From: Candidatus Riflebacteria bacterium HGW-Riflebacteria-1 | GTDB taxonomy: Bacteria; Muiribacteriota; Ozemobacteria; Ozemobacterales; Ozemobacteraceae | Reading direction: 5' to 3' | Length of the DNA stretch: 56,676 nucleotides | NCBI GenBank assembly: GCA_002839445.1 | Contig: PGYB01000006.1 | Span: 128,001-184,676 of the forward strand | Shown here: positions 1 to 56,676 of the stretch, in pieces | Position numbering within the stretch: the stretch's first letter is position 1 | Layout: every line of letters starts with the position of its first letter | Made by a program: the position numbers and the translations under genes | Notes under the pieces: generated by a model | Told to the model about the DNA's origin: nothing | Databases searched by the model: none | What the model saw: the letters and a program-made list of their open reading frames with translations, nothing else

Positions 1-451
1 CGGTGAGAGCACCCCTACCCTCGTCATCGTTTTTTTTCCAGGCCTGCCGTTCGGCATCATTGAGAAAAACGAGCGAAAAGCGGGTTCCGGGAGTTGCGTG
101 GCACTCAAGCGAGTAGCCAGTTTCGAGCATATTATGTTCAACGAGGTCTTCATAGAGCATTCCCATTTGTTCGATTTCACTGTCTTTGAGCGGAAGCCCG
201 ACGACTCTGAGCAGGGCAAGAATTTCAGGAGTGGTTCTTCCCTGATTAAGGAACATTATGAAGCGGGTGGCAAATTTTTCCGGGTCAGCGCGTTCACGGA
301 GTTTGAGCAGTTCCTGACCGGCTTCGCGACCAGTCATGGATTTCCAGAGCAGTTTTTCGTCGGCACTGATCTCATCCAGACTGTATTCGGCCGAACTGGC
401 CAGAGTTATCAGACAAAGCAACAAGCAGATTAGCGCGCGTTTAACAGTCAT
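1..451 (-). CDS. Hypothetical secreted protein, partial (C-terminus lies beyond the window edge)
   Basis: Hand translation of the reverse complement gives an uninterrupted frame from an ATG at 449-451 to the window edge (~150 aa). The N-terminus MTVKRALICLLLCLITLASSAEY looks like a signal peptide. The annotated +strand ORF 98..433 is its antisense and translates to an F/E-rich, low-plausibility product. Confidence 0.4.
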   Translation of the reverse strand, partial: MTVKRALICLLLCLITLASSAEYSLDEISADEKLLWKSMTGREAGQELLKLRERADPEKFATRFIMFLNQGRTTPEILALLRVVGLPLKDSEIEQMGMLYEDLVEHNMLETGYSLECHATPGTRFSLVFLNDAERQAWKKNDDEGRGALT

Positions 452-501
452 AAGAACTCCTTCATTCAGTTAAGCACCAGCGTTTAAATTATACCAGTTC
501 A

Positions 502-870
502 TCAGTTTTTCGCTGCCGGTTTTTTCTTCGGTCTGGGAAGGGGCAGTTCCTGCGTGGTAATTCTAATCAGCTCGCAGAGCCAGTCGCGGTCGTCATACTC
601 TTCAATCAGAAAACTGGGCTTTGCACCTGGATAAGCCGGCGCTTCGACAACGTTGCCAATATATGCGCGGCCTTTATCAGTCGGTTTGATGAACAGCTGG
701 TTATCGCATACCAGCGCAACGACTTTTCCCTGGCAATAGACGGCGTATTCTCCAAACATTTTCTTAGCGGTAATGCCGCCAACGCCGCTCATCTGATCAA
801 CAATAAATTCGATGAAATCTTTATCTGTCGCCATAATATGCCTTTCCGCAAAGTATCTTTGCGCATTCAT
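502..870 (-). CDS. TfoX/Sxy N-terminal-domain family protein
   Basis: The ORF translation contains ...FIEFIVDQMSG...KKMFGEYAVYCQGKVVALVCDNQLFIKPT..., which resembles the TfoX_N domain. The true start may be the internal Met (MATDKDF, ~834). Confidence 0.5.
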   Translation of the reverse strand: MNAQRYFAERHIMATDKDFIEFIVDQMSGVGGITAKKMFGEYAVYCQGKVVALVCDNQLFIKPTDKGRAYIGNVVEAPAYPGAKPSFLIEEYDDRDWLCELIRITTQELPLPRPKKKPAAKN

Positions 871-984
871 TGTTCATGGATGTCACGATTATAAACACGA
901 CTGACATATCTGAATCTGCAATATGCAGTTTTTGCATAATGCCACCTCGATTGCGTTCGGGTTTTGCGCAACCGCATTGCCTTC

Positions 985-1140
985 AAACCCTTATGCCAAA
1001 GCTCTCTGCGGCGGCATCAACGGCCAGGCAGTCTTTGCAGACTGACCAGCTCGAGCTTTTCTTTGTCGATGCTCCAGCGTTTGAACTCAATAAACCTGAA
1101 TTTAGCATACAAAGCCAGCTCCGGCAAATGCTTAAGGACT
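985..1140 (-). pseudogene. Remnant of a GNAT acetyltransferase 3' end, duplicate of the 3' end of gene 6273..6752
   Basis: About 150 bp of DNA similarity between 985-1140 and 6233-6390. The minus-strand translation ...KHLPELALYAKFRFIEFKRWSIDKEKLELVSLQRLPGR* parallels the C-terminus LPALALYAKSGFVEFKRWCVGDEKLELVRLRRLPER* of the intact GNAT. No GNAT N-terminal part lies upstream. Confidence 0.4.
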
Positions 1141-1252
1141 AAATTAACGCAGTCCGCTTTTCTGCAAAAAAAAATAAAAAAAGACCGCAACTTTTTGACA
1201 CATTTTTAATTTAACTATTCAGGTGCGCCAAAAAATTTCAGGAGGAACCAAA

Positions 1253-2224
1253 ATGAGAACTTCAGGACTGGCTAAATTCAGTTTCATGAAATCGCTTTCT
1301 GGACTCGCTGTTTTGTTATCAGTGGCGTTAATAATCTTGGTATCAGGCAACATTTCTCCAGTTTCAGCAGATGATTCCCCCGTCTATAACCTTCTCACCT
1401 TCGAAGACGACAATGGTAACGGCAATGGTCACGACAGGGGCAAGCCGGGTCAGAGAACTGGACACAGTGACAACATGCCAGGCAAAAAAATTGGGCACCG
1501 CAGGGGTGATTCCGGTCAGGAGGCTGATGGCTCGGGTTCTTCCGATAATACATCGAATCAGCCCCCGAAAAACAATGGAAAAGACCAGTGTGTCAGAAGA
1601 CCTGATCAGCAACCCGGCATGCCTGGTCGTCGCGTGGGCCCCGGCATGGGTAATCCCGGCGGCTTTGGCCAGGATAACAATCAGGGTAATGGTAATCAGA
1701 ATGGCCAGTTTGGTCAGCAGCACAGAATGCCCGGTCGTCGCGTGGGCCCCGGCATGGGCAATCCCGGCGGCTTTGGCCAGGACAACAATCAGGGTAACGG
1801 CAATCAGAGTGGCCAGTGTGGCCAGCAGCACAGAATGCCAGGTCGTCGCGTAGGCCCCGGCATGGGCAATCCCGGCGGCTTTGGTCAGGATAACAATCAG
1901 GGTAACGGCAATCAAAACGGCCAGTGTGGTCAGCTGCACAGAATGCCCGGTCGTCGCGTAGGCCCCGGCATGGGTAATCCCGGCGGCTTTGGCCAGGGTA
2001 ACAATCAGGGTAACGACCAGAACAATAACCAGGGCAATGGCAATAAAAGTTTTAAGCAAAACAATGGAAATGGCTGGAATGGCAACCACAACAACAACGG
2101 CAGCAAGGGAACTGGCTGGAACAGCGGAAATAATGATAATAACGGCAACAATGGCAAAGCTATTGCGCGAAACAATCAGGGGCAGTCAGGTGCCCGCGCG
2201 CAGAACGGAAGAAAGCAGAAATAG
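1253..2224 (+). CDS. Secreted Gly/Asn/Gln-rich tandem-repeat protein (unknown function)
   Basis: AGGAGG lies 7 nt upstream of the ATG at 1253. A signal peptide (MRTSGLAKFSFMKSLSGLAVLLSVALIILVSG) is followed by a low-complexity G/N/Q-rich sequence with four 36-aa repeats HRMPGRRVGPGMGNPGGFGQDNNQGNGNQNGQ(F/C)GQQ. The ORF-track start at 1223 is probably upstream of the real start. Confidence 0.6.
   Translation: MRTSGLAKFSFMKSLSGLAVLLSVALIILVSGNISPVSADDSPVYNLLTFEDDNGNGNGHDRGKPGQRTGHSDNMPGKKIGHRRGDSGQEADGSGSSDNTSNQPPKNNGKDQCVRRPDQQPGMPGRRVGPGMGNPGGFGQDNNQGNGNQNGQFGQQHRMPGRRVGPGMGNPGGFGQDNNQGNGNQSGQCGQQHRMPGRRVGPGMGNPGGFGQDNNQGNGNQNGQCGQLHRMPGRRVGPGMGNPGGFGQGNNQGNDQNNNQGNGNKSFKQNNGNGWNGNHNNNGSKGTGWNSGNNDNNGNNGKAIARNNQGQSGARAQNGRKQK
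1619..2050 (+). repeat. 4 x 108-nt near-identical in-frame tandem repeats inside CDS 1253..2224
   Basis: Repeat starts (atgcc(t/c/a)ggtcgtcgcgt) are seen at 1619, 1727, 1835 and 1943. The spacing is exactly 108 nt. Confidence 0.8.
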
Positions 2225-2472
2225 CGAGGCTCTGGCTGGCCGCGAGCAACATCTTCCGGCCAGTCGCGCCTTTTCCGGACAACTGGAGGGTAGTAAAACA
2301 TTATTGTCAAAGCATATCGAATCAACGTTAATGCATGTTGAAACTTGTTTGTCGAATGAAGTATTCTGGTCAGTCGGCAAATGGCGTCATGGCTGGTGCG
2401 TTGCAGATAATCAGTTGATTGATGAGGTATTGATTGGGAAACGCTCTGGAGACAAAGAGAGACGAGGAATTG

Positions 2473-3024
2473 ATGCTTCAATTTCAACAGGGAGATGAAG
2501 CCAGCTTTCGGACCCTCGTCGACAGATATAAGCAGAGAATTTACGCGTTTACTTATCGATTCCTCAATCGAAGCCCGGAAGCTGAAGATATCGCGCAGGA
2601 GGTTTTTGTGAAAGTATATTTCTCTCGCGATACCTACCGGCCTACCGCGAAGTTTTCGACCTGGGTTTATGTTATTTCGAAAAATGCCTGTCTGCAGGCG
2701 CTGAAAAAAATGGGCTCGAATGTTTCGATGAATGAGAGGCGTTCTGATACTGACCTGGAAATGGTCGAGACAATAGCCGGTTCTGGTGATGACAACCCTT
2801 CTGAGAGGCTTCTTAATGATGAGAAGTCCGGTCAGATAGCCGATGCGATCAGTCGTCTGCCAGAATCGCAGAAAATGGCCGTACTCTTGAAGCGTTATGA
2901 TCAGATGAGTTACGAGGAAATGGCTGAAGTTATGAACTGCTCTGTTCAGTCGGTCAAGTCGCTGTTGTTCCGCGGCCGATCGGCTTTGAAAGAGTATCTG
3001 AAGGAGTATTTTCGCGAGGATTAA
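2473..3024 (+). CDS. ECF-type (sigma-70 family, group IV) RNA polymerase sigma factor
   Basis: A region-2-like segment (FRTLVDRYKQRIYAFTYRFL...AEDIAQEVFVKVY) and a region-4 helix-turn-helix (LPESQKMAVLLKRYDQMSYEEMAEVMNCSVQSVKSLLFRGRSALKEYL). GAGGAA lies 5 nt before the ATG at 2473. The ORF-track start at 2434 is less likely. Confidence 0.85.
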   Translation: MLQFQQGDEASFRTLVDRYKQRIYAFTYRFLNRSPEAEDIAQEVFVKVYFSRDTYRPTAKFSTWVYVISKNACLQALKKMGSNVSMNERRSDTDLEMVETIAGSGDDNPSERLLNDEKSGQIADAISRLPESQKMAVLLKRYDQMSYEEMAEVMNCSVQSVKSLLFRGRSALKEYLKEYFRED

Positions 3025-3038
3025 CAGCTGTCGCGAAG

Positions 3039-3584
3039 ATGGGAAACGTTATGGACTGCAGAAACGTAAAAGAATTATTTTCTGAATACATTGATGGAAG
3101 CCTGGGTGAAATCGAGCGCAAGGCGCTTGAAAATCATCTGGAGAATTGTGCCAACTGCCGGGCAGAGTGCGATTCTCTGCTTGATTCATGGGAAATGTTG
3201 ACCGATTTTGCGGTGCCGCCGGTTGGTGATCAGTTTACCCGTCAGGTAATGCAGAAGGTTAATAACCGAAGCAGTCAGCCGGTTGTGTCCGACTGGTTTT
3301 CGCGCCTGGTTGCAATTTTTTCGCTGCGGCAAATTTCGGCGGTGCCGGCCCTGGCGTCTCTGGTCGTTTTGATCGGTATCGGTTATTTCATTTTAAGCGG
3401 CCGTCCTGCGGGCATTGCTGAGCGAAATGGCATTGATTCTACCCGGAAATTCGAAGTTGTCAGAGATCTCAGGGATGAAGAGATTATCAGAGATCTGGAA
3501 ATATATGAAAACGCCGAAATTCTTGAAAATCTTGATCTGCTGATGGATCTGGAAGCAGTTGAAAGTTTCGAGGCAGCTGACTGA
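3039..3584 (+). CDS. Anti-sigma factor, zf-HC2 type, single-pass membrane protein
   Basis: Lies immediately downstream of the ECF sigma gene. Has an N-terminal H-x3-C-x2-C motif (HLENCANCRAEC). A central hydrophobic helix (AVPALASLVVLIGIGYFIL) is followed by an acidic C-terminal tail. Confidence 0.7.
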   Translation: MGNVMDCRNVKELFSEYIDGSLGEIERKALENHLENCANCRAECDSLLDSWEMLTDFAVPPVGDQFTRQVMQKVNNRSSQPVVSDWFSRLVAIFSLRQISAVPALASLVVLIGIGYFILSGRPAGIAERNGIDSTRKFEVVRDLRDEEIIRDLEIYENAEILENLDLLMDLEAVESFEAAD

Positions 3585-3587
3585 GAT

Positions 3588-5099
3588 ATGAAAAACGATT
3601 CGCTTAAGATGCTTTATAGCTTGATTTTTCCGGTGCTTCTGCTGCTCGGCAGCGCTTGCACCGGAGTTTTTGCGCAAAACGCTTCTGAGGCGAGGGTTAT
3701 CAAATCGTTGACTCATGAGGAGAAGCTTGCACGCTGGAACAGTTTTTCTGAACAGCAGAAAGAAGCGATCAGAAAAAAAGCGCGCGCTATGAGCGAGAAG
3801 AAGTTCAAGCAGCTTGAGAGCAATTTTGAACGCATCAAGACTTTTGAGCCGGCTGAGCAGATACGGGTCAAGGAAAACTTTGGACGTATCCAGCAGTTTA
3901 AGCCGCAACAAAAAGAATTTTTGCAGAAGAGATTCGAGAAGTTTCAGCAGCTTCCGGTTCAGCAGAGACAGGAAATTCGTCGACAATTTGTGCCGCAGTT
4001 TCAGCGTCAACCCGGCCAGCAGCCCGGTTTCAAACCTCAGCATCGTCCGGACCAGCAACCCGGCGAACAGCCTGGCTTCAAGCCTCAACATCGCCCGGGC
4101 CAGCAACCCGGTCAACAACCTGGTTTCAAGCCGCAGCATCGCCCAGGCCAGCAACCCGGTCAACAGCCCGGTTTCAAGCCTGAACATCGCCCGGACCAGC
4201 AACCTGGCCAGCAGCCAGGTTTCAAGCCGCAGCATCGCCCAGGCCAGCAACCCGGTGAACAGCCCGGTTTCAAGCCTGAACATCGCCCGGACCAGCGACC
4301 TGGCCAGCAGCCCGGTTTCAAGCCGCAGCATCGCCCAGGCCAGCAACCCGGCGAACAGCCCGGTTTCAAGCCGCAGCATCGCCCGGGGCAACAACCCGGC
4401 CAACAGCCCGGTTTCAAACCTCAGCATCGTCCGGACCAGCAACCCGGTGAACAGCCCGGTTTCAAACCACAACATCGCCCGGGCCAGCAACCGGGGCAAC
4501 AACCCGGTTTCAAGCCACAACATCGCCCGCACCAGCAACCCGGTCAGCAACCTGGTTTCAAGCCGCAGCATCGCCCGGGCCAGCAACCCGGCCAACAGCC
4601 TGGTTTCAAGCCACAACATCGCCCGCACCAGCAACCCGGCGAACAGCCCGGTTTCAAGCCGCAGCATCGCCCAGGTCAGCAACCTGGTCAGCAGCCTCCT
4701 GAACGGGAAATGCGAGACTTTCGCAATGACATGATGGGTGACAAAAATCGTGGCCCAGGTCAGGATGAGTATCGGCAGCGCTGGCGTGATATAGACAACT
4801 ATCGCGAAGAGTTTGGTCGCCCTGCTCATGACCGGCCAGATCAAACGCGCCCGACCGTGTCACCCGATGGTTCCGGCCAACCACCCCGCCATCCTGGCAT
4901 AAATGGAAAGAACAATGATTTTGGCGACACTGAAATGCGCCGGCCACAGTTTCACGATAGAAAACCTGTGCCAGAAACGGGAGATGGACTCAAAAAGCCG
5001 GGAATTCCCAGGCAGTTGCCCGCCCCACCGAAATCACCGGGCGCTACTGGCCAGAATCGCCCGCCCAACCCGCGTCCTCCGCCAATAAAAAAGCCGTAA
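3588..5099 (+). CDS. DUF3106-like periplasmic protein with a long Pro/Gln-rich tandem-repeat region
   Basis: A signal peptide is followed by repeated W/E/R-rich helices (LTHEEKLARWNSFSEQQKEAIRKKARAMSEKKFKQLESNFERIKTFEPAEQIRVKENF...) of the type found in DUF3106 proteins next to sigma-E-like operons. Then come 14 copies of a 16-aa unit PGQQPG(Q/E)QPGFKPQHR. The start is 4 nt after the anti-sigma stop. Confidence 0.7.
   Translation: MKNDSLKMLYSLIFPVLLLLGSACTGVFAQNASEARVIKSLTHEEKLARWNSFSEQQKEAIRKKARAMSEKKFKQLESNFERIKTFEPAEQIRVKENFGRIQQFKPQQKEFLQKRFEKFQQLPVQQRQEIRRQFVPQFQRQPGQQPGFKPQHRPDQQPGEQPGFKPQHRPGQQPGQQPGFKPQHRPGQQPGQQPGFKPEHRPDQQPGQQPGFKPQHRPGQQPGEQPGFKPEHRPDQRPGQQPGFKPQHRPGQQPGEQPGFKPQHRPGQQPGQQPGFKPQHRPDQQPGEQPGFKPQHRPGQQPGQQPGFKPQHRPHQQPGQQPGFKPQHRPGQQPGQQPGFKPQHRPHQQPGEQPGFKPQHRPGQQPGQQPPEREMRDFRNDMMGDKNRGPGQDEYRQRWRDIDNYREEFGRPAHDRPDQTRPTVSPDGSGQPPRHPGINGKNNDFGDTEMRRPQFHDRKPVPETGDGLKKPGIPRQLPAPPKSPGATGQNRPPNPRPPPIKKP
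4013..4690 (+). repeat. ~14 x 48-nt in-frame tandem repeats inside CDS 3588..5099
   Basis: Highly regular ccgggccagcaacccggtcaacagcccggtttcaagcc(g/t)cagcatcgc units. They generate spurious antisense ORFs 3393..4844, 3814..4734 and 4160..4417. Confidence 0.85.
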
Positions 5100-5235
5100 A
5101 TGGCAAGACTTAAACGCAATGCTCGGTTACGTTGCCATTGTCGCCATGCTCCTTAGTTTAATGGTCAGACAGCGATTTGTCTACGACACGCCAGATGTCC
5201 AAAAATAGCGTTGCCGTTTTTCGGATTCGCCGCGA

Positions 5236-5270
5236 TTATTGCAACGTTAACGCTGGTTCGCTTATAATTC
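5236..5270 (+). promoter_or_regulatory. Candidate sigma-70 promoter (TTGCAA - 17/18 nt - TATAAT) for the downstream GNAT gene
   Basis: ttgcaacgttaacgctggttcgcttataat read directly. It lies only a few nt before the ATG at 5276, which implies a short or leaderless transcript or use of a later start. Confidence 0.35.
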
Positions 5271-5275
5271 ATTCT

Positions 5276-6154
5276 ATGATAATTAAAAAACTTTGCGAGA
5301 TGAGCGGGGAAATGGTGACCGGTGCGGTTGAGCTGCTTTATGGTTCGCAGATAACCGGTAATCAGAGCCGTGACGATATCAAAAATTTTATCTGCGGCCG
5401 TTGCTTTGATAATGGCCGTTTCATGCTGGCGGCAGTTGAAGACGGCCGGGTTGTTGCCACCGGCGGTGCTGTTGTCGCTGAGATCGACCGTCATGAAATA
5501 TTCATAACGGCTCTGGCGGCCGCTTCCAGCTTCGAAGCGATTCTTGATGAAGTTGTCAGGGCGTTATTGTCTGATATAGCTGAGTTTTCTGGCTGCAGAT
5601 TGAAGCTGGGTGTTAAGGGTGATTTGAATGTTCCGGCCGGGTTTCCTGAGTCTTTCGGTTTCTGCCATGCTTATTCGCTTCTGCAGATGAGGTTTGCTGC
5701 AGAACAGCCGGCTGAAGAAGACTCTGCCCATATTGAGCTGCCAGCCCTGAGCCCTGAAAACATCGACGAATACGTTTCGGTAACGAATGCCGGCTTTGAC
5801 GGAACTCCGAATGTTTCAACTATTGATGCTGCTGACGCAAAGCGGCTGCTTGCAAACGAGGCTTTTCGCTGCGGCCTGATCAGAACCGACAACCGCACTG
5901 TCGGATGCTACGAGCTTAAACTTGATAGCTCTGCCGGCTGGATCGAATCTGTATGCCTGCTGCCGGCTTCCCGTGGTCATGGACTTGGTCGCGCCGCTGT
6001 CGCGAAGCTGATCAGAATGCTGCATCAGCTTGGTTATGAAACGGTGAAACTGTCGGTTATTGATATTAACGAAAAGGCTTACAGTCTTTATCAACGAATG
6101 GGTTTCAGTGTCGACCGCGTTCTTTCCAGATGGTATGTGAAAAATGGCGATTGA
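5276..6154 (+). CDS. GNAT-family N-acetyltransferase (two-lobed; canonical acetyl-CoA motif in C-terminal half)
   Basis: C-terminal ...IESVCLLPASRGHGLGRAAVAKLIRMLHQLGYETVKLSVIDINEKAYSLYQRMGF matches GNAT motif A/B. The start is uncertain: the ORF track begins at 5177, and ATGs at 5276, 5300 and 5312 are all possible. GGGGAA precedes 5312. Confidence 0.65.
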   Translation: MIIKKLCEMSGEMVTGAVELLYGSQITGNQSRDDIKNFICGRCFDNGRFMLAAVEDGRVVATGGAVVAEIDRHEIFITALAAASSFEAILDEVVRALLSDIAEFSGCRLKLGVKGDLNVPAGFPESFGFCHAYSLLQMRFAAEQPAEEDSAHIELPALSPENIDEYVSVTNAGFDGTPNVSTIDAADAKRLLANEAFRCGLIRTDNRTVGCYELKLDSSAGWIESVCLLPASRGHGLGRAAVAKLIRMLHQLGYETVKLSVIDINEKAYSLYQRMGFSVDRVLSRWYVKNGD

Positions 6155-6272
6155 ACATTGATTTCCCGGGACTTTTCGCATATTGCCGGCAAAGAAACAG
6201 GCAGACAGGTCATGCCTGTTCAGGCACCGATTGCCTTCAAAAGCCTGTTTCAAGACTCTCTGCAGCGGAGTC

Positions 6273-6752
6273 TCAGCGCTCTGGCAGTCTGCGCAGCCTG
6301 ACCAGTTCGAGCTTTTCATCGCCTACACACCAGCGTTTGAACTCGACAAAGCCAGATTTAGCATACAAAGCCAGCGCCGGCAAATTTTTCGCCGCAGTCT
6401 GCACGGTCATCGGCGCTTTGCCATATTCAGCGATCACGGCCGCTATCAGTCGGCCGGCCACGCTCTGTCTCTGCCAATCTGGATGCACTACCAGCGAACT
6501 GATACTATGCGCTCCGACTTCTTCATCTGGCTCAATACTGATGGCGCCGATAATTTCATCGCCAGCATAAGCCGCCAGAAATTTTTCCGGCAATTCCTGA
6601 ATATCACTCACTGAAACCGCCAGCGGCGGAAAGTCTTTGACTCCCAGCAATTCCGCTTCCTGGCGATACGCCAGCATCTGAACCGCATGCAACCGCCCCG
6701 CCACCCCAGTATCGTGGTGGTCTACGCACTTAATGCATATATTGTGATTCAT
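6273..6752 (-). CDS. GNAT-family N-acetyltransferase
   Basis: ...HSISSLVVHPDWQRQSVAGRLIAAVIAEYGK...ALYAKSGF is a GNAT core (Q/R-x-x-G-x-G/A motif). Size 159 aa. Confidence 0.75.
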   Translation of the reverse strand: MNHNICIKCVDHHDTGVAGRLHAVQMLAYRQEAELLGVKDFPPLAVSVSDIQELPEKFLAAYAGDEIIGAISIEPDEEVGAHSISSLVVHPDWQRQSVAGRLIAAVIAEYGKAPMTVQTAAKNLPALALYAKSGFVEFKRWCVGDEKLELVRLRRLPER

Positions 6753-6802
6753 ATAATTTCTTGCTACAAACCTGTCTAAAAAATATTGAGCAATAACTTT
6801 CT

Positions 6803-7561
6803 CTATTCAAAGTTATTGCTTTGTCGATGGCGCTGAATCAAGCTCTTATCCGGTAAAAATCTCTTTGGCAGTTGAATCTTAATGCCCTCAGTATTTAATA
6901 AGAAATCAAGACCAGTTTTAATATTAGCATCTTTGAGTTTTTTTGAGAAAATCGCTCTGTAATCATCGTCAAAGCTCATCAACCCGAGATCAAATATTTT
7001 GTCGTGCATAACATTCAAGCATAGGCCATTTCTTGGGTTCAGCCTTAGGTTCTTATCTTGTGACCATGGCACAATATGACTTGCAACTAGTATTTCCGAT
7101 ACTCCAATCCCGGTTAGACAGCATTTTGATTCGTAAGTTGAAAGAACCATTGATCGGAAAAAATTCTGTCCAACCCTTGTTTTAACAGTCGATATCCTAT
7201 CGGTCTCAGATGTCTCAGAAATTTCACCACTGAATTCGGGCGTTTCGTCTGCTGTTAGAGGAAGATTCAAATTACTTCTAATTTCATTCGCGCTCATGAT
7301 GAGATTTTCTAGATGAGGAGAAAATTCATCCCAGATGACTTTATCAAGGCGGCTTCCATGCGAGGCTCCTTTTTGTGAAAGTGATGGATCAAGATGGGCA
7401 AAATTGCACAATTTTAAAGCCACAGAACTCGCTGTTCTATTAATTGCCTTTGCAAGTGCTATTATTTCTGGATTTCCTTTGTGCATACGTCCAAAAGAGG
7501 TTCTACAGTAGAGTTCAAAAGCAAGAATCGTTTCTTCTCTCGACCAATTCGCGTTCTTCAA
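6803..7561 (-). CDS. HNH_2-type putative restriction/homing endonuclease
   Basis: C-terminal ...SKCCLTGIGVSEILVASHIVPWSQDKN... matches the Cys...His-I-x-P core of HNH_2 nucleases. The gene sits in a visibly AT-richer segment (~6780-8110) than its flanks. Confidence 0.65.
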   Translation of the reverse strand: MKNANWSREETILAFELYCRTSFGRMHKGNPEIIALAKAINRTASSVALKLCNFAHLDPSLSQKGASHGSRLDKVIWDEFSPHLENLIMSANEIRSNLNLPLTADETPEFSGEISETSETDRISTVKTRVGQNFFRSMVLSTYESKCCLTGIGVSEILVASHIVPWSQDKNLRLNPRNGLCLNVMHDKIFDLGLMSFDDDYRAIFSKKLKDANIKTGLDFLLNTEGIKIQLPKRFLPDKSLIQRHRQSNNFE

Positions 7562-8114
7562 AATACCTGCTCCTAAACTTTTATTTTTTCACTTTGCCAG
7601 GCTACCATAAAAAATAATTTGTTTGCGAGAGCTGACTGAACACGAAAATTACTTATCGTAGAAGTAAACTTTCATATTTGTGGCTGTCGAAAATTCATGG
7701 TAATTTGCCAGCTCCATCCACGATCTCAAGTTAAAGTCCTTTTCAAATACAGCGGTGATTTATTAATTTCAAGGATGAATTGTATATTATATCTCAACAA
7801 TTGTGTGGCGCTAGTATACGATTTCAAAGTTTGAAAATTCTTAAATGCCAAAAAGAACAAACTGGCACCCTTTACAACCTGGCCTGAAAACCTCATAAAT
7901 GGAAAAATTTCTCTCACCCAGGACTAAACATAGCATGATTTATAAAACATGCAAAGATGTTGTTGTCGATGTGCGAGTCGAAGAAGGCTTTGATTACCAA
8001 TTGTCAGAAAACACTACTCTGATAGCATCATATGATGCCATCAGGAAAAACCAGCAGGAATATTACCAGAAACTGGCGATTTCAGATAAAGCCGGCAGAG
8101 TGCGGGCGAAACGC

Positions 8115-11100
8115 TTACTGCTGCGGCACAAAAGGTTCAGATGATTCTGATCTGCCTTTGAATTTGAGCTGGAGTTCTCGATACCAGCAGTAGCCGACCG
8201 GAACAACAAAAAGCGTCAGCAGTTCGATGCACATGCCGCCAAATGTTGGCACTGCCATTGGTATCATTACGTCGGCACCACGCCCGGTTGAGGTTAAAAC
8301 CGGCAACAGCGCGAGAATGGTGGTGGCCGTAGTCATCAGGCAGGGTCGAATACGCCTTTCTCCAGCCTCAAGAACGGCTTCCCTGATCTGCTTAACATTG
8401 TCGGGATCGTTTTTCTTAAAACTGCTGTCGAGATAGGAAGCCATGACGACGCCGTCGTCGCTGGCTATGCCAAAAAGAGCGATAAATCCCACCCATACGG
8501 CAATCGACAGATTCATCGCCTGCATGTTAAGCAGTTCGCGAAAATGTATGCCGAATAGTGAGAAGTTGAGAAACCAGGCCTGCGAATACAGCCAGATCAT
8601 GATGAAACCACCGGCCCATGCGACGCCAATGCCAGTAAAGACGAGAAAGGTTACTGATACAGAGGCGAACTCAAGATACAGGATCAAAAATATTATCAGC
8701 AGGCTTAATGGCAAAACAACCATGAGTTTTTTCTCTGATCTGACCTGATTCTGATAATTGCCGATAAATTTAAAACTGGAATTAGCTGGCAATTTAAGAG
8801 CGCCTTCGGCAATTCTAGCCTGCAAAAATGCGTCTGCCGCCTCAACCACATCAGTTTCGGCATATTCCGGCATTTTATCAAAAATCACGTAACCGACTGG
8901 AAAGGTGTTTTCGCTTTTCAGGACCTGGGGGCCCTTTACAAAGCTTATTGTCGTCAGATCGCCGAGTGGTATGAACTTTTTGTCAGGTGTGGCGACCGGT
9001 ATGTTTTTGATCAGTTCCGGATTGTCGCGCAACTCGCGGGCAAAACGCAGTCTGATGCCGTATCTTTCGCGGCCCTCAAAGGTTTGTGACAGCTGCTTGC
9101 CACCAAGTGAAATTTCGATGACATTCTGCAGGTCATTAACCTTGATGCCATAACGGGCAGCGGCTTCGCGATCGATCTCGATTTCGATATACGGCTTGCC
9201 GACAATTCTATCGGCCGAAACAGTACTGGCATCAATTGATTCTATCTGTTTAAGCTCCTTTTCGAGCGCAAAACCAAGCTTTTCGACTGACTCGGTATCT
9301 GGTCCGGTTATCTGTATCCCCATTGGTGCCCTGATGCCGGTCTGTAACATGACCAGGCGGGCAGCAATCGGCTGCAGTTTTGGCGCTGAGGTTGTTCCGG
9401 GAACTGCACTGGCGTGTAAAATTTCTTTCCAGATATCGTCGGCAGATTTTATATGATCGCGCCACTGACGCTTTCTTAACCCGGTTTCGGGGTCTGGTTC
9501 GCTATATTCGGCACGATATGAGATTACCGTTTCGATCATCGAAATTGGCGCCGGATCAAGAGGTGAATCGACGCGACCAATTTTACCTACTACTGATTCG
9601 ACTTCTGGTATGCCTTTGATCGCCATATCCTGTTTGCGAATGACATCGATACATTCGGCCACACTGGCGTGCGGCATGGTTGTTGGCATGAACAGAAAAC
9701 TGCCTTCGTCGAGAGGCGGCATGAATTCACGACCAAGACCCGGAAATAAGCTGATACCTTTTCGCCATACCCACGAATCGGTGATCAGTTCGCTAGACAG
9801 CCCTGTTTTAGCCAGCATCGCCGGCACCCAGCCGTTTATGCGCGCAAATCCCAGCCAGACATTGAGCCCAAACAGAACCACTAGAAATGGAATTACCGCA
9901 AAAGCGCCTTTGTGGTCAAGAAACCAGGCCAGCATTCTGCCGTAATAAACCAGAAACAATCTGAAAAAGCCAAGAACCGAGCCAGCAGTGATTATTACAG
10001 CGATTAAATTCATAATATAGCCATAACCATAGCCAAGAGGCATCCAGATATGTGTCAGATACAGGGTTGCGGCGACAGCAAATATGACTGGTGACCATTT
10101 ATCCGCAAAGTTACGGATTCTCTGAGGAATTCGCTTGTAAAAAATTCCGGTCAGCCCGGCGAAAATCAAAATGATTCCGACTGTTGTCTGAAAAAATGCC
10201 AGAATAATTCCTGATATCAGCATTGCCACAAATCTCAGATCGCGACTGGCGCTTTTCTTTCTGAAAATCAGGGTCGCAGCTACCGGAATCAATACCAGTG
10301 CTATAAACAGCGAAGAAATCAGCGCAAATGTTTTGGTCCAGGCCAGAGGTGAAAAGAGTTTGCCTTCGGCGCCGGTCATTACGAATACCGGCAGAAAGCT
10401 TACCACTGTTGTCGAAACAGCGGTTATAACGGCTGAGCCGACTTCTGAGGCAGCGTTAAATATTGACTCCTTTGCCGGAATGTCGGTGTTGGCATCTTTT
10501 TCCAGGTGACTGAGAATATTCTCGCAAAGAATGATGCCCATATCAACCATGGTGCCGATTGCGATTGCGATGCCGGCCAGCGACATCAGATTGGCACCGA
10601 CATCAAAAATTTTCATGGCGATGAAAGTCATGAGAACTGCGAGGGGCAGCAGGCCTGAGATGAGCAGGCTTGAACTGAGGTGCAGCAGCATTACGATAAC
10701 AACCAGAATGGTGATAGTTATCTGCTGAGAAAGAGCGTCTTGAAGTGTCTGCAGGGTCTCGCCGATCAGTTTGGTGCGGTCGTAAAACGGAACAATTTTT
10801 ACCCGGCTCAAACTGCCGTCAGCAAGCTTCTTTTCTGGCAGTCCCGGCGCGATTTCACTGATTTTATGTTTCACTTTTCCGATGACTTCCAGCGGATTCG
10901 CACCAAATCTGGTAACTACCACACCGCCAACCACTTCAGCACCTTCCTTGTCGAGAGCACCCCGCCGTGTTGCTGGCCCCGAAGTTACTCTGGCGATGTT
11001 TCCGATCGTTATGCCAACGCCATTGACCGACTTGATTACCGAATTTTTCAGATCATCCAGCGATTTTATAAATCCGATACCGCGAATAACATATTCTGCC

Positions 11101-11798
11101 CGGTTTATCTCGATAGTTCCGGCGCCAACGTCGAGGTTACTTTCCTTGACGGTTTTAACCAGCTCAGGAATCGTAATGTTGTAAACTCTGAGCGTCTCAG
11201 GGTCAATGTCGATCTGGTATTCGCGAACCATGCCGCCAACCGAACCGACCTCGGCAACACCTTCAACAGCCTGCAGGGCAAATTTGATGTTCCAGTCCTG
11301 AACGCTGCGCAGCTCGTGAAGATCAAAGCCCTTGCCTTCGACGGTGTACCAGAACACCTGACCAAGAGCGGTTGCGTCTGGACCAAGAGCCGGCGTCACC
11401 CCTTCCGGAAGGTTGCCTCTTATTGACGCCAGTTTTTCGAGTATGCGCGAGCGCGACCAGTAGAAGTCGACTTTTTCGTTAAAAATAATGTAGATCGACG
11501 AAAACCCGAACATTGAGCTGGCTCGGATTGTCGAGACACCAGGAATGCCCATAAGGCTAACCGTCAACGGGTAAGTGATCTGATTGTCGACATCTTTTGG
11601 GGAGCGGCCGGGCCAGGCGACAAAGACAATCTGCTGGTTTTCGCCAATGTCAGGAATCGCATCGACGGCAACCGGCTCACGCATTATGCCGGTATTCAGG
11701 TCGAACGGAATGACCGAAAGGCCGTAAATTACCAGCACTATCAGCAATATTGCTGCAATAATGCGCTTTTCGAGGAAAAATCTGATGATTGTATCCAT
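8115..11798 (-). CDS. cusA: Heavy-metal efflux RND pump, CusA/CzcA (HME) family
   Basis: N-terminus MDTIIRFFLEKRIIAAILLIVLVIYGLSVIPFDLNTGIMREPVAVDAIPDIGENQQIVFVAWPGRSPKDV is typical of CusA. There are 12+ TM segments and two large periplasmic loops. An extra hydrophobic insertion of ~130 aa sits in the central loop. The start ATG at 11796-11798 overlaps the stop of the upstream gene (TAATG). The ORF-track start at 11840 would overlap by 43 nt. Confidence 0.9.
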   Translation of the reverse strand: MDTIIRFFLEKRIIAAILLIVLVIYGLSVIPFDLNTGIMREPVAVDAIPDIGENQQIVFVAWPGRSPKDVDNQITYPLTVSLMGIPGVSTIRASSMFGFSSIYIIFNEKVDFYWSRSRILEKLASIRGNLPEGVTPALGPDATALGQVFWYTVEGKGFDLHELRSVQDWNIKFALQAVEGVAEVGSVGGMVREYQIDIDPETLRVYNITIPELVKTVKESNLDVGAGTIEINRAEYVIRGIGFIKSLDDLKNSVIKSVNGVGITIGNIARVTSGPATRRGALDKEGAEVVGGVVVTRFGANPLEVIGKVKHKISEIAPGLPEKKLADGSLSRVKIVPFYDRTKLIGETLQTLQDALSQQITITILVVIVMLLHLSSSLLISGLLPLAVLMTFIAMKIFDVGANLMSLAGIAIAIGTMVDMGIILCENILSHLEKDANTDIPAKESIFNAASEVGSAVITAVSTTVVSFLPVFVMTGAEGKLFSPLAWTKTFALISSLFIALVLIPVAATLIFRKKSASRDLRFVAMLISGIILAFFQTTVGIILIFAGLTGIFYKRIPQRIRNFADKWSPVIFAVAATLYLTHIWMPLGYGYGYIMNLIAVIITAGSVLGFFRLFLVYYGRMLAWFLDHKGAFAVIPFLVVLFGLNVWLGFARINGWVPAMLAKTGLSSELITDSWVWRKGISLFPGLGREFMPPLDEGSFLFMPTTMPHASVAECIDVIRKQDMAIKGIPEVESVVGKIGRVDSPLDPAPISMIETVISYRAEYSEPDPETGLRKRQWRDHIKSADDIWKEILHASAVPGTTSAPKLQPIAARLVMLQTGIRAPMGIQITGPDTESVEKLGFALEKELKQIESIDASTVSADRIVGKPYIEIEIDREAAARYGIKVNDLQNVIEISLGGKQLSQTFEGRERYGIRLRFARELRDNPELIKNIPVATPDKKFIPLGDLTTISFVKGPQVLKSENTFPVGYVIFDKMPEYAETDVVEAADAFLQARIAEGALKLPANSSFKFIGNYQNQVRSEKKLMVVLPLSLLIIFLILYLEFASVSVTFLVFTGIGVAWAGGFIMIWLYSQAWFLNFSLFGIHFRELLNMQAMNLSIAVWVGFIALFGIASDDGVVMASYLDSSFKKNDPDNVKQIREAVLEAGERRIRPCLMTTATTILALLPVLTSTGRGADVMIPMAVPTFGGMCIELLTLFVVPVGYCWYRELQLKFKGRSESSEPFVPQQ

Positions 11799-13672
11799 TA
11801 CCGTTTCTCTTTGTCCCAGACTTTTCTGGTGCTGCCACATTTAAGCATTCTTGCGCCAAAATAGGGGTTTGCCAGATCAGCAGCCGATTGAAACCAGGTC
11901 GCGCCTTTGTTGTTGAAAGCCATTGGACAAAAGTTTTCGTGAATTTCGAAACTGAGTTTGCCTTTAACCAGCATGAGCAGATTGCGCAACACGGCATCCA
12001 GGCCGAACAGGTTCTCTCTGGCTGCGGCGATCTCAGTGCTTGCCTGGATTTTCAACAGGATTGGCATCATTGGTGCAACTGCAGTGGTCAATGAAACAGC
12101 TGCCGGGTCGAGAGCCATCATTTGCTCATGTGATTTGCCGGCTGCTTCTGCTGCTCCCGGCAGGTCATCCGCCGCCAGTTTTTCAGAAACTTCGAGACAG
12201 CTTTTTATAAGCTCTTCGAGTTGTTTCATGTTTTCCGGAGAGATTTCCTGGGAACTTAGCTGAGTGAACTCCTGCAGCGAAGTGTCTCTTGACGGACTCA
12301 TCATGCTGTTTCCGGCGCGTATCTGCTGCTCAGAGTCAAGTTTGAAGGCACCTTCAACGACAACCCGGTCACCTTTTTCGAGGCCGTCATAGATGAGATA
12401 GCCTGAATCTACGCGCGCACCGACCAGCACCTCAACCGCTTCGTAAAGGCCGTTATCCTTATCCTTTTCGCGAAAGACGATAGATCGCGGGCCACTCCAG
12501 AGCACTGCGCTTTCGGGCACAATCAGCGGCTGATTCCCGTCACTGTTTGTTTTTATTCCGATGCTCTCAATTGGCACCAGCGCCATGCCACAGACATCAC
12601 ATGCGCCCGGACCATCCTTAATCACTTCGGGATGCATCGGCGAGATCCATTTGCCGGCCAGTTCGGGGTTTATCACCTCGCCGCCCGGACCAACAGAAAC
12701 CTTGATTGTTACTCTGCCAAACATGCCCGGCTTGAGCTGACCGTTCTTATTGTCGAGGTTTATGCGGGCATCGACCGTTCTTGAATCAGCAGCTAAAACT
12801 GGTGAGATGAAAGATATAACGCCCGGAAAAATTATACCGGGAAAAGCCTCAAATTCGCATTCAACCGACTGACCATATCTGAGCCACTGAATATCACGCT
12901 CATAAACCGAAGCGATCAGCCAGAGTCGGTTCATGTCGGCAATAGAAAACAGTCTGGTTCCCTGATTTACATACATTCCCTCTCTGGCAGTCTGCTCGAT
13001 TACGATCCCTGCTGCCGGCGAGTTAATGGTTACCAGCTCATTCTGAACTTTTTGCGACTTGAATTGTTCGATCTGCTGGCTGGAAATACCCCAGCGCAGC
13101 AGGCGCTCGACCACGGCCCTGTGCAGGCTTTCGTTGCCGGCAGTATTGACCAGCTCTTCGCGCGCGGCGATCAGATCGGGGCTGTAGAACTCTGCCATAT
13201 GATCGCCCTGTATTACCGGTATGCCGGTGTAATTGACGTATAGTTTTTCGATTCGGCCGCCGACCCAGGCGGTTACGTGCTTAACCCTTGTTTCATCGAG
13301 TTTTGCTGTTCCGGGCAGTCTTAAAGTTCTGGTAGCGGTCCCGGAAAACACTTCGGCAGTTCTTACTTCAGCGAGCTCGCGTGCTGCATCAGAAAGCTTG
13401 AGAACAGACGGGTTGCCAGAGTCCAGGCTCTTGTCGAGGAGAATCAGATCCATAAAACACTTTGGGCACTTGCCTTGCTTGTTCTGTCTTACTTCGGGAT
13501 GCATGGAACAGGTCCAGATTTGTGCGACTTCTTCTTTATGCTCGGAATGGTCATCTGAAGCCGGAATGGGCTTATGGCCGGCAAAAAGCAGATAGCCGGT
13601 GATGAGTCCAACCAGAAACACCGCCAATAGTGACATATATGGTTTATTATTTTCGATCAGAGCTGGTTTCAT
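11798..13672 (-). CDS. cusB: RND efflux periplasmic adaptor (CusB-like) with two N-terminal heavy-metal-binding domains
   Basis: An N-terminal TM/signal anchor. Two CxxxHP...CPxC-like motifs (WTCSMHPEV...GKCPKCFMDL and WISPMHPEV...GACDVCGMAL) fit an HMBD. A beta-barrel/lipoyl-like adaptor body follows. The start overlaps the upstream gene end at 13669-13672. Confidence 0.85.
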   Translation of the reverse strand: MKPALIENNKPYMSLLAVFLVGLITGYLLFAGHKPIPASDDHSEHKEEVAQIWTCSMHPEVRQNKQGKCPKCFMDLILLDKSLDSGNPSVLKLSDAARELAEVRTAEVFSGTATRTLRLPGTAKLDETRVKHVTAWVGGRIEKLYVNYTGIPVIQGDHMAEFYSPDLIAAREELVNTAGNESLHRAVVERLLRWGISSQQIEQFKSQKVQNELVTINSPAAGIVIEQTAREGMYVNQGTRLFSIADMNRLWLIASVYERDIQWLRYGQSVECEFEAFPGIIFPGVISFISPVLAADSRTVDARINLDNKNGQLKPGMFGRVTIKVSVGPGGEVINPELAGKWISPMHPEVIKDGPGACDVCGMALVPIESIGIKTNSDGNQPLIVPESAVLWSGPRSIVFREKDKDNGLYEAVEVLVGARVDSGYLIYDGLEKGDRVVVEGAFKLDSEQQIRAGNSMMSPSRDTSLQEFTQLSSQEISPENMKQLEELIKSCLEVSEKLAADDLPGAAEAAGKSHEQMMALDPAAVSLTTAVAPMMPILLKIQASTEIAAARENLFGLDAVLRNLLMLVKGKLSFEIHENFCPMAFNNKGATWFQSAADLANPYFGARMLKCGSTRKVWDKEKR

Positions 13673-15054
13673 TGTTGGGATCCTGCTTTAAAGTAGATTT
13701 TTCCGATGTCATAAAGCATGTCTGCTCTGGCCTTGAGAGTGGCGAATTCAGAATCGATCAGCTTTTCTTTGAGATTCAACAATCTCTTTTCGGTCTCGAC
13801 AAGCTGCTGAAAGCTGGCCTGGCCACTTTCATACTGTGATTTTACGCTGGCAAAGGCCTTTTCAAATTCTGGCAGCATCCGGGATCTGATAATCTGCAGA
13901 CTCTGCTGGTTGCGTTGAAAAGATGCGAGATCGCTGGCATACTGCGCCTTCAGCATCAGTCCGGTAGAGGTCACGGCCTCGGCTTGTGCCTGTCTTCGCG
14001 CTTTGAGCTGCTCGACGAAGATACGGTTAAACTCGATTCTGGAATCAGCCTGAGGTATACCAGCCGATGCCGCTGTTGACATGCTTTTTTTCATGGGCAG
14101 CCGCGAAGTGCTCGTATATTCTGGAAAGGTCATTCTCTGAACCAGAGCGATCGAATCTTCGAGGCGGTTTAATCCGATATTTTCTGCCAGCAAAGCCGGA
14201 TGATCTGCAAATCTGTGGTCGCCAGTCTGACCGGGTGACGTAAAATCTGAGGCCGGCAAAGCGTTGAAATTCAATGCTGGTCGCTCGCCGTCGAGCAGCG
14301 CGAAAGCTTTTTCCTGCTGCTCTATCAGCATCGTCTGATACTGATTTTTCTGGGTTTCCAGACGGGAAGCTTCAAGCGAGATCATGGTCAGCTCAGCGAA
14401 AGAAATTTTGCCATTGCGATACAATGAATCCGAAGTCTTTTTGAGGTCAGTGTAGAGCCCGATGGTTTTATCAATCAAAGCCAGTCTCTTGCGGGCGGCT
14501 ATGATCTGATATGCTGCAAGTCTGCTCTGTCTGGCCATTCCGGCGAGAAAGTGATCAAATCGGGCACTGGCTTCATCACTGATTGATTGCGCAATTCTGG
14601 CTTTGATTGCTGAGACGCCAGGAAAAGGATGCTCTTTGAAAAGCGGAGTTAATGCCGGAGTCTGGCTCATAAAGGCGGAAAACTGGTTAAGCAGAAGCTC
14701 CATTGCCTGGGTTTGTGAAAGATTGTATCTGGCCGCGGCAAGCATCTGTTTTTGTTTTCTTACTTCCGGAGCCAGCGTCAAGGCGGCCCGGGTAAAGTCT
14801 TCCGGGGTTCTGATTGACAATGCTGCCGGTGGTTGGACAACCGCCGGTTCAGTGGGCCACTTCTCTGTCATTGGTTCAGGCGCGTTCAGCGTTGCTTGAA
14901 TTCTTTCGTCAAAGCTGTCTCTGATCTCTGGTGCTGCTTTAAAGCTTTTTAACTGCTCAAGCTGCTGACTGAAAAAAGCTGATGCCGGTCGGGAATCTGC
15001 GTGGACGGGCATGGCAAGGCAGAACAGTGCTAGAAATGCCGATGTTTTTCTCAT
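13669..15054 (-). CDS. Outer-membrane efflux protein, TolC/OEP family (second of two)
   Basis: Has a signal peptide (MRKTSAFLALFCLAMPVHA). Long coiled-coil-type repeats rich in Q/L/A/E are typical of OEP proteins. A 4-nt overlap with the upstream gene. Confidence 0.7.
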   Translation of the reverse strand: MRKTSAFLALFCLAMPVHADSRPASAFFSQQLEQLKSFKAAPEIRDSFDERIQATLNAPEPMTEKWPTEPAVVQPPAALSIRTPEDFTRAALTLAPEVRKQKQMLAAARYNLSQTQAMELLLNQFSAFMSQTPALTPLFKEHPFPGVSAIKARIAQSISDEASARFDHFLAGMARQSRLAAYQIIAARKRLALIDKTIGLYTDLKKTSDSLYRNGKISFAELTMISLEASRLETQKNQYQTMLIEQQEKAFALLDGERPALNFNALPASDFTSPGQTGDHRFADHPALLAENIGLNRLEDSIALVQRMTFPEYTSTSRLPMKKSMSTAASAGIPQADSRIEFNRIFVEQLKARRQAQAEAVTSTGLMLKAQYASDLASFQRNQQSLQIIRSRMLPEFEKAFASVKSQYESGQASFQQLVETEKRLLNLKEKLIDSEFATLKARADMLYDIGKIYFKAGSQQ

Positions 15055-16340
15055 CGCGAAATCTCCTCCTGCTGCAGCTCAAACGGTTTTCCGACCCACT
15101 TTTCCAGTTCACTGACACTGACAAAGTAATCAGCTTCTGCGCGCAAGGCGGCGACTTTAATTGCGTAAACAGTAGTCATTGCTTCGAGATAGTCGGCAAA
15201 TCTTGTTTTATCTGTCGTAAAAGTGCTTTGCGCGCTATCAGCGGCGCTTTGTGCCTGCGGCAATATAGTCTGCGCGTAAAGCTGATGCATGCGGCGCCGG
15301 TTCGTCATGTTAAACCAGAGCTTAACCAGACTGGCTCTGGTTCTGGTTTTTTCGGCATCTAACAGAGAATCAGCCTCGCGCTGTTTTTCTTTGGCTTCCC
15401 TGATCCGGCTTCGGTTCTTGTTACCCCAGATCGGCAGGTTCATCTGCACAAAGAAACCGTATGAATCTTTGCCTTCGTCCTTGAGATAGACATTGCCAAG
15501 ATCTGGTCGATTGCCGGTAATATTCTGACTGTAGCCGATAACAAAATCAGGCTTGTTGTCAAATCCTGCCAGCCTCAGTTTTGTTGCCGCAATTTTCTTG
15601 GAATTTTCTGCTGCCGAGATTTCGCTTCTGCTCGTTAACGCAAGTTCCAGCAAATCTTCGCTGCTGTATGGTATTTTAAATACAGGAAGCGCGGCGAACC
15701 ATTGCGGTTCAAGCGTCTGCAGGCCAGTCAGTGCTCTTAGTCTGGCTTTTTCAGACTCGAGAAGTTCGGCGTAGTTGATTTGATCGTTAGCCGTTTGCGC
15801 GAGCTGACTCTGCGCCCGCAAAACAGGCAGCAGCGCTACCGAAGCGGTGTTGGCGGTTGCTTCTTTGGCGAGAAATTCTACTATTCTGGCGTTGGCTTCG
15901 GTAACCTCGACCGCTTTGCTTAAATACCATATTTCGGCATAGCTTTTTTTGATCTCAGTAATCAGATCACGCAGTTTTATCTCATAGAGAAACCTGTCGC
16001 TTTCTGACATCTGGTGATTCAAGCGGATCGCAGTTTTCTGCTTGCCCGGATATGGCAGCATCTGGCTGATTGTCAGCATCTGGTTCTGTTCGCCAGTTCT
16101 GGTTTGAACCGGTTCAATATTCTGACGAAAATTCACCACCGGGTCAGCCAGCGCGGTTTTATGAATTACTGCCGCGCTGGTGGCTTTCCAACGATGATAA
16201 GCTGCGCCCAGCTCAGGATTATTCTGCAGACAACTTTCGAGCAGAAGGCTCAGGCCATTGGTTTCCTGACTGTGTAGCGCCATTGGCAGGCAGAAAAGAG
16301 CAACCAGAGTATAAATCAGGTAATTTCGGTAGATCGCCAT
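15051..16340 (-). CDS. Outer-membrane efflux protein, TolC/OEP family (first of two)
   Basis: Signal peptide plus LSLLLESCLQNNPEL... start, characteristic of the OEP family. Two-repeat architecture. Confidence 0.8.
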   Translation of the reverse strand: MAIYRNYLIYTLVALFCLPMALHSQETNGLSLLLESCLQNNPELGAAYHRWKATSAAVIHKTALADPVVNFRQNIEPVQTRTGEQNQMLTISQMLPYPGKQKTAIRLNHQMSESDRFLYEIKLRDLITEIKKSYAEIWYLSKAVEVTEANARIVEFLAKEATANTASVALLPVLRAQSQLAQTANDQINYAELLESEKARLRALTGLQTLEPQWFAALPVFKIPYSSEDLLELALTSRSEISAAENSKKIAATKLRLAGFDNKPDFVIGYSQNITGNRPDLGNVYLKDEGKDSYGFFVQMNLPIWGNKNRSRIREAKEKQREADSLLDAEKTRTRASLVKLWFNMTNRRRMHQLYAQTILPQAQSAADSAQSTFTTDKTRFADYLEAMTTVYAIKVAALRAEADYFVSVSELEKWVGKPFELQQEEISR

Positions 16341-16402
16341 TTTGTTTTTCCAATCGTAAAAAAGCAGCTGAAATCATGATGATTTCAGCTGATAATGACT
16401 AG

Positions 16403-16810
16403 TTATTTGCCAGCCGGTTCCATGCTTTTCTGGCCATGATAAAAGGTTATGGTGGCTGCTTCTTCGTCGATGGTGAAAAACTTGAGACTGGCTTCGAGAC
16501 CAGAAACCGGGCATTTACCCTCAACATTGGTCACTTTGAGCGTTCTGGTCGCCGCGTCTTTCAGCTTGTCCTGAAATTTGGCGGGTTCAGCTTCGAACGA
16601 GCCAATACAGCCGCCGCAGCAGAAGTAATAAAGTCGACCGTCAACGATCGTATTTACTGATTTGTCGATAGTGCCACCCATCACTGGACAGTCATTGGCA
16701 AGAACTTCAACGATCTCAGTCGGAAAGACAGTCTGGTTTTCTTGAGCTGCCAGGTTGTTAAAAAGCAGAACGGCCAGAATCATTGACAAGATCAGGATTG
16801 TTTTTCTCAT
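16403..16810 (-). CDS. Periplasmic YHS/TRASH-domain metal-binding protein
   Basis: Signal peptide. CPVMGG...YYFCCGGCIGSFEAEPAKF matches the YHS-domain cysteine pattern. First gene of the efflux operon. Confidence 0.7.
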   Translation of the reverse strand: MRKTILILSMILAVLLFNNLAAQENQTVFPTEIVEVLANDCPVMGGTIDKSVNTIVDGRLYYFCCGGCIGSFEAEPAKFQDKLKDAATRTLKVTNVEGKCPVSGLEASLKFFTIDEEAATITFYHGQKSMEPAGK

Positions 16811-17015
16811 TTTTGTTCCTCCAGAATTTGTATCTTAAGACAGGGTAGTTTTACCTGCCAAGCATGTCAATTGTTAGCGCAATATTCGTGCCGAGGCCGG
16901 CAAAACCAAATTGGCTCAGCTGATATAAAGGCCACGTATAACCAGACTGTTAAGGGCTAAGCCATGTAAATAGCCTTCGGGCAATCACGAATCAAATGCT
17001 GGCGACAGGCATAGC

Positions 17016-17060
17016 AGTTCGACAATATTGTCGAGCTGCCACTAAAATTGTCGAACTGCC
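17016..17060. promoter_or_regulatory. Palindromic operator-like site (GCAGTTCGACAAT|ATTGTCGAGCTGC) plus a third half-site 8 bp away, upstream of the metal-efflux operon
   Basis: Read directly: cagttcgacaatattgtcgagctgccactaaaattgtcgaactgcc. The first 26 bp form a near-perfect palindrome with one mismatch. ATTGTCGAACTGCC then recurs as a direct repeat. It lies ~210-260 bp upstream of the first operon gene (start at 16810, minus strand). A T-run-less hairpin, not an intrinsic terminator. Confidence 0.3.
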
Positions 17061-17084
17061 AGCATTCGGAATTATGCCTGACGG

Positions 17085-17942
17085 TCAGCTCAGGTTAAGC
17101 AGAAGTAGAAAGTCGCAGGCATGCTGATAGCCGATGCGTTGATAGATAGCGTTTGAGACAGGGTTGCTGGCGTCAGTAAAAAGCAGACATCGCGGCGAAC
17201 CTTGATCCAGAAGGTATTGGGAATACTCAGCGACCAGCTGTGAGGCGTAGCCTTTGCCACGCAATTCGTCGGGTGTGTAAACCCAGGCGATGGAATCACC
17301 AAAAGGAGCCGGTCTGATGGCTCCGGCCATCGAGACGGGAGTGCCATTAACTTCCCAGATTACTCGCTTTCGGTTTTCAATCGACTGCCGTGTTTTTTTG
17401 CCGAGATCATCACGCAATGAAGGCGAATTGCTTTCTGGCAAATGGCAGTCAATTGTAAAGCGCACCGCCCACTCGACGAGCAGATCTGCGTCAGCTGCTT
17501 CGGCAAAGCGCAGTTTTCCACCGGGCCGGTTGGCGGGCATTACAACCTTCTGCAGCTCATAACTCATCATTTTTTCGATCTTCAGATTGGCCTTGGGAAA
17601 ATAGGCCGGGACATGCGGCAACAACTCGGCAATCGTCTGCTCCGGGCCAAACAGGGTTCTAGGCCGGCCAACGTGGGCCAGCCACTCGGTCAGGGCAAAT
17701 CTGGCAACCTCAGCTGGCATGGCAGAGAACACCGGGCGACCATTTATTGTCTGGGCCACTGCGCCAACAAGCTCGCCGGCCCGCAAAATTGCGGCAAAGC
17801 GGTCGGCCGGCTGGGGTTCTTCCCCTGGCATGCGCGCAGAAAGCATACCAAGAAACATATTGTTAGGCATAAGGTTCTTGATCAGCGATTCCCAAACGGT
17901 TTCACGAAAATTGTAGATGTCTGAAGTCTGAATAAACTGCAT
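17085..17942 (-). CDS. GNAT-family acetyltransferase (larger, two-domain type)
   Basis: C-terminal ...VYTPDELRGKGYASQLVAEYSQYLLDQGSPRCLLFTDASNPVSNAIYQRIGYQ is a GNAT motif A/B. Confidence 0.6.
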   Translation of the reverse strand: MQFIQTSDIYNFRETVWESLIKNLMPNNMFLGMLSARMPGEEPQPADRFAAILRAGELVGAVAQTINGRPVFSAMPAEVARFALTEWLAHVGRPRTLFGPEQTIAELLPHVPAYFPKANLKIEKMMSYELQKVVMPANRPGGKLRFAEAADADLLVEWAVRFTIDCHLPESNSPSLRDDLGKKTRQSIENRKRVIWEVNGTPVSMAGAIRPAPFGDSIAWVYTPDELRGKGYASQLVAEYSQYLLDQGSPRCLLFTDASNPVSNAIYQRIGYQHACDFLLLLNLS

Positions 17943-17981
17943 TGTTAACCCCGGAGAAATTCGAATTAGACCAGGATGCTC

Positions 17982-18380
17982 CTAATCCATATGTTCAGTA
18001 ATGGTAGACGGTAAAACAACCCAGGAGAGCATGTGGTCCTCGTAAACTGAGAAAGTTGGCGAAGGCAGGTCGTGATTTTCAAATGCACCGGCTGGTGCAA
18101 TTATTGAATCGGGAAGATCGTCGATTTCCCAATATACAGTGGCGCCGCAGGAAGGGCAAAAATAGAAATGAACATGGTCGCCTTCGTCAGTTGGTCGATC
18201 GAATTTTGTCGCATTTCCTTCAATCAGCACTTTTTCTTTCTTCAACCTTACCTGAACACCAAAAGCGCTGCCAGTTCTCTTTTGGCAGGCGTGGCAGTGA
18301 CATATTGATGTTTTGGTGATTGTGTCATTGTACCGCAAAACGAGTTGTCCGCAGGAACAGGAGGCTTTTTCGGAATTCAT
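17982..18380 (-). CDS. GFA (glutathione-dependent formaldehyde-activating / CENP-V-like) zinc-binding family protein
   Basis: CSCGQ...CHCHACQKRTG...FCPSCGATVY cysteine pattern typical of the GFA family. Confidence 0.7.
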   Translation of the reverse strand: MNSEKASCSCGQLVLRYNDTITKTSICHCHACQKRTGSAFGVQVRLKKEKVLIEGNATKFDRPTDEGDHVHFYFCPSCGATVYWEIDDLPDSIIAPAGAFENHDLPSPTFSVYEDHMLSWVVLPSTITEHMD

Positions 18381-18560
18381 TAAATGAGCCTTTCAAGATG
18401 TTCGTAAAATTTAATATTCACTGTGCTTTTCTTCAGCTTTTTAGTTTAGGGGCAACACGAGCAGAGTGTCAAACTCAAAAATGTTTCGGTGTGCCGGCAC
18501 CGGGCTCAAGATGTGTTAAAATGCCAGAAGCTTTGAGTTCATTTTCATCAGGAGTTTGCC

Positions 18561-19883
18561 ATGCGAATACGGATCAAGAATCCCGATATCATGACGCTGA
18601 ACGCCGAGAGTCAAATTCTCAGCGGTGTCGATATATTTATTGATGCGGGAATGATCGTCGCATTGGGCGAGCCGCCAGAAGGTTTTGTGCCTGATGAGAC
18701 TATTGACGCAACGAATCACCTCGCATTGCCCGGCTTTTTCAACGCCCACTGCCATTCGCCGATGACATTTGAACGCGGCTGGGCGGAAGATCTGCCTCTT
18801 GATCGCTGGTTCAACGAACGGATCTGGGTAGCCGAATCGGCGTTGACAGATGAAGACGTCTATTGGGGAGCTGCACTTGCCGCATGCGAGATGATCAGAA
18901 GCGGTTGTGTCGGCTTCAATGACCATTACTTCTATATGGGCGAAGTTGCCAAAGTGGCAGCGCAGTCTGGAATGAAAGCTTCTCTGACCTGGTGCCAGTT
19001 CGGAATTGGCGATGACAAGGAAATTGGCACCAATCTTGACGGAGCGCTAAAGTTTGCCAGCGAACTCCAGAGCAGCTCGGAAGGCCGCATCAAGACGGTT
19101 TTGGGGCCTCACTCACCATACGTCTGCCCGCCGGATTTTCTCGCTGAAATCGGGCGAATCGCCAGAGAAACCGGGCTTGCCGTGCATATTCATGCTTCAG
19201 AATCACCTGAACAGGTTGCCAACTCGCTAAAATCGCTCGGAAAAACCCCCATTGAACATCTTGATTCCTGTGGACTGTTTGAAACCCGGGCAATTGTCGC
19301 TCATGCGCTGTATCTGACGGAAAATGACATCTCGATTCTTGCCCGGAAAAATGTTTCTGTGGCCCACTGCCCGCTTACCTACATGAAACTGGCAATGGGC
19401 GGAACTGATCTGCGACCTCTGCTTGCTGCCGGGGTAAATGTCGCTCTGGGAACCGACGGCCCCGGATCAAACAACGATATGGACATGAAGGAAGTGGTTC
19501 GCATGGCGACTCTGCTACAAAAATTCTACAACAACGATGCCGAGGCTCTGGCCGGTGATTTGCCCCTAAGAATGGCTACAGCAAACGGTGCCCGCGCCAT
19601 GGGTTTTGCGGACTCGGGAAGCATTGAAGTGGGAAAGTCGGCTGACATCGCCCTTTTTAACATGGACTCGCCACACTGGTATCCGAAACATAATCTCACC
19701 GCAAATCTTGTTCATTGCGCCAAAAACGGTGATATCAGGCATCTGCTCATTGCGGGGCAGCCAGTCATGAAAAACGGAAAGATTCTGACCCTTGACGAGG
19801 AGAGAATTACCTACGAAGCCGACTGGCGTGCCCGCGCAATGGTTCAGAAAAACATGCAGATTGTCCGCGAGTACAAGGCCTGA
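18561..19883 (+). CDS. Amidohydrolase superfamily, MTA/SAH deaminase-like (MtaD/chlorohydrolase subgroup)
   Basis: N-terminus IRIKNPDIMTLNAESQILSGVDIFIDAGMIVALGE, then PGFFNAHCHSPMT (HxH metal ligands), and later HAHASE and ...ALGTDGPGSNNDMDM.. motifs. AGGAG RBS upstream. Confidence 0.8.
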   Translation: MRIRIKNPDIMTLNAESQILSGVDIFIDAGMIVALGEPPEGFVPDETIDATNHLALPGFFNAHCHSPMTFERGWAEDLPLDRWFNERIWVAESALTDEDVYWGAALAACEMIRSGCVGFNDHYFYMGEVAKVAAQSGMKASLTWCQFGIGDDKEIGTNLDGALKFASELQSSSEGRIKTVLGPHSPYVCPPDFLAEIGRIARETGLAVHIHASESPEQVANSLKSLGKTPIEHLDSCGLFETRAIVAHALYLTENDISILARKNVSVAHCPLTYMKLAMGGTDLRPLLAAGVNVALGTDGPGSNNDMDMKEVVRMATLLQKFYNNDAEALAGDLPLRMATANGARAMGFADSGSIEVGKSADIALFNMDSPHWYPKHNLTANLVHCAKNGDIRHLLIAGQPVMKNGKILTLDEERITYEADWRARAMVQKNMQIVREYKA

Positions 19884-19917
19884 TAATCAGTGGCGCGGTC
19901 TGTTCTGGCAGCGGAGT

Positions 19918-21318
19918 TTATTCCTCGGCCTTTTTGCCGAACGGCATAAAAATCAGGTCGTCAGCGCTATTTGCCTTGCCGTCGCGACCGATGCTTGCCA
20001 GATACGGCTGATTATCGAGCTTGTAGACGAAAGGCTGGTTTCTGATCAGATCTGCGGGAAGGGGCTGGCCGAGCCACTTTTCGAGTTCCGGTAAATCTTT
20101 TGGCCAGACGCTGTTTTCAGCATGATAGACGTTGATGATCATTGCCATGGCCGCGCCGTTCAGCAGTATGCGGGTTTTGACATCGACCAGCGTGTAAAAC
20201 GGCAGAATATCGGTGAAGCCTTCAAGAATCATGTGGCGCGCTGATTTTTCAGCGAAGAAAAATGAATAGCCCTTAAACAGGCTGTCATGCCTTTTCTGCC
20301 ATGGATTATACTCGCGCTGGGCTACATGATACGGGCTCTCAAATGCATGAACGAGCTCATCATATATCTGATCAAGTTCTTCATTCAGAGTCTTTTTGTC
20401 GGCCAGCGCGCTACTGACGCTGGTCACTTCCCTGCCGTATTTTTTTAACGCGGTGCCCGAAGCGATGTCGTCAGCGATCTTTCTGGCAAAGGCAAGCGGA
20501 AGAGTCTTGTCAAAAGCCAGAACTTTGCTGACCTTAACAAAGCTCCTGTCGAGCCGGTCTAATTCAGCGAGCGCGCTGATCAATTCAGCTTTGGTCGCGC
20601 ACAGTGCTGCTGCATTCTCTATCAGGCCAACTGCGGCGATTTCCCTGATGACACATGACTTTAAGCGGCGCCCCTTGTCTGGATGGGAGAGTCGATCATT
20701 CTCCAAGGCAAGCGCCAGGTTGATAATGCCGCAGAAAGCGCGAAATGCATCTTGCCCCCTTCCCTGAGCTGCCAGAAGTCGGCCGCCGGCATACCAGAGA
20801 ATCGCTTCGTCGAGAACATCGTTAAAAGAAGTGGTGGCAGAAGCGAACACGACAGTCGAAGGCAGCGGCGGCTTGCCGCTGAAAGTGGTTTCTGGTGCTG
20901 CGAGATGCGAGAGCAGCTGATCAGGGAAGTTCGCGAGATCAGGAATCTTGCTGCACATGAGTTGAAAGGCTTCTGCATCAATTGGTGCCGGCGGCGGCGT
21001 AAAATCAAAACTGTTCTCGCGAATCAGATATGGCGAGAAAAAAGACTTTCGCCAGGTTTCCTTTTCACTAGCTGGCAGCTGAATGCCGGTCAGGTATTTT
21101 TTTAGAGCGTCGTCAGTCAGGCCATCACTAAGTTTATGCATGTTGTCGAGCGAAAGCGCCTCTGATGTGTCGAAAACCGCGGGCAGCTCATCGCTCAACT
21201 GGCTAAGCAAATTAACCGACCTTTGCGTGGCAAAGTAGCCAACAGCAAGAACGATAAGGGTGATAATTACGCGCAGCACCGCCCCGGATCTCGACGAAAA
21301 GAAAACAGGTCTGTTCAT
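19918..21318 (-). CDS. Hypothetical membrane-anchored protein
   Basis: Long ORF (466 aa) with an N-terminal TM helix (VLRVIITLIVLAVGYF). No recognisable motifs. Confidence 0.5.
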   Translation of the reverse strand: MNRPVFFSSRSGAVLRVIITLIVLAVGYFATQRSVNLLSQLSDELPAVFDTSEALSLDNMHKLSDGLTDDALKKYLTGIQLPASEKETWRKSFFSPYLIRENSFDFTPPPAPIDAEAFQLMCSKIPDLANFPDQLLSHLAAPETTFSGKPPLPSTVVFASATTSFNDVLDEAILWYAGGRLLAAQGRGQDAFRAFCGIINLALALENDRLSHPDKGRRLKSCVIREIAAVGLIENAAALCATKAELISALAELDRLDRSFVKVSKVLAFDKTLPLAFARKIADDIASGTALKKYGREVTSVSSALADKKTLNEELDQIYDELVHAFESPYHVAQREYNPWQKRHDSLFKGYSFFFAEKSARHMILEGFTDILPFYTLVDVKTRILLNGAAMAMIINVYHAENSVWPKDLPELEKWLGQPLPADLIRNQPFVYKLDNQPYLASIGRDGKANSADDLIFMPFGKKAEE

Positions 21319-21494
21319 TTTTGTATCCTCTACACAGGTTTATGATTCAGAATATGAGAAAGCTGTAAAAATGACAAATAAAAACAAAGAACAAAGCAAC
21401 TTGCAGAGTATGATTTCATTGCGATTAGATCTGAGTTGATCCCAAATTTGCAAAATATTGTAAATATTTCACCAGATGCTGGCAATCTGCTCTT

Positions 21495-22778
21495 CTATTC
21501 AAAATGGCACTCGATGATGCGTGCAATGTAGCTTTTTTCAGCCAGGGCACGTAGAACATTGTGAAAATCATCCTGGTGTGTGGAGCCGATACATAGACAC
21601 TCGCCTTTGCCCGCACCGATTCTGCCACGCGAACCCGGCATGAACTGAACCGTCTTGTCAATGGCCTTGATCTCAGCTCGGCAGACATCGTTATCCGGAA
21701 TGCAGAATTCATAAGACACGGCAACCTTGCCGTCAGACGGTCCGCGCAGACCGTCTTCGTCAAGCAGGCTTACAGCAAATTCAATCTTGCGCCAGGAGTT
21801 CAGGACTGCCGGTTTCTCAAGAATGGCGAAATCGACAATAACCGGGAAATGGTCAGACTTTACATCAGGGCCGATAGCTCGGCGCAACACGACTATGTCA
21901 GGCGAATGCAGAATATGATCCAGCGGAATGCGCAAAAACGGGTTGTTGTTGGGCCATGATGGCTGAACACCGTATCCCTGAGAACTGTCACGCAGCCCGG
22001 TTTCCCGTAACAGTTTTCTGAAATTGTAGCTCCAGGGAGTAAGATTTAAGTCGCCGATCAGCAGCGTCGGCTGTGCTGAGTCAACGTATTTGGGAAGCTG
22101 CTCGAGCTGGTCGTTGCGCAATCCTGCGTATTCACTGCTGACAGGCGGCAGCGGATGCGTCGCGAGAATATGCAGATCGCCTTGCTCAGTCTTCACTACT
22201 GCAAGAATTGATGGAACGCCGATGCCGGGGAGGTTGATTACTGTGCTTTCGGCAAAAGGAAGCCTGCTGAAAAGGGCTATGCCGAAATTATCATCTCTGG
22301 GTTCGGCCAGCGAATGAGGGTAAGAGGTGTGGAGCCACGCAAGATCGCTCAACCATTTCGAGTTGGTTTCTTCGAGCACGATAATGTCTGGATTGGTATT
22401 GCGAATGAATTCGCTGATCTTTGCTGGGTCACCAAGGCGTGTATTCACATTGACAAGCACAGCGCGAAGCGGCGGTGAGCCAGCAGGCGGCGTGTTCTGC
22501 CCTGCAAAATACAGCGGAATCACCTGCGTAAGGTTGATAAAGGCGAATCCCAGAAAGATGAATGCGGTTTTGCGGCGCCCCGCCATCAGCAGAGCAATAC
22601 CAAATACCGTCAGAACAACCAGATACTGCACGCGAAAATGCGAAAAGAGGTCAAGAACCCATGACAGCCGACCAGAAAATCCAAGCAGCGTTGCCGCGCA
22701 GAAGACTGCCCCAGCCAACGTGCCAAGGGTCCACGGCGGGAGACTTCCCCTTAAAATACCTGATGAATTCTCGTTCAT
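21495..22778 (-). CDS. Membrane-anchored endonuclease/exonuclease/phosphatase (EEP)-family protein with C-terminal Cys-containing extension
   Basis: Three N-terminal TM helices. EEP signature elements (LVNVN...IIVLEE..., LLIGDLNLTPWS, SDHFPVIVDF). About 95 extra C-terminal residues contain CxC and CxxxxxC. Confidence 0.6.
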   Translation of the reverse strand: MNENSSGILRGSLPPWTLGTLAGAVFCAATLLGFSGRLSWVLDLFSHFRVQYLVVLTVFGIALLMAGRRKTAFIFLGFAFINLTQVIPLYFAGQNTPPAGSPPLRAVLVNVNTRLGDPAKISEFIRNTNPDIIVLEETNSKWLSDLAWLHTSYPHSLAEPRDDNFGIALFSRLPFAESTVINLPGIGVPSILAVVKTEQGDLHILATHPLPPVSSEYAGLRNDQLEQLPKYVDSAQPTLLIGDLNLTPWSYNFRKLLRETGLRDSSQGYGVQPSWPNNNPFLRIPLDHILHSPDIVVLRRAIGPDVKSDHFPVIVDFAILEKPAVLNSWRKIEFAVSLLDEDGLRGPSDGKVAVSYEFCIPDNDVCRAEIKAIDKTVQFMPGSRGRIGAGKGECLCIGSTHQDDFHNVLRALAEKSYIARIIECHFE

Positions 22779-22990
22779 AATTTCTGGCCGAATATCTTTC
22801 AGGGTAACAATTATTCTGCTCGATCGCAGTTAATGCATTATTTCACCTATGCAAAAAATATGCAAACCGATAACAGGCAAATTGCTCTGATAAATTGCCC
22901 GACAGTCTAATGTTCAGCAATTCTCGGTCAAAAATCCACATTGCATATCTTCGTGCTCAGCAAGGTTGTAATCGTAATCGACCTCAAGCC

Positions 22991-23078
22991 GTCATCCTGC
23001 GCGCAGTCGCAGGATCCAGAATGGCAATTAAAGACCTGGATTCTGCGACTTCGCGTTGCTACGCGCATAATGACAGAA
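22991..23078 (+). repeat. REP/MITE-like nested-palindrome element, copy A
   Basis: GTCATCCTGCGCGCAGTCGCAGGATCCAGAATGGCAATTAAAGACCTGGATTCTGCGACTTCGCGTTGCTACGCGCATAATGAC. Inner arms CAGTCGCAGGATCCAG / CTGGATTCTGCGACT and outer arms GTCATCCTGCGCG / CGCGCATAATGAC are reverse complements. Confidence 0.6.
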
Positions 23079-23144
23079 AGAAGGTATGATTTTCGGGAAA
23101 ATCAAAAATTTGCGGGCTGGCGGTATTTTCATTATACTGAGTAA

Positions 23145-24692
23145 ATGCAAAACAGTATTGTCAACTATACGCGCAAGTTATTCATCGGCATGGCTATGGT
23201 CAGCAGCTTTCTGCTGACCGTCTCAGAGCTGCCCGCATGGGACTGCAACGAAACCCACCCCCTGATCAACGCTTACGCTTATGAGCACTTTGTTGCCAGG
23301 TGCAAGGCCGGCCATTTTGCCGACAAGTTTAAAAACATGCAGCTGGACAACCAGACCCAGTTCGCCGGTCTTACCTACAGTAAGGCGGTTAAACTAGAGC
23401 CTTCAACCGAGGGAAAGACAATCAGCGCGGTTGGCGTGTTTTCGCAATGGCTTGAGCGCGGCGGGCGCGATGCCGATATTCCGCAGCTCAGAATGGGCTT
23501 TCGCCATTTTTATGACCCAGTCTATGAGCCTCGTTACCTGACCTGGCTGCGCCGAAAAATTATTACCCCTGATAAAAAGAAATTCAGCAGCGAAAAAGAA
23601 CTTTTCGACTCGTATAATTACAAGGCCGACGACTGGAATCCTAATCTCGAATTCGGCAGTGTTACCCGCAATGTTCGCCTGCTTCCAAAAGTCTTTAGAC
23701 CCGAAATTGACGCGATAACCTGGGCGATGAACCACGAAGAGAACGAGCATTCATGGCTCAACGGCAAACTTGCCTACAAAGCCGCCATGGAAAACGACAG
23801 CAGCGCTTTTGGCAAACTGAATCGCAGTCAGATGTTTGGCAAGGCATTCAGAGCCCTCGGCGAAACCATGCACCTGATGGCTGACATGAGCCAGCCGGCG
23901 CATACCCGCGCTGACAGTCACTCGGCCTATGAACCGATAGAAGAAACGGTTAATGCTAAAATGGTGCGAAAAGTTATGGGTGACACGCACAAAAAGGCAG
24001 ATTTCAAGCCGGTTTCTGAGTATGAGATCGAAGAAGGCCTGGCGCCAGATCAGCTTATGGCTAAGGTCGCGGCGTTTACCAATGCTAATTTTTTCAGCAA
24101 TGACACTATTTTCGATTACAACAAATGGGTTTTCCCGCGCCTCAAAAAACGCCCCTACCCCGCTCCACAGTTGTCTAAGCTTCGCCACGAAGCCGGTATC
24201 TATTACACCTGGTTCGAAAGCGTCGGCTGGGTGCCACTTGCCAAAGAGACAGGCTCGATGTTTTCTAAGGTTCTCAATGATAATGACAAATTTGGCCGCA
24301 AAAACCCGAAGTTCAATGTAATGCCTTATTTTGCGGAAAAGCAGGCACAGGTGCTGATTCCGCTGGCAGTTTATAACTGCGCCGAGCTGATCAGGGCTTT
24401 TATTCCGCGCTTCAGCATGCAGGCCAGCCTGCGCAATGTTTCGGGCACAACTTATGAATTGCAAGGCGAGCTGATTCACCACGCTGGCGACGATCCTGAA
24501 TGGCAGGATATCGGAGCGATAAGATATACTGGCGAAGGTTTCGTAAAGGTAAACAACCAGTGGCAGCGTTGCGAATTTATTGATGGCCAGCTGAAACCGG
24601 CACGTCTCGAACTCAAGCCGGGCGACCAGGTCAAGCTGAGTATTCGCAACGGCGCGGTGATTGTAAGCAGCGAAAGTGTAATCGCCCGCTGA
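23145..24692 (+). CDS. Secreted protein, probable zinc-dependent phospholipase C / S1-P1 nuclease fold
   Basis: A signal peptide ends ...SELPA|WDCNETHPLINAYAYEHF. The mature N-terminal Trp followed by His, and a later HLMADMSQPAH (H-x3-D-x5-H) motif, mirror the W1/H and H118-D122-H128 zinc ligands of Zn-PLC/P1 nuclease. The remaining metal ligands were not mapped. Confidence 0.45.
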   Translation: MQNSIVNYTRKLFIGMAMVSSFLLTVSELPAWDCNETHPLINAYAYEHFVARCKAGHFADKFKNMQLDNQTQFAGLTYSKAVKLEPSTEGKTISAVGVFSQWLERGGRDADIPQLRMGFRHFYDPVYEPRYLTWLRRKIITPDKKKFSSEKELFDSYNYKADDWNPNLEFGSVTRNVRLLPKVFRPEIDAITWAMNHEENEHSWLNGKLAYKAAMENDSSAFGKLNRSQMFGKAFRALGETMHLMADMSQPAHTRADSHSAYEPIEETVNAKMVRKVMGDTHKKADFKPVSEYEIEEGLAPDQLMAKVAAFTNANFFSNDTIFDYNKWVFPRLKKRPYPAPQLSKLRHEAGIYYTWFESVGWVPLAKETGSMFSKVLNDNDKFGRKNPKFNVMPYFAEKQAQVLIPLAVYNCAELIRAFIPRFSMQASLRNVSGTTYELQGELIHHAGDDPEWQDIGAIRYTGEGFVKVNNQWQRCEFIDGQLKPARLELKPGDQVKLSIRNGAVIVSSESVIAR

Positions 24693-24861
24693 TCCCCACC
24701 GGGGCAGCGTTGCTACTATTCACAAAAAATTCGTTTTCGCAGACACCAGGGCGCCTGAAGTGCAGTGAGCCAGATTCGATTACGATTACGATTGCGAGCA
24801 CGAGCTCGAAATGACAGGGCAATACCAAAGGTATTTACTGACAAAATGAGTGGAGTTGGTA

Positions 24862-25692
24862 TTAGAGGCTTTGCAGGCGCTTGTCGATGTAACTGTTTAC
24901 CGAAGCAAAAACGTTTTTAACTTCTGTGCAGTCGGGAAGAAATGCCTGCAGAACATTCAGGTAACCGCGTTCCCTGAGACGCCGCAGGGTTGGCGCGAAA
25001 TTGATATCATACACCCAGCCAGTCTGCAGCAATTTAAAGTCATTCAGGGTTTTGAGGTCTTCGAAGAGCACAGTCTCGCCATTCATGATGCTCGTGTAGA
25101 CTTCTGGCGAAATGCCCGGCGAATCAGGCAGATGCAGCTCAAGCCCGGCGTTGATTTTTCCTGATGTTCTCTGCTGGTAATAGTCGGTTGCGACCCACCA
25201 GATATCAAGCTTGTCGGCATCGCGCAGCAGACGGGCGTGCAAAATGCTTCGCGAGTCAAGGGCGTCAGACAATACCGCCTGGTTGTGAAGAGCAATGCTT
25301 TTGAAAATGAGAATTCGCTCTGATTCGTTGAGACGCAGCAGAATATCTTTGCCGCGCAAAATGCCGACGCCAAAGGCTGCGTGATTGACCGACCGTTTGT
25401 CTGAAAATGTCCGGTAACGCCAGAATTGTTCAAATCTGCCGACATCATGAAACAGAGCAGCAGTCTCGGCAAGCCAGAGATCGGGACCGACAAGCCCGAG
25501 ATCAGTAGCTATTTCGACAGCCGCACGACAGACCCGCTGCGTGTGCTGGTATTTGAGGTCGATGTTCATCTTGACTTCGGGATCGTCAGATACAAAAGTC
25601 TCTACATAAGCATCAAACCAGTCTTTAAAATACTTGAGATCTTCAGGACTAATAGGTCTTGCGGCAGCGTTGCTGCAATCAGTACCGTGCAT
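24862..25692 (-). CDS. HD-domain metal-dependent phosphohydrolase
   Basis: HTQRVCRAAVEIATDLGL...AALFHDVGR (H...HD motif) and a later DADKLD. Confidence 0.8.
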   Translation of the reverse strand: MHGTDCSNAAARPISPEDLKYFKDWFDAYVETFVSDDPEVKMNIDLKYQHTQRVCRAAVEIATDLGLVGPDLWLAETAALFHDVGRFEQFWRYRTFSDKRSVNHAAFGVGILRGKDILLRLNESERILIFKSIALHNQAVLSDALDSRSILHARLLRDADKLDIWWVATDYYQQRTSGKINAGLELHLPDSPGISPEVYTSIMNGETVLFEDLKTLNDFKLLQTGWVYDINFAPTLRRLRERGYLNVLQAFLPDCTEVKNVFASVNSYIDKRLQSL

Positions 25693-25896
25693 ATATTCAC
25701 CTGTCTGTCCTACCCTGAAGTTGGGCGACAGCTAATTCAAATGTGCTTAACAAAATCAATTGTAAGACTTTCTATCGTCATATGCAATGTATTGCTCTAT
25801 AGAAGCAGCAACAATTCATCTGACTATTAGAGGCGACTCGTGCAAGATGCAAATGCGAGTCTACCTTTTTTTATTCAAACCGGTTAAAAGAAACAG

Positions 25897-27330
25897 TTAA
25901 ACCTTGAGTATCTTTAAGATACCGGACCACAGGCCTTGGAGAAATTCGGTTATCTTCGCGATCAGCTGCTCGATCAATTCTACAGCTGCGGCATTATTTT
26001 CTTCGGTGTCACCAGATTCGTCGTTTTCTTCGACCTCGTCGCCTGAATTGTCACTGGTATCGGCTTCTTCGTCTGAGCTGGTGTTTTCGTCTGTATCAAC
26101 GTCTTCATCGGCCTCTTCTTCTTCGACAGTGGCTTCATCGCTCGGATCTTCATTATCGTTATCATCTTTGTCGTCGTCGTTATCTTCGTTTTTGCCATCG
26201 TTCTTTTCATCATTTTTGTCGTCGTTCTTGCTGGCGTCAGAACTATTTTCGGGCTTATCAGGCTTGTCTTTCTTTACCTTGTGCTTGAAAACGCGTTCGT
26301 ATTTTTTGGCGTATTTTCCGGTTTTTGCGTTATAAGTTCGCACCTTTGCCCGGGCAGGCGTAAGGTCGAGCACGCGCATCCAGGCCGAATTCGTTCCAAT
26401 GGCGGGGGTATGTATGACGGTGACTTTGCCGACCTTATTAGCCGGGTTATGGTATTCATTCGATGCTGGCCCGATGTGCAGATGACCGGATACCCAGAGG
26501 AATACCTGCGGGTTGTTTCTGAGAATTTCTCTTATTTTGCCTGCCGGCTGCGCATTAGAATTGTGCGGCCCAAGTTTTCTTTCTTTTACATAACTGCCCT
26601 CTAATGGCGCGTGGCAGAATATAATGGTTGGCACATCGCGGTTTTTCTTGAGAGTCTCTTTAAGAAAATTCAGCGCGCCAGTTGACAGGCTGACCAGCCA
26701 CTTGCCTTTCAGGTCATCGTTTGGCAGAAACACGAGCAGATGACCGCCGACTTTTCGCGAAAAGCGCAGGCTTTTGAGTTTGAGAGCCTTGCGGAAGCGC
26801 TCAAGCTTGGCCTTGCGCTCAGCCGGAGAAGTGCGCAGTTTCAAGTTATTCTTGCCAAAAAAGTCACGGTAAAGTATGTCGTGGTTGCCAGGAACGGCAA
26901 ATATCGGCACTTTGAAGCGGCTGACGAGCTTTATCATCTCTGAGTATTCAGCTGGCGAGCCGATTTTTCGGCAGAGATCGCCGGTTATGGCGACGGCGTA
27001 TATGCCAGGCAATTCGTTAATAGCCTTAACTGCAGTCTGCAGCATTTTCTGTTTGCTGTCCTGAACGTGCAGGTCGGCGATTACCGCGACTTTTGCCGGT
27101 CTGTCGTCGCTGTCGTAAATTACCTTCTTTGCATTGGCGCTGGCGCTGGCGTTGGCAGCATCAGCCGCGCCGCCCTGTTTGAGCTGGAATTTACCCTCGC
27201 TCGCGAACGGACTATCAAATTCAGCGTAGCCTGCGGAACAGCAGATAACGCTCAAAACCAGCAGAACGAGACCTGTCAGTAAGGCTTTGCGGTTATAAGA
27301 CATAGATCGTCTCCTCAATGCTTTTTTCAA
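25897..27330 (-). CDS. Secreted calcineurin-like metallophosphoesterase with ~120-aa acidic low-complexity C-terminal tail
   Basis: Signal peptide. Metallophosphoesterase motifs: GDLHV.., GDL(C), VPGNHD, GHLH. C-terminus DKNDEKNDGKNEDNDDDKDDNDNEDPSDEATVEEEEADEDVD..., then an amphipathic helix. Confidence 0.75.
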   Translation of the reverse strand: MKKALRRRSMSYNRKALLTGLVLLVLSVICCSAGYAEFDSPFASEGKFQLKQGGAADAANASASANAKKVIYDSDDRPAKVAVIADLHVQDSKQKMLQTAVKAINELPGIYAVAITGDLCRKIGSPAEYSEMIKLVSRFKVPIFAVPGNHDILYRDFFGKNNLKLRTSPAERKAKLERFRKALKLKSLRFSRKVGGHLLVFLPNDDLKGKWLVSLSTGALNFLKETLKKNRDVPTIIFCHAPLEGSYVKERKLGPHNSNAQPAGKIREILRNNPQVFLWVSGHLHIGPASNEYHNPANKVGKVTVIHTPAIGTNSAWMRVLDLTPARAKVRTYNAKTGKYAKKYERVFKHKVKKDKPDKPENSSDASKNDDKNDEKNDGKNEDNDDDKDDNDNEDPSDEATVEEEEADEDVDTDENTSSDEEADTSDNSGDEVEENDESGDTEENNAAAVELIEQLIAKITEFLQGLWSGILKILKV

Positions 27331-27395
27331 CTTACTATATTACTCTACAAACACTAAAAAAGTTTCGCTGCAACATTTTTCAGAAAAACCAAGCT

Positions 27396-27478
27396 GTCAT
27401 GCGCGCAGTCGCAGGATCCAGAATGGCAATAAAAACATGTATTCTGCGACTGCGCTTTGCTACGCGCATAATGACAGA
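27396..27478 (+). repeat. REP/MITE-like nested-palindrome element, copy B (inner 3' arm partly deleted)
   Basis: GTCATGCGCGCAGTCGCAGGATCCAGAATGGCAATAAAAACATGTATTCTGCGACTGCGCTTTGCTACGCGCATAATGAC, ~85% identical to copy A. Lies 120 bp upstream of the symporter gene. Confidence 0.6.
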
Positions 27479-27597
27479 GAGAGGGTGCGCGGGCAGCCCG
27501 TTAACATTGCTACAAACAGTGGCTGCAAAACTTTCGAGACATTATTGATGCTACATGGTAAAGTTGGCATCTACATTTTTGGACAGGATACCACATT

Positions 27598-28863
27598 ATG
27601 CAACAGAAAAAATCATTGACCTGGCGCATTCTGACCGGGTTGACGCTCGGGGCAATCACTGGTCTTGCCATGTCGTATTTTCTCATTCCAGCTGGCACTG
27701 CCAATTTATGGATCTCTGGTTTGTTCGACCTCGTCGGCGGCCTGTTTATAAATTCTATACGCATGCTGGTCGTGCCGCTGGTCTTTGTTTCACTGTTCTG
27801 CGGCGTAACCAGTCTCGGCGACATCGCTCGCGTCGGGCGCATCGGCGGTAAGACCCTGGCGTTTTACCTGATAACGACGGCGATAGCAATCAGTCTCGCG
27901 CTTGCTGTGTCGGTTCTGGTTAAGCCCGGTCAGGGGCTGAATCTGGCAGAACTGTCAAAACACGAACCGTCAATGGCAAGCCGGCAGTCGATGTTTAAAA
28001 CGCTGCAGAACATTATTCCATCTAACCCGGTTGCTGCCATGGCCGAGGGAAACATGCTGCAGATAATTTTCGTGGCACTTCTGTCAGGAGTCAGCGCGAC
28101 GCTGGTTGGCGCCCGCGCCCGCCCGGTGATCGACTTCTGCGAATCTGCCAACGCTATTGTCATGAACATGGTGATGCTGCTCATGCAACTCGCACCTTAC
28201 GGCGTATTCGCGCTGATAGCTAAAACTTTTGCTGCGGTCGGATTTGACGCGATGCTGCCATTGCTGAAATATGTGCTGACCGTTCTCGTCGTTCTGCTGC
28301 TGCACATGTGTCTTACCTACATGGGAGCACTCAAATTACTGGGTGGACTGCATCCGTTCAGATTTTTCAAGAACTTTCTGCCGGCGATGAGCGTGGGTTT
28401 TTCTACTGCCAGCAGCAATGGTACGCTGCCGATCTCGATTGAAACCGTCGAAACACGCTGTGGCGTTGCCAACAGTGTCGCAGCTTTTACCATGCCGCTT
28501 GGCGCGACAATAAACATGGACGGCACTGCAATCATGCAGGGTGTCGCAGTAGTTTTCATCGCGCAGGTCTATGGAATAGCCCTGCCACTCGATTCTTTTC
28601 TCATCGTTATACTCACTGCAACCATGGCATCGATAGGAACTGCCGGGGTTCCTGGCGTTGGACTGATCACGCTGTCGATGGTTCTCGAATCGGTCAACCT
28701 GCCGGTAGAAGGTATCGCGCTGATTATCGGCGTCGACCGCCTTCTCGACATGACGCGAACCGTCGTCAACATCACTGGTGACGCGGTTTGCACCATACTG
28801 ATCGCGAAGTCAGAAGGCAAGTTCGACGCTGCAATCTACGACGCGGCCAACGCTGAAGAGTAG
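27598..28863 (+). CDS. Dicarboxylate/amino-acid:cation symporter (DAACS; GltP/GltT/DctA family)
   Basis: Eight-plus TM helices, with family motifs such as ...LFINSIRMLVVPLVFVSL..., ...AFTMPLGATINMDGTA..., ...SIGTAGVPG... Confidence 0.85.
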   Translation: MQQKKSLTWRILTGLTLGAITGLAMSYFLIPAGTANLWISGLFDLVGGLFINSIRMLVVPLVFVSLFCGVTSLGDIARVGRIGGKTLAFYLITTAIAISLALAVSVLVKPGQGLNLAELSKHEPSMASRQSMFKTLQNIIPSNPVAAMAEGNMLQIIFVALLSGVSATLVGARARPVIDFCESANAIVMNMVMLLMQLAPYGVFALIAKTFAAVGFDAMLPLLKYVLTVLVVLLLHMCLTYMGALKLLGGLHPFRFFKNFLPAMSVGFSTASSNGTLPISIETVETRCGVANSVAAFTMPLGATINMDGTAIMQGVAVVFIAQVYGIALPLDSFLIVILTATMASIGTAGVPGVGLITLSMVLESVNLPVEGIALIIGVDRLLDMTRTVVNITGDAVCTILIAKSEGKFDAAIYDAANAEE

Positions 28864-28897
28864 TTACGCCAGCATGGCCTGGTGACGCGAAAAGCGC

Positions 28898-31800
28898 TTA
28901 CTCAGAGTCAAGAACTGAGATTCCCGGGAGGGCGAGCCTTTCGAGGAACTCAAGACTGGCACCACCACCGGTTGAGACATGGGTCATCTTGTCGGCCACC
29001 CCGGCCAGCTTAACTGCCGAAGCAGAATCGCCACCACCGATGATTACGGTTTTGCCTTTTTCGGCCATTTTAGCGAGTTCAAGCGACAATCTGATCGTGC
29101 CCTCAGAGCCTTCTTTTATCTCAAAGGCTCCGATAGGGCCGTTCCAGAGAACGGTCTTAGCGGTTTCGAGAATGCTCAGCGCGTGATTGATAGATTCTTC
29201 ACCAAGGTCGAACGATTCCCAGCCTTCTTTTATGGTTTTCACGTTGCGCTCAAGGTTGCCGACCTTCAGATTGGCAAAATCGAATTTGTCAGTTGTCACA
29301 AAGTCTCGTGGCAGAACGATCTTGTCGCCGTATTTGTCCATCAGCTTTTTGGCGGTCTCGAGCATTGACTCTTCGACCAGCGATTTCTGAACGTCAAACC
29401 CGGTCGCCTTGAGCAAGGTGTAACCGATGCCGCCGCCGACAATCAGCAGATCTATCTTCTGCAGCAATGATTCAATGATGCCGAGCTTGGTCGAAATTTT
29501 TGAACCGCCGGTAATACCGACAAATGGGCGTTTTGGCTCGCCGACCGCAGCGCCAAGATATTTGAGTTCTTTTTCTACGAGCATTCCGGCAAGTTTCATG
29601 CCGACATGCTTTGTTACTCCGGTAATCGAGGCATGACTGCGATGGCATGTGCCGAAAGCATCGTTGACGTAAATGCCGTCAGAGAGGCCTGCCAGGCCGC
29701 GAGCAAAGAACAGGTCGTTCTCTTTTTCGCCGATCGCGTAGCGCAGGTTTTCGATAATGTTGACCCGGCCTTTGACGATATCTTCTTTTTTGATGAGTAC
29801 GCCTGATGAAGCGATGCTCTTTTCGTGAAAGACGAGATCGGCAAAGTGAGCGCGCAGGTATTCGGCCACAGATTTAAGGCTGTATTCGGTGTAGATTTCT
29901 TCGCGCGACTTGCCTTTTTTCTCCTGTTTGTCGGGCTCGCCGAGATGCGAACAAAGAACAGGCGTGGCGCCCTTTTCCATAAGATATCTGATCGTCGGCA
30001 GAGCGGCGTCAATTCTGGTTGCGTCAGTGATTTTGCCCTTTGCCAGCGGGACATTAAAATCAAGTCTGACCAGAACATTTTTTCCGGCAAGAACATCTTT
30101 GCCAACGCTGGTGACGATACGCTTTTTAAAGCCAGTTTCTTTTTCGAGAACGGCAATTTTTTCGTGAATAATGCGATCGACTTCGCGTGCAGCATCAGTC
30201 GGTGAAGTGAGACCTTTTATCGAATCGAGAATATTGTGGGTTCTGATAAAGCTGTTGTAGAGCGGGACACTGCCGCGATACACGTAACCGCCGTTAGCGT
30301 CGAGCGTTATCAGTTCGCCCTCTTTCAACACCGTGTCAGTGGCACCCTTGAAAGTCACGGTTTTCTGCTTGAGATCGATCACCGCAGATGAACAGCCGAC
30401 CACGCATGGTTTGTTGAGAGTGATCGAAGTAATCGCCGCGTGCGAAGTTCGACCCGGGTAAACGGTGATGATGCCATGCGAATTGTTCATTATGTAGAAG
30501 TCGGAAGGCTTGGTATTCTGGGCGAAATAGATGATATTCTCGCGATGCGCCTTGATTTCTTCGAGCTTTTCGAGAGTCAGCACCAGGGTTCCGCAGGCAA
30601 TGCCGTGATTGATCGGCACGCCGGCAATGAGCGGCGGTTTCCATTCGCGAAAACCGTCATCAGCGCGAGGAACCGAAATAAACGCGTTGGTCGCGCACAT
30701 TCTTTCGATGCGCGCTCTGAACTCATCAAGGCTGATAATACCGTTTTTCATCATATCAACGTCGACGACGAGTTTGGCGTAGGTGCTGATGGTCGCGCGT
30801 CTGGTCTGCAGAAGATAGAGCCGGTCGTCTTCTACCGTGAACTCAATATCGAGCTCGTGCTTGAGTTCCTGTTCGAGAATTCGCTTATCCCTTAGCAGTT
30901 CAGCATTGATTTTTTCGGGTATCGTGGCGATGTTGCGGGTTACAATATTACCCATCACGACATCTTCGCCCTGAGTCATTTCGCGATATTCGCCGAACAT
31001 TTCGTCTTCGCCATTGATCGGGTTTCTCGTAAACAGGACGCCGCTCATGCATCTCGCGTTCAGGTTGCCGAACACCATCTGCTGAATGGTTACCGCAGTG
31101 CCGTAGATAACATCAATAGACAGTTCCTTGAGATAGTCTCTTACAATTTGAGACCGGCTCGACGCAAAAACCAGATCAACACTCTTTACCAGCTGTTCAA
31201 ATGGATCATCGAGAAAGCTGGCACCAAGCTCTTTTTTGACAGCCTGCTCGGCCATCTCGATTGACGCTTCGCTGCCGGGGTCTTTTTCCAGCGCGACAAG
31301 AGAATTGATCAAAAACCGGCGATAAATGCTCGACGCGAAGGCATCGCCATGTTTTGCCGCGAGAGTATCGCGAATATCTGCAGTCAGGCCAACATTCAGA
31401 ATTGTGCACATCGAACCGGGCAACGAAATAGTCGTGCCAGAGCGCACCGAAACCAGAAGAGGATTCGTCGGGCAGCCAAGTTTTTTGCCGGTTTTTGCTT
31501 CAAGCTGTTCGAGGTATTTTTTTATTACAGCTCGAAAACCGGCGCGGTCGGAATTTTCGCCGGCCATCTCACGGCAGATCGGCAAGCCAAGAATAAAAGC
31601 CGGGGGAATATTGACCCCGAGACTGCTCATATCAATTATGCCATTACCTTTGCCGCCAAGATAGGGCCGCACGCTGTCAGGCGTCTTAGTCCACGTGGTG
31701 GCGATAAAGTCATCGTAGTTAGAGTTAACCGCCGGCAGGTCGCTGACGCGATACTTGCCGTAAAGGCTGCTCTCAGCGCTTTTGGTGGCGAGCTCACGGT

Positions 31801-33118
31801 TCAAAAACATCACGATTTTTTCAATGAATTCGCTAACTGCGTGAAACTCTGTCGTTCTGATAAAATTGTTGAAAAAGCGGTCTTTGATCGGCGACAGAGC
31901 CGAAGTCGGCACTTTGTAGGCCTCAAGAACATTGTTGAGCATCTGGCTGAGCCTGAGAAAAATGTTCGTGCGCATGAACTGCTGCAGCTCAATCGCAATA
32001 TTCTCAAACAGGCGTTTGGTTTTGAGAATATCGACGGTTTCCATCGCGTAGATCTCGTTGAGTTCTTTGATGAACTTGTCGCTCTTTTCGGCGAGAATGC
32101 CTTTGATGCTGAGCAGCACGATCAACTCTTTCACCAGGATCATGCAATCCTTGATGTTGCCAAAAGTCACTGTCTCATAATGGTTGTTGGTCAGGTCGTT
32201 TGTGAAGATAAAAACCAGTCGGCCAATGTCGAGATCAAGGTTAAGAAAATCAAACATCTCGATACGCTTTTCTGAATATGACTTTTTGAGCAACATCTTA
32301 AAGCTCGCCAGCCTCTTAACGCAGTCTACGAGGTTGTCGGTATTCTTAATATGCGCTGCGTCACTTATTTTAAGAAATGTCTGCATTTCTTTTTTAAGAA
32401 AACATTTCTCAAACAGATCAAGATGGCTTTCGAGATTATTTTTGACCGCGGTTATATCACCCTTTTCGTAATCCCAGAGGTAGGAAAGCTTTTCTTCAAG
32501 CTCTTCTGCCAGTTCGATAAATTTTCTATCCTCAGATTTCGCGTCAAATCTGCTGGCCAGAGCCATGTAACCGGCTTTAGCGATCGGTTCCGAATTATTG
32601 TTTTTGATCAGCTGCAGGTAAGGCCTGATATATTTTTCTAGAATTCTGGGTGACAGCTTTCTGTGCACCTCTTTGCGCAGATCGCCGGCGAAAGAAAGCA
32701 TCGGGTCGTTGCCGTTGCGGCTTTCTTCAAAATACTCGGCGGCACTGCGAATATCGCCTATCAGGTCACCGCCGCCGCTTCTTATTGGCAGCTTCTTGAG
32801 CACTTCCCGGAAATAATAAATATATTCATTAGAGGGCTCAACCATCGTGTTGAGTGTTTGTTTTGTCTCGTCAAGAACTCTTTGATAAATGGTGTCGATG
32901 TTCTCTTTTAGATCACGGCTGTCGTGTATTTTTTCTTCTTTGTCGAGCAGTCTGATGTTAACGAGAACCGCAGTAATCATTGCCAGTTTCTTTTCCATTG
33001 CGGTTTCTTCGCGCAGAGCGACAATTTTGCCGATTATCTGATCCCAGGTGTTAAGCGGAACCATGCCCTGATCAAACGTGGAAATGCCTGAAAAATCTTC
33101 AATCATACGCCCCTCCAT
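28898..33118 (-). CDS. Multidomain fusion: N-terminal ~450-aa helical domain of unknown function, PPDK-type ATP-grasp nucleotide-binding domain, PEP-utilising phosphohistidine swivel domain, and a complete phosphoglycerate kinase
   Basis: A single uninterrupted 1406-aa ORF. PPDK_N-like segments (YLGGKGNGIIDMSSLGVNIPPAFILG, PLLVSVRSGTTISLPGSMCTILNVGL). A swivel-domain phosphohistidine motif (YPGRTSHAAITSITLNKPCVVGC). A full set of PGK motifs (VLVRLDFNVPL, CSHLGEP, WNGPIGAFE, IIGGGDSASAV, STGGGASLEFLE). No PEP/pyruvate TIM-barrel domain is present. The first ~1.4 kb of the gene (N-terminal domain) is visibly more AT-rich than the rest. Confidence 0.8.
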   Translation of the reverse strand: MEGRMIEDFSGISTFDQGMVPLNTWDQIIGKIVALREETAMEKKLAMITAVLVNIRLLDKEEKIHDSRDLKENIDTIYQRVLDETKQTLNTMVEPSNEYIYYFREVLKKLPIRSGGGDLIGDIRSAAEYFEESRNGNDPMLSFAGDLRKEVHRKLSPRILEKYIRPYLQLIKNNNSEPIAKAGYMALASRFDAKSEDRKFIELAEELEEKLSYLWDYEKGDITAVKNNLESHLDLFEKCFLKKEMQTFLKISDAAHIKNTDNLVDCVKRLASFKMLLKKSYSEKRIEMFDFLNLDLDIGRLVFIFTNDLTNNHYETVTFGNIKDCMILVKELIVLLSIKGILAEKSDKFIKELNEIYAMETVDILKTKRLFENIAIELQQFMRTNIFLRLSQMLNNVLEAYKVPTSALSPIKDRFFNNFIRTTEFHAVSEFIEKIVMFLNRELATKSAESSLYGKYRVSDLPAVNSNYDDFIATTWTKTPDSVRPYLGGKGNGIIDMSSLGVNIPPAFILGLPICREMAGENSDRAGFRAVIKKYLEQLEAKTGKKLGCPTNPLLVSVRSGTTISLPGSMCTILNVGLTADIRDTLAAKHGDAFASSIYRRFLINSLVALEKDPGSEASIEMAEQAVKKELGASFLDDPFEQLVKSVDLVFASSRSQIVRDYLKELSIDVIYGTAVTIQQMVFGNLNARCMSGVLFTRNPINGEDEMFGEYREMTQGEDVVMGNIVTRNIATIPEKINAELLRDKRILEQELKHELDIEFTVEDDRLYLLQTRRATISTYAKLVVDVDMMKNGIISLDEFRARIERMCATNAFISVPRADDGFREWKPPLIAGVPINHGIACGTLVLTLEKLEEIKAHRENIIYFAQNTKPSDFYIMNNSHGIITVYPGRTSHAAITSITLNKPCVVGCSSAVIDLKQKTVTFKGATDTVLKEGELITLDANGGYVYRGSVPLYNSFIRTHNILDSIKGLTSPTDAAREVDRIIHEKIAVLEKETGFKKRIVTSVGKDVLAGKNVLVRLDFNVPLAKGKITDATRIDAALPTIRYLMEKGATPVLCSHLGEPDKQEKKGKSREEIYTEYSLKSVAEYLRAHFADLVFHEKSIASSGVLIKKEDIVKGRVNIIENLRYAIGEKENDLFFARGLAGLSDGIYVNDAFGTCHRSHASITGVTKHVGMKLAGMLVEKELKYLGAAVGEPKRPFVGITGGSKISTKLGIIESLLQKIDLLIVGGGIGYTLLKATGFDVQKSLVEESMLETAKKLMDKYGDKIVLPRDFVTTDKFDFANLKVGNLERNVKTIKEGWESFDLGEESINHALSILETAKTVLWNGPIGAFEIKEGSEGTIRLSLELAKMAEKGKTVIIGGGDSASAVKLAGVADKMTHVSTGGGASLEFLERLALPGISVLDSE

Positions 33119-33298
33119 CTTTAATCTATACTAACTCAATAACACTTTTTTGGGGCACTGTCCAATTTTCGCAGCGTTTTCGACATGGCAAAATTGCCAG
33201 CGCAGAAAGGCGCGCGAAATTACAATCATGATTTTTCGTCATGAAGCAAATCGCTATGTGTCAGAGTGAAAGAGAATAGGTGGCGGACAAATCTCGTG

Positions 33299-35656
33299 CT
33301 ATTGAGCTGCTCCAGGAATTACCATGAAGCGGCCACGCAATGCCCGCACATCCTTTATGAGAAGCGGTCGAGGAGCATAACGAAACTCTTTGAAAGCGCG
33401 CATCTGGTCATCAGCTGACCTGCCGGTCGCCGCGTTTCCTGGCGGTGTGCAGCCAGAAATCCTGATCCCGGAAGAACTGAGCTCTATCAGCTGAATATCG
33501 CTGCCACGATTCATAAACGGTGTACAGCTTGCGACAGAGGTCATTGTCGGCGCACCAATATGATTAACTGCTGCGAACTCCATCGGCTGAGCAGCAAACT
33601 CTGGCAAATTCCTCCCATCAGTCGCGTTCTCGGCAAATACCTTCTGGTAAATCCTGGTGACATAATCATTGGCATCGCGTTCGCCGAGATAATCATGGCG
33701 ACTATGGCGCAACAATACCTTGGCCAGCAGGGCAGACTGAGTCCAGGTTGCGTCAGAGGCTGACATCCAGGCGAACTTGTCGAGCTTCTCACCCAGCAGA
33801 TCATTATAGAGGGCGTTAAAAAATGCATTAAACAGGCCGGCAGCCTTGTTATCATAAAAACCATTTTCGTCACGGTCGACGCGCAGATTATCCCAGCCGC
33901 GCAGCAGCTCAAATGCCTCCTTTTCAGAGGAAGACAGCTGATCAATACTTATGAGTGAAACCAGAAAATCCTTGAAAAAATAAGCTCTCTGATCGGTAAA
34001 CGCGAGGTCTTTATCAAGTTGCACCAGATAATCAAGCGACCATTTGTCACGATTGGCGGCAATATGATCGGCAAGAAACCTGCTGCGCTGGTCAGCAGCC
34101 CAGTTTGTCTGCAGATCGCCGTTGCGGTAACCTTTTACCGGCGGGCAGTTCCAGTTAGCGTAGAAACCGGTTGCCGGGTTACTGCCTGCAAGACGTTTAT
34201 CAGGCGAAATAAAATCTGTTGGTCGGCTGACTGGAAGTCGATCGTCACCAAAACTTCGCCGGCTTTTGCCGAGCCCGCAATGCACGAACGCGATATTGCC
34301 AGAGCAGTCAGCACCAAACCAGTTGATCGACAGGGCGTTTCGGTCTGATGCTGCAAGCCAGCTCTCCAGGTTATCGGCAAACGTCGATGCAAACCAGGCA
34401 GTGTATGATTCGACGACTTTTCCGCTCCAGGCGCGGTGCTTAACATAGTAGGTGTTGCCCTCTATCGCGACAACCGGGCCAAGGTCTGTCTCAGTCACTT
34501 CGCGCTCAACTGGCTTCGGCAAGCCCTTCACAGCAATTTTCTCTATTCTTCGGCTGATTCGGGCAGTGCAGTTTGTGCCCGTAAGCAGATCTGGAGAGTC
34601 TTCATTCAGCTTGAGATTGAGCAGATCAACCAGATTGCCCACCCCGGCTGTGGAGGTAAAGGCAATATGGCGGTTGGCAGCAAACATTATGAATACATAG
34701 CCAACCGGAGTTGTGCCGACAATATCAAACTCCGGCGTGTGCAGCCCAATACCGTAAACAGCGGAGGGCTTGAAATATCCCATCTGTGGCCCGCCAAAAA
34801 GCAGAGCCTTTTTTTCGCCGTTCTGTTGCAGGGTTAAGGCTGCTCCGTAGCTGCCTGATTTATCAGGAACACCGAGAGCCTTGAGCAGTCGGTTACGTTT
34901 CTGGTTCTGCAGAGTCGGCGAATTGGTCGGAGCGGTAAAACTGCCGGCGGGATCGGTTGTCGGAACAAACCTGAAACCGGGTTTGAAAAAGGGCATGTCG
35001 CCGAGTGTCGTGTAAATATCCGGGTCTTCATAAAAAACAACATCTTCGAATATCTCAGAAGCTGTTCTGGCGCCATACTTCCTGACCAGACTGTTGAGAA
35101 GATGCTGATTGTCGAGTTCCATGGCAAAATCGTTGTAACGTGCTGCCATGGTACCAGCAAAAATATCGAGAATCTGTAACTGCGAAAATGCTGCAGGCGC
35201 TATTCCTGCCTTGGCAAATGCCGGGTCAATAAGAAACTTTCCGGCCTGAACATCGGCTATGGCTCTGTTTATACCGTCAGTAAAAGCGTTAAGTGCGGTT
35301 GCAAAATCTTCCGGGCAGTTTTTCAGGCCTTCAGAAAGTTCTGTCGGCGATACCCGGTCGCGCCGGGCGAGAAAATCGGTCTCAATGTAGTCTGGCCCGA
35401 AAATTTCAGCTAGAGTGCCTTCGGTAGAACGCCGCAAAACCTCAAGCTGAAACATGCGATCTCTGCCGAGGCAATAACCATAGCCCATAAAGGCGCCATA
35501 GGTAGTGCTGGCTACAACATGCGGCATACCAGCTTCGTCATGCCAGATTTTGATATAACCAGACTCTGTTGACAAGTTTTCGCGGCCGGAGCAATTTGCC
35601 GACACGCTCACAAGCATCAGCGCAATCAGCAATGTATGTAGTATGTAGTTCTTCAT
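33299..35656 (-). CDS. Penicillin-acylase-family Ntn hydrolase (S45; AHL/penicillin/aculeacin acylase-like), secreted
   Basis: Signal peptide. N-terminus IWHDEAGMPHVVASTTYGAFMGYGYCLGRDRMFQLEVLRRSTEGTLAEIFG is typical of the alpha-subunit. A candidate beta-subunit N-terminal nucleophile lies in ..GVPDKSG|SYGAAL... Confidence 0.8.
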   Translation of the reverse strand: MKNYILHTLLIALMLVSVSANCSGRENLSTESGYIKIWHDEAGMPHVVASTTYGAFMGYGYCLGRDRMFQLEVLRRSTEGTLAEIFGPDYIETDFLARRDRVSPTELSEGLKNCPEDFATALNAFTDGINRAIADVQAGKFLIDPAFAKAGIAPAAFSQLQILDIFAGTMAARYNDFAMELDNQHLLNSLVRKYGARTASEIFEDVVFYEDPDIYTTLGDMPFFKPGFRFVPTTDPAGSFTAPTNSPTLQNQKRNRLLKALGVPDKSGSYGAALTLQQNGEKKALLFGGPQMGYFKPSAVYGIGLHTPEFDIVGTTPVGYVFIMFAANRHIAFTSTAGVGNLVDLLNLKLNEDSPDLLTGTNCTARISRRIEKIAVKGLPKPVEREVTETDLGPVVAIEGNTYYVKHRAWSGKVVESYTAWFASTFADNLESWLAASDRNALSINWFGADCSGNIAFVHCGLGKSRRSFGDDRLPVSRPTDFISPDKRLAGSNPATGFYANWNCPPVKGYRNGDLQTNWAADQRSRFLADHIAANRDKWSLDYLVQLDKDLAFTDQRAYFFKDFLVSLISIDQLSSSEKEAFELLRGWDNLRVDRDENGFYDNKAAGLFNAFFNALYNDLLGEKLDKFAWMSASDATWTQSALLAKVLLRHSRHDYLGERDANDYVTRIYQKVFAENATDGRNLPEFAAQPMEFAAVNHIGAPTMTSVASCTPFMNRGSDIQLIELSSSGIRISGCTPPGNAATGRSADDQMRAFKEFRYAPRPLLIKDVRALRGRFMVIPGAAQ

Positions 35657-35782
35657 CTCGACCTCCGCAGCCCATTAGAATAGCTTAATGTGTTGAATTG
35701 CTTTACAGATAGAGATTGTAAACACAAACAGCTAAAATTTCCAGTATTAATCTTGAAACGAATAAGCGAGTCGACATCGACC

Positions 35783-35868
35783 GTCATCCTGCACGCAGTC
35801 GCAGGATCCAGGATGGCAATAAAGGCCATGGATTCTGCGACTTCGCGTTGTTCGCACAGAATGACGAG
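35783..35868 (+). repeat. REP/MITE-like nested-palindrome element, copy C
   Basis: GTCATCCTGCACGCAGTCGCAGGATCCAGGATGGCAATAAAGGCCATGGATTCTGCGACTTCGCGTTGTTCGCACAGAATGAC. Lies in the 532-bp divergent intergenic region upstream of the pfa-ole operon. Confidence 0.6.
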
Positions 35869-36188
35869 AAAAAGCGAGAGTTATAGAACCCTCAAACAAG
35901 AATTCGTCATACCTTTCCCCAGTCACAATACAGCTGACACATGACACAGGTTTGCCTCGTCAACAAGAATTGCTGACAGATACCTGCATATTTATTCTTT
36001 AATCTTTGCCAACTAAATATTGCTCGAAAATTTTGCTTTTACATGTTAATATATTGCGCAAATAACTGGCACTTTAAAGAAACTGACGCCCGCAGATCCG
36101 GTTCAACAGCGTAATCCGCCGTTAAGCCCTGCTGTGGGGGCGGCAGGTGTGATGTCATTTAGATTCTGAACGATACAGGAAGGTCGGC

Positions 36189-39100
36189 ATGAAGCGCAAA
36201 GAAGCAAAATTTGAACCACTGGCGATAGTCGGAATGAGTTGTCTTTTCCCAAAGGCTCAGAGCCTTGAAGATTACTGGGCCAACATCAAAGAAAAAGTTG
36301 ACGCAATAAGCGAAGTACCGGCGACACATTGGAATTCCGCCGACTACCTCGACAGCGACAAAAAGCGTGCCGATCATGTGTACACTTCTACCGGTGGCTT
36401 TCTTGATCCCGTTGATTTTGTGCCCGGCGATTGGGGAATCGCGCCTTCTGACCTCGACTCAATCGACACTTCGCAACTGCTTAGTCTCGTAGTCGCGCAG
36501 GGCGCTCTCAGTGACGCAGGTTACGGCGCTGCTCGCGATTTTAATCGCGACAACGTCAGTGTTATTCTTGGCCTTACCGGCACTCTTGAGATGGTTGTTC
36601 CGCTTGGCGCGCGTCTCGGGCACCCCATCTGGCGCCGGGCCATGCAACATGCCGGTATTCCGGCAGATATCACTGAAGAAGTTATTACCAACATAGGCAA
36701 AGCCTACGTTGGCTGGCAGGAAAACTCTTTCCCTGGCCTCCTTGGCAACGTTGCTGCCGGACGCATCGCGAATCGCCTTAACCTGGGCGGAACCAACTGC
36801 GTCGTCGATGCTGCCTGCGGCAGTTCGCTGGGCGCCATCAATCATGCCGCTCTCGAACTCTGGACTGGCAAAACCGACATGGTTATAACCGGCGGCGTAG
36901 ACACCTTCAATGATATTTTCATGTATATGTGTTTCTGCAAAACACCGGCCCTGTCACCCACCGGCCACGCCCGTCCTTTCAGTGTTGACAATGATGGCAC
37001 TATTCTTGGCGAGGGAATCGGCATGCTGGTGCTTAAGCGCCTGTCAGATGCTGAGCGAGATGGTGATCGTGTTTACGCCTGTATAAACGCGGTCGGCAGC
37101 TCAAGCGATGGCAAAGGCAAGGCTATTTACGCCCCCAGCCCCGTTGGTCAGAAAAAAGCCCTGATGCGCGCCTACGAAATGGCGGCGATAACGCCGCGCG
37201 ACATCAGCCTTATTGAAGCGCACGGCACCGGCACCAACGCCGGTGACGAAGTAGAAACCACGGCACTGAAAGAGCTCTATGGCATCTCTGAAAATGGTCG
37301 ACCATGGTGCGCCCTTGGCTCAGTCAAGTCACAGATTGGCCATACCAAGGCAGCAGCCGGCTCAGCCGGTATTATAAAAGCCGCTCTTGCTCTTTACCAT
37401 AAGGTTATTCCGCCGACTATCAAAATTTCGCAGCCAGCCAACGGCGTGCGCGGCGAAGAAGTTCCATTTTACATGCCCGATAAAATCAGACCCTGGATTA
37501 CCGATGATGCAAGGCCACGCATAGCTGCTGTCAGCGCCCTCGGATTTGGCGGCAGCAACTTTCACGTAGTCGTATCTGAATACAAGTCAGAGAAGACTGT
37601 TGACGACTGGAAGCGCAGCGTAGAACTGGTTACCATTTCTGGCAAAACTCCGGCTGAGATCGAAAATCGTCTGGCAAGCCTGACCAGTTGCAAAAATGCT
37701 TACCAGCTGCGCAAATACGCCGCTGAATCACGCCGCGACTTTAATGCCGACGATAATTGTCGACTGACTTTCGTAGTCGAAGCAATTCACGATATTGAAA
37801 AGATCGTTACCGATATTACCGGTAATCTGTCCAAGAAAGACGGTTCTTTTAATCTGCCAAATGGCGTGTATTATGCCACTGGCGAACAGAAAGCACCGGT
37901 CGGTGTAATTTTTCCCGGTCAGGGAGCGCAATATCCCGGAATGAGTCTCGACCTCGTCTGCAGCAATCAACAGGCTTTTGCCGCCTTTATCGAAGCTGAC
38001 CAGGCAATTTCGTCTCTCGACGCGCAAAACAATCACCTTGTTGATTACGTGTATCCACGCCCGACCTACGATTCCGAAAAAGACAAACTCAACGATGAAA
38101 AACTGCGGGCAACCGACATCGCGCAGCCGGCAATAGGCGCAATAGCTCTTGGCCAGTATCGCGCGCTTGAAGCGTTCGGCCTGCACGCCGATGGCTTTGC
38201 CGGCCATTCATACGGCGAGCTGGTAAGCCTCTGTGCTGCCGGCGCATTTGATAACGCAACTCTGGCAAAACTCTCGCGCAAACGCGGGCAGTTGATGGCT
38301 CAGGGCAGCGGCGACCGCGGCGGCATGATTGCCGTTGCCGCAGATCGCACCTTTGTTAAAGAACTGATCGCCGAAGAAAATCTCGATCTCGTGGTAGCCA
38401 ATCACAACTCACCACAACAGGTTGTGCTTTCCGGCAAAACCTCGGAAATCGAACGCTCACGCGAAGTTTTTAAAGCGCGCAAACTGCGTGCTACCGTGCT
38501 TAATGTCGCCGGCGCCTTTCACAGCAAATTTGTTTCTGACGCTGCCGAACCGTTCCACGCGTTTCTGGCCAGCGAAAAAATCAGCAAACCCTCGGTGCCG
38601 GTATACGCGAATACAACCGCTACCCCCTACCCTTCAGATACTGAAGAGATTAAAAAGCTTCTCGGCTTTCAACTTGCCAACCAGGTGCGTTTCGTCGAAA
38701 TCATCGAAAAAATGTACGCCGACGGAATAAGAACCTTTATTGAAGCCGGGCCCGGCGGAAAAATCACGGGTCTGATCAAGTCTATTCTTGAGGGCCGCGA
38801 ATGCAACATTATCGCGGTCGATTCATCTGCCGGCAAACGTTCTGGCCTCAATGATCTGGCCAGAGTGCTCGCCCAGCTCAGCGCGATCGGCTATAAACTG
38901 CAGGTCACCCGCTGGCAGGACGGCGAAAACTGGCTGGCACAGCAGCCCCAGAACGTCAAACCGAAACTGACTTTCCCGGTCTGCGGCGCCAATTACAAAT
39001 CGCCGGCACATGTTAAATTTTGCGAGGAACTCGCGAAACCGGCGACAGCAAAGCTGATCACCAGCAAAACACCGCCGGCACCGGCAAGCCAGCCGGCCGC

Positions 39101-42100
39101 TAACCAGTCGAGACCTGCGGCTAATATTGCCCCGGCGCCTCAGCCGCAATCTCAGCAACAATCTCAACCGCAGCAGCCAATCTCTTACGTGGCGCCGGCG
39201 CCTGTTATGCCAGCAGCCACCAACGAAGCTCTCAGACTTTCACGCGAAACCCTTTCGGCCATGCAGCAGCTGCAGCAACAAACTGCTGAACTGCACCGCC
39301 GCTTCCTCGAAGGTCAGGAAACCGCGCAAAGAACCATCATGGCGCTGGTTTCAGGGCAGAGCATGCCTGCCGCCAACGCAGCAACTTTTGCGCAGCCGGC
39401 AGCAATGCCGACTCCAGTGCGCGCTCAGCCAGCCGTTTACGCAACGCAACCAGCCCAGGCACCTGTCATGCCGCAGCCCCAGGCTGCACAGCCGATAGCT
39501 CAGGCAGTCAGGGCAACACCAGTTGCAGCGCCAGTAGCAGCCACACCGGCAGCTCCGGATACCAGCCGCATTCAGCCTGTTCTGCTTGATGTCGTGAGTG
39601 AGAAGACCGGTTATCCTGTTGAAATGCTGAACCTCGACATGGATATGGAAGCTGACCTCGGCATCGACTCGATCAAACGCGTCGAAATCATGTCGGCCAT
39701 GCAGGAACGCCTGCCCGATGCCCCGGTAGTTCAGCCCGACCAGCTTGGCAAACTGCGCACACTTACCCAGATACTTCAGTATCTCGGCAGTAATACCAGC
39801 GCGACAGCGACAAAAGCTCCATCTGCAGCGACTTCTACCGCTGCTTCTGCCGCAACGCCCGATACCAGCCGCATTCAGCCGGTTCTGCTTGATGTCGTGA
39901 GTGAAAAAACCGGTTATCCTGTGGAAATGCTGAACCTCGACATGGATATGGAAGCCGATCTCGGCATTGACTCGATCAAACGCGTCGAAATTATGTCGGC
40001 CATGCAGGAACGCCTGCCTGACGCACCCGTAGTGCAGCCTGATCAGCTTGGCAAGCTGCGCACGCTCACCCAGATACTTCAGTATCTCGGCAGCAACGCA
40101 GGTGCACCAGTCAGCGCCGCGCCGGTTCCGCAATCTGCCAGCAATGCCGGGGCAGCTGCGATCAAGCCTGTTTTGATCGAAATTGTCAGTGAAAAAACCG
40201 GTTACCCCGCCGAAATGCTGAACCTCGACATGGATATGGAAGCTGACCTTGGTATCGACTCGATCAAACGCGTCGAAATCATGTCGGCCATGCAGGAACG
40301 CCTGCCCGACGCGCCGGTAGTGCAGCCTGATCAACTTGGTAAACTGCGCACGCTTGCCCAGATTCTCGAGTATCTTGGTTCTGGCAGCAACAATGCAGCG
40401 CAGCCGACAGCTGCTCATAGCACCCCGGCAGCAATACCCGGAATAAACGGCATATTGCTCGAAGTTATTGCCGACAAAACCGGTTACCCGACTGAAATGC
40501 TCAACCCTGACATGGATATGGAAGCCGACCTCGGAATAGACTCGATCAAGCGCGTCGAAATTCTCTCGGCTTTTCAGGAACGGGTCCCTGAAGCTCCAGT
40601 AGTGCAGCCCGGTGATCTCGGAAAGTTCAGAACCATCTCTCAGATACTTGAGTATCTGAATGCTGGCAATGCCGCACCGGCGGCAGTAGCAGCTGAACCC
40701 GCAAAACCAGCGGTCGCGATTAAACTTGAGCCATTAGCTCTCGACAAGGCGACACCCGAGCATTTTCCCATCAAACGCACAGTCTTGCGGGCATATGAAC
40801 TTGGTGCAAGCACAGCAGCGCCCTTGAAAAACCTTAAAAAAGGCGACAGTCTGATCGTAGTTGATGATGGCTATGGTCTTGCCGAAGCTGTTTGTGAGCA
40901 GTTCGCAGCAGCAGGTTACCAGCCATGCCGAGTTAAGCTTGCTGATGTCGGCGCCGCGAAGTTTCTCAATACTATAAAGGGCTTTGTTCTGATCGCGCCG
41001 CTGCCCGAAAAGGCTGCACACAACCTTTGGGAGAGGTCGTCAGAAGAATGGCTTAAAGACTGTTTCATCGCTGCCCAGAAAGCTGGCATGGCTATTAAAG
41101 CTAATGGCAGCGGCCTGTTCGCAACTGTTTCACGACTTGATGGCGCATTTGGCCTTGAATCGCCGACCCGCACCATAGACCCGGTTCAGGGTGGCCTCGC
41201 CGGACTGAGCAAGACAATTGCCCACGAATGGCCAGAAATGTCAGTGCGCGCTATCGACCTTGATTACCGCTTCAAAGACATGCAAAGTGCTGCCGAAAAA
41301 CTGGTCAGGGAACTGTTGCAGCAGGGACCACTGGAAACCGGCCTTACCCGCTCAGCCCGCTATGGTCTGCGCGAAGTAGAAGAGCAGATAGATGAACTAC
41401 CCGGCTCAGATATGCTGCGCCAGGGTGAAACCGTAGTGGTCACTGGTGGTGCCCGCGGTGTAACAGCTGAAACAGCGCTCGAAATGGCAGTCAAGTATCA
41501 CACCAACATGGTGCTGATCGGCCGTTCGCCTGAGCCAACACCTGAACCAGCCTGGTTGAAGGGTGTCACTGGTGACGCTGCAGTTAAACAGGCAATCCTC
41601 AAGAACAGCAGCAAAAAATTGTCGCCCAAAGAACTCGAAGCTGAGTTCAAATCAACCATGGCTAACCGCGAAGTTCTTCACAACCTCGCGCGCATAAACA
41701 GCGCCGGAGTCAAAGCCTTATATTATTCAGCCGATATTCGCGATGCTGATGAGACTGCCCGCGTAATTGATCGCGCGCGCAGTGAATCAGGTCCAATACG
41801 TGCCCTGATGCATGGCGCAGGCGTATTGCGCGACCGCCGCATCGAAGACAAAACGCGTGATCAGCTTGATGATGTTATCGATACCAAGGTAGCCGGCTTG
41901 CGTAATCTGCTGCTGGCCACAACCAAAGACGACCTCAAAGCGATAATCCTCTTCTCATCTTTCTCCGGGCGCTTCGGTAGAACAGGCCAGGTCGATTACT
42001 CAATGGCCAACGAAGTGCTGAATAAAGCAGCCCACAAATTGCGTATCAACAGACCGGGATGCCGAGTGCTTTCATTTAACTGGGGCCCATGGGACGGTGG

Positions 42101-43130
42101 CATGGTAACGCCTTCTCTGCGCAGCGTCTTCCTTGCCGAGGGAATTGGCCTGATACCATTGCGCGATGGCGCGAGACAGCCAATTATTGAACTTAGTCAG
42201 AACTCTTCTGATGCAGTAGAAATTGGCATTATTGGTGAGATAGCCAGCGTGGAGGCTCCGCCCCCCGGAAAAAAGTTCGATAAGGTTTTTGACTTTGATA
42301 TCAATCTGAAGGAAAACGCCTGGCTCAAAGACCACGTGATCAATGGCGATCCGGTTCTGCCGATGGCAGTAGCCGCCGAACTGCTGGCACAGGCTGCTAC
42401 TTTGCGCAACCCCGGGCTGCTCTTTGCCGGCTATGATGAATTGCGCGTCCTCAAAGGCCTGGTGCTCAAAGAGCATAACCTGCCGGTAACTCTCTACGCT
42501 GCCCGGCCCCGCAAGTGTGAAGAAGGCTTCAAGGTGACCTGTGAGATCAGAAGCCTTATCGGCGCGCGCGAAATCGTGAATATCCGTGCCGAAGTTCTTC
42601 TGGTTGAGCAGCTGTCTACGCGTATACCGGCGGCTGTCAAGGCTGACGCCCATCTGGTATACCCGGATTCAATAAATGAGGCCTATCAGAACCACCTGTT
42701 CCATGGCGAATTTCTCAAAGCATTGCAGACCGTCGAAGGCTGGTCGGAAAACGGTATCGTGGCACAATCTGCCACTGCGCTTGACCCGATCGCGTGGTTC
42801 GCCCGTCCGCCAATGTTGCGCTGGCACACTGATCCGCTGGTGGTCGACGCGGCCTACCAGCTCATGATTCTCTGGACCACTCAGGCCTGCGGCGCACCCT
42901 CACTGCCCAGTTTTGCCCGACACTACCGCCAATACGCCAGCGGTTTTGGAAAAGTGCCGGTTACAGTTTCTGCCCGTACCAGACGCAGCGGCGCCATGAT
43001 GGCCAGTGCCGACATAGATTTTATCGATGCCTCAGGCAATCTTCTGGCCAGAATCGAAGGCTATGAATGCACGATGAATGAAAATCTGCGCAACGCTTTC
43101 ATGCTCAGGTCTGTTGGTGGAGCTGAATAA
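36189..43130 (+). CDS. pfaA: PfaA-like polyunsaturated fatty acid/polyketide synthase subunit: KS - MAT - 4x ACP - KR - PKS-type DH
   Basis: KS active site VVDAACGSSLGAINHAALEL. AT motif GHSYGELVSLCAAG. Four tandem ACPs, each with LGIDSIKRVEI(M/L)SA. KR Rossmann VVVTGGARGVTAE. DH motif HVINGDPVLPMAVAAELL. AGGAAGG RBS lies 6 nt upstream. The stop overlaps the next start (TAATG at 43128-43132). Confidence 0.95.
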   Translation: MKRKEAKFEPLAIVGMSCLFPKAQSLEDYWANIKEKVDAISEVPATHWNSADYLDSDKKRADHVYTSTGGFLDPVDFVPGDWGIAPSDLDSIDTSQLLSLVVAQGALSDAGYGAARDFNRDNVSVILGLTGTLEMVVPLGARLGHPIWRRAMQHAGIPADITEEVITNIGKAYVGWQENSFPGLLGNVAAGRIANRLNLGGTNCVVDAACGSSLGAINHAALELWTGKTDMVITGGVDTFNDIFMYMCFCKTPALSPTGHARPFSVDNDGTILGEGIGMLVLKRLSDAERDGDRVYACINAVGSSSDGKGKAIYAPSPVGQKKALMRAYEMAAITPRDISLIEAHGTGTNAGDEVETTALKELYGISENGRPWCALGSVKSQIGHTKAAAGSAGIIKAALALYHKVIPPTIKISQPANGVRGEEVPFYMPDKIRPWITDDARPRIAAVSALGFGGSNFHVVVSEYKSEKTVDDWKRSVELVTISGKTPAEIENRLASLTSCKNAYQLRKYAAESRRDFNADDNCRLTFVVEAIHDIEKIVTDITGNLSKKDGSFNLPNGVYYATGEQKAPVGVIFPGQGAQYPGMSLDLVCSNQQAFAAFIEADQAISSLDAQNNHLVDYVYPRPTYDSEKDKLNDEKLRATDIAQPAIGAIALGQYRALEAFGLHADGFAGHSYGELVSLCAAGAFDNATLAKLSRKRGQLMAQGSGDRGGMIAVAADRTFVKELIAEENLDLVVANHNSPQQVVLSGKTSEIERSREVFKARKLRATVLNVAGAFHSKFVSDAAEPFHAFLASEKISKPSVPVYANTTATPYPSDTEEIKKLLGFQLANQVRFVEIIEKMYADGIRTFIEAGPGGKITGLIKSILEGRECNIIAVDSSAGKRSGLNDLARVLAQLSAIGYKLQVTRWQDGENWLAQQPQNVKPKLTFPVCGANYKSPAHVKFCEELAKPATAKLITSKTPPAPASQPAANQSRPAANIAPAPQPQSQQQSQPQQPISYVAPAPVMPAATNEALRLSRETLSAMQQLQQQTAELHRRFLEGQETAQRTIMALVSGQSMPAANAATFAQPAAMPTPVRAQPAVYATQPAQAPVMPQPQAAQPIAQAVRATPVAAPVAATPAAPDTSRIQPVLLDVVSEKTGYPVEMLNLDMDMEADLGIDSIKRVEIMSAMQERLPDAPVVQPDQLGKLRTLTQILQYLGSNTSATATKAPSAATSTAASAATPDTSRIQPVLLDVVSEKTGYPVEMLNLDMDMEADLGIDSIKRVEIMSAMQERLPDAPVVQPDQLGKLRTLTQILQYLGSNAGAPVSAAPVPQSASNAGAAAIKPVLIEIVSEKTGYPAEMLNLDMDMEADLGIDSIKRVEIMSAMQERLPDAPVVQPDQLGKLRTLAQILEYLGSGSNNAAQPTAAHSTPAAIPGINGILLEVIADKTGYPTEMLNPDMDMEADLGIDSIKRVEILSAFQERVPEAPVVQPGDLGKFRTISQILEYLNAGNAAPAAVAAEPAKPAVAIKLEPLALDKATPEHFPIKRTVLRAYELGASTAAPLKNLKKGDSLIVVDDGYGLAEAVCEQFAAAGYQPCRVKLADVGAAKFLNTIKGFVLIAPLPEKAAHNLWERSSEEWLKDCFIAAQKAGMAIKANGSGLFATVSRLDGAFGLESPTRTIDPVQGGLAGLSKTIAHEWPEMSVRAIDLDYRFKDMQSAAEKLVRELLQQGPLETGLTRSARYGLREVEEQIDELPGSDMLRQGETVVVTGGARGVTAETALEMAVKYHTNMVLIGRSPEPTPEPAWLKGVTGDAAVKQAILKNSSKKLSPKELEAEFKSTMANREVLHNLARINSAGVKALYYSADIRDADETARVIDRARSESGPIRALMHGAGVLRDRRIEDKTRDQLDDVIDTKVAGLRNLLLATTKDDLKAIILFSSFSGRFGRTGQVDYSMANEVLNKAAHKLRINRPGCRVLSFNWGPWDGGMVTPSLRSVFLAEGIGLIPLRDGARQPIIELSQNSSDAVEIGIIGEIASVEAPPPGKKFDKVFDFDINLKENAWLKDHVINGDPVLPMAVAAELLAQAATLRNPGLLFAGYDELRVLKGLVLKEHNLPVTLYAARPRKCEEGFKVTCEIRSLIGAREIVNIRAEVLLVEQLSTRIPAAVKADAHLVYPDSINEAYQNHLFHGEFLKALQTVEGWSENGIVAQSATALDPIAWFARPPMLRWHTDPLVVDAAYQLMILWTTQACGAPSLPSFARHYRQYASGFGKVPVTVSARTRRSGAMMASADIDFIDASGNLLARIEGYECTMNENLRNAFMLRSVGGAE
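39556..40650 (+). repeat. Four tandem ACP-domain-encoding repeats (~290 nt each; copies 1 and 2 almost identical at DNA level)
   Basis: ccggataccagccgcattcagcc(t/g)gttctgcttgatgtcgtgagtga... recurs at ~39556 and ~39857, with further diverged copies at ~40160 and ~40445. Confidence 0.85.
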
Positions 43131-46100
43131 TGACTGCAAATGCCCTGCCGCGAAAGCCTTTCGCTATAGCAATAACCGGTGTTGGCGGGATGTTCCCGGG
43201 CGCAGACAGTCTCGATGACTTCTGGCAGATGATCGCCGAAGGGCGCAGTGCTGCGGCAGAAGTGCCAGCAGGTCGCTGGCCGGAAGCAGCTGTCAAATAT
43301 CATGACCCACGCCCCGGCACTCCTGATCGCGTATTGTCACCGCGCAATTGCGCGTTAAAGAGCATTCCAAAGAACTATGCTCACTTGCAGATAAGCCCGG
43401 AACTTGTTGAAAAGCTTGATCCGCTGCTGGCAATCAGTCTTCAGGTCGGTCGCGATGCCTTCCTGGATGCAGTTACCACCGGTCTTGACCTTAACCGGGT
43501 TCAGGTAATTCTTGCCAATATCGTGCTGCCAACCGATACGGCCAGCGTCATCACACGCGAAATGCATATATCAGCTCTGCGTGAGCAACTTGGCAAAGGC
43601 CTGGTCAGTTCTAAAAGCAGCGAAGTTCACCCGCTTAACCGTCTGGCGGCAGAACTCCCGGCAACTTTGCTCGCTTCGGCTCTTGGCCTCGGTGGCGGCG
43701 GCTATACTCTTGACGCTGCCTGCGCCTCTTCTCTTTACGCAATAAAACTTGCCTGCGAAGAACTCACGGCGCGGCGTGCTGACGCAGTATTGACTGGCGG
43801 TGTGTCGCGGCCGTCATCGCAGTTCACCCAGATGGGCTTTTCGCAACTGCACGCCTTGTCAAAGACCGGCATCTGCCGACCTTTCGACCAGGGCGCTGAT
43901 GGTCTGGTAGTCGGCGAAGGCGCCGGCATGTTCCTGCTCAAACGTCTGGCTGACGCCGAAGCAGCCGGAGACAAGATTTACGCGGTAATCCGTGGTATCG
44001 GCCTGGCCAACGACGTTGGCGGCAGCCTGCTCGCCCCCGACACCGAAGGCCAGATGCGCGCCATGACCCAGGCATATCAACAGGCAGGTTGGCAGCCGCG
44101 CGACGTTCAACTTATTGAATGCCACGGCACCGGCACACCCAAGGGTGATGCCATAGAATTCAGCAGCCTGCATCAGCTCTGGCAGAATGAAAAATCCTCT
44201 GCCGCGAAATGTGTTATCGGCTCGGTCAAGTCAAATGTTGGCCATCTTCTCACCGGAGCCGGAGCCGCCGGCCTGATGAAACTCCTGATGGCACTCAAAA
44301 ACCGGCAACTGCCGCCAACAGCCAATTTTAACCAGGCTGACCCGGCAATCGCCATAGAACAGAGCCACTTTGAAATACTTAAACAACCTCGCGCCTGGGA
44401 GCCAGCCCCTGAACAACCGCGCCGCTGCGCGCTCAGCGCTTTCGGCTTTGGCGGCATCGATGGCCATGTTCTGCTCGAAGAATATTGCAATAACTCGAAA
44501 AAGCCTGCTGCGAAAGCAAAACAAGCGGAAGCCGCACCCGAGCCGCTGCCTGAAATCGCCATAGTAGCCATAGAAACCAGAGCCGGCACCCTGCCCGATC
44601 TCAATGCGTTTCAAAAAGCCGTTATAAATTGTGAGCCGGCGATCAGAGATATTCCTGACAACCGCCACCCCATTACCTCAAACGCCGCCTGGCTTAAAAA
44701 AGGAGCCTATCTCGATGAGATCGCGATAAGACCCGGCGAATTCAAAATCAGCCCGAAAGAGATTCCCGAAATTCTTCCGCAGCAGCTGCTGATGCTGCAA
44801 ACCGCCGATCATGCTCTGCGCTCAATCAAACGCACCCCGGAAGAAACCCGCAACTGGGGCGTCTATATGGGCATAAATCTCGATTTTGCCAGCACCAGCT
44901 TCGCCAGCCGCTGGGCGATCGAAAAAGATGCTCGAGCCGCCGGGTTTGAAGGCATAGCCATGGCTGATCTCGCTGATGCCATCACGCCTCCACTCAACAA
45001 CCCGCGCACCGTTGGCGCGCTCGGTGGAATTGTTGCCAGCCGCATTGCCCGCGAATACAATATAGGCGGCCCATCGCACACTTTTTCAAGTGGCGAGAAC
45101 TCTGGCCTTTCGGCTCTCGAAGCCGGAACTCGCGCGCTGCAACGTTACGAAATTTCGGCAGCACTGGTCGGAGCAGTCGATCTTGCCGGCGATCTGCGCA
45201 ACCTTAACTGCATCGACGCCCTCAGACCCTTCTCGCGCAAAAATGGTTCGGTAGCATTTGACCAGAGCGCTGACGGGGCATTCCCGGGCGAAGGCGCTGT
45301 AGCTCTTGTTATTAAACGCAAAGAAGATGCCCTGCGCGATGGCAACCGCATAATCGCGCTGGTTAAGGGTATTGGCCGTTCGACGCAAACCAGTCCTGGT
45401 GACCGCGATTCAGCAATAGAGGCCTACGGCCGCGCCATGCACACCGCCTGGAACGAGTCAGGGCTGAATATTGCAGGCATGGGCCTGCTCGAAGTTCACG
45501 GCAGCGGCAACCCTGACGAAGATAGAATCGAAGCGGCAGCTCTCGCCAAGACTCTGCCTGGCAAAGATCAGTCGGCACAAAACCGCTTTAAAAGCAACGA
45601 TCAGCTTTGCGCCCTCTCGGCCAGTAAAATGGTCGTCGGCCACACTGGCGCAGCCGCCGGCCTCTTCTCTCTGGCCAAAGCCGCTGTGTGTCTGTATCAA
45701 CAGGTTCTGCCGCGTTACCCCGGCATGCAGAACCCTATCCCTGATATGCAAAACAGGGAAGACTTCTTCTTTACGCCTGCTGAACCGCAATTCTGGTTGC
45801 GCAACCGCATTCAGGGCGAGCGAACAGCCGGAATAAGCAGTTTCACCATCGACGGCAACTTCTATCACGTAGTTCTGCAGGCACTCGAAAACGAGGATCA
45901 GTTGCCTGTGGAAGTTCAGATTGACAACGAGCGTGCTCGCTGCTTTCCTGGCGGCGCGCCCGAAGAAAGTCTTTTTATCGTCGGTGGCATCAATGCCTGC
46001 GATACTCGCGAACGTCTGGCTGCTCTAAGAAACATGGCAGACCGCCCGATTCGGCAGTTGGCCGCTGAATACTGGCAGCAATACGCCCCCGGAGACTACG

Positions 46101-49100
46101 CCAACTGCTTTGCCGCGGTAGTAGCCGATTCCGAAACTACTCTGCGCCGCCGCGTTGATATCGCGCTGAATCATCTCTACAACAATGAAAACAGTCCGAT
46201 GCCTGCTGGTCCTGAGATTCAGGACCGAATTTTCTATAACCCGAATCCCTCAGCGGCGAACGGCAAGATCACTTTTGCCTTTCCCGGTTCTGGCAACCAT
46301 TTTCTTGGCATGGGCACAGCACTTGGTCTTACCTGGCCCGAGCATCTGCGCCGCCTCGATGCAGAACATGAACTGTTGGCCGCGCAGTTCGCACCGCGCT
46401 TAACCGCGCCATGGCGCCTGAGTTACGCACCAGGCTGGCAGGATGACGCCATGCACCAGCTCATTGCTGACCACAATTCACTGGTTTTCAGCCATGTGTC
46501 GTGCTGCGCGCTGGTGAGCGATGTTGTCAGAAGCTTTGGTATTGAACCGGAAATCATCATGGGCTACAGTCTTGGTGAAACCGCGGGCAATTTTGCCACG
46601 CGCACCTGGCGCGAACGCGATGAAATGGTGCGGCGCATGCGCAGTTCGAACCTCTTTACTACTGAGCTGATCGGACGCTACAACTCGCCGCGCCGCCAAT
46701 GGGGCATCGCTGAGAATGAAGTTGTTGAATGGTATCTCGGCGTTATTTACAGCCCGGCAGCGAAGGTCGAAAAGCTGCTGCCAGACTTTCCACAGACCTA
46801 TATTCTCATCGAAAACACCGCCGAAGAATGCGTTATTGGTGGCAACCGCGTCCAGGTCGAAAAGCTGGCCAAAGCCGTTGGCAAAGCCTTCTTTCCGCTC
46901 GAAGGCGTGTCGTCGGTACATTGCGAGGCTGCCTTGCCTTCAGCTGAAGACTATCGTGCACTGCACCTGTATGACTGTCACCCGCCCACCGGCATGACTT
47001 TTATCAGCAGCGGTAAGGGCACTGTCTTTACGCCGCAGCGCGAAGTTTCAGCAGACTCGATCAAAGCGCAGTGTATAGGCCGTATCAACTTTATTAAATG
47101 TGTTGAAACCGCTTACGCCGAAGGAGCGCGCCTGTTTCTTGAAATCGGCCCACGCGCCTCGATGTCGCGCATGATCAGCAATATTCTCGGCCAGCGTCCG
47201 CACTTTGCCAGATCAGCGCTGCTGCATGGCCAGAATCAGGTCAGCAGTATGCTGCGCTTTATCGGTAACGTTGCCGCCGAGGGCGTTAAAGTTGATCTCT
47301 CCCCGCTTTATCGCCAGGCCGAAGCGCCGGCAGCAGCAGTTGCCAGCAAAATCGCGCCCGTAATCATCAAGGTCGCCCACCAGATTGACATCGGCAAACT
47401 GCAGCGTCGTGAAACGGTTGCCGCAACACCGGTTGTCGCAGCACAGTCAACAGCGAAGACCGTAATCCAGGCCGCCGCGCCAACTCCTGTTGAGCGTGCT
47501 ATGACAGTCGACGGCACCACAGATTCTGCCGCCAGATTTGTAACATCAGAAAGTTCAGCCATGAAAAGCCAATCAGCTCAGCCTTCGCCCACAACCCGCC
47601 CGGCTCACATACAGCAGCCAACAACATTGCCTGCAGCAACCAGCCCGCAGCAATATCAAGCTCCCGTTTCTGTCCCGGCTCGACTCAGCGACCTGCCGCA
47701 GCATCCTGCCAATCTTGCAGCCGGTTCTAATTCGCTGCTCGACGGCTGGGTCGCCGCGCAGCACGAAACCGCACGTGCGCATGAAGTATTTCTGCGCCTG
47801 AGCTCGCAGATCGGCGAAGCGCATGCTACATTGCTTAACCAGCAATTGCAGCTCATGCAGGGCATGCCAGCGCAAAATATGCTGGCAGAATTGCCGGATG
47901 AGTCGTGCGCGCAACTGCCAGCGCCTTCGCAGCTGCCGGTTTCGCTGACTCCCGACTACACGCAGCGCATGCCCAGACCTTATACCGGGCCTTTGTTCAT
48001 CGACTGGCACGGCTCGATGGAATTCGCTGTCGGCAAAATCGGCAAGGTTCTCGGCGAATATTTCGCGCCGATTGACGCGAACCCGACGCGCGTGCGCCTG
48101 CCCGACATCCCGCTCAACTTCGTCGACCGTATAGTGCTCGTTGAGGGCGAAAAAGGCTCACTTGGCAAGGGGCGCTGCGTTACCCAGCACGATGTCTACC
48201 CCGACAGCTGGTACCTCGACAATTACTGCATGCCGACCGGGCTTTCAGTTGAAGCCGGTCAGGCTGACCTCTTTCTCTCCGCCTGGCTCGGTATCGACTT
48301 TAAAACGCACGGCGTCGCTAAATATCGACTGCTTGACGCGATTGTTACCATTCACGGCCCCCTGCCCCGCCCCGGCGACACGGTAAATTACGATATTCGC
48401 GTTGACCGTTTCATCAGGCAGGCCAACACTTACCTGTTCTTCTTTGAATTCGACGGCAGCATCGACGGGAGACAGCTGATTACCATGCGTGCTGGCTGCG
48501 CCGGCTTCTTTACCGACCGTCAGCTTGCCGACGGCAAGGGAATCGTGCTGACAGACGACGACACCAGGCCTGATCCCCGCCCCAACCTGCCCGGGCGACA
48601 AAACCTGCCGACCATGCGGGTAGAATCATTCAATGATTCGGCCCTCGCCGCGCTGCGCGCGGGCAACCTCGCCGCCGCTTTCGGCAGCGAGTTCGCCGGC
48701 CTCCCGGTGACACCGCAGACTATTCCATCGCGCAAGATGGCGATGATCGACCGGATCACTGAAATAGACCCGACCGGCGGCCGCTTCGGCCTCGGACGCA
48801 TCAAGGCTGAAATTGATATTCCAATAGATGCCTGGTTCTTGACCCAGCACTTCTGTGACGATCAGGTCATGCCCGGCACGCTGATGTATGAGTCGTGCAT
48901 GCAGTCGCTGCGCGTTTTCCTGCTGCGCATGGGCTGGGTGGCTGACGCTTCAACCTCAGCTTTTGAGCCGGTTCTCGAAGTGCAAAGCCAGCTGCGCTGC
49001 CGTGGTCAGGTTACCCCGGGCGTCAAAAAAGCCCTTTATGATATCTCGATCAAGGAACTCGGCTACAACCCTGAACCCTACGCCATTGCCGATGCGCTGA

Positions 49101-50386
49101 TGTTCGCCGACGGCAACCGCATAGTGCAGGTGCTCAACATGAGCATCCGACTTACCGGAGCCAGTCGCGAGAGCATCGAGGCCCTCTGGCAAAACCGTGT
49201 TCAACACCACGCTGTTACTCCAGTTCCACAGGCAAGCGAGATTCTGCCGGCTATCTACAGCGGTCAGCAGATTCTTGAATACGCGATTGGCAAGCCTTCT
49301 CTCTGTTTCGGCGAAAAATTCGTGCCCTTTGATGAGCAGAGGTTCCTCGCCCGCCTGCCAAATCCGCCATATCTTTTTGTCGACCGCATAACCGCTGTCA
49401 ACGCGGAATTTCTCAAGATCAAGACCGGCGGTACCGTTCAGGGGCAGTTTGATATCAGCCCCGATCACTGGTTCTTCAAGGCCAATCGCCAGACCAGCAT
49501 TCCGTTCTCGATTCTGCTCGAATTCCCGCTGCAGGTCTGCGGCTGGTATTCATGCTATATGGGCTCGGCGTTCGCCAACGAAAAAGAACTGCACTACCGC
49601 AACCTCGACGGTTCGGCGACGCTCTACGAAGATGTCAACATCAACAGCGGCACCCTGACAGCTACGGTCACCACTACCAGAGCCGCTAACTCTGCCGGAA
49701 TGCTGATTCAGTCTTTCGACATGCTGGTCACCCAGGCTGGTCGCAAGATCTACGAAGGCAATACCACCTTCGGTTTCTTCGCTAAGGAAGCTCTCGCCAA
49801 CCAGGTTGGCTTTCGCGGGCTCGAGCTCTATGAGCCTTCAGAAGCCGAGAAGCAGCGCCATGTTGACTTCCCGCTCGAAATCGTGTCACCGCTTAATCCG
49901 CAGGACACTCGCGTTGACGCGATGAATGGTCTCGCCCTTCCCGGCAAATGCTACCTGATGCTCGACCGCATCGAACTGTGCATTCCCGACGGTGGTCCGG
50001 CCGGACTGGGCTTTATCAGAGGCACTAAGCAGGTCGACCCGTCGGAGTGGTTCTTTAAGGCACACTTCTATCAGGACCCGGTCATACCCGGCTCTCTCGG
50101 CCTTGAGTCCTTCATTCAGCTGATGAAAGTCGCGGCGATTAAGCGCTGGGGCACTCAGCTCGCCGGTCGTAACTGCCACTATGAACCGATGGCGCTGAAC
50201 CAGAAGCATACCTGGTCATATCGCGGTCAGGTCATTCCAAAGGATAATCTGGTAACCGTCGATGCCTGCATAACCAGGGTCGATGACGCTGATCATCTGC
50301 TGGTTGCCGAAGGCTTCCTCAAGGTAGATGGACGTATAATCTACAGCATGAAAGAGTTTGCGCTCAGAGTTGTAATTGATGGCTAA
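43130..50386 (+). CDS. pfaC: PfaC/PfaB-fusion-like PUFA synthase subunit: KS - CLF - AT - 2x FabA-like DH
   Basis: KS Cys LDAACASSLYAIKLACEEL. The second KS-like domain lacks the Cys (SSGENSGLSALEAG), so it is a chain-length factor. AT motif IMGYSLGETAGNFATR. Two FabA-type motifs (LTQHFCDDQVMPGTLMYESCMQ; FFKAHFYQDPVIPGSLGLESFIQ), each preceded by a pseudo-hotdog half. No enoyl-reductase domain. Confidence 0.95.
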   Translation: MTANALPRKPFAIAITGVGGMFPGADSLDDFWQMIAEGRSAAAEVPAGRWPEAAVKYHDPRPGTPDRVLSPRNCALKSIPKNYAHLQISPELVEKLDPLLAISLQVGRDAFLDAVTTGLDLNRVQVILANIVLPTDTASVITREMHISALREQLGKGLVSSKSSEVHPLNRLAAELPATLLASALGLGGGGYTLDAACASSLYAIKLACEELTARRADAVLTGGVSRPSSQFTQMGFSQLHALSKTGICRPFDQGADGLVVGEGAGMFLLKRLADAEAAGDKIYAVIRGIGLANDVGGSLLAPDTEGQMRAMTQAYQQAGWQPRDVQLIECHGTGTPKGDAIEFSSLHQLWQNEKSSAAKCVIGSVKSNVGHLLTGAGAAGLMKLLMALKNRQLPPTANFNQADPAIAIEQSHFEILKQPRAWEPAPEQPRRCALSAFGFGGIDGHVLLEEYCNNSKKPAAKAKQAEAAPEPLPEIAIVAIETRAGTLPDLNAFQKAVINCEPAIRDIPDNRHPITSNAAWLKKGAYLDEIAIRPGEFKISPKEIPEILPQQLLMLQTADHALRSIKRTPEETRNWGVYMGINLDFASTSFASRWAIEKDARAAGFEGIAMADLADAITPPLNNPRTVGALGGIVASRIAREYNIGGPSHTFSSGENSGLSALEAGTRALQRYEISAALVGAVDLAGDLRNLNCIDALRPFSRKNGSVAFDQSADGAFPGEGAVALVIKRKEDALRDGNRIIALVKGIGRSTQTSPGDRDSAIEAYGRAMHTAWNESGLNIAGMGLLEVHGSGNPDEDRIEAAALAKTLPGKDQSAQNRFKSNDQLCALSASKMVVGHTGAAAGLFSLAKAAVCLYQQVLPRYPGMQNPIPDMQNREDFFFTPAEPQFWLRNRIQGERTAGISSFTIDGNFYHVVLQALENEDQLPVEVQIDNERARCFPGGAPEESLFIVGGINACDTRERLAALRNMADRPIRQLAAEYWQQYAPGDYANCFAAVVADSETTLRRRVDIALNHLYNNENSPMPAGPEIQDRIFYNPNPSAANGKITFAFPGSGNHFLGMGTALGLTWPEHLRRLDAEHELLAAQFAPRLTAPWRLSYAPGWQDDAMHQLIADHNSLVFSHVSCCALVSDVVRSFGIEPEIIMGYSLGETAGNFATRTWRERDEMVRRMRSSNLFTTELIGRYNSPRRQWGIAENEVVEWYLGVIYSPAAKVEKLLPDFPQTYILIENTAEECVIGGNRVQVEKLAKAVGKAFFPLEGVSSVHCEAALPSAEDYRALHLYDCHPPTGMTFISSGKGTVFTPQREVSADSIKAQCIGRINFIKCVETAYAEGARLFLEIGPRASMSRMISNILGQRPHFARSALLHGQNQVSSMLRFIGNVAAEGVKVDLSPLYRQAEAPAAAVASKIAPVIIKVAHQIDIGKLQRRETVAATPVVAAQSTAKTVIQAAAPTPVERAMTVDGTTDSAARFVTSESSAMKSQSAQPSPTTRPAHIQQPTTLPAATSPQQYQAPVSVPARLSDLPQHPANLAAGSNSLLDGWVAAQHETARAHEVFLRLSSQIGEAHATLLNQQLQLMQGMPAQNMLAELPDESCAQLPAPSQLPVSLTPDYTQRMPRPYTGPLFIDWHGSMEFAVGKIGKVLGEYFAPIDANPTRVRLPDIPLNFVDRIVLVEGEKGSLGKGRCVTQHDVYPDSWYLDNYCMPTGLSVEAGQADLFLSAWLGIDFKTHGVAKYRLLDAIVTIHGPLPRPGDTVNYDIRVDRFIRQANTYLFFFEFDGSIDGRQLITMRAGCAGFFTDRQLADGKGIVLTDDDTRPDPRPNLPGRQNLPTMRVESFNDSALAALRAGNLAAAFGSEFAGLPVTPQTIPSRKMAMIDRITEIDPTGGRFGLGRIKAEIDIPIDAWFLTQHFCDDQVMPGTLMYESCMQSLRVFLLRMGWVADASTSAFEPVLEVQSQLRCRGQVTPGVKKALYDISIKELGYNPEPYAIADALMFADGNRIVQVLNMSIRLTGASRESIEALWQNRVQHHAVTPVPQASEILPAIYSGQQILEYAIGKPSLCFGEKFVPFDEQRFLARLPNPPYLFVDRITAVNAEFLKIKTGGTVQGQFDISPDHWFFKANRQTSIPFSILLEFPLQVCGWYSCYMGSAFANEKELHYRNLDGSATLYEDVNINSGTLTATVTTTRAANSAGMLIQSFDMLVTQAGRKIYEGNTTFGFFAKEALANQVGFRGLELYEPSEAEKQRHVDFPLEIVSPLNPQDTRVDAMNGLALPGKCYLMLDRIELCIPDGGPAGLGFIRGTKQVDPSEWFFKAHFYQDPVIPGSLGLESFIQLMKVAAIKRWGTQLAGRNCHYEPMALNQKHTWSYRGQVIPKDNLVTVDACITRVDDADHLLVAEGFLKVDGRIIYSMKEFALRVVIDG

Positions 50387-50419
50387 GTTTGCTATCCTGC
50401 CCAAACCACAACGAATATT

Positions 50420-51460
50420 ATGAAATTTACCCGCGTATTTCTTGAAGCCATCGGCTACGAACTGCCTCAGCATGTTGTTACTTCGTCCTGGATCGAAGAA
50501 CAGCTTGCTCCGCTGTACCGCAAATTGCATCTACAGCCTGGCCAGCTCGAAGCGCTTACCGGAATACGCGAGCGCCGCTGGTGGGGGCACAACCATGTTA
50601 ACGCGGTCGAAGCCGCCAAGGCAGCCAAGAAGGCCCTGGCCGAAACTGATATACCGGTCGAAGATATCGGCGCTGTCGTCTATGGCGGCGTCTGTCGCGA
50701 CAACTACGAACCTGCTACCGCCTGCCACGTTGCCGCTGAGCTGAAAGTGCGTGCCGAGACCGCGATCTGCGATGTCTCGAACGCCTGTCTTGGCGCCATG
50801 AGTGGCATTATCGATATTGCTAACCGCATCGAACTTGGGCAGATCAAGGCTGGTATCGTTGTTGCCTGCGAAACTGCCCGCGATATTACGCAAATCATGA
50901 TTCAGCGCATGCTCGAAGAAGGTTCAATGGAATTTTTTAAACAGGCGCTCGCCACCATGACCGGCGGCTCTGGCGCCTGCGGCATTGTGCTCAGCGATGG
51001 TTCATACGGCGAAAGAGGCCCACGGCTTGCTGGCGGTGTAATTCTCGGCGCACCCGAACATCATCGCATGTGCCGCTGGGGAGCTGATCAGCGTATTCCG
51101 GCCCGCGCCCCGCAGATGATGGAAACCAACGCCATTGGTATGCTGCGCCACGGCGGAGACCTTATTCGCCGTGTTGGTGAAGCTTTCTGGCGCGAACTGA
51201 ACTGGACCAGCGACCAGCTTGACAAGATAATTTCGCATCAGGTGGCCAGCGCTAACCGCGACGCCATACTCAATAACCTCGGCCTGACGCTCGAAAAAGA
51301 TTTTTCGACCTTTCAGTTTCTTGGCAACATGGGAACCGTTTCTCTGCCGGTTACCGCAGCGATCGCCATGGAACGCGGCATCCTCGAAAAGAACCAGAAA
51401 GTCGGATTTGTCGGCATCGGAAGCGGTCTTAACAGCATGATGCTCGGATGGGAATGGTAA
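50420..51460 (+). CDS. oleA: OleA (FabH-like thiolase catalysing head-to-head Claisen condensation)
   Basis: KAS-III/thiolase fold with catalytic Cys in ICDVSNACLGAMSGIIDIAN. Sits 34 nt downstream of pfaC and is followed by oleBCD. Confidence 0.85.
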   Translation: MKFTRVFLEAIGYELPQHVVTSSWIEEQLAPLYRKLHLQPGQLEALTGIRERRWWGHNHVNAVEAAKAAKKALAETDIPVEDIGAVVYGGVCRDNYEPATACHVAAELKVRAETAICDVSNACLGAMSGIIDIANRIELGQIKAGIVVACETARDITQIMIQRMLEEGSMEFFKQALATMTGGSGACGIVLSDGSYGERGPRLAGGVILGAPEHHRMCRWGADQRIPARAPQMMETNAIGMLRHGGDLIRRVGEAFWRELNWTSDQLDKIISHQVASANRDAILNNLGLTLEKDFSTFQFLGNMGTVSLPVTAAIAMERGILEKNQKVGFVGIGSGLNSMMLGWEW

Positions 51461-51461
51461 T

Positions 51462-52355
51462 ATGACATTTAACCACGCAGAATATCAGGATATCTATCCT
51501 TTCACCCCGCACCATTTTACGCACCAATCAGGCTTGAAACAGCATTATGTCGACGAGGGCAACGGCGAACCCATCGTCATGGTACATGGCAACCCGAGCT
51601 GGTCTTTTTTGTACCGCGACATGATCAGAACTTTTATGAACGGCTATCGCTGCGTTGCGCCCGACCATATTGGCTGCGGCCTTTCTGACAAGCCCGGGCT
51701 CGACAATTTCGGCTACACTCTGCGCGAGCATATCGACAACCTTGAAACGCTCATCGAAAGCCTTCAACTGACGCAGCCGATCAACCTCGTCGTGCACGAC
51801 TGGGGCGGAGCCATTGGCATGGGTTATGCCACCCGTCACCCCGAAAAAATCAAGCGCATGGTCATTCTTAATACCGGCGCGTTCAGGCTGCCACAGGATT
51901 GCCCTTTCCCATGGCCTGTCTGGCTGTTCAGAAACACCGATCTCGGTGCCTGCCTTAACCAGACTTTCAACGCCTTCTCTTTTATCGCCAGTCACACCTG
52001 CTCGCTTAAAGGCATGAGCCGCAAGGTGCGTCACGGTTTCCGGGCGCCCTACGACAGCCCTGCCAACCGCGTCGCCACCACCCGCTTCGTGCAGGATATC
52101 CCACTGGTCGCTGATGATCCTTCTTACACTGAGCTTGTGCGCGTTGAAGAAAACCTCAGCAAACTCGCTGACAAACCAGCACTGATCTGCTTTGGCCGCC
52201 TCGATTTTGTGTTTACACGACATTTTTACAATGAATGGAAGCGGCATTTCCCGAAAGCAATCGCGCGCAATTTCCATGCCGGCCACTACCTGCTCGAAGA
52301 CGTTGGCTCAGAAGTATTCGCCCTGATGCGCGAACTGTTAGAATCACGATCCTGA
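51462..52355 (+). CDS. oleB: OleB (alpha/beta-hydrolase, haloalkane-dehalogenase-like beta-lactone decarboxylase)
   Basis: Asp nucleophile in NLVVHDWGGAIGMGYA. HGNPSWSFLYR oxyanion region. C-terminal His (FHAGHYLLED). 1-nt gap after oleA. Confidence 0.85.
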   Translation: MTFNHAEYQDIYPFTPHHFTHQSGLKQHYVDEGNGEPIVMVHGNPSWSFLYRDMIRTFMNGYRCVAPDHIGCGLSDKPGLDNFGYTLREHIDNLETLIESLQLTQPINLVVHDWGGAIGMGYATRHPEKIKRMVILNTGAFRLPQDCPFPWPVWLFRNTDLGACLNQTFNAFSFIASHTCSLKGMSRKVRHGFRAPYDSPANRVATTRFVQDIPLVADDPSYTELVRVEENLSKLADKPALICFGRLDFVFTRHFYNEWKRHFPKAIARNFHAGHYLLEDVGSEVFALMRELLESRS

Positions 52356-52372
52356 ACCCGGGAGCACATACC

Positions 52373-54043
52373 ATGCCTGAACCACAAAACCAGGGCTTCA
52401 ACATGGCGGCTTTTATCCGCCAGAAAGCCGCGCTAACTCCGCACAAACGAGCCATTGTGGTTCCCTCCTGTCGCAACAGTTACGGCCGTGTCGCCTACAC
52501 TCAACTGACTTTTCGGCAGCTCGAAGAAGAAACCAACCGCTTTGCCCGCGGCTTCAACCGCGCCGGAATCGGCCGTGGCAGCAAAACCGTGCTGATGATC
52601 ACACCCGGCATTGAATTTTTTATTGCCTTTTTCGCACTGTGCAAGGTCGGCGCAACTCTGGTTATGATCGACCCGGGCATCGGCATGGCCAGCCTCAAGA
52701 CATGTATCGGGGAAGCGAAACCCGAGGCCTTTGTCGGCATTACCAAGGCCCACGTCGCGCGCGTTCTTATGCGCTGGGCGCCTGACAGCATCAAAATTCG
52801 CGTAACTCTTGGCCCTCGCCTGTTCTGGGGCGGCCACAAATTTTATGACCTGCGTGACAATGACGCGTCGCCTTATGAAATCGCGATGATGCCGCGCGAT
52901 GAGATGGCGGCGTTGATGTTCACTTCGGGCAGCACTGGCATTTCGAAAGGTGCTGTCTACACGCAGGGCATTCTCTGCAGCCAGGTTCAGTATATACAGG
53001 AAATCTACGGCTTTACCCCCGACGATGTTGATCTCGCGACTTTTCCGCTTTTCGCCCTGTTCGATGTCTGTCTCGGCATGACCGCGGTAATTCCTGACAT
53101 GGACGCAACCAAGCCGGCCAAAGCCGACCCGCGCAAGCTCACCGAAGCGATTAACGACAACGGTGCCACCTCGATGTTCGGCTCGCCGGCACTCATTGAC
53201 ACTCTCAGTCGCTGGGGCGTTGAGAATTCGGTCACACTGCCGTCGCTGCGCAAGGTTCTTTCCTGTGGTGCGCCGGCGCGCAATGATATTCTGCAGCGCT
53301 TTCACCGCATGCTCCCCCAAGACTGCGAGATTTTTACTCCTTACGGCGCTACTGAAGCGCTGCCGGTCAGCTCGATCGGCAGTCGCATGATTCTCGGCGA
53401 AACCGCGCCGATCACTGACGCCGGCGGCGGCACCTGCGTTGGCTTGCCTATTCCGAGCGTCAAAGTTAGAATAATCAAGATCAGCGACGAGCCGATCACG
53501 CAATGGAACGATGATCTTGTCGTCACTGCCGGCGAAATTGGCGAGATTACGGTCACCGGGCCGATCGTCACCCGTGAATACTATAGCCGCCCCGAAAGCA
53601 CCATGCAGGCCAAGATTGTCGACGGCAACAGCATCTGGCACCGCATGGGCGATCTCGGTCGCATTGATGAGCAGGGGCGCGTCTGGTTCTGCGGCCGCAA
53701 GTCACATCGCGTCGTTGGCGAAAACCAGACCTGGTTCTCGATTCCCTGTGAGCGCGTCTATAATCAGCATTCGCATGTATTCAGAACCGCCCTGGCCGGA
53801 ATCGGCGAAAAGGGAAAACAGGTTCCGGTAATCTGCGTCGAGCTTGAGAAGGGCGTCGCCGAAGTCAATACCGAAAAGCTTATTGCCGAGCTCATCGAGA
53901 TCGGCAGCAGACATCAGCATACTGCGGCCATAAAGCATTTTCTAATTCATCCGGGGTTCCCCGTCGATATTCGCCACAACGCCAAGATCAGCCGCGAAAA
54001 ACTATCTGAATGGGCCACCGAAAAGCTCAAGGGGCGCATTTAA
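52373..54043 (+). CDS. oleC: OleC (AMP-dependent synthetase family; beta-lactone synthetase)
   Basis: AMP-binding motif MFTSGSTGISKGAVYT, with later YGATEA and GEI motifs. The likely start ATG at 52373 is 17 nt after the oleB stop. The ORF-track start at 52235 would overlap oleB by 120 nt. Confidence 0.85.
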   Translation: MPEPQNQGFNMAAFIRQKAALTPHKRAIVVPSCRNSYGRVAYTQLTFRQLEEETNRFARGFNRAGIGRGSKTVLMITPGIEFFIAFFALCKVGATLVMIDPGIGMASLKTCIGEAKPEAFVGITKAHVARVLMRWAPDSIKIRVTLGPRLFWGGHKFYDLRDNDASPYEIAMMPRDEMAALMFTSGSTGISKGAVYTQGILCSQVQYIQEIYGFTPDDVDLATFPLFALFDVCLGMTAVIPDMDATKPAKADPRKLTEAINDNGATSMFGSPALIDTLSRWGVENSVTLPSLRKVLSCGAPARNDILQRFHRMLPQDCEIFTPYGATEALPVSSIGSRMILGETAPITDAGGGTCVGLPIPSVKVRIIKISDEPITQWNDDLVVTAGEIGEITVTGPIVTREYYSRPESTMQAKIVDGNSIWHRMGDLGRIDEQGRVWFCGRKSHRVVGENQTWFSIPCERVYNQHSHVFRTALAGIGEKGKQVPVICVELEKGVAEVNTEKLIAELIEIGSRHQHTAAIKHFLIHPGFPVDIRHNAKISREKLSEWATEKLKGRI

Positions 54044-54056
54044 CAGGAGAGAATCG

Positions 54057-55079
54057 ATGACTGACCAGAAACATGAACTCAAGGCTGGCCAGATAGCCTT
54101 GGTAACCGGCGGCAGCGGTTTTCTTGGCCGCGCCATAGTAAAACAGTTGCTCGCGAAGGGCTTAAAGGTTCGCGTTCTTTGTCGCAAGGACTACCCCGAC
54201 CTCATCGAGGCCGGCTGTCAGATTTGCAGGGGCGAGATTTCTGACGCTGATCTTGTCGACAAGGCCGTGCAGGGCTGCGAGATGGTATTTCATACCGCCG
54301 CCAAGGCCGGAGTTGAAGAGCCGTATTCAGAATATGAGCGCATTAATTATCAAGGAACTCTCAATGTTCTGAAGAGCTGCCAGAAGCACGGCGTCAGTCG
54401 TCTGATCTACACGAGTTCACCCAGTGTAGTTTTCGCGCATGGCGATGTCGAGGGTCTCAATGAGAGCATGCCCTACCCCGACCATTACGATGCTTATTAT
54501 CCAAAAACCAAGAGCATGGCCGAGAAAGAAGTGCTTAAAAGCAATTCTGACAAGCTTGTAACCGTTGCGCTGCGCCCGCACCTGATCTGGGGTCCCGGCG
54601 ACACCAATCTCGGTCCGCGCCTGGTCTCTCGCGCCCGCGCTGGTCGTCTCAAGTTTGTTGGCGATGGCAAAAACAAGGTTGACACGGTGTACATCGACAA
54701 CGCCGCCGACGCGCACATTCTTGCTGCTGAGCGTCTCTATGCTGGCTCTCCAGTTGCCGGCAAAGCCTACTTCATCACCAACGCTGACCCCCGGCCGATT
54801 TCTGAGATCACCAACCTGATCATCGGCGCCGCCGGTTGCGCACCGGTCACCGCGACAATTTCTCCCAAAATTGCCTGGTTCATCGGCCTTTGTTGCGAGA
54901 CAATCTACAGGACTTTCAAGGTCAAGGGCGAACCGCCGATAACCCGCTGGGTCGCCGGCGAACTTTCGACTGCGCACTGGTTTGACATTTCCGCCGCCCG
55001 CCGCGACCTCGGCTACGAACCGCGTGTCAGCATCGAAGAAGGCATAACGCGCCTGCGCGATTACTACCAGAAGCAGTAA
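54057..55079 (+). CDS. oleD: OleD (NAD(P)H-dependent reductase of the 3-beta-HSD / extended SDR family)
   Basis: VTGGSGFLGRAIV Rossmann motif and YPKTK catalytic Y-x3-K. Completes the oleABCD order. Confidence 0.85.
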   Translation: MTDQKHELKAGQIALVTGGSGFLGRAIVKQLLAKGLKVRVLCRKDYPDLIEAGCQICRGEISDADLVDKAVQGCEMVFHTAAKAGVEEPYSEYERINYQGTLNVLKSCQKHGVSRLIYTSSPSVVFAHGDVEGLNESMPYPDHYDAYYPKTKSMAEKEVLKSNSDKLVTVALRPHLIWGPGDTNLGPRLVSRARAGRLKFVGDGKNKVDTVYIDNAADAHILAAERLYAGSPVAGKAYFITNADPRPISEITNLIIGAAGCAPVTATISPKIAWFIGLCCETIYRTFKVKGEPPITRWVAGELSTAHWFDISAARRDLGYEPRVSIEEGITRLRDYYQKQ

Positions 55080-55152
55080 CGGCCTTCTGCCTGGTTGAAA
55101 TTCCATCGGTTATTGAGGATTCCCAGTTCTAACCAGGAACAAGGACTTAATA

Positions 55153-55659
55153 ATGAGATTAATTCAAGCATTTAGAGCAATCTTCGCCTTAGCCGCTTTA
55201 TCATTTCTTCTTTTTTCATATAATCGTGGAGATCTACATCCAGCTGACAAGACTCTTCTGGCTAATTTTACAAGAAATGAGCAGGTTTTCGAGAAGCTCG
55301 TAGAAATGATTCGAACGGATAAAAGGCTGCTACGAATTGATCAAATCTGGACAATTCCAACAAATCCGCAATCCGTTGGCATAACAGAAGCAAGAATTCT
55401 TGAATACCGAACCCTATTAATCAGACTTGGCCTGTCATTGGCCTTATATGAGTTTCACAGACCAGTGACAATCATCTTAGTGGCAGCATCAAAAGATTGG
55501 GTGCGTTCTCCGCCAAGACAGGGCTATGCATATCTGGAGATGAAACCGAATCACGTCGTCGGAACCCTGAAAAATTACTGGCCGAAAGCAGGGAAACCCG
55601 TTACTGTATATCAGCACATTAAGGGCAACTGGTATATTTTTTTCGACTTTAAGGATTGA
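55153..55659 (+). CDS. Hypothetical protein with N-terminal hydrophobic segment, in AT-rich DNA
   Basis: 168-aa ORF with an AGGAACAAGGA-like RBS. N-terminal FRAIFALAALSFLLF. The composition differs from the upstream operon. Confidence 0.4.
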   Translation: MRLIQAFRAIFALAALSFLLFSYNRGDLHPADKTLLANFTRNEQVFEKLVEMIRTDKRLLRIDQIWTIPTNPQSVGITEARILEYRTLLIRLGLSLALYEFHRPVTIILVAASKDWVRSPPRQGYAYLEMKPNHVVGTLKNYWPKAGKPVTVYQHIKGNWYIFFDFKD

Positions 55660-56195
55660 AGCTTACGGGCACTTCTGATAGCAATTGGCAAAATCGACTT
55701 GATCTGATCTGGTCTATGGGTGTCATCTACAACCTCATGTTTGGAAGAGGTCAGAACCAGTGGTGGAAGCTTCGCCAAAATGACTGCTTTGTAGAGGTTT
55801 CAAAAGCATTCTGGTGCATCTGTGGCGACATTTATTCTGTTCTAACCTGTCATTCCTCATTATTTTGGCGAACTGGAAAAAGAATTCCCGGCCTTGTTGA
55901 TCGGAAGAGTTTCTGCGTAATCAACACTAAAAAGCTTGAGCTAGCTTGAAAGCCAGCACGAATATCAGTGTACAGTCTTTCGTGCACCGACTTTTTTTGG
56001 CAAGAAACCCCTGGAAGTCTCCCAACATATTTTTTCCTCACACTTATACCGACTCGGCATAATTACATCTGTAACATTATTATGCCGAAAACCCATCACA
56101 TTTGTCGAAAACCCCGCCCGTTTTTAGTTTGACACCGCCCCGAATTATCCCTAAACTAGAAAAAAAGCCGAATCGGCATAAAAATAACTGTTTGG

Positions 56196-56290
56196 CAAAT
56201 GAAGAATTAAGAATTGAAGAATTAAATACAACCGGACAACAATACAGAACAAAAATACCAAAGAAATCCGTAATGGTAGAACCAGCGTGA
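56196..56290 (+). repeat. ~100-bp direct repeat, copy 1 (copy 2 at 56577..56676, window edge)
   Basis: gcaaatgaagaattaagaattgaaga...ggacaacaatacag(a/g)acaaaaa..aatccgtaa(t/c)ggta(g/t)aaccagc(g/a)tgacgcggg occurs twice, ~380 bp apart. A partial third match (aagaattgatgaatgaagag) lies at ~56456. Confidence 0.55.
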
Positions 56291-56576
56291 CGCGGGCAAA
56301 AGATTGTTCCTGGACGCATGATTGTTTTCGTTGTAAAGTTTGTTTGGCTTGTTTGATGTGACGGAGATGCTTTGATTTTTGGCACACGATCGCAAGCGAA
56401 GAATTTGATGTGTTTGGTCGCAGAGGTTGGCTTGCAATGAGAGTTTAGCGGAGTTTAAGAATTGATGAATGAAGAGCCAGAACAATCGCGTCGACACGGA
56501 AAAACCGGCCGGAGCACGGGTCTTGCTTGCGCAACACCCGCGCCCGTCTCGTTTTTCCGGTCACGACAGGCGTTAT

Positions 56577-56676
56577 CGCAAATGAAGAATTAAGAATTGA
56601 AGACAATCGGACAACAATACAGGACAAAAAATACCCAAATAAATCCGTAACGGTATAACCAGCATGACGCGGGGGA
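56577..56676 (+). repeat. ~100-bp direct repeat, copy 2 (runs to the window edge)
   Basis: See copy 1. About 85-90% identity by eye, with a 3-nt indel. Confidence 0.55.

Follow-up and report, generated by a model that had tools for sequence, protein, structure and literature searches.

Three copies of a palindromic intergenic repeat in a Candidatus Riflebacteria contig are probably head-head dimers of CGTC-tagged REPs

Three similar palindromic elements of about 85 bp, all in the same orientation, lie within 13 kb of one another in the genome of Candidatus Riflebacteria bacterium HGW-Riflebacteria-1, each a short distance upstream of a gene. What are they, and do they serve the genes next to them? 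An initial annotation of this DNA had proposed a REP/BIME-type or miniature mobile element, or a family of structured RNA leaders, and did not recognize a named family. We analyzed the whole 56,676-nt stretch in which they occur (the window; contig PGYB01000006.1, positions 128,001 to 184,676), and compared the element with genome and metagenome collections. Our reading, which we hold to be likely, is that the copies are head-head dimers of CGTC-tagged REPs, left by a non-autonomous self-propagating DNA repeat; these REPs are a described class of small bacterial repeats that are probably selfish. The copies are not regulatory leaders of the adjacent genes.

Three copies in the window

All three copies were recovered on the + strand within 1–3 nt of the positions first reported (Table 1). 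Pairwise identity across the element was 88.6% between copies 1 and 2, 84.1% between copies 1 and 3, and 78.2% between copies 2 and 3, so the original estimate of 80–90% was about right. A 26-nt core had exactly three exact matches in the window and none in 100 dinucleotide shuffles, and a fuzzy scan of the window (up to two mismatches per 12–13-mer) found no further complete copy. The peptide AVAGSRMAIK, previously taken as confirmation of the repeat, is indeed legible in all three copies, where it is encoded by GCAGTCGCAGGATCCAG(A/G)ATGGCAAT(T/A)AA(A/G); the short ORFs that carry it are spurious. All three copies are flanked by unique sequence, and the same contig region was recovered in independent assemblies. 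A generic unit scan of the window also returned a lone unit (24791-24815, − strand), which is related to the reported element and distinct from it, with a different stem.

Table 1. Coordinates of the repeat copies, their parts and a related lone unit in the window
Feature	Position	Strand	Description	Basis
Copy 1	22990..23075	+	complete head-head dimer	direct sequence reading, unit scan, family architecture
Copy 1, 5' unit, tag	22990-22993	+	CGTC	
Copy 1, 5' unit, stem	22994-23001	+	ATCCTGCG	
Copy 1, 5' unit, loop	23002-23007	+	CGCAGT	
Copy 1, 5' unit, stem	23008-23015	+	CGCAGGAT	
Copy 1, 5' unit, tail	23016-23018	+	CCA	
Copy 1, spacer	23019-23036	+		
Copy 1, 3' unit (inverted), tail	23037-23039		TGG	
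Copy 1, 3' unit, stem	23040-23047		ATTCTGCG	
Copy 1, 3' unit, loop	23048-23063		16 nt	
Copy 1, 3' unit, stem	23064-23071		CGCATAAT, one mismatch	
Copy 1, 3' unit, end	23072-23074		GAC, followed by a final A	
Copy 2	27395..27476	+	dimer; 5' unit damaged (TGTCA--TGCGCGCAGTCGCAGGATCCA; outer arm short of 2-3 nt)	
Copy 2, 3' unit	27441-27475		16-nt loop; tail altered to TGT	
Copy 3	35782..35866	+	dimer	sequence reading, fuzzy scan, unit scan
Copy 3, 5' unit	35783-35807		one stem mismatch (ATCCTGCA/CGCAGGAT)	
Copy 3, 3' unit	35832-35865		15-nt loop; one mismatch	
Lone CGTC-like unit	24770..24815	−	TGTC ATTTCGAG ctcgtg CTCGCAAT, continuing in phase as a (TCGTAA)n-type tract of hexamers	

The start codons of the downstream + strand genes lie 67, 120 and 321 nt from copies 1, 2 and 3, in keeping with the 60–320 bp given earlier. 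The earlier description needs qualifying, since the intergenic regions at all three sites separate divergent genes and every copy therefore also lies upstream of a − strand gene. The downstream + strand genes (an ORF of unknown type, a symporter and pfaA) are unrelated to each other in function, as had been noted. The first of them, ORF 23145-24692, had been called PLC-like; it has no match in Pfam, NCBIfam or PDB, and we found no support for the label. Proteins of three Candidatus Riflebacteria genomes match the SDF symporter at 96%, 93% and 84% identity. Rfam covariance models gave no match in the whole window at gathering thresholds, and copy 1 searched at E≤10 returned only chance hairpin matches to miRNA precursors. 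Scanning for promoters and terminators gave counts near those of shuffled sequence and was therefore uninformative; the copies, which lack a U-tract, were not called as terminators.

The repeated unit and its fold

Each element consists of two short palindromic units in inverted orientation, and the unit reads (C/T)GTC, ATCCTGCG, a 6-nt loop, CGCAGGAT and CCA. Across the family it generalizes to a (C/T)GTC tag, an 8-bp stem ATYCTGCG, a loop, the complementary stem CGCAGRAT and a CCA tail, with a spacer that varies by lineage. The 170 units among the matches listed carried the tags CGTC (95), TGTC (54), GGTC (13) and AGTC (8), and 134 of them ended in CCA. GTCAT was preceded by C in 45 copies and by T in 22 out of 75 in one set, and by C in 53 and by T in 48 out of 112 in another; almost every copy has the head (C/T)GTCAT, and the ends of the element are GTCAT ... 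ATGAC. The first stem pairs are A-T and T-A, and the arms are ATCCTGCG/CGCAGGAT or ATTCTGCG/CGCAGAAT, with ATCCTGCG in 65 and ATTCTGCG in 61 of the 170 units. Loops were most often 6 nt (73 of 170), followed by a 15–18-nt class (65, of which 43 were 16 nt); 13 were of 7 nt, and only 4 of 4–5 nt. Because both collection scans demanded exact matches to the inner arms, leaving only outer arms, tags and tails free to vary, inner-arm conservation is partly imposed by the search.

All sampled dimers had their tags outside, an arrangement of inner arms that the search pattern itself demanded, and their tails pointed towards the spacer, as CCA...TGG in 71 of 76 dimers of one sample and 77 of 112 of another. 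The two stems were 22–36 nt apart, and 76 copies showed no pairing beyond the tails. Homodimers of the C:G unit variant numbered 75, C:G/T:A heterodimers 33 and T:A homodimers 17. In the window copies, whose tags are CGTC, TGTC and CGTC in order, the first unit is the C:G variant with a 6-nt loop and the second the T:A variant with a 15–16-nt loop; they are thus heterodimers. The bases adjoining the element ends tend to be a pyrimidine on the 5' side and a purine on the 3' side, with pairing slightly above expectation (38 versus 30), and no pairing above expectation was found further out in flanks or spacer. Some members of the family are flanked by in-phase (CGTNNT)n tracts, and others form tandem arrays, such as locus L021 with its 106-bp period.

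A folding check bore out the long hairpin predicted for each copy (z = −4.0 to −5.2 on the + strand, the − strand being about equal), and the copies can take two alternative folds, the long hairpin or two hairpins side by side. The proposed 13-bp outer stem is present and imperfect, with 11 of 13 pairs in copies 1 and 2 and a damaged 5' arm in copy 2; the proposed 15–16-bp inner stem likewise exists, with one G-T pair. The nested long hairpin did not hold up as the conserved structure. Within units, the variable stem pair was CG in 42 and UA in 9 cases, and CG in 32 and UA in 19, with none broken, and 99% of 816 within-unit stem cells were paired. The same positions in the long hairpin formed 10 C-A mismatches along with 10 G-U pairs, and 22 of 51 sequences had a broken loop-loop pair. 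Since the variable pair is compensated inside every unit, and heterodimers disrupt the long hairpin, the conserved module is the unit hairpin rather than the long dimer hairpin. As evidence of structural selection this compensation is weak, because there are only two states, and each could have arisen once and then been inherited modularly. The unit hairpin as conserved module sharpens the question of the enzyme that recognizes it.

Distribution, gene context and turnover

A genome scan returned at least 81 family loci across many taxa, including at least 9–11 loci (about ten) in each of five genomes: Ruaniaceae KH17, two Riflebacteria genomes, a Coriobacteriia MAG and an Alcanivorax MAG. Oscillospiraceae, Propionibacteriaceae, Vitreoscilla, Burkholderiales and Spirochaetota were further hosts among the matches listed, and a metagenome scan added at least 120 loci. 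These counts contradict the condition that the initial annotation had set for giving up a dispersed family, namely three copies and no others genome-wide. The family is multicopy in Riflebacteria, Actinomycetota, Coriobacteriia, Bacillota, Proteobacteria and one Spirochaetota MAG; these host assignments are mostly MAG-based, Ruaniaceae KH17 and Leucobacter zeae CC-MF41 being hosts not labelled as MAGs. The element is not plasmid- or phage-borne, since BLAST of the full-length consensus found no match in plasmid and phage collections and a scan of IMG/VR gave one match only.

Gene contexts were derived with a crude ORF caller. By these calls, 46 of 59 classifiable copies were intergenic, and the 76 copies scanned included 16 in convergent, 11 in co-directional same-strand, 11 in co-directional opposite-strand and 8 in divergent settings; the equal same and opposite counts mean that there is no strand bias towards genes. 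All-against-all clustering of neighboring ORFs revealed no recurrent neighbor protein, only ABC ATPases, histidine kinases and spurious high-GC ORFs. A direct-repeat test on 185–187 copies found target-site duplications in 0/185 at k = 3, 4, 6, 7 and 8 and in 1/185 at k = 5. The elements are non-coding, dispersed, multicopy and chromosomal in many lineages, with neither orientation bias nor a fixed gene partner.

The window copies differ even from a close relative, GCA_003446455.1, which is 96–98% identical. There, an internal deletion bounded by short direct repeats has collapsed copy 1 to GTCATCCTGCGAGCAGAATGAC amid nearly identical flanks. Copy 2 has decayed, with 79% identity within the element compared with 91% around it. 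Copy 3 is missing: in place of a block of ~230 nt the relative has ~140 nt of unrelated sequence, and the flanks on both sides are identical. Copy 3 is also absent from R. amylolyticum and another relative, which carry other repeats at the copy 2 site. Among the relatives examined there was no clean empty-site junction for any of the three copies; none of the three polymorphisms was a simple insertion, and no transposition event was observed among them. Copy 3 is outside the promoter-proximal region of pfaA that relatives have in common, which is situated downstream of it. Single copies thus turn over fast while the family consensus stays almost invariant.

CGTC-tagged REPs and the competing explanations

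CGTC-tagged REPs were described as families CGTC-1 to CGTC-4 by Di Nocera, De Gregorio and Rocco (2013, BMC Genomics 14:522; PMC3733652), in a superfamily that also includes Neisseria dRS3 and Rickettsia RPE-4 and RPE-6. According to that paper, they have an unpaired CGTC tag (TGTC or CCTC being tolerated), an 8–9 bp stem and a 4–5 nt loop, with deviant loops in some families, and occur mostly as head-head dimers, often heterodimers, whose partners are 20–100 bp apart. The present family matches this account in its unpaired CGTC tag, often TGTC; in its 8-bp stem opening with A-T and T-A and its 3-nt CCA tail; in its predominance of tags-outside dimers, heterodimers included; and in its dispersed, mostly intergenic occurrence in several phyla. 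The published absence of a flanking transposase is consistent with our sample, in which none was found near ~200 copies. The family differs in its loops, of 6 or ~16 nt here and 4–5 nt in the published families, and in its hosts, since Riflebacteria, Actinomycetota (including Coriobacteriia) and Bacillota are outside the five phyla reported there. The family, first left unrecognized, belongs to a described superfamily, although its stem ATYCTGCG was not found in the readable text and supplements of PMC3733652, the consensus figure aside. No later literature on CGTC repeats was found, and literature matches to the element's sequence strings were unrelated primers only. Our data extend the range of CGTC-tagged REPs to Candidatus Riflebacteria, Actinomycetota and Bacillota, with one stem sequence common to several phyla.

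Intragenic CGTC repeats offer a further comparison. Alphaproteobacterial CGTC-3 repeats inside genes encode VIPGLDPGIH or VIAGLDPAIH (PMC3733652), and they share with our element the frame GTC ATC ... GGA TCC A, with head GTCATC and ending GATCCA, which in the window copies reads VILRAVAGS; CGTC-3, as published, differs in its 9-bp GC-rich stem of other sequence and its 5-nt loop. The peptide SFLRKQES of an R. conorii intragenic CGTC-1 repeat can be back-translated to a CCTGC/GCAGG core as found here, such back-translation being ambiguous.

Alternating units and defined inter-unit motifs, and tandem arrays as well (L021), are features that the family shares with the REP/PU mosaics known as E. 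coli BIMEs. BIMEs have tags of the GTAG-3 superfamily, are enterobacterial and are bound by known host proteins. REPINs (Bertels and Rainey 2011; described here, like RAYTs, as presented in papers citing them) are likewise multicopy, intergenic doublets of inverted REPs that form a long imperfect hairpin, leave no target duplication and have single-stranded DNA hairpins as their presumed substrate. In those accounts they differ from our element in the tag, GT[AG]G rather than CGTC, and in having lineage-specific units, whereas the unit sequence here is common to phyla; no RAYT was found in our sampled loci. The shared design would suit a REP doublet mobilized by a single-copy domesticated Y1 transposase, and a RAYT could lie elsewhere, as the sampled loci are part of each genome. 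However, the tag is CGTC/TGTC, no Y1- or RAYT-like ORF was detected in 1.58 Mb around ~200 copies with approximate query sequences, and CGTC repeats are reported not to flank tyrosine transposase genes in any species surveyed (PMC3733652). We regard a REPIN of the GTAG/RAYT system as quite improbable.

Still less probable is a classical MITE, that is, a deletion derivative of a DDE-transposase IS that is mobilized by way of its terminal inverted repeats. In its favor are the small size, the dispersed multicopy occurrence and the inverted repeats of 13 nt at the ends (GTCATCCTGCGCG / CGCGCAGAATGAC). The lack of a target-site duplication leaves this reading unsupported, and single units, homodimers and heterodimers assort as modules, which is unexpected for a fixed pair of terminal repeats; moreover, no full-length IS or transposase adjoins any sampled copy, and the termini are common to several phyla while the spacer alone varies. 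Of the earlier proposals, the REP/BIME-type part stands, specifically as CGTC-tagged dimers. Riboswitch- or attenuator-like RNA leaders of the downstream genes seem highly improbable, even though the three window copies share one orientation 67–321 nt upstream of + strand genes and have stable, alternative folds. The genes downstream are unrelated; the 76 copies show no orientation bias and sit more often at convergent than at divergent sites; the − strand has an equally good fold; sites are not kept even in the 96–98% identical relative, and the conserved region of pfaA excludes copy 3; there is no Rfam match; and tandem arrays exist. Selection for a benefit to the host, as a protein-binding site, mRNA 3'-end stabilizer or barrier to transcription or supercoiling, is unlikely, though the least so of these alternatives. 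It would fit the strong conservation across phyla of primary sequence, beyond structure, and the excess of convergent over divergent contexts, as reported for REPs at mRNA 3' ends (PMC3733652). Against it, individual copies decay more quickly than the surrounding sequence and go missing between closely related genomes, the terminator scan misses them, and very uneven repeat abundance between species was argued in the same paper to speak against a general housekeeping role; it is also compatible with the CGTC-REP reading, as single copies could be exapted. A duplication or assembly artefact limited to the window, which three copies within 13 kb on one strand might suggest, has practically no chance of being correct: it is refuted by over 200 additional copies from unrelated contigs and taxa, by the independent assemblies and by the unique flanks.

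Other candidates were dropped on sequence grounds. Integron attC sites have R''/R' core sites of the form RYYYAAC ... GTTRRRY. The GTCAT ... ATGAC ends of our element are unlike these, and the window holds no cassette array or integrase. CGCGCATAATG, found in copies 1 and 2, resembles the XerC arm of dif, but the family as a whole has CGCGCAGAATGAC as its consensus, and this resemblance was set aside for that reason. Nor was a CRISPR, a ribozyme or a group II intron retained as an interpretation.

The observed pattern would be expected from a non-autonomous self-propagating DNA repeat. By analogy with the handling of GTAG REPs by RAYT/IS200-type HUH enzymes, which likewise proceeds without target duplication, intact units would give rise to new copies through a trans-acting enzyme that recognizes the tagged hairpin as single-stranded DNA. 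The mechanism is argued by this analogy, as neither our sampled loci nor the literature yielded a mobilizing enzyme for CGTC REPs. No transposase gene was found near ~200 sampled copies, and phmmer searches of 9,668 ORFs in 1.58 Mb around them gave no IS200/RAYT-like match at E≤10, with approximate sequences of IS200 TnpA and E. coli RAYT as queries. We put forward tentatively, as something we rather doubt, that the family is still actively copied by an unrecognized trans-acting enzyme common to all these phyla, which could be a housekeeping single-stranded-DNA processing protein and not a transposase. If so, the C:G and T:A unit variants and the in-phase (CGTNNT)n tracts would provide a tractable entry to CGTC REP mobilization.

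On the CGTC-REP reading, the window copies would be partly decayed passengers in divergent intergenic regions, and any influence on flanking genes would be incidental. For annotation, the hairpins are best treated as selfish or neutral, not as regulators of the PUFA/olefin synthase, the symporter or the gene of unknown type. Such repeats mark fast-changing intergenic regions and break short-read assemblies at these sites; short-read assemblies of this region end within copy 2.

Structure of the window repeats

Three same-strand repeat copies of 80-90% identity had been reported in the initial annotation, and this was confirmed: all three lie on the plus strand, their pairwise identity is 78-89%, and a 26-nt core has three exact matches in the window and none in 100 dinucleotide shuffles. 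The reading AVAGSRMAIK, also reported, is legible in all three copies, and the sequence flanking each is unique. Each copy does lie upstream of a plus-strand gene as described, but all three sites are divergent intergenic regions, so each copy is upstream of a minus-strand gene as well. The label "PLC-like" for the 515-aa ORF beside copy 1 is unverified, because that ORF has no match in Pfam, NCBIfam or PDB.

Positions of the repeats and other features, in the window unless a sampled locus (L-number) is named
Feature	Position	Strand	Basis	Neighbours
Copy 1	22990-23075	+	read from window sequence	Exo_endo_phos (-) / unknown 515 aa (+)
Copy 2	27395-27476	+	read from window sequence	Metallophos (-) / SDF symporter (+)
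Copy 3	35782-35866	+	read from window sequence	penicillin amidase (-) / pfaA-like (+)
(CGTNNT)n tract	24770-24815	-
(CGTNNT)n tract	22968-22985
(CGTNNT)n tract	L059 160-185
(CGTNNT)n tract	L073 6195-6232	-
(CGTNNT)n tracts	L077 14-45, 198-216, 289-305
Convergent spacer	24693-24861
Dimer inside ATPase ORF	L047 4218-4315
Other palindromic repeat	L089 3080-3180; L091 about 9725-9830
PUFA-synthase-like pair and ole-like genes	36189-55079
Dikinase-kinase fusion ORF	28898-33118	-
DUF3106 protein gene	3588-5099	+
Tandem 48-nt repeats	3912-4835
Direct repeat, one copy	976-1014 + 1017-1129
Direct repeat, other copy	6230-6268 + 6273-6385
HNH_2 endonuclease gene	6803-7561	-

The arms of the "nested palindrome" are a single 8-mer, ATYCTGCG, present four times, two per orientation. 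Each copy reads (C/T)GTC / ATCCTGCG / cgcagt / CGCAGGAT / CCA - spacer - TGG / ATTCTGCG / loop / CGCAGAAT / GAC(R) and, on this layout, is two short palindromic units inverted relative to each other. In the window the third stem pair is C:G in the first unit, whose loop spans 6 nt, and T:A in the second, whose loop spans 15-16 nt. The copies show slight damage: the outer 5' arm of copy 2 is short by 2-3 nt, and in all three copies at least one unit contains a mismatched stem position.

A long hairpin is predicted for each copy (z = -4 to -5), as proposed, with an equally good fold on the opposite strand. With the variable stem position left free (R/Y) in the metagenome scan, the sampled dimers were C:G/C:G in 75 cases, C:G/T:A in 33 and T:A/T:A in 17; with almost no exceptions, the state of an outer arm matched the inner arm of its own unit. 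When 51 distinct short-loop dimers were aligned, 99% of cells were paired in the two-unit structure, and its variable pair was fully compensated (CG 42 / UA 9 and CG 32 / UA 19, 0 broken). The same positions in the long hairpin gave 10 C-A mismatches and 10 G-U pairs, and the loop-to-loop pair was broken in 22 of 51. Because the variable pair is compensated within units and gives mismatches in the long hairpin, the module that is conserved is the unit, from which dimers are combined; the long hairpin folds but is not what is conserved. The evidence for selection on pairing is modest, since there are two states, and a single origin followed by inheritance en bloc may account for each.

In a Riflebacteria subfamily (L028, L037, L041, L050, L056, L060, L068, L076, L082), the dimer's 5' unit carries a 12-nt insertion, GAGCGAAGCGCA, and the dimer sits within a conserved repeat that extends beyond it on both sides, ...GACTTTTTTGTT - dimer - AnTnATTTTGACCGAGAATTGCT, which suggests a larger composite element.

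Relation to CGTC-tagged REPs and host range

The REP/BIME-type reading of the initial annotation was correct, and the unit fits the definition of CGTC-tagged REPs by Di Nocera, De Gregorio and Rocco 2013 (PMC3733652). By that definition these repeats have a terminal CGTC, often TGTC, an 8-9 bp stem whose first residues are nearly always complementary A-T, and a 3-nt tail fitting CCA; they occur mostly as "HH" dimers (tags outside) with 20-100 bp spacers and frequent heterodimers, and are reported from five phyla with no associated transposase. Of 170 sampled units, 95 carry the tag CGTC and 54 TGTC, and 134 have the tail CCA; the stem reads ATCCTGCG in 65 and ATTCTGCG in 61, and the loop is 6 nt in 73 and ~16 nt in 43. 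CCA...TGG faced each other across the spacer in 71 of 76 sampled copies, in which no spacer pairing beyond these tails was seen.

The element is like the published repeats in tag, stem, tail and HH dimers, and no transposase was found beside about 200 sampled copies; the defining feature that differs is the loop, 6 or ~16 nt here and 4-5 nt there. Because of this difference, and because the translated stem (VILR..., ...AQND) is absent among the intragenic examples in the paper's supplement, we regard the element as a new member of the CGTC superfamily and possibly a new family. We found no use of the CGTC REP terminology after 2013 in the accessible literature, where the citing papers examined name CGTC in references only.

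The proposed dispersed family was borne out by at least 81 loci when each species was scanned through a single genome, and by at least 120 in metagenomes. The genome-scan pattern consisted of the two inner arms; outer arms, tag and tail, though unsearched, were near-invariant in the matches. Among the matches listed, Ruaniaceae KH17, Riflebacteria HGW-2, R. amylolyticum, a Coriobacteriia MAG and an Alcanivorax MAG had 9-11 separate loci each, and other hosts were Oscillospiraceae, Propionibacteriaceae, Vitreoscilla, Burkholderiales, Sterolibacterium, Pseudomonadales, Spirochaetota and Leucobacter zeae. Plasmid and phage collections gave no family match, viral contigs gave one, and Rfam held no matching family. 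Of interest are host phyla beyond those listed for CGTC repeats, a stem identical across phyla, the unit as conserved module and the missing mobilising enzyme.

A tandem array of 106-bp period was seen in an Alcanivorax MAG. In a Microbacterium MAG (L009, L027, L044), GTCGCAGGAT / ATTCTGCGAC occur in several close direct and inverted copies; since these three matches have no GTCAT outer arms and another motif arrangement, they may be another element.

Gene context, turnover and mobility

By crude gene calls, the 76 sampled copies were convergent in 16 cases, co-directional in 22 (11 same, 11 opposite), divergent in 8, apparently intragenic in 13 and at a contig edge in 17. Divergent sites, as at all three window copies, are therefore the least common type, and the 76 copies show no bias toward the direction of neighbouring genes. 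Neither a target-site duplication in sampled copies nor a recurrent protein family beside the sampled loci was found. In L047, a dimer lies inside a seemingly continuous duplicated ABC/ECF-type ATPase ORF (peptide ...AARSRSAQNDKK...); this could represent a REP within a gene and in frame, which has been described for CGTC repeats (PMC3733652), or the crude call may have fused two adjacent genes.

The window lies in a metagenome contig of 185 kb. Its SDF symporter shares 96% identity with a protein from a Candidatus Riflebacteria MAG, 93% with that of Riflebacteria GWC2_50_8 and 84% with that of Rifleibacterium amylolyticum. Turnover was followed in GCA_003446455.1, whose flanking proteins are 96-98% identical. 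Copy 1 is reduced there to GTCATCCTGCGAGCAGAATGAC, 62 nt shorter with nearly identical flanks, and the simplest explanation is a deletion between two short direct repeats, CGCGCAG / CGCGCAT. Copy 2 is kept with a decayed inner arm in its 5' unit, and identity drops from 91% outside the element to 79% within it. Copy 3 is missing: where the flanks are identical, a ~230-nt block with the element gives way to ~140 nt of unrelated sequence. More distant Riflebacteria also lack it, and the pfaA promoter-proximal sequence is kept without it. The alternative of a structured RNA leader for plus-strand genes is not supported, given the absence of gene-direction bias and the loss or alteration of sites in the close relative. 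At the symporter site, R. amylolyticum-type relatives have another palindromic repeat, GTCATTGCGAGCGAAGCGAAGCAATC...CTCGCAATGAC, whose family ends in GTCAT/ATGAC as in the CGTC dimer and has a different stem.

The repeat is palindromic, non-coding and dispersed, and indifferent to orientation and neighbouring genes; its single copies are short-lived and its consensus is stable across phyla. Because of these properties, we infer that intact units keep regenerating the repeat through a sequence-specific trans-acting activity. Two points count against this: no clean insertion event was seen among the three window copies compared with relatives, and no enzyme is known to act on CGTC REPs. The suggested RAYT/IS200-like partner was not recovered as an ORF in 1.58 Mb of loci (approximate query sequences). 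The closest worked example is RAYT (Y1 HUH) cleaving and joining GTAG-tagged REP hairpins in single-stranded DNA, likewise without target duplication. Di Nocera et al. 2013 offer two possibilities, either of which may hold: that a dedicated enzyme was lost, or that several transposases can act on CGTC repeats (PMC3733652). The window heterodimers are less perfect as long palindromes, an imperfection suggested there to protect from hairpin-directed deletion (PMC3733652); such deletions do occur, since copy 1 collapsed in GCA_003446455.1.

Other features of the window

Hexamer tracts, (CGTNNT)n, e.g. CGTAAT CGTAAT CGTGCT CGTCTT CGTTCT, abut the 5' side of the CGTCAT head, in phase with it, in many Riflebacteria- and Spirochaetota-type dimers. 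The convergent spacer holds a lone CGTC-like unit and then such a tract, which is absent in the 96% relative.

Genes resembling oleA, oleB, oleC and oleD (thiolase, alpha/beta hydrolase, AMP-ligase, 3-beta-HSD-type reductase) directly follow a PUFA-synthase-like pair. The first protein (2313 aa) has KS, AT, four ACP, KR and DH domains, and the second (2418 aa) two KS and four FabA domains. The whole resembles a gene cluster for polyunsaturated olefins and is kept in related Riflebacteria. In a 1406-aa ORF, a complete phosphoglycerate kinase is joined to pyruvate-phosphate-dikinase-type N-terminal and PEP-utiliser mobile domains; relatives keep this ORF at 1402-1406 aa. The DUF3106 protein contains ~19 tandem repeats of 16 aa each (PGQQPGFKPQHR-like). 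Finally, a ~150-nt direct repeat of 77-81% identity occurs twice, 5.25 kb apart, with one copy near the HNH_2 endonuclease gene.

Follow-up and report, generated by a model that had tools for sequence, protein, structure and literature searches.

The window, i.e., the whole stretch of 56,676 nucleotides that was analysed, contains on its reverse strand a single uninterrupted open reading frame (ORF), in which an ORF scan found zero stops or frame breaks. Its features are listed in Table 1. The Shine–Dalgarno-like sequence 5 nt before the second ATG favours the slightly shorter product of 1402 aa, which is 100% identical to database protein P0001, whose gene call begins at the same Met. Every motif quoted in the original prediction was found in the translation, with RTSHAA at 30434-30451 and SHLGEP at 29933-29950.

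Table 1. Coordinates of the ORF, its start signals and the domains of the encoded protein
Feature	Position in window	Strand	Remarks and basis
Whole ORF	28898..33118	-	Longest form 1406 aa; stop codon 28898-28900
Likely start, second ATG	33106-33104	-	Yields 1402 aa
Shine–Dalgarno-like GGAGGGG	33110..33116	-	5 nt upstream of ATG 33106; read directly in the sequence
N-terminal all-alpha domain, residues 1 to ~465	31724..33118	-	AlphaFold2; family alignment
PPDK-type ATP-grasp (nucleotide-binding) domain, residues 466-830	30629..31723	-	Pfam, NCBIfam, alignment to PPDK structures
Swivel domain (PEP-utilizers), residues 831-960, motif PGRTSHAAI	30239..30628	-	Pfam, PPDK alignment, family conservation
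His893 codon, predicted phospho-carrier His (His455 of C. symbiosum PPDK)	30440..30442	-	Translation RTSHAA; PPDK alignment
Linker between swivel domain and PGK, ~45 residues	30104..30238	-	Least conserved segment, 13-75% identity
PGK N-lobe, 3-phosphoglycerate (3PG) site, residues 1006-1195	29534..30103	-	Alignment to PGKs
PGK C-lobe (nucleotide site), residues 1196-1406	28901..29533	-	Alignment to PGKs

From the N- to the C-terminus, the protein is composed of a ~460-residue all-helical domain, a PPDK-type ATP-grasp domain, a phosphohistidine swivel domain carrying His893 and a complete phosphoglycerate kinase (PGK). Domain searches bear out the fusion with an extra N-terminal domain that had been read from the translation: Pfam matched PPDK_N (E 1e-23), placed the PEP-utilizers swivel domain at residues 860-944 (E 1.5e-16) and aligned residues 1010-1393 with positions 6-377 of the 379-position PGK profile (E 5e-120). 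The PEP/pyruvate TIM barrel (PEP-utilizers_C, PF02896) was not found in the protein by the Pfam search, and the alignment to the NCBIfam PPDK model TIGR01828 stops at profile position 514 of 865, confirming its reported absence. In the same database, the dikinase part scores 334 bits against PPDK (cut-off 843) versus 60 bits against PEP synthase. The best-covering model for residues 480-937 is PRK05878 (534-aa profile, E 4e-99; 333 bits, under the cut-off of 456), which describes short PPDK-like proteins consisting of ATP-grasp and swivel only, without the PEP domain, the helical domain or PGK; we know of no function for them. Weak matches to the PigC/RedH models were also observed in the ATP-grasp region.

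The homologous ATP-grasp and swivel domains are ~35% identical to those of PPDKs (EC 2.7.9.1; e.g., 1KBL, 1DIK, 1VBG) and occur in the same N-to-C order; the fusion differs in having PGK for the TIM barrel and in its helical domain. A residue-level alignment showed that K490, R559, G568, D757, E759, Q771 and R773 correspond to K22, R92, G101, D321, E323, Q335 and R337 of C. symbiosum PPDK, and all ATP/Pi-site residues of PPDK are present in the fusion. So is its T-S-H phospho-carrier motif, with Thr891-Ser892 directly preceding His893. Conservation was scored over 60 family sequences (39-100% identity), and the equivalents of K22, R92, G101, E323, Q335, R337, T453, S454 and H455 are kept in 60/60, including the regulatory-type Thr before the His, while that of D321 is kept in 59/60.

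The PGK part is a full-length match with ~50% identity to bacterial PGKs (EC 2.7.2.3; PF00162; e.g., 1PHP, 1VPE, 2WZB), from which it differs in making up the last 400 residues of a protein of 1400. In its 3PG site, D1020, N1022, R1035, H1058, R1126 and R1160 correspond to D23, N25, R38, H62, R122 and R170 of human PGK1; R38 is kept in 57/60 family members and the others in essentially all 60. The nucleotide site of the window protein is intact as well (K1207, K1211, N1326, E1333 and G1361-G-G-D1364). However, the claim that the whole PGK motif set is present stands only in part: the motifs are all there, but SHLGEP is not fully canonical, as E1061 (29936-29938) replaces R65 of the 3-phosphate-binding basic patch, the one checked 3PG-site residue that is missing. 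This position is D/E in 60/60 fusions versus R in 109/110 of the closest canonical PGKs. The exchange puts a negative charge in the 3-phosphate patch, suggesting that the ligand might not be 3PG. A family-specific 8-9-residue insertion with S-R-E-E follows the SHLG(D/E)P loop near the 3PG site, and a neighbour-joining tree places the fusion PGKs in a single monophyletic group.

The same architecture was found in 59 protein clusters, which stem from independent assemblies, and in 67 species-level genomes, i.e., at all GTDB species-representative loci that were long enough. Every family member comes from a MAG, and the taxa include Riflebacteria, Elusimicrobia, Spirochaetota and others, i.e., uncultured anaerobic bacteria of several phyla. 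In the clade of the window protein, conservation peaks in the C-lobe with its nucleotide site (82% mean identity). In contrast, the nucleotide site has been lost in sister clades. In clade C (22 clusters, Spirochaetota) it is destroyed through K215 to E/D, K219 to Q/H, N336 to S/A, deletion of G312/L313, GGGDT to CSEE(E/D), TGGG to (T/S)GPR and a ~45-residue deletion, and mean within-clade identity is 44% in the C-lobe versus 61-75% in the other domains. Even so, the degenerate clade C lobe keeps a PGK-like alpha/beta fold. In clade B, the site is degenerate to an intermediate extent. One clade C genome (L065) carries a canonical complete pgk directly downstream of the fusion gene, so that housekeeping PGK activity in that genome need not come from the fusion. 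The gene neighbourhood of the fusion gave no pathway clue.

Residues 1 to ~465 have no Pfam match and no PDB sequence match, and this helical domain, present in every fusion, is a new domain family. AlphaFold2 predicts it to be all-helical with 21 helices (pLDDT 86, pTM 0.82). It is strongly basic and has many invariant Arg/Lys/His residues, e.g., in the motif FAGDLRKEVHR(K/R)LSP. The N-terminal part does have a lower GC content than the remainder of the gene, as first noted (0.447 versus 0.505-0.523), but the suggestion that this reflects modular acquisition did not survive: GC3 is equal (0.566 versus 0.553-0.597) and the gap sits in codon position 2, pointing to amino-acid composition. Proteins of about 900-1150 aa with the helical, ATP-grasp and swivel domains and without PGK also exist. 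Their N-terminal domain is homologous to that of the fusions (hhalign probability 99.9%, 415 columns), and several of the invariant Arg/Lys/His residues are shared. The helical domain has thus accompanied the dikinase module for longer than PGK, which is the later addition. The view that the fused PGK is the only obvious acceptor of the phosphoryl group is thus weakened, with the conserved, strongly basic helical domain as a second candidate. Its role may perhaps be regulation, oligomerisation or the provision of a further ligand site.

With regard to function, we tentatively favour the reading, quite possible though far from assured, that the fusion is a swivelling-His dikinase in which PGK takes the place of the PEP/pyruvate TIM barrel of PPDK or PEP synthase and which phosphorylates 3PG via a phosphohistidine. 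The order of ATP-grasp, swivel, linker and PGK mirrors that of ATP-grasp, swivel, linker and PEP domain in PPDK, and the ~45-residue linker occupies the position of the PPDK linker to the PEP/pyruvate domain. The phosphohistidine-to-3PG route, first suggested from the window alone, gains comparative support from the invariance of His893, the retention of the ATP-grasp residues, the near-invariance of the 3PG site and a whole clade without the PGK nucleotide site. Since clade C has lost this nucleotide site and kept the 3PG site and the His, the function shared by the family would require 3PG binding and the phospho-His rather than the ATP site of PGK. This favours the reaction ATP + Pi (or water) + 3PG ⇌ AMP + PPi (or Pi) + 1,3-bisphosphoglycerate (1,3-BPG). 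In the proposed mechanism, the ATP-grasp domain would bind ATP and Pi, phosphorylate His893 and release AMP and PPi (Pi if water were the co-substrate). The swivel domain would then move on its flexible linkers to the 3PG site of the PGK N-lobe, where the phosphoryl group would be exchanged with the C1 carboxylate, i.e., between His893 and 3PG/1,3-BPG. Given the descent of the module from PPDK, we infer that the co-substrate is Pi/PPi and not water, giving ATP + Pi + 3PG ⇌ AMP + PPi + 1,3-BPG as the putative net reaction. From textbook free energies, it is estimated to be near equilibrium, like that of PPDK. If its physiological direction is the glycolytic one, ATP would be made from AMP and PPi at the PGK step, which would suit PPi-economising anaerobes. 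In several anaerobes, PPDK itself works in the glycolytic direction (PMC8100219). As the ADP/ATP site is complete in the window's clade, its members probably still catalyse the classical PGK reaction as well.

Swivel-His dikinases have recruited unrelated acceptor domains elsewhere: rifampin phosphotransferase, HpeHI/CreHI/phenylphosphate synthase and the PigC/HapC-type ligases share the logic of ATP-grasp, swivelling His and unrelated substrate domain (PMC12167813). They differ from the fusion in domain order and acceptor fold; here, the acceptor candidate is a kinase domain of central metabolism, and the transfer would yield an acyl phosphate. Searches of the literature and the PDB returned no description of a PPDK-like/PGK fusion, in agreement with the initial impression that this domain combination is not a described enzyme, and the family suggests an undescribed way of phosphorylating 3PG through an enzyme-bound phosphohistidine. 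However, besides the negative charge at the R65 position, two observations go against this reading. Given the strong conservation of the nucleotide site in the window's clade, PGK chemistry with ATP/ADP is clearly important in these proteins, where the His route may have a secondary or regulatory part. In addition, the PGK-less relatives show that the module can evidently operate without PGK; it may find its acceptor in the helical domain or on another molecule in trans.

Both observations also fit a bifunctional fusion, in which an ordinary ATP-dependent PGK is joined to a separate dikinase with its acceptor on the helical domain, e.g., a non-TIM-barrel PEP/pyruvate site or a site for another phosphorylated metabolite. 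The phospho-His would then never meet 3PG, and the fusion would only co-localise or co-regulate the two activities. The invariant Arg/Lys/His residues of the helical domain are as expected of an anion-binding or active site, one PGK-less relative adjoins a canonical PPDK, and PGK is known to occur fused to non-consecutive partners, e.g., as PGK-TIM in Thermotoga (PMC7729029). We nevertheless consider it rather unlikely: with the nucleotide site lost or degenerate in clades B and C, an independent PGK would be dead there and have no reason to keep its substrate site; moreover, PGK sits exactly at the acceptor position of the PPDK architecture, and the remodelling of the 3PG site is common to all fusion PGKs and absent from free PGKs.

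Clade C retains the 3PG site although the catalytic Lys215 and the nucleotide site are gone, which would also fit a ligand-sensing pseudoenzyme, and hence a regulatory device, in which the PGK-like part senses 3PG (or 1,3-BPG) and gates the dikinase, or the phospho-His swivel acts as a switch on PGK. In the latter form, the ATP-grasp domain would read the AMP/ATP/PPi status, and the swivel would resemble the extra C-terminal domain, similar to PEP-utilizers, that some bacterial pyruvate kinases carry; the swivel region weakly matches PRK06354, an NCBIfam pyruvate-kinase model carrying such a domain. The conserved Thr before the His is likewise of a regulatory type (PMC12167813). PGK is also fused in PGK-TIM of Thermotoga and in PAS-PGK and PGK-CNB of kinetoplastids, where multidomain PGKs that carry sensor domains and are catalytically 'dead' have been described, some members being dead at one substrate site (PMC7729029). 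The dead kinetoplastid PGKs lose 3PG-binding residues, whereas the fusion family loses the nucleotide site instead, and none of the PGK fusions found in that review has a PPDK_N or swivel domain. A regulatory role seems improbable to us: a full catalytic ATP-grasp and His that are invariant across >60% sequence divergence would make an expensive sensor, the Pfam matches in the protein include no DNA-binding, kinase, GGDEF or other output domain, and the residue in contact with both the transferred phosphoryl group and the carboxylate, R38, is nearly always kept.

An artefact, whether from chimeric assembly or from a sequencing error that merged neighbouring pps-like and pgk genes into one frame, is refuted by the recurrence in 59 clusters and 67 loci, leaving practically no doubt that the gene is real; NCBI record P0155 lists just the final 394 aa, under the name 'phosphoglycerate kinase', but its DNA has an intact 1415-aa ORF, and the short call is an internal-start annotation.

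The fusion gene is a single ORF without interruption (table), so that neither a frameshift nor a stop codon splits it into separate genes. By direct reading, its upstream sequence contains AGATGGAGGGGCGTATGATT, and the first ATG of the ORF (33118) overlaps a GGAGGGG Shine–Dalgarno sequence. Because this Shine–Dalgarno sequence precedes the second ATG (33106) by 5 nt, the true product is probably a protein of 1402 aa starting at 33106; public gene calls give the 1402-aa database protein P0001, which is 100% identical to the window protein. Residue numbers follow the 1406-aa frame throughout. The Pfam search confirmed the combination of PPDK_N, PEP-utilizers and PGK domains claimed in the original prediction, and the PGK and swivel motifs quoted there were all found in the translation. 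The PGK profile PF00162 scores 401 bits (cut-off 27) over profile positions 6–377 of 379, and a sequence search against solved PGK structures gave E 1e-93. The predicted absence of a PEP/pyruvate-binding TIM barrel was borne out as well, as no PEP-utilizers_C (PF02896) match was obtained with Pfam at E up to 0.1 and the PPDK equivalog TIGR01828 aligns only as far as profile position 514 of 865. No NCBIfam model reaches its own cut-off on this protein, with 334 bits vs. 843 for TIGR01828, 60–61 vs. 740 for the PEP synthase TIGR01418, and 333 vs. 456 for PRK05878. Lacking the barrel and scoring below these cut-offs, the window protein lies outside both the PPDK and the PEP synthase families, although the ATP-grasp residues K22, R92, D321, E323, Q335 and R337 (C. 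symbiosum PPDK numbering) and the T-S-H swivel are present. It also differs from PRK05878, a two-domain protein of ~530 aa, in its length of 1402–1406 aa and its two extra domains. The PGK half falls within the PF00162 domain definition, with one basic-patch residue (R65, human PGK1 numbering) changed, and residues 1 to ~465 match nothing in Pfam or NCBIfam.

The same architecture was found elsewhere. Among the 59 closest protein clusters, which come from NCBI, JGI, ENA and Logan assemblies, 58 carry the three Pfam domains at full length (1308–1455 aa) with 39–100% identity, and the remaining one, P0031 (1047 aa), has all three domains too and is a fragment cut at its N-terminus. A profile scan covering a single genome for each GTDB species located the fusion N-terminal domain at 67 loci, all in MAGs: Candidatus Riflebacteria, Rifleibacterium amylolyticum and Ozemobacteraceae (N-terminal domain 85% identical to that of the window), Elusimicrobia, one Wallbacteria MAG, many Spirochaetota (Treponemataceae, Rectinema) and two "Myxococcia" MAGs. 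On every contig of sufficient length, a tblastn search with five segments recovered the helical, ATP-grasp, swivel, PGK-N and PGK-C parts in one continuous order. Some taxon labels among these MAGs are doubtful: L031 is labelled Erysipelotrichia, yet its protein is typical of the Riflebacteria clade, and L039 is labelled Propionivibrio, yet its protein is typical of the Spirochaetota clade; mis-binned contigs are the likely cause. A search with the PGK domain returned family fragments first, followed by canonical PGKs at ~50% identity. P0155, a seemingly stand-alone Riflebacteria PGK of 394 aa, proved to be an internal-start call within an intact fusion ORF.

Locations of the fusion gene, its domains, compared loci and other features of the window
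Feature	Location	Strand	Basis or remark
Fusion ORF	window 28898-33118	-	1406 aa, uninterrupted (ORF listing)
Shine–Dalgarno/two-ATG start region of the fusion gene	window 33104-33118	-	sequence reading
PPDK_N	window protein, two stretches		Pfam, E 1e-23
PEP-utilizers swivel	window protein, residues 860-944		Pfam, E 1.5e-16
PGK (PF00162)	window protein, residues 1010-1393		Pfam, E 5e-120, nearly whole profile
P0155 locus	L030 2391-6635	+	intact 1415-aa ORF; in the NCBI record, annotation as "phosphoglycerate kinase" is limited to the final 394 residues
Canonical pgk directly 3' of a clade C fusion gene	L065 14093-15379	+	SHLGRP, GGKKISTK, GGGDS, STGGG
P0141 and PPDK pair	L074 3047-5821 and 6220-9492	- and +	
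MFS transporter adjoining the fusion gene	L003, L011, L030, L031, L037, L042, L051		
ECF sigma factor, zf-HC2 anti-sigma factor and DUF3106 protein in series	window 2434-5099	+	
Cus-like heavy-metal RND efflux operon	window 8115-16340	-	
Metallophosphoesterase	window 25897-27330	-	
Polyketide-synthase-type cluster	window 36189-55079	+	

The dikinase half was mapped by residue-level HMMER alignment to the C. symbiosum and maize PPDK structures. The equivalents of K22, R92, G101, E323, Q335 and R337 (K490, R559, G568, E759, Q771 and R773) and of T453, S454 and H455 (T891, S892 and H893) are invariant in the 60 family sequences, and that of D321 (D757) is Asp in 59. Because these ATP-grasp and T-S-H residues are invariant, the dikinase half should still autophosphorylate its predicted carrier histidine from ATP. 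Since it scores 334 bits against PPDK and ~60 against PEP synthase, Pi/PPi would be favoured over water as the co-substrate.

The PGK half was analyzed by aligning the window protein and the 59 clusters with human PGK1, whose numbering was checked against residues named in a PGK review (PMC7729029). The review lists D23, N25, R38, H62, R65, R122 and R170 as binding 3-phosphoglycerate (3PG), with three arginines, R65 among them, gripping the 3-phosphate. The equivalents of D23, N25, H62, R122 and R170 are kept in practically all family members and that of R38 in 57 of 60; the window protein has six of the seven, with R65 replaced by Glu1061. The R65 position is Glu or Asp in all 60 members and never Arg, vs. 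Arg in 109 and Lys in one of the 110 canonical PGKs closest to the fused domain. In addition, every fusion carries an 8–9-residue insertion with S-R-E-E directly after the SHLG(D/E)P loop. A neighbour-joining tree of the N-lobe groups the 60 fusion PGKs in a single clade, apart from 32 canonical PGKs, and this monophyly indicates a single origin of the fusion and an early remodelling of the putative 3PG site. Loss of the R65–D218 domain-closure salt bridge was considered as a family-specific change and rejected, because most of the closest bacterial PGKs likewise have G, S or T at position 218.

The nucleotide site of PGK divides the family. In clade A (the window protein and P0001–31), K215, K219, G237/238, N336, E343 and GGGD are all intact; the nucleotide/Mg site (K215, K219, N336, E343, GGGD(T/S)) is thus complete in the window protein, whereas it is not in clades B (P0032–35; clade B2 comprises P0036–37) and C (P0038–59, Spirochaetota). 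In clade B, the TGGG loop and Asp374, which binds Mg, are both lost. In clade C, K215 is replaced by E/D, K219 by Q/H and N336 by S/A, the adenine-pocket segment with G312/L313 is deleted, GGGDT has become C-S-E-E-(E/D), and TGGG has become (T/S)GPR. Mean within-clade identities for the helical, ATP-grasp, swivel, PGK-N and PGK-C parts are 69%, 68%, 75%, 75% and 82% in clade A, where the C-lobe is the best-conserved part of the whole protein, vs. 67%, 61%, 75%, 62% and 44% in clade C. For the degenerate lobe of clade C, the prediction remains an alpha/beta lobe at pLDDT 80–96; the model, which was built from a shallow alignment and has N-lobe loops of low confidence, aligns with PGK structures along its entire length (Foldseek E 1e-17). 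At L065, a clade C locus from a Treponemataceae MAG, the fusion gene has a degenerate PGK nucleotide site and is followed directly on its 3' side by a complete canonical pgk, which argues that the housekeeping PGK role is covered elsewhere in that genome. The clade with an intact PGK ATP site and the clade without one thus form a natural experiment. As judged from the alignments, what selection keeps family-wide is the ATP-loading module, the putative phospho-carrier His and the 3PG-type site, and not the site that normally phosphorylates 3PG, a pattern expected if phospho-His can replace ATP as donor or acceptor.

The reading tentatively preferred here is a swivel-His dikinase with PGK as its acceptor, which may catalyze ATP + Pi (or H2O) + 3PG ⇌ AMP + PPi (or Pi) + 1,3-bisphosphoglycerate (1,3-BPG) via His893~P. 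The free energy of hydrolysis is about −49 kJ/mol for the acyl phosphate and about −46 kJ/mol for ATP to AMP + PPi, and such a reaction would therefore lie near equilibrium, like that of PPDK. Several anaerobes use PPDK glycolytically (PMC8100219). In clade C, the acidic cluster that takes the place of the phosphate-binding loops might, speculatively, serve as a Mg site in the transfer. Clade A, including the window protein, has an intact ADP/ATP site and has therefore presumably retained the classical PGK reaction too; strong constraint on this site would be explained if those genomes have no other pgk. The two half-reactions of clade A could then share an enzyme-bound 3PG/1,3-BPG relay with the net reaction AMP + PPi ⇌ ADP + Pi, which would amount to a pyrophosphate:AMP phosphotransferase made of glycolytic parts. 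It is rather doubtful that an AMP/PPi-linked PGK step (1,3-BPG + AMP + PPi ⇌ 3PG + ATP + Pi, through a putative His893~P), the clade A relay and a new N-terminal fold would all hold jointly. That an independent PGK has instead been joined to a separate helical-domain dikinase appears unlikely, with the intact nucleotide site of clade A on one side of the balance and the degenerate one of clade C on the other. A regulatory or sensor device built from these parts is given still less weight. The replacement of R65 by D/E leaves 3PG itself an uncertain candidate ligand. An assembly or read-through artefact has practically no chance of being the explanation, as the same architecture recurs in independent assemblies.

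The AlphaFold2 model of the N-terminal domain, built from a 28-sequence alignment, is all-alpha with 21 helices (pLDDT 86, pTM 0.82). A profile search of PDB sequences returned no match to this domain, nor did Pfam scans of all 28 members. Fifty-nine positions of the domain are invariant, and many of these are basic (R68, R104, K108, R113, R124, R134, R148, K149, H152, R153, R300, R421 and H426). A HMMER scan of 1.84 billion representatives gave only 37 matches, and those that are neither family members nor fragments are proteins of ~900–1150 aa. Of nine such PGK-less relatives scanned, seven consist of helical domain, PPDK_N and swivel, with the swivel at their very C-terminus, and the other two, with PPDK_N alone detected, appear truncated. 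An hhalign comparison of the two helical-domain sets gave a probability of 99.9% (E 1e-32, 415 columns), and the core motif DP..FA..LR.EVH(R/S)(K/R).SP is common to both; a word-indexed search with the alignment of the PGK-less helical domains returned no match. The homologous domain in the PGK-less relatives indicates that the helical domain is an old partner of the dikinase module and that PGK was added later. The window protein thus fits a group of helical-domain dikinases, with or without PGK, in which an all-alpha N-terminus of ~450 residues, for which a broader motif is DP..(F/L)A..(L/I)R.E(V/I)H(R/S/Q)(K/R).S, is directly followed by PPDK_N and swivel. The fused PGK, originally taken as the only obvious acceptor, stands as a candidate, but not as the only one, since PGK-less relatives carry the same module and other acceptors are conceivable. 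No pgk was found nearby in the contexts of four PGK-less relatives, and one of the relatives, P0141 (1090 aa; helical, ATP-grasp and swivel), is encoded divergently beside a canonical 924-aa PPDK. The low GC of the helical part, previously read as a hint of modular acquisition, does not sustain that reading: GC is 0.447 vs. ~0.51, but GC3 is equal (0.566 vs. 0.553–0.597), and the deficit lies at codon position 2 (0.284 vs. 0.37–0.41) and so reflects amino-acid composition.

Swivel-His dikinases are a known kind, and rifampin phosphotransferase, HpeHI and phenylphosphate synthase are dikinases with recruited, unrelated acceptor domains (PMC12167813). These are the closest in working logic; however, the PGK of the window protein is not homologous to their acceptor domains, and no homologue of the rifampin-binding domain lies between its ATP-grasp and swivel. 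The N-terminal domain, in contrast, is undescribed; its fold would be novel and would mark out a broader branch of swivel-His dikinases that is still uncharacterised, and a ~450-residue domain family accompanying PPDK-like modules is newly defined here and unannotated. None of the PGK fusions found in the PGK review carries a dikinase module (PMC7729029). Targeted full-text literature searches found no published description of the dikinase–PGK architecture and the PDB holds no entry with this combination, in agreement with the earlier remark that it is not recognised as a described enzyme. PGK catalyzes one of the two substrate-level phosphorylation steps in glycolysis, and to our knowledge its mechanism is regarded as invariant, with direct in-line transfer between ADP and 1,3-BPG. 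If confirmed, the proposed chemistry would add a new reaction to central metabolism: a phosphohistidine route with AMP/PPi would be to the PGK step what PPDK is to pyruvate kinase, and would be a second PPi-linked glycolytic step. ATP-yield estimates would then change for PPi-economising anaerobes (Riflebacteria, Elusimicrobia, Treponemataceae), which occur in digesters, aquifers and guts. Existing annotation names members of the family "phosphoglycerate kinase" or "pyruvate orthophosphate dikinase", and metabolic reconstructions will be misled by it.

The fusion gene appears to stand alone in the window, with a 190-bp gap to the upstream penicillin-amidase-like gene and a downstream Na+/dicarboxylate symporter-family gene that converges on it; no glycolytic gene was found elsewhere in the window. 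ORFs of 100 aa or more were clustered across 69 loci (that of the window and 68 related ones), and no neighbour proved to be conserved across clades; the surroundings of two family members and of four PGK-less relatives were also read directly. An MFS transporter (~410 aa) adjoins the fusion gene in seven loci of clades A and C in inconsistent orientation, which may reflect coincidence or a weak functional link. Elsewhere in the window, the metallophosphoesterase has a signal-like N-terminus and ends in a long low-complexity tail that is rich in D/E/N and extremely acidic. The Cus-like operon encodes an AcrB-family pump (1241 aa), a 624-aa membrane-fusion protein with heavy-metal-binding domains and two outer-membrane efflux proteins. 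The polyketide-synthase-type cluster has two giant ORFs of 2313 and 2418 aa, the former with ketoacyl-synt, Acyl_transf_1, PP-binding, KR and PS-DH matches. After these come genes for a KAS-III-like protein, an alpha/beta hydrolase, an AMP-binding enzyme and a 3beta-HSD/epimerase-family reductase.

Follow-up and report, generated by a model that had tools for sequence, protein, structure and literature searches.

Gene content and layout of the locus

Six tightly packed genes, all on the + strand, occupy positions 36189-55079 of the analyzed DNA (the whole 56.7-kb stretch, hereafter the window). According to the list of open reading frames, their order is pfaA, pfaBC, oleA, oleB, oleC and oleD. 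The features of the locus are as follows.

35657-36188, + strand: upstream intergenic region, presumed promoter (532 nt, 43.8% GC)
36189-43130, + strand: pfaA-like gene, 2313 aa (TIGR02813, Pfam domains, motifs)
39606-40609, + strand: tandem ACP-coding repeats (period 288 nt, 3.5 copies)
43130-50386, + strand: pfaB/C fusion gene, 2418 aa (domain searches, motifs, structure alignment)
50420-51460, + strand: oleA, thiolase-type head-to-head Claisen condensation enzyme, 346 aa (NF006720, 3ROW alignment)
51462-52355, + strand: oleB, haloalkane-dehalogenase-like alpha/beta hydrolase, predicted beta-lactone decarboxylase, 297 aa (domains, motifs, position)
52373-54043, + strand: oleC, ANL-family enzyme, putative olefin beta-lactone synthetase, 556 aa (NF006754, NF045786, NF045785)
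54057-55079, + strand: oleD, extended SDR/3-beta-HSD family protein, putative NAD(P)H-dependent 2-alkyl-3-oxoalkanoate reductase, 340 aa (NF042422, NF042423, Pfam)
55153-55659, after oleD: orf168, 168 aa, low GC, no family match

The ORF coordinates and junctions bear out the original prediction of six co-directional, closely spaced genes, and the six-gene pfa-oleABCD operon is real. The pfaA and pfaBC genes overlap by 1 nt within TAATG, and the subsequent gaps are 33 nt (pfaBC to oleA), 1 nt (oleA to oleB), 17 nt (oleB to oleC) and 13 nt (oleC to oleD). All these spacings had been given correctly except the one between pfaBC and oleA, for which 34 nt had been stated. The 17-nt gap is based on the oleC start at ATG 52373. 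The oleC ORF opens at 52235, and this ATG, preceded by GGGAG, is its likely start; position 52403 is a rival start, and public gene calls are divided between the two.

The ribosome-binding site and the long AT-rich leader claimed for the first gene are also present. AGGAAGG is found 5 nt ahead of the ATG of pfaA, and the 532-nt leader has a GC content of 43.8%, lower than that of the left flank (49.5%) or the operon (55.6%). Promoter-like sequences at 35710-35738 and 35941-35970 of the leader are consensus matches only. The whole window gave no Rfam match at the gathering threshold, on which ground a regulatory RNA in the pfaA leader was rejected. Internal terminators that would split the operon were also rejected. 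None of the terminator-like sites is located in the intergenic gaps of the operon, and their total number (24) is at the chance level expected from shuffles (24.1), making co-transcription of the six genes plausible. The ORF downstream of oleD, orf168, was rejected as a seventh operon member, as it has neither a family match nor a homologue beside oleD in the 80 OleA loci considered below. Its GC3 is 0.38 versus 0.55-0.67 for the operon.

Identity of the Pfa and Ole proteins

The pfaA product scores 1697 bits against TIGR02813 (cutoff 1010). Its domain order, derived from Pfam domains and motifs, is KS-AT-4xACP-KR-DH with a PKS-type DH, and corresponds to the Type I arrangement of PfaA, KS-MAT-tandem ACPs-KR(-DH). 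The KS active-site Cys is found in DAACGSS (motif start at residue 207) and the AT motif GHSYG at approximately residue 674, while the four LGIDS phosphopantetheine-attachment serines of the ACPs are residues 1161, 1262, 1358 and 1452.

The second protein has the architecture KS-CLF-AT-2x FabA-type DH and thus combines the KS-CLF, AT and FabA-type DH that make up the Type I pfaB/C fusion as defined earlier (PMC3098273). The KS active-site residue is Cys198, and the CLF carries Glu656 where Cys is expected. The AT is PfaB-like, with Ser1147 in GYSLG. There are four hot-dog repeats, two of them with FabA-type active-site His motifs (HFxxDxVxPG; His1907 and His2312); no ER domain was found in PfaBC. 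Residues 13-857 align with a solved chain of 1014 residues, 6RIW_A, deposited as 'ORF10', which we take to be the KS-CLF didomain of Moritella PfaC. Both synthase ORFs are uninterrupted, and every catalytic motif that we checked is kept.

A generic FabH or a haloalkane dehalogenase had been named in advance as the alternative identity of the downstream genes. Domain searches, gene order and conserved residues identify them instead as OleABCD-type. OleA scores 425 bits against NF006720 (cutoff 285). Its Glu97, Cys123, His273 and Asn303 align with the EP, NACL, HQV and GN catalytic motifs of the X. campestris enzyme (3ROW), and none of the four varies among 14 homologues. All four catalytic residues of the X. 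campestris enzyme are therefore conserved, including the OleA-specific Glu base, presumably Glu117 in X. campestris numbering. Identity to OleA of the Shewanella and Geobacter loci is 52-57%, and X. campestris OleA is a distant match (160 bits). Robinson et al. 2020 (PMC7064751) recognize OleA by at least two of oleB, oleC and oleD nearby; here all three follow at gaps of 1-17 nt.

OleB displays a haloalkane-dehalogenase-like fold with the nucleophile Asp113 in HDWGG and His275 in GH, and its gene is located between oleA and oleC, as in most of the 80 OleA loci; its decarboxylase activity is a prediction based on these features. The scores against haloalkane dehalogenase models (137-160 bits) are under the cutoffs, as expected of a non-dehalogenase relative. 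OleC passes the cutoff of NF006754 (710 bits, cutoff 478). Its best specific matches are the olefin beta-lactone synthetase models NF045786 (630 bits) and NF045785 (620 bits), both under the respective equivalog cutoffs of 900 and 850, and it is 42-53% identical to OleC of the Shewanella and Geobacter loci, in which the gene order is conserved. For OleD, the top matches are the OleD reductase models NF042422 (410 bits) and NF042423 (376 bits), which do not reach the cutoff of 580. The protein also matches Pfam 3Beta_HSD (E = 4e-57), and its identity to the OleD proteins of ole loci is 42-57%. No solved structure of an OleC or OleD relative was close enough to be of help.

Conservation and the absent PfaD and PPTase genes

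Conservation was analyzed in 80 OleA loci, 74 of which were informative for the adjacency of pfaBC and oleA. In 58 of the 74, pfaBC is directly upstream of oleA on the same strand and ends within 1.7 kb of it. Such loci span Riflebacteria, Desulfuromonadales, Desulfobacterales, Planctomycetota, Verrucomicrobiota, Gammaproteobacteria and Gemmatimonadota (approximately seven phyla), and Riflebacteria relatives (L001, L003 and L004) retain the close packing of the genes. Adjacency of this breadth supports a predicted functional coupling of the Pfa synthase and the Ole enzymes.

Two components of Type I clusters, a PfaD-family enoyl reductase (ER) and an Sfp/HetI-type PPTase (pfaE), do not occur in the cluster. 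Riflebacteria queries (PfaD, PPTase and orf169) had no tblastn match in the window, Pfam scans of the larger window ORFs revealed no NMO or ACPS domain, and NCBIfam scans likewise revealed no ER or PPTase. On contigs with an identical OleD, both are absent within 10 kb beyond the right end of the window, the downstream flank holding only variable defence and toxin-antitoxin genes. Samples ERZ27239240, 3300038335 and 3300029821 contain the identical contigs. The downstream flank in the relative L001 contains only unrelated genes. We therefore rejected an overlooked ER or PPTase gene in the window or in the DNA immediately adjoining it.

A PfaD-family ER (TIGR02814, 616-631 bits) is encoded directly upstream of pfaA in 71-72 of 80 relatives, and a PPTase gene lies 3' of oleD in 18 (by clustering) or 21 (by tblastn) of the 80 OleA loci. 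In the closest relatives (L086 and L092), the same penicillin-amidase gene takes the place of pfaD upstream of pfaA; L087, a short contig, has a partial fragment of this gene. The pfaD-less layout is kept in several related lineages at 79-93% identity. In HGW-Riflebacteria-2, whose OleA is 96% identical to that of the window, pfaD and a PPTase gene are paired on a separate contig with unrelated neighbours, and two further relatives have the same pair without pfaA. One such pair is on PGYA01000019.1. The context of the pair is conserved in close relatives; it was seen in these relatives only, not in the window's own genome.

Moritella and Aetherobacter are known cases in which pfaE is unlinked (PMC4882568). 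Judged by its gene content, the operon is not self-sufficient, since PfaD and PPTase are missing from it. By analogy with the close relatives, ER and PPTase are probably supplied in trans from a separate chromosomal pfaD-PPTase locus. Lacking both genes, the 19-kb unit, put forward earlier for heterologous expression, is not expected to work alone. In practice, unlinked pfaD and PPTase genes need to be added to it.

Proposed function and comparison with known systems

The best explanation for the locus, and in our view a probable one, is that a Pfa-type synthase feeds OleA to yield a long polyunsaturated olefin, with PfaD and PPTase acting in trans. This is in keeping with the original prediction of a dedicated synthase and a long polyunsaturated hydrocarbon product, and the gene identities together with the pfaBC-oleA adjacency argue for it. 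Working iteratively on the four PfaA ACPs, PfaA and PfaBC would assemble a polyunsaturated acyl chain of medium length with methylene-interrupted double bonds, by analogy 16:4n-3. OleA would condense two such chains head-to-head into a 2-alkyl-3-oxo acid, OleD would reduce this acid, OleC would close the OleD product into a beta-lactone and OleB would decarboxylate the lactone to a cis-olefin. By analogy, the final product in this uncultured host would most likely be hentriacontanonaene, a C31:9 polyene, or an analogue close to it. The chain may be handed directly from ACP to OleA; the OleA of Shewanella condenses a 16:4n-3 chain made by Pfa, which it probably draws from the Pfa ACPs (PMC6463001). 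Type I pfa-like clusters have been proposed as a source of olefin precursors (PMC3098273). Published support for the formation of C31:9 by pfa and ole together is confined to Shewanella genetics and G. bemidjiensis chemistry (PMC3098273, PMC6463001, PMC4882568).

A further-reaching version of the coupled pathway is offered tentatively, as we consider it rather doubtful. The Type I Pfa-like synthase would here be a dedicated hydrocarbon-precursor machine, passing its ACP-bound polyenoyl chain straight to OleA and making no membrane PUFA. Its ER and PPTase genes would have moved to a second locus, possibly resulting in separate regulation or in a product that differs from C31:9 in chain length or unsaturation.

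Neither the length of the chain nor how many double bonds it has can be read from the sequence or domains, and the main end product might instead be a beta-lactone, a polyunsaturated ketone or an olefin with a chain length other than that of C31:9. In E. coli, a 31:8 ketone results when pfaA-E are combined with OleA alone (PMC6463001), and oleACD clusters without oleB make beta-lactones (PMC7064751). Such a product is nevertheless unlikely here, where all four ole genes are present and intact-looking, including the Asp and His of oleB. Moreover, the sole cultured organism reported with such a cluster type makes C31:9 (PMC4882568).

It might also be argued that adjacency does not entail metabolic coupling: the Pfa synthase would make PUFA for the membrane or some other secondary lipid, and ordinary FAS II acyl-CoAs would be the substrates of OleABCD, as in Xanthomonas. 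X. campestris OleA does work on ordinary fatty acyl-CoAs (PMC7064751), and a direct demonstration of a Type I synthase product has never been made (PMC3098273). However, pfaBC and oleA stay adjacent across phyla, and the window OleA resembles its Shewanella and Geobacter counterparts, X. campestris OleA being only distant. PUFA release for phospholipid also has no candidate, as an AGPAT domain was not found in PfaA or PfaBC, nor a thioesterase among the larger window ORFs scanned. In PUFA producers, furthermore, OleA condenses exclusively the Pfa-derived chain even though FAS II is present (PMC6463001). Taken with these points, the absence of coupling appears quite improbable. Least credible is a decaying or non-functional remnant after ER and PPTase gene loss: pfaD and PPTase are indeed absent from the window and downstream flank while most relatives keep pfaD by pfaA, yet ORFs of 2313 and 2418 aa are uninterrupted with their checked motifs intact, several related lineages share the pfaD-less layout, and close relatives retain the pfaD-PPTase pair elsewhere in a conserved context.

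The same pfa-ole layout has been described before in Geobacter and is widespread among phyla; the window provides a new Riflebacteria example. Shulse & Allen 2011 defined the 'Type I' pfa-like cluster and described ole genes as 'often linked' to such clusters (PMC3098273), consistent with the earlier claim that surveys had noted this neighbourhood. The added claim that the products are essentially uncharacterised does not hold: according to Yoshida 2016 (PMC4882568; also PMC3098273), Geobacter bemidjiensis, which carries pfaD-A-B-C-oleABCD-pfaE in tandem, produces C31:9, the link in the former source being correlative, with no knock-out. In the literature searched, we found no paper linking Riflebacteria to PUFA or olefin genes. 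The pfa-ole polyolefin system is thus extended to the uncultured candidate phylum Riflebacteria (Ozemobacteraceae), adding to the evidence that pfa-ole linkage is the common state outside marine Gammaproteobacteria. The physiological role of polyunsaturated hydrocarbons in anaerobes is not newly testable through this locus, since better systems exist in culture with the same gene layout, among them G. bemidjiensis, Geomobilimonas luticola, Pelotalea chapellei and Aquisphaera insulae.

The window operon shares with the G. bemidjiensis Type I cluster the order and strand of pfaA, the pfaB/C fusion (AT between CLF and DH) and oleA-D, and both hosts come from anaerobe-associated lineages. Relative to Geobacter and Desulfuromonadales loci, the Pfa proteins are 39-45% and the Ole proteins 50-57% identical. 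In contrast to G. bemidjiensis, the host phylum is Riflebacteria, the operon has no pfaD at its 5' end and no PPTase at its 3' end (relatives carry a separate two-gene locus), and an unrelated low-GC 168-aa ORF comes after oleD.

The pfaABCDE and oleABCD systems of Shewanella and Photobacterium have a like logic, in which Pfa-supplied 16:4n-3 is converted by OleABCD to C31:9. The window OleA is 52-54% identical to that of Shewanella, and the PfaA domain order is the same. However, pfa and ole form two unlinked operons in Shewanella, as had been stated beforehand, with no Pfa match within 10 kb of oleA. The two operons of P. profundum are neighbours separated by pfaT (PMC6463001), whereas no pfaT-like gene was found in the window. 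PfaB and PfaC are separate proteins in these genera, whose synthase supplies EPA for phospholipids as well.

Myxobacterial pfa1-3 clusters (Aetherobacter and Sorangium; Type L) likewise have an AT inside the PfaC-like protein, and their PPTase is at a distant locus (PMC4882568), as in the relatives of the window. There, pfa3 ends in AGPAT, pfa1 (ER) is upstream, the products are free or esterified PUFAs and ole genes are not linked. The window operon, in contrast, has neither AGPAT nor a linked ER, and its Pfa genes are followed directly by oleABCD.

Operon layout and its surroundings

The six ORFs that the original prediction placed co-directionally on one strand, with a start-stop overlap and short gaps, are present as claimed:

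36189-43130, + strand: gene 1, pfaA (ORF call)
43130-50386, + strand: gene 2, pfaBC (ORF call)
50420-51460, + strand: gene 3, oleA (ORF call)
51462-52355, + strand: gene 4, oleB (ORF call)
52373-54043, + strand: gene 5, oleC (the ORF opens at 52235)
54057-55079, + strand: gene 6, oleD (ORF call)

The first two genes overlap at TAATG and the subsequent gaps are 33, 1, 17 and 13 nt, all as originally given except the pfaBC-oleA gap (claimed to be 34 nt). The 17-nt gap holds if oleC starts at 52373, a position preceded by GGGAG at 8 nt; on identical contigs, public annotations place the start at 52373 or at 52403. The ribosome-binding site claimed for pfaA was located as AGGAAGG, 5 nt ahead of the ATG, and the 532-nt region upstream of pfaA has 43.8% GC compared with 55.6% for the operon. 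The terminator scan revealed no terminator-like hairpins in the intergenic gaps of the operon, and their total number (24) matches the shuffle expectation (24.1). Therefore, the predicted single transcription unit is plausible. No Rfam family matched anywhere in the window.

GC content falls from 55.6% in the operon to 49.5% in the left and 42.8% in the right flank, and GC3 from 0.55-0.67 in the operon to 0.38 in orf168, the 168-aa ORF following oleD (55153-55659). These contrasts fit horizontal acquisition of the cluster, as has been proposed for Type I clusters. Identical OleD sequences occur on metagenome contigs from ENA and JGI (60-204 kb), which diverge completely past orf168 (OLD-family nuclease/AAA, HicAB and DUF4160/DUF2442 genes). 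In the window, the region 55660-56676 is AT-rich, apparently non-coding, and contains direct repeats of ~100 nt (56195-56296 and 56578-56673, 85-100% identical); it looks like a variable island beside the operon.

Two further features were observed on the - strand. The 1406-aa ORF at 28898-33118 is an unusual fusion, in which a complete phosphoglycerate kinase is joined to pyruvate-phosphate-dikinase-like N-terminal and PEP-utilizer mobile domains. The RND efflux set at 8115-16340 (AcrB-type pump, HlyD-type adaptor with heavy-metal-binding HMBD repeats, two outer-membrane factor genes) is probably a Cus-like metal exporter.

Domain architectures and family assignments

PfaA scores 1697 bits against the TIGR02813 PfaA model (cutoff 1010). 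Domain searches gave the order KS, AT, four ACPs, KR and PKS-type DH, with the KS Cys motif, the AT GHSYG motif and four LGIDS serines; the ACP repeats are visible in the DNA as 3.5 copies of a 288-nt period. PfaBC combines a KS (Cys198), a chain-length-factor domain in which Glu656 takes the place of the Cys, and a PfaB-like AT (GYSLG). It further contains four hot-dog repeats, and in two of them the FabA-type active site HFxxDxVxPG is present (His1907, His2312). Over residues 13-857 it aligns to 6RIW_A, a solved chain deposited under the name 'ORF10' and corresponding to the KS-CLF didomain of Moritella PfaC. An enoyl reductase (ER) domain is lacking from both proteins, which also leave no space for one. 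Nor was an AGPAT domain found in either, and the scan of the larger window ORFs detected no thioesterase; both results fit a synthase that serves OleA alone.

OleA scores 425 bits against NF006720, above the cutoff, and its Glu97, Cys123, His273 and Asn303, invariant in 14 homologues, align to the catalytic motifs of the X. campestris enzyme (3ROW). Its closest homologues (95-97% identity) belong to the Candidatus Riflebacteria MAGs HGW-Riflebacteria-2 and GWC2_50_8, followed at a greater distance by Ozemobacteraceae. OleB belongs to the haloalkane-dehalogenase-like hydrolases and retains the Asp of HDWGG and a C-terminal His. The best specific matches of OleC are two olefin beta-lactone synthetase models (630 and 620 bits, below the strict equivalog cutoffs), its score against the parent family NF006754 (710 bits) being above cutoff; OleD best matches two OleD reductase models (410 and 376 bits, cutoff 580). 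These matches and motifs therefore support the predicted OleABCD-type assignment of the four downstream genes over one as generic FabH or dehalogenase genes outside an ole context.

Genomic distribution of pfa-ole linkage and of the missing genes

We surveyed 80 genomic loci around OleA relatives using tblastn with the window proteins. Upstream sequence of 700 nt or more was present before oleA in 74 loci. In 58 of these, the same strand encodes the C-terminus of a PfaBC homolog no more than 1.7 kb ahead of oleA, mostly at 10-80 nt, with PfaA farther upstream and oleB-C-D downstream. The linked loci come from Riflebacteria and Ozemobacteraceae, Desulfuromonadales (Geobacter, Desulfuromusa, Pelobacter, Trichlorobacter; cultured Geomobilimonas luticola and Pelotalea chapellei), Desulfobacterales, Planctomycetota (cultured Aquisphaera insulae; Phycisphaerae), Limisphaerales, Thiotrichaceae and other Gammaproteobacteria, and one Gemmatimonadota MAG. 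Thus, linkage prevails in this OleA clade. Most of the exceptions belong to Shewanella, Parashewanella, Psychromonas and Pseudoalteromonas, whose pfa and ole genes are known to lie apart.

Several loci deviate in detail. A 488-aa pyridine nucleotide-disulphide oxidoreductase gene separates pfaBC from oleA in four Desulfuromusa loci (L017, L021, L022, L032), and an ImpB/DinB-family polymerase gene lies between oleA and oleB in Thiotrichaceae (L031, 11269-12375; L033, 6841-7947). In the latter two and in related gammaproteobacterial and Phycisphaerae loci OleA is ~50 residues longer (~399 aa). On one JGI contig (L166, 2785-9967 and 11953-13627) the pfaBC and oleC homologs are each called as two ORFs; a frameshift, a faulty assembly or pseudogenisation within the population may be the cause.

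The 56.7-kb window gave no tblastn match to pfaD (the ER gene), the PPTase gene or the 169-aa ORF that adjoins them in relatives. Pfam scans of the larger window ORFs detected no NMO or ACPS domains, and on contigs with identical OleD the 10 kb following oleD contained neither pfaD nor PPTase. Upstream of pfaA there is instead a divergent penicillin-amidase gene, also seen in the close relatives L086 and L092; the short contig L087 has a 184-residue amidase fragment and L085 no amidase match. Among 80 PfaA neighbourhoods obtained by a metagenome scan with the KS domain, 71 have a 550-590-aa ORF directly upstream of pfaA and 72 a PfaD tblastn match; two representatives of this ORF reach 616 and 631 bits with TIGR02814, the model of the PfaD family. 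Three moderately close relatives (L088, L089, L091; 71-72% KS identity) show the order pfaD, HetI-like PPTase, 169-aa ORF, pfaA. A PPTase follows oleD in 18 (clustering) or 21 (tblastn) OleA loci.

In HGW-Riflebacteria-2, the gene for a 556-aa PfaD (P0145) overlaps a 243-aa PPTase gene on a contig other than that of the operon, flanked by thrB-thrC and Uma2/ABC genes and with no pfaA near; two further relatives also have a separate pair. The pair of the window's subclade (L165, 10001-12386; L172, 6001-8386) has overlapping frames and a conserved neighbourhood, with thrB-thrC upstream and Uma2 and ABC ATPase genes downstream. In another relative (L168-L171) the pair is followed by a 1470-aa ORF without a Pfam match. 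Most economically, this lineage would have divided an ancestral pfaD-PPTase-(orf)-pfaA-pfaBC-oleABCD unit between two loci, the pair being the part seen in relatives.

Proposed pathway and relation to published clusters

A PPTase acting in trans would prime the four ACPs, and PfaA and PfaBC, with PfaD in trans, would build a methylene-interrupted polyenoyl-ACP, which by analogy to Shewanella would be 16:4n-3. OleA would then condense two chains, OleD reduce the 3-oxo group, OleC form a beta-lactone and OleB decarboxylate it to a cis-olefin. The pathway would be expected to end in C31:9 or a near analogue, chain length and double-bond number not being readable from sequence. With lower probability, it may instead yield a ketone, a beta-lactone or a product of another chain length. 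Adjacency of pfa and ole without metabolic coupling is unlikely, because it is conserved over about seven phyla and because the window OleA is 52-57% identical to OleA of the Shewanella and Geobacter loci, that of X. campestris being far more distant (160 bits). That the operon is a decaying remnant is also unlikely: the PfaA and PfaBC ORFs, each of >2300 codons, are intact and retain all motifs, and relatives keep the pfaD-PPTase pair.

The functional reading of the original prediction, a Pfa-type synthase feeding OleA, is thus supported by gene assignments and by linkage over ~7 phyla. The novelty of the arrangement was overstated, as the cluster type is already published. The Type I pfa-like cluster was defined by Shulse & Allen 2011 (PMC3098273) through a pfaBC fusion in Geobacter, Desulfuromonas, Pelobacter and Gemmata; they described frequent linkage of ole genes to clusters of this kind, noted hentriacontanonaene production by G. 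bemidjiensis and proposed such clusters as the source of olefin precursors. According to Yoshida et al. 2016 (PMC4882568), G. bemidjiensis has the tandem order pfaD-A-B-C-oleABCD-pfaE and produces C31:9. Allemann et al. 2019 (PMC6463001) found that OleA links the Pfa and Ole pathways in vivo, its substrate being Pfa-derived 16:4n-3, probably taken directly from Pfa ACPs, and that pfa adjoins ole in P. profundum SS9. To call the products essentially uncharacterised was therefore too strong given the G. bemidjiensis hydrocarbon, and fair insofar as genetic proof is confined to Gammaproteobacteria. The operon is a new, Riflebacteria member of the published cluster type, with the minor variation that ER and PPTase reside at a second locus, as seen in relatives.

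Follow-up and report, generated by a model that had tools for sequence, protein, structure and literature searches.

How does a PUFA-type synthase function when its cluster encodes neither an enoyl reductase (ER) nor a PPTase? The question arises in Candidatus Riflebacteria bacterium HGW-Riflebacteria-1. Here a stretch of 56,676 nucleotides (the window) carries the genes pfaA, pfaBC, oleA, oleB, oleC and oleD in succession, and neither pfaD nor pfaE was found with them. The answer favoured here, at a probability of roughly 0.8 and from sequence comparison, is that the locus would encode a normal Pfa synthase that is served in trans by an unlinked pfaD–pfaE pair and feeds OleA.

The most conspicuous product of the cluster is the PfaBC fusion (43130–50386, plus strand), a protein of 2418 aa with the domain order KS-CLF-AT-DH-DH. 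The sequence-only reading had proposed this order, with a GYSLGE-bearing AT lodged between the CLF and the tandem DH domains, and open reading frame calling, Pfam, NCBIfam, BLASTP and active-site motifs all agree with it. The KS (43163–44611, plus strand, aa 12–494) has its active-site cysteine within DAACASS (aa 195–201). The CLF (44690–45889, plus strand, approximately aa 521–920) is a second KS-like domain without cysteine, and no DxxCxS motif occurs in the region. There follows an AT of the PfaB type (45971–47308, plus strand, aa 948–1393), in which GYSLGE occupies aa 1145–1150 (nucleotides 46562–46579). The FabA-like DH/isomerase region (47759–50374, plus strand) comprises four hot-dog folds, equivalent to two DH domains. 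Its histidine motif, HFxxDxVxPG, appears twice, as HFCDDQVMPG (His1907) and HFYQDPVIPG (His2312).

Profile and pairwise searches yield the same picture. Pfam recognizes two modules of the ketoacyl-synthase type, matches Acyl_transf_1 weakly over aa 994–1355 and assigns FabA to four stretches (E = 7e-85). NCBIfam FabA/FabZ models match aa 1863–2009 and 2295–2404, and the PfaB family TIGR02816 matches aa 1039–1393 (E = 1.8e-25) with 89.7 bits, below its whole-protein cut-off of 144.3. In BLASTP against Shewanella proteins, PfaBC is a colinear PfaC/PfaB mosaic: aa 13–732 correspond to PfaC 26–801, aa 948–1393 to PfaB 271–758 (E = 1.4e-21) and aa 1544–2415 to the DH-DH region of PfaC (the PfaC alignments have E = 4e-86 and 6e-118, the latter for the DH domains). 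The CLF segment, aa 521–920, additionally aligns, weakly and as a paralogue, with the first KS of PfaC (81–502, E = 8e-18). The protein ends at the second DH, and Pfam finds no Acyltransferase (PF01553, AGPAT) domain on it. The order KS-CLF-AT-DH-DH recurs in each of the 20 full-length Riflebacteria PfaBC proteins examined; the motif is GYSLGE in 19 of them and GYSIGE in the other. The order had been described as non-canonical. It is not new, since the KS-CLF-AT-DH2 PfaBC fusion defines Types C, H, I and K of Shulse & Allen 2011 (PMC3098273), and a mid-protein AT is likewise reported for myxobacterial pfa3 in a review (PMC4882568).

The partner protein is equally conventional. The pfaA gene (36189–43130, plus strand, 2313 aa) encodes, by Pfam, a KS (aa 9–506), an AT of the MAT kind (574–856), four PP-binding domains, a KR (1748–1969) and a PKS-type DH, matched by PS-DH (2032–2299). 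It scores 1697 bits against the omega_3_PfaA model TIGR02813 (cut-off 1010) and is 37% identical to Shewanella PfaA. There are exactly four LGIDS phosphopantetheine sites, at Ser1161, Ser1262, Ser1358 and Ser1452. The count of four ACPs made earlier is thus correct, and the qualification 'only' is not: four lies within the canonical range, Type A PfaA proteins having 4–6 ACPs (PMC3098273) and the review's account giving PfaA four (PMC4882568). A scan with PfaA returned 52 loci, mostly in metagenome-assembled genomes (MAGs) titled Riflebacteria, Rifleibacteriota or Ozemobacter(aceae); the nearest PfaA, at 93%, belongs to GWC2_50_8.

Immediately downstream lies a complete OleABCD pathway set in the order oleA, oleB, oleC, oleD, all on the plus strand. 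OleA (50420–51460) is the thiolase-fold, head-to-head condensing enzyme, with Pfam matches to ACP_syn_III_C and Thiolase_N and 425 bits against NF006720 (cut-off 285); its gene in L006, L008 and L009 is 95–97% identical. OleB (51462–52355) is an alpha/beta hydrolase resembling haloalkane dehalogenases (Abhydrolase_1). OleC (52373–54043, 556 aa) is an AMP-dependent beta-lactone synthetase, its start following the gene as called on L001, an identical contig (the longest open reading frame begins at 52235). It reaches 710 bits against NF006754 (cut-off 478), and 630 and 620 bits against olefin beta-lactone synthetase models, under their equivalog cut-offs. OleD (54057–55079) is an NAD(P)H-dependent 2-alkyl-3-oxoalkanoate reductase of the SDR type (Pfam 3Beta_HSD), whose best match, NF042422, has E = 7e-123 but, at 410 bits, stays under the equivalog cut-off (580).

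Because the genes from pfaA to oleD share one strand and are tightly spaced, with 1-nt overlaps or gaps of 13–33 nt, they probably form a single operon. The pfaBC reading frame overlaps the pfaA stop codon by one base, and oleA starts 33 nt after pfaBC ends. Upstream, the intergenic region 5' of pfaA (35657–36188, plus strand) is a divergent junction with a minus-strand penicillin-amidase gene and contains only weak sigma-70-like matches. This is the position occupied by pfaD–pfaE in other Riflebacteria; in the relatives L009 and L011 the corresponding place holds a small LprI-like gene. Beyond oleD, two small open reading frames of 168 and 97 aa (55153–55949, plus strand) give zero Pfam or NCBIfam matches. 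Together with a terminator-like hairpin 3' of them (55968–55987, from a terminator scan), they may mark the operon end. The translation of orf168 begins with a hydrophobic, signal-like segment. As candidates for a hidden PPTase or ER both frames were rejected, being small and without a family match, and orf168 having its hydrophobic start.

Loss of linkage to two components deemed essential could suggest a decaying, non-functional remnant. This reading is strongly disfavoured, and we regard it as the least probable of those considered. Both megagenes, of about 7 kb each, are intact open reading frames with all catalytic motifs present. The pfaBC–ole region is 100% identical in the contig L001, whose assembly came from a separate sequencing run, and the pfaA–pfaBC–ole arrangement is kept in at least six MAGs of the window's clade. 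With dN/dS at 0.02–0.10 for pfaA, pfaBC and oleA (against L043, L006 and L009), purifying selection on all three genes is strong.

Every search applied bears out what the sequence-only reading noted, namely that the window lacks both an ER and a PPTase. Pfam finds no NMO/PfaD, ADH_zinc_N or ACPS match among the window's open reading frames (all those of at least 150 aa outside larger ones, and most smaller ones). Six-frame tblastn of the window with Shewanella PfaD returns nothing at E ≤ 1e-3, and with two Riflebacteria PfaDs and one PPTase, at E ≤ 10, the best match is only E = 0.7. Nor did profile search detect an ER inside either megaprotein; the unassigned stretches in both, largely low-complexity linkers, measure about 240–270 aa and are therefore too short for a PfaD-type domain of 440 aa.

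The search extends beyond the window. A JGI contig, Ga0246096_00116 (186,840 bp), is 100% identical to it, and the window's TfoX protein leads to contigs of 132–204 kb, among them L064, with 100% identity to the window. The 9.5 kb past the left edge contain neither a PPTase gene nor a pfaD that might be co-transcribed. Among the members listed for the enumerated PfaD and PPTase clusters (all PfaD clusters closest to the protein of HGW-Riflebacteria-2 and all but two close PPTase clusters), an indirect look-up, none comes from the 132–204-kb contigs that carry the window; the pair is therefore probably absent also from the approximately 128 kb to its left. None of the PfaDs P0019, P0022, P0032–34, P0013, P0009 and P0014 derives from SRR3546453 or the window's JGI/ENA samples. 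A metagenome scan with the HGW-Riflebacteria-2 PfaD gave 11 loci, none in the window's JGI projects, although such a scan depends on exact 8-mer peptides and a miss says little. As weak evidence, none of the PfaDs traced could be recognized as belonging to the closest relative, GWC2_50_8. Synteny had predicted a position for the genes: at the HGW-Riflebacteria-2 locus L054 a CitMHS gene precedes three small genes (171, 164 and 171 aa), and in L064 small genes of 171, 165, 184 and 129 aa adjoin a CitMHS gene, a resemblance that would place pfaE–pfaD about 4–5 kb past the end of L064. This is probably wrong because the cluster members listed include none on the 132–204-kb contigs; the CitMHS neighbourhood of GWC2_50_8 differs too.

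These absences, from the 56.7-kb window, from the 9.5 kb beyond it and, among the cluster members listed, from the long contigs, are compatible with a true loss of pfaD and pfaE in this species, perhaps in GWC2_50_8 too. The conserved pfaA–pfaBC–oleABCD set would then borrow an ER from FAS-II (FabI, FabK or FabV) together with a different PPTase of the Sfp type, or would deliver a more unsaturated product to OleA. Substitution of the PPTase has a precedent in E. coli EntD, which complements pfaE deficiency according to the review (PMC4882568). Such a loss is nevertheless unlikely, since every relative in the clade with a traceable pfaD keeps an intact pfaD–PPTase pair, and the absence itself comes from indirect look-ups among the matches listed, as opposed to a whole-genome scan. 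No housekeeping ER is known to replace PfaD, for production of EPA in E. coli uses pfaA–E although the host has FabI. Were the loss real, this would be a naturally occurring PUFA-type synthase operating without a dedicated enoyl reductase.

Supply in trans from an unlinked pair is best approached through the relatives. Shewanella PfaD gives a tblastn match in 23 of the 52 PfaA loci, the window not among them. In many Riflebacteria loci pfaD and a PPTase gene stand directly 5' of pfaA, beside the same fused PfaBC; at three loci the 230–270-aa gene between pfaD and pfaA matches Pfam ACPS (E = 6e-20 to 4e-13), which marks it as a PPTase of the Sfp type. On a rough neighbour-joining tree built from the N-terminal ~520 aa of PfaA, the gap between pfaD and pfaA widens towards the window. 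It is 33–52 bp in Planctomycetaceae and Desulfobacteraceae, approximately 0.5–1.5 kb (room for a PPTase) in most deeper Riflebacteria, and 3.4–9.2 kb in most of the sister clade, where PAD, cupin or histidine-kinase genes are inserted. In the window's own clade no pfaD was found within 10 kb (L006, L009, L011) or 1.3–4.1 kb (L007, L043) 5' of pfaA. Three other Riflebacteria branches (L014/L021/L031, L024 and L027), as well as L038, also have none in the 9–10 kb upstream.

Where the pair can be traced in close relatives, it is whole. In HGW-Riflebacteria-2, pfaD and the PPTase gene share contig and strand with pfaA and lie about 56 kb upstream of it; the two genes of the pair overlap by 17 nt, and PfaD scores 612 bits against TIGR02814 (cut-off 449). 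In Ca. Rifleibacterium amylolyticum CH46 a 181-kb contig encodes the pair as the adjacent proteins KAF1080314.1 and KAF1080315.1, with pfaA on a contig of 71 kb. Stand-alone pfaD–PPTase pairs also occur in L055–L062 and L087–L089. Of the possibilities raised earlier, an ER encoded elsewhere is thus the one that comparative data favour, the relatives' pair lying at other loci, even though it was not located in this organism. Borrowing of FabI/FabK and a 'reduced-ER logic' fare poorly against intact pairs in relatives of the same subclade.

The most radical alternative is chemistry with little or no enoyl reduction, giving fully conjugated or hydroxylated polyenes that OleA condenses. The missing ER in the window is the sole point in its favour, and we consider it very improbable. 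The KS-CLF-AT-DH-DH architecture occurs both with and without an adjacent pfaD among the 20 Riflebacteria PfaBC proteins, many of them encoded beside pfaD and a PPTase gene, which argues against any tie between the fusion and ER absence. No compensating domain change sets the unlinked clade apart, and PfaBC retains the catalytic histidines of FabA-type DH/isomerases, typical of methylene-interrupted cis-polyene synthesis. As the reductase and the activating enzyme form a separate unit in close relatives, a new reductase-free chemistry is unlikely.

Known systems supply the remaining context. The closest is the Geobacter bemidjiensis-type cluster, a Type I secondary lipid synthase with a pfaBC fusion in the scheme of Shulse & Allen (PMC3098273). 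Both it and the window belong to anaerobic, subsurface-type lineages and share tandem ACPs in PfaA, the pfaBC fusion and oleABCD directly downstream on the same strand. The review describes G. bemidjiensis as having pfaD-A-B-C-oleABCD-pfaE in tandem and making a C31:9 hydrocarbon (PMC4882568). Its pfaD and pfaE flank the cluster, whereas the window's cluster has neither and other Riflebacteria have both upstream, as pfaD–pfaE–pfaA. The pfaD gene within the cluster, a Type I feature, is missing from the window, a difference in gene order and not a demonstrated one in components. Shewanella pfaABCDE (Type A) has all catalytic domain types in common with the window, but its PfaB is separate, its pfaD follows pfaC and its ole genes lie elsewhere in the genome, whereas in the window PfaBC is fused and the ole genes adjoin. 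In Shewanella the hand-off from Pfa synthase to OleA is experimentally established, OleA taking 16:4n-3 from the synthase ACPs (PMC6463001). The myxobacterial set consists of pfa1 (the ER), pfa2 and pfa3 (KS-CLF-AT-DH-DH-AGPAT). Its mid-protein AT resembles that of the window; it differs in the terminal AGPAT of pfa3, absent from PfaBC, and in an ER gene adjoining the cluster. The sections available of the same review (PMC4882568) do not mention ole genes with these clusters, in contrast to the oleABCD of the window, and they record pfaE as unlinked in myxobacteria and Moritella. Complete linked clusters occur in Riflebacteria relatives, for example the loci L004, L020 and L023, whose PfaA and PfaBC are 60–67% identical to the window's and keep both its domain order and GYSLGE. 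In these, pfaD, the PPTase gene, pfaA and pfaBC are linked (oleABCD is next in L020 and L023), with pfaD and the PPTase gene directly upstream, whereas relatives in the window's subclade have the pair at a distant locus.

A coherent model can be drawn for the preferred reading, a normal synthase supplied in trans. (i) The window would be the core of a Geobacter-type (Shulse–Allen Type I-like) pfa–ole supercluster. (ii) PfaA and PfaBC would build a polyunsaturated acyl chain iteratively on the PfaA ACPs. (iii) OleA would condense two such chains, and the predicted product is a polyunsaturated long-chain hydrocarbon by analogy with the systems above. (iv) PfaD and the Sfp-type PfaE would belong to the system, their ancestral place presumably directly upstream of pfaA. 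(v) Insertions and rearrangement may then have split pfaD–pfaE from pfaA in the window's subclade. (vi) The two genes survive in relatives as a translationally coupled module elsewhere and would act in trans, and the same supply is proposed for the window's organism.

This result serves mostly to correct the annotation. Both the fusion protein with KS-CLF-AT-DH-DH and the linkage of pfa to ole genes were known before, and relocation of the genes is the best explanation for the missing ER and PPTase. Riflebacteria present a stepwise series of growing separation between pfaD–pfaE and pfaA, and cluster-based mining of genomes with a neighbouring ER as a requirement would therefore wrongly class such loci as lacking one. 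A literature search returned no paper joining Riflebacteria with PUFA/polyunsaturated, PUFA-synthase, pfaD or olefin terms. The pfa–ole supercluster is widespread in this candidate phylum, so subsurface anaerobic Riflebacteria probably make polyunsaturated hydrocarbons.

The pfaA-pfaBC locus is a Geobacter-type pfa-ole supercluster in which PfaB and PfaC are fused, and so a known kind of system. PfaBC fusions of the order KS-CLF-AT-DH2 define part of cluster Types C, H, I and K, and the Type I cluster has been proposed to feed olefin synthesis (Shulse & Allen 2011, PMC3098273); the non-canonical organization is therefore not the novelty for which it was taken from sequence alone. A review (PMC4882568) describes a tandem array of pfaD, A, B, C, oleA-D and pfaE in G. 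bemidjiensis, which makes C31:9, a mid-protein AT in myxobacterial pfa3, and unlinked pfaE in myxobacteria and Moritella. OleA takes 16:4n-3 from the ACPs of the Pfa synthase (Allemann et al. 2019, PMC6463001), and a recent study shows PfaB to act as a terminal long-chain acyltransferase (PMC12895367).

The 2418-aa PfaBC ORF (43130-50386, +) overlaps by 1 base the stop codon of the 2313-aa PfaA ORF (36189-43130). PfaA carries KS, AT, four PP-binding, KR and PKS-type DH domains (Pfam) and passes the curated PfaA model TIGR02813 (1697 bits, cut-off 1010). A motif scan finds four LGIDS sites; the sequence-only count of 'only four ACPs' is right in its number and wrong in its 'only', as canonical PfaA has 4-6 (PMC3098273). 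In PfaBC, Pfam matches two ketoacyl-synthase modules, a weak AT and four FabA hot-dog stretches. A PfaB-family match covers aa 1039-1393 (E 1.8e-25, under the whole-protein cut-off), and FabA/FabZ matches cover aa 1863-2009 and 2295-2404. By BLASTP the protein is a colinear mosaic of the Shewanella proteins of locus L033: aa 13-732 align to PfaC 26-801, aa 948-1393 to PfaB 271-758 (E 1.4e-21) and aa 1544-2415 to the PfaC DH-DH block (E 6e-118). For the CLF (aa 521-920) the alignment is weak and falls on a paralogous domain, the first KS of PfaC. Motifs include GYSLGE at aa 1145-1150, the KS cysteine in DAACASS and two HFxxDxVxPG histidine motifs. The ORF length given by the sequence-only reading is confirmed, Pfam, family models and the Shewanella alignments bear out its KS-CLF-AT-DH-DH order, and the motifs it cited are present.

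Directly 3' of pfaBC the same strand carries, at spacings of 1-33 nt, oleA (NF006720, 425 bits, cut-off 285), oleB (alpha/beta hydrolase, haloalkane-dehalogenase-like), oleC (NF006754, 710 bits, cut-off 478; olefin beta-lactone synthetase models, 620-630 bits) and oleD (best match 2-alkyl-3-oxoalkanoate reductase, E 7e-123). The longest oleC ORF starts at 52235 and overlaps oleB by 121 nt; on L001, a contig identical over this region, oleC is called from 52373, giving 556 aa, in line with OleC lengths in relatives, and this start is more likely. Judged by spacing, pfaA-pfaBC-oleABCD is probably a single operon. Two small ORFs right after oleD (55153-55949, +; 168 aa with a hydrophobic N-terminus, and 97 aa) have no match in Pfam or NCBIfam, are followed by a terminator-like hairpin (55968-55987) and may be extra operon members. 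Upstream of pfaA are a divergent penicillin amidase gene and a gene for an unusual 1406-aa fusion of PPDK and PGK (28898-33118, -). The latter joins PPDK_N and a PEP-utilizer mobile domain to a complete phosphoglycerate kinase (PGK, E 5e-120), has ~500 N-terminal residues lacking a domain match, and has equal-length counterparts, 84-85% conserved, in the related loci L009 and L011. In both of these loci a small gene of the lysozyme-inhibitor family (LprI-like) separates pfaA from the penicillin amidase gene (L009 9311-9811; a (-) ORF in L011); the window has there a 530-bp intergenic gap (35657-36188) with no ORF of at least 90 aa.

The lack of an enoyl reductase (ER, PfaD) and an Sfp-type PPTase (PfaE) in the window, claimed from sequence alone, is real. 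Across the whole window, Pfam was run on every ORF of at least 150 aa outside larger ORFs and on most smaller ones, the megaprotein ORFs included, and matched no NMO/PfaD, MDR-type ER or ACPS family. Six-frame tblastn gives no match to Shewanella PfaD at E<=1e-3, and at E<=10 two Riflebacteria PfaDs and one Riflebacteria PPTase reach a best E of 0.7. Neither gene, pfaD or PPTase, lies in the 9.5 kb past the left edge.

A PfaA scan of the genome collection returned 52 loci, mostly titled Candidatus Riflebacteria, Rifleibacteriota or Ozemobacter(aceae) MAGs. The nearest PfaA is that of GWC2_50_8 (93%); those of Ca. Rifleibacterium amylolyticum CH46 and HGW-Riflebacteria-2 are at ~79%. Over 10,870 bp the window matches JGI metagenome contig Ga0246096_00116 (186,840 bp) at 100.000% identity, and it corresponds to about positions 2137-58812 of that contig, reversed. 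Two window proteins are repetitive: one of long near-perfect Gly/Asn/Gln-rich tandem repeats (1223-2224, +), and a DUF3106 protein with near-perfect QQPGFKPQHRP repeats beside an ECF sigma/anti-sigma pair (3588-5099, +); BLASTN finds internal repeats in both. Alignments between otherwise 99-100% identical metagenome contigs (L063 and L065 vs L064, a piece of the JGI contig) break at 4008-4697, which suggests that repeat number varies there.

Shewanella PfaD matches 23 of the related loci (tblastn). The usual Riflebacteria order is pfaD (~555 aa), a 230-270-aa gene, then pfaA-pfaBC-oleABCD; by Pfam (ACPS, E 6e-20 to 4e-13) the middle gene encodes an Sfp-type PPTase. When the loci are ordered by a rough NJ tree built from the N-terminal ~520 aa of PfaA, pfaD and pfaA are 33-52 bp apart in MAGs of Planctomycetaceae and Desulfobacteraceae, ~0.5-1.5 kb (a PPTase fits) in most deeper Riflebacteria and 3.4-9.2 kb in most of the window's sister clade. 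In the window's own clade no pfaD lies in the upstream sequence available, 10 kb in L006, L009 and L011 and only 1.3-4.1 kb in L007 and L043, and L009, L011 and L043 have part or all of the window's upstream genes (SDF transporter, PPDK-PGK, penicillin amidase). There are exceptions to the series: within 9-10 kb upstream, pfaD is also missing from L038, a sister-clade locus, and from three further Riflebacteria branches (L014/L021/L031, L024, L027).

Unrelated genes inserted between pfaE and pfaA in the sister clade (L013 7167-9729; L017 7113-9727; L019 2872-7878; L036 6957-9704; L083 12607-16926) encode PAD-like arginine deiminase, cupin, PocR-PAS histidine kinase/response regulator, NAGPA and ankyrin-repeat proteins. 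In several loci the gene directly upstream of pfaA is the cupin gene, which might be an accessory of the cluster. Another Riflebacteria lineage (L083 and L084, 5640-7619, +) encodes, a few kb upstream of pfaD, a ~656-aa protein with faint ketoacyl-synthase and Acyltransferase (PF01553) matches, which might act in lipid incorporation as an AGPAT-like partner.

The KS-CLF-AT-DH-DH order holds in each of the 20 full-length PfaBC proteins from Riflebacteria (GYSLGE in 19, GYSIGE in one), whatever the position of pfaD. The fused architecture is therefore uninformative on ER usage, and the earlier tie between fusion and missing ER is not supported.

Queried with PfaD of L036, the closest linked relative, the protein search returned many Riflebacteria PfaDs. 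In HGW-Riflebacteria-2, PfaD (P0023; TIGR02814, 612 bits, cut-off 449) is encoded on the same 99,078-bp contig and strand as pfaA, ~56 kb upstream. Its pfaD and the PPTase gene that follows (L054 10001-12386; likewise L055-L061) overlap by 17 nt, suggesting translational coupling; in L054 and L055 they are preceded by threonine-pathway genes (thrB, thrC) and a VWA-domain gene. CH46 encodes the two as neighbours (KAF1080314.1, KAF1080315.1) on a 181-kb contig, with pfaA on a 71-kb contig, and several further metagenome contigs carry the pair apart from pfaA. The pair was thus moved and retained in the window's subclade. Reduced-ER or ER-free chemistry, put forward from sequence alone, finds no support, as these relatives keep the pair at other loci. 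A decaying, remnant cluster is incompatible with dN/dS of 0.02-0.10 in pfaA, pfaBC and oleA (vs L043, L006 and L009; approximate, dS being near saturation). Partial synteny with HGW-Riflebacteria-2 had pointed to a pair 4-5 kb beyond the left flank read. This placement is probably wrong: none of the PfaD and PPTase cluster members listed is on the 132-204-kb contigs carrying the window, and the corresponding neighbourhood of GWC2_50_8 differs from that synteny. Probably, therefore, the window organism carries its pair on another contig or lacks it. True loss of both genes from this species would fit the failure to find the pair in the window or the 9.5 kb beyond, and is considered unlikely. 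Relocation of a conserved pfaD-pfaE module best explains the absence of both genes from the window. Literature searches that used Riflebacteria terms turned up no paper dealing with the phylum's pfa or ole genes; the new aspect is a pfa-ole supercluster in a candidate phylum.
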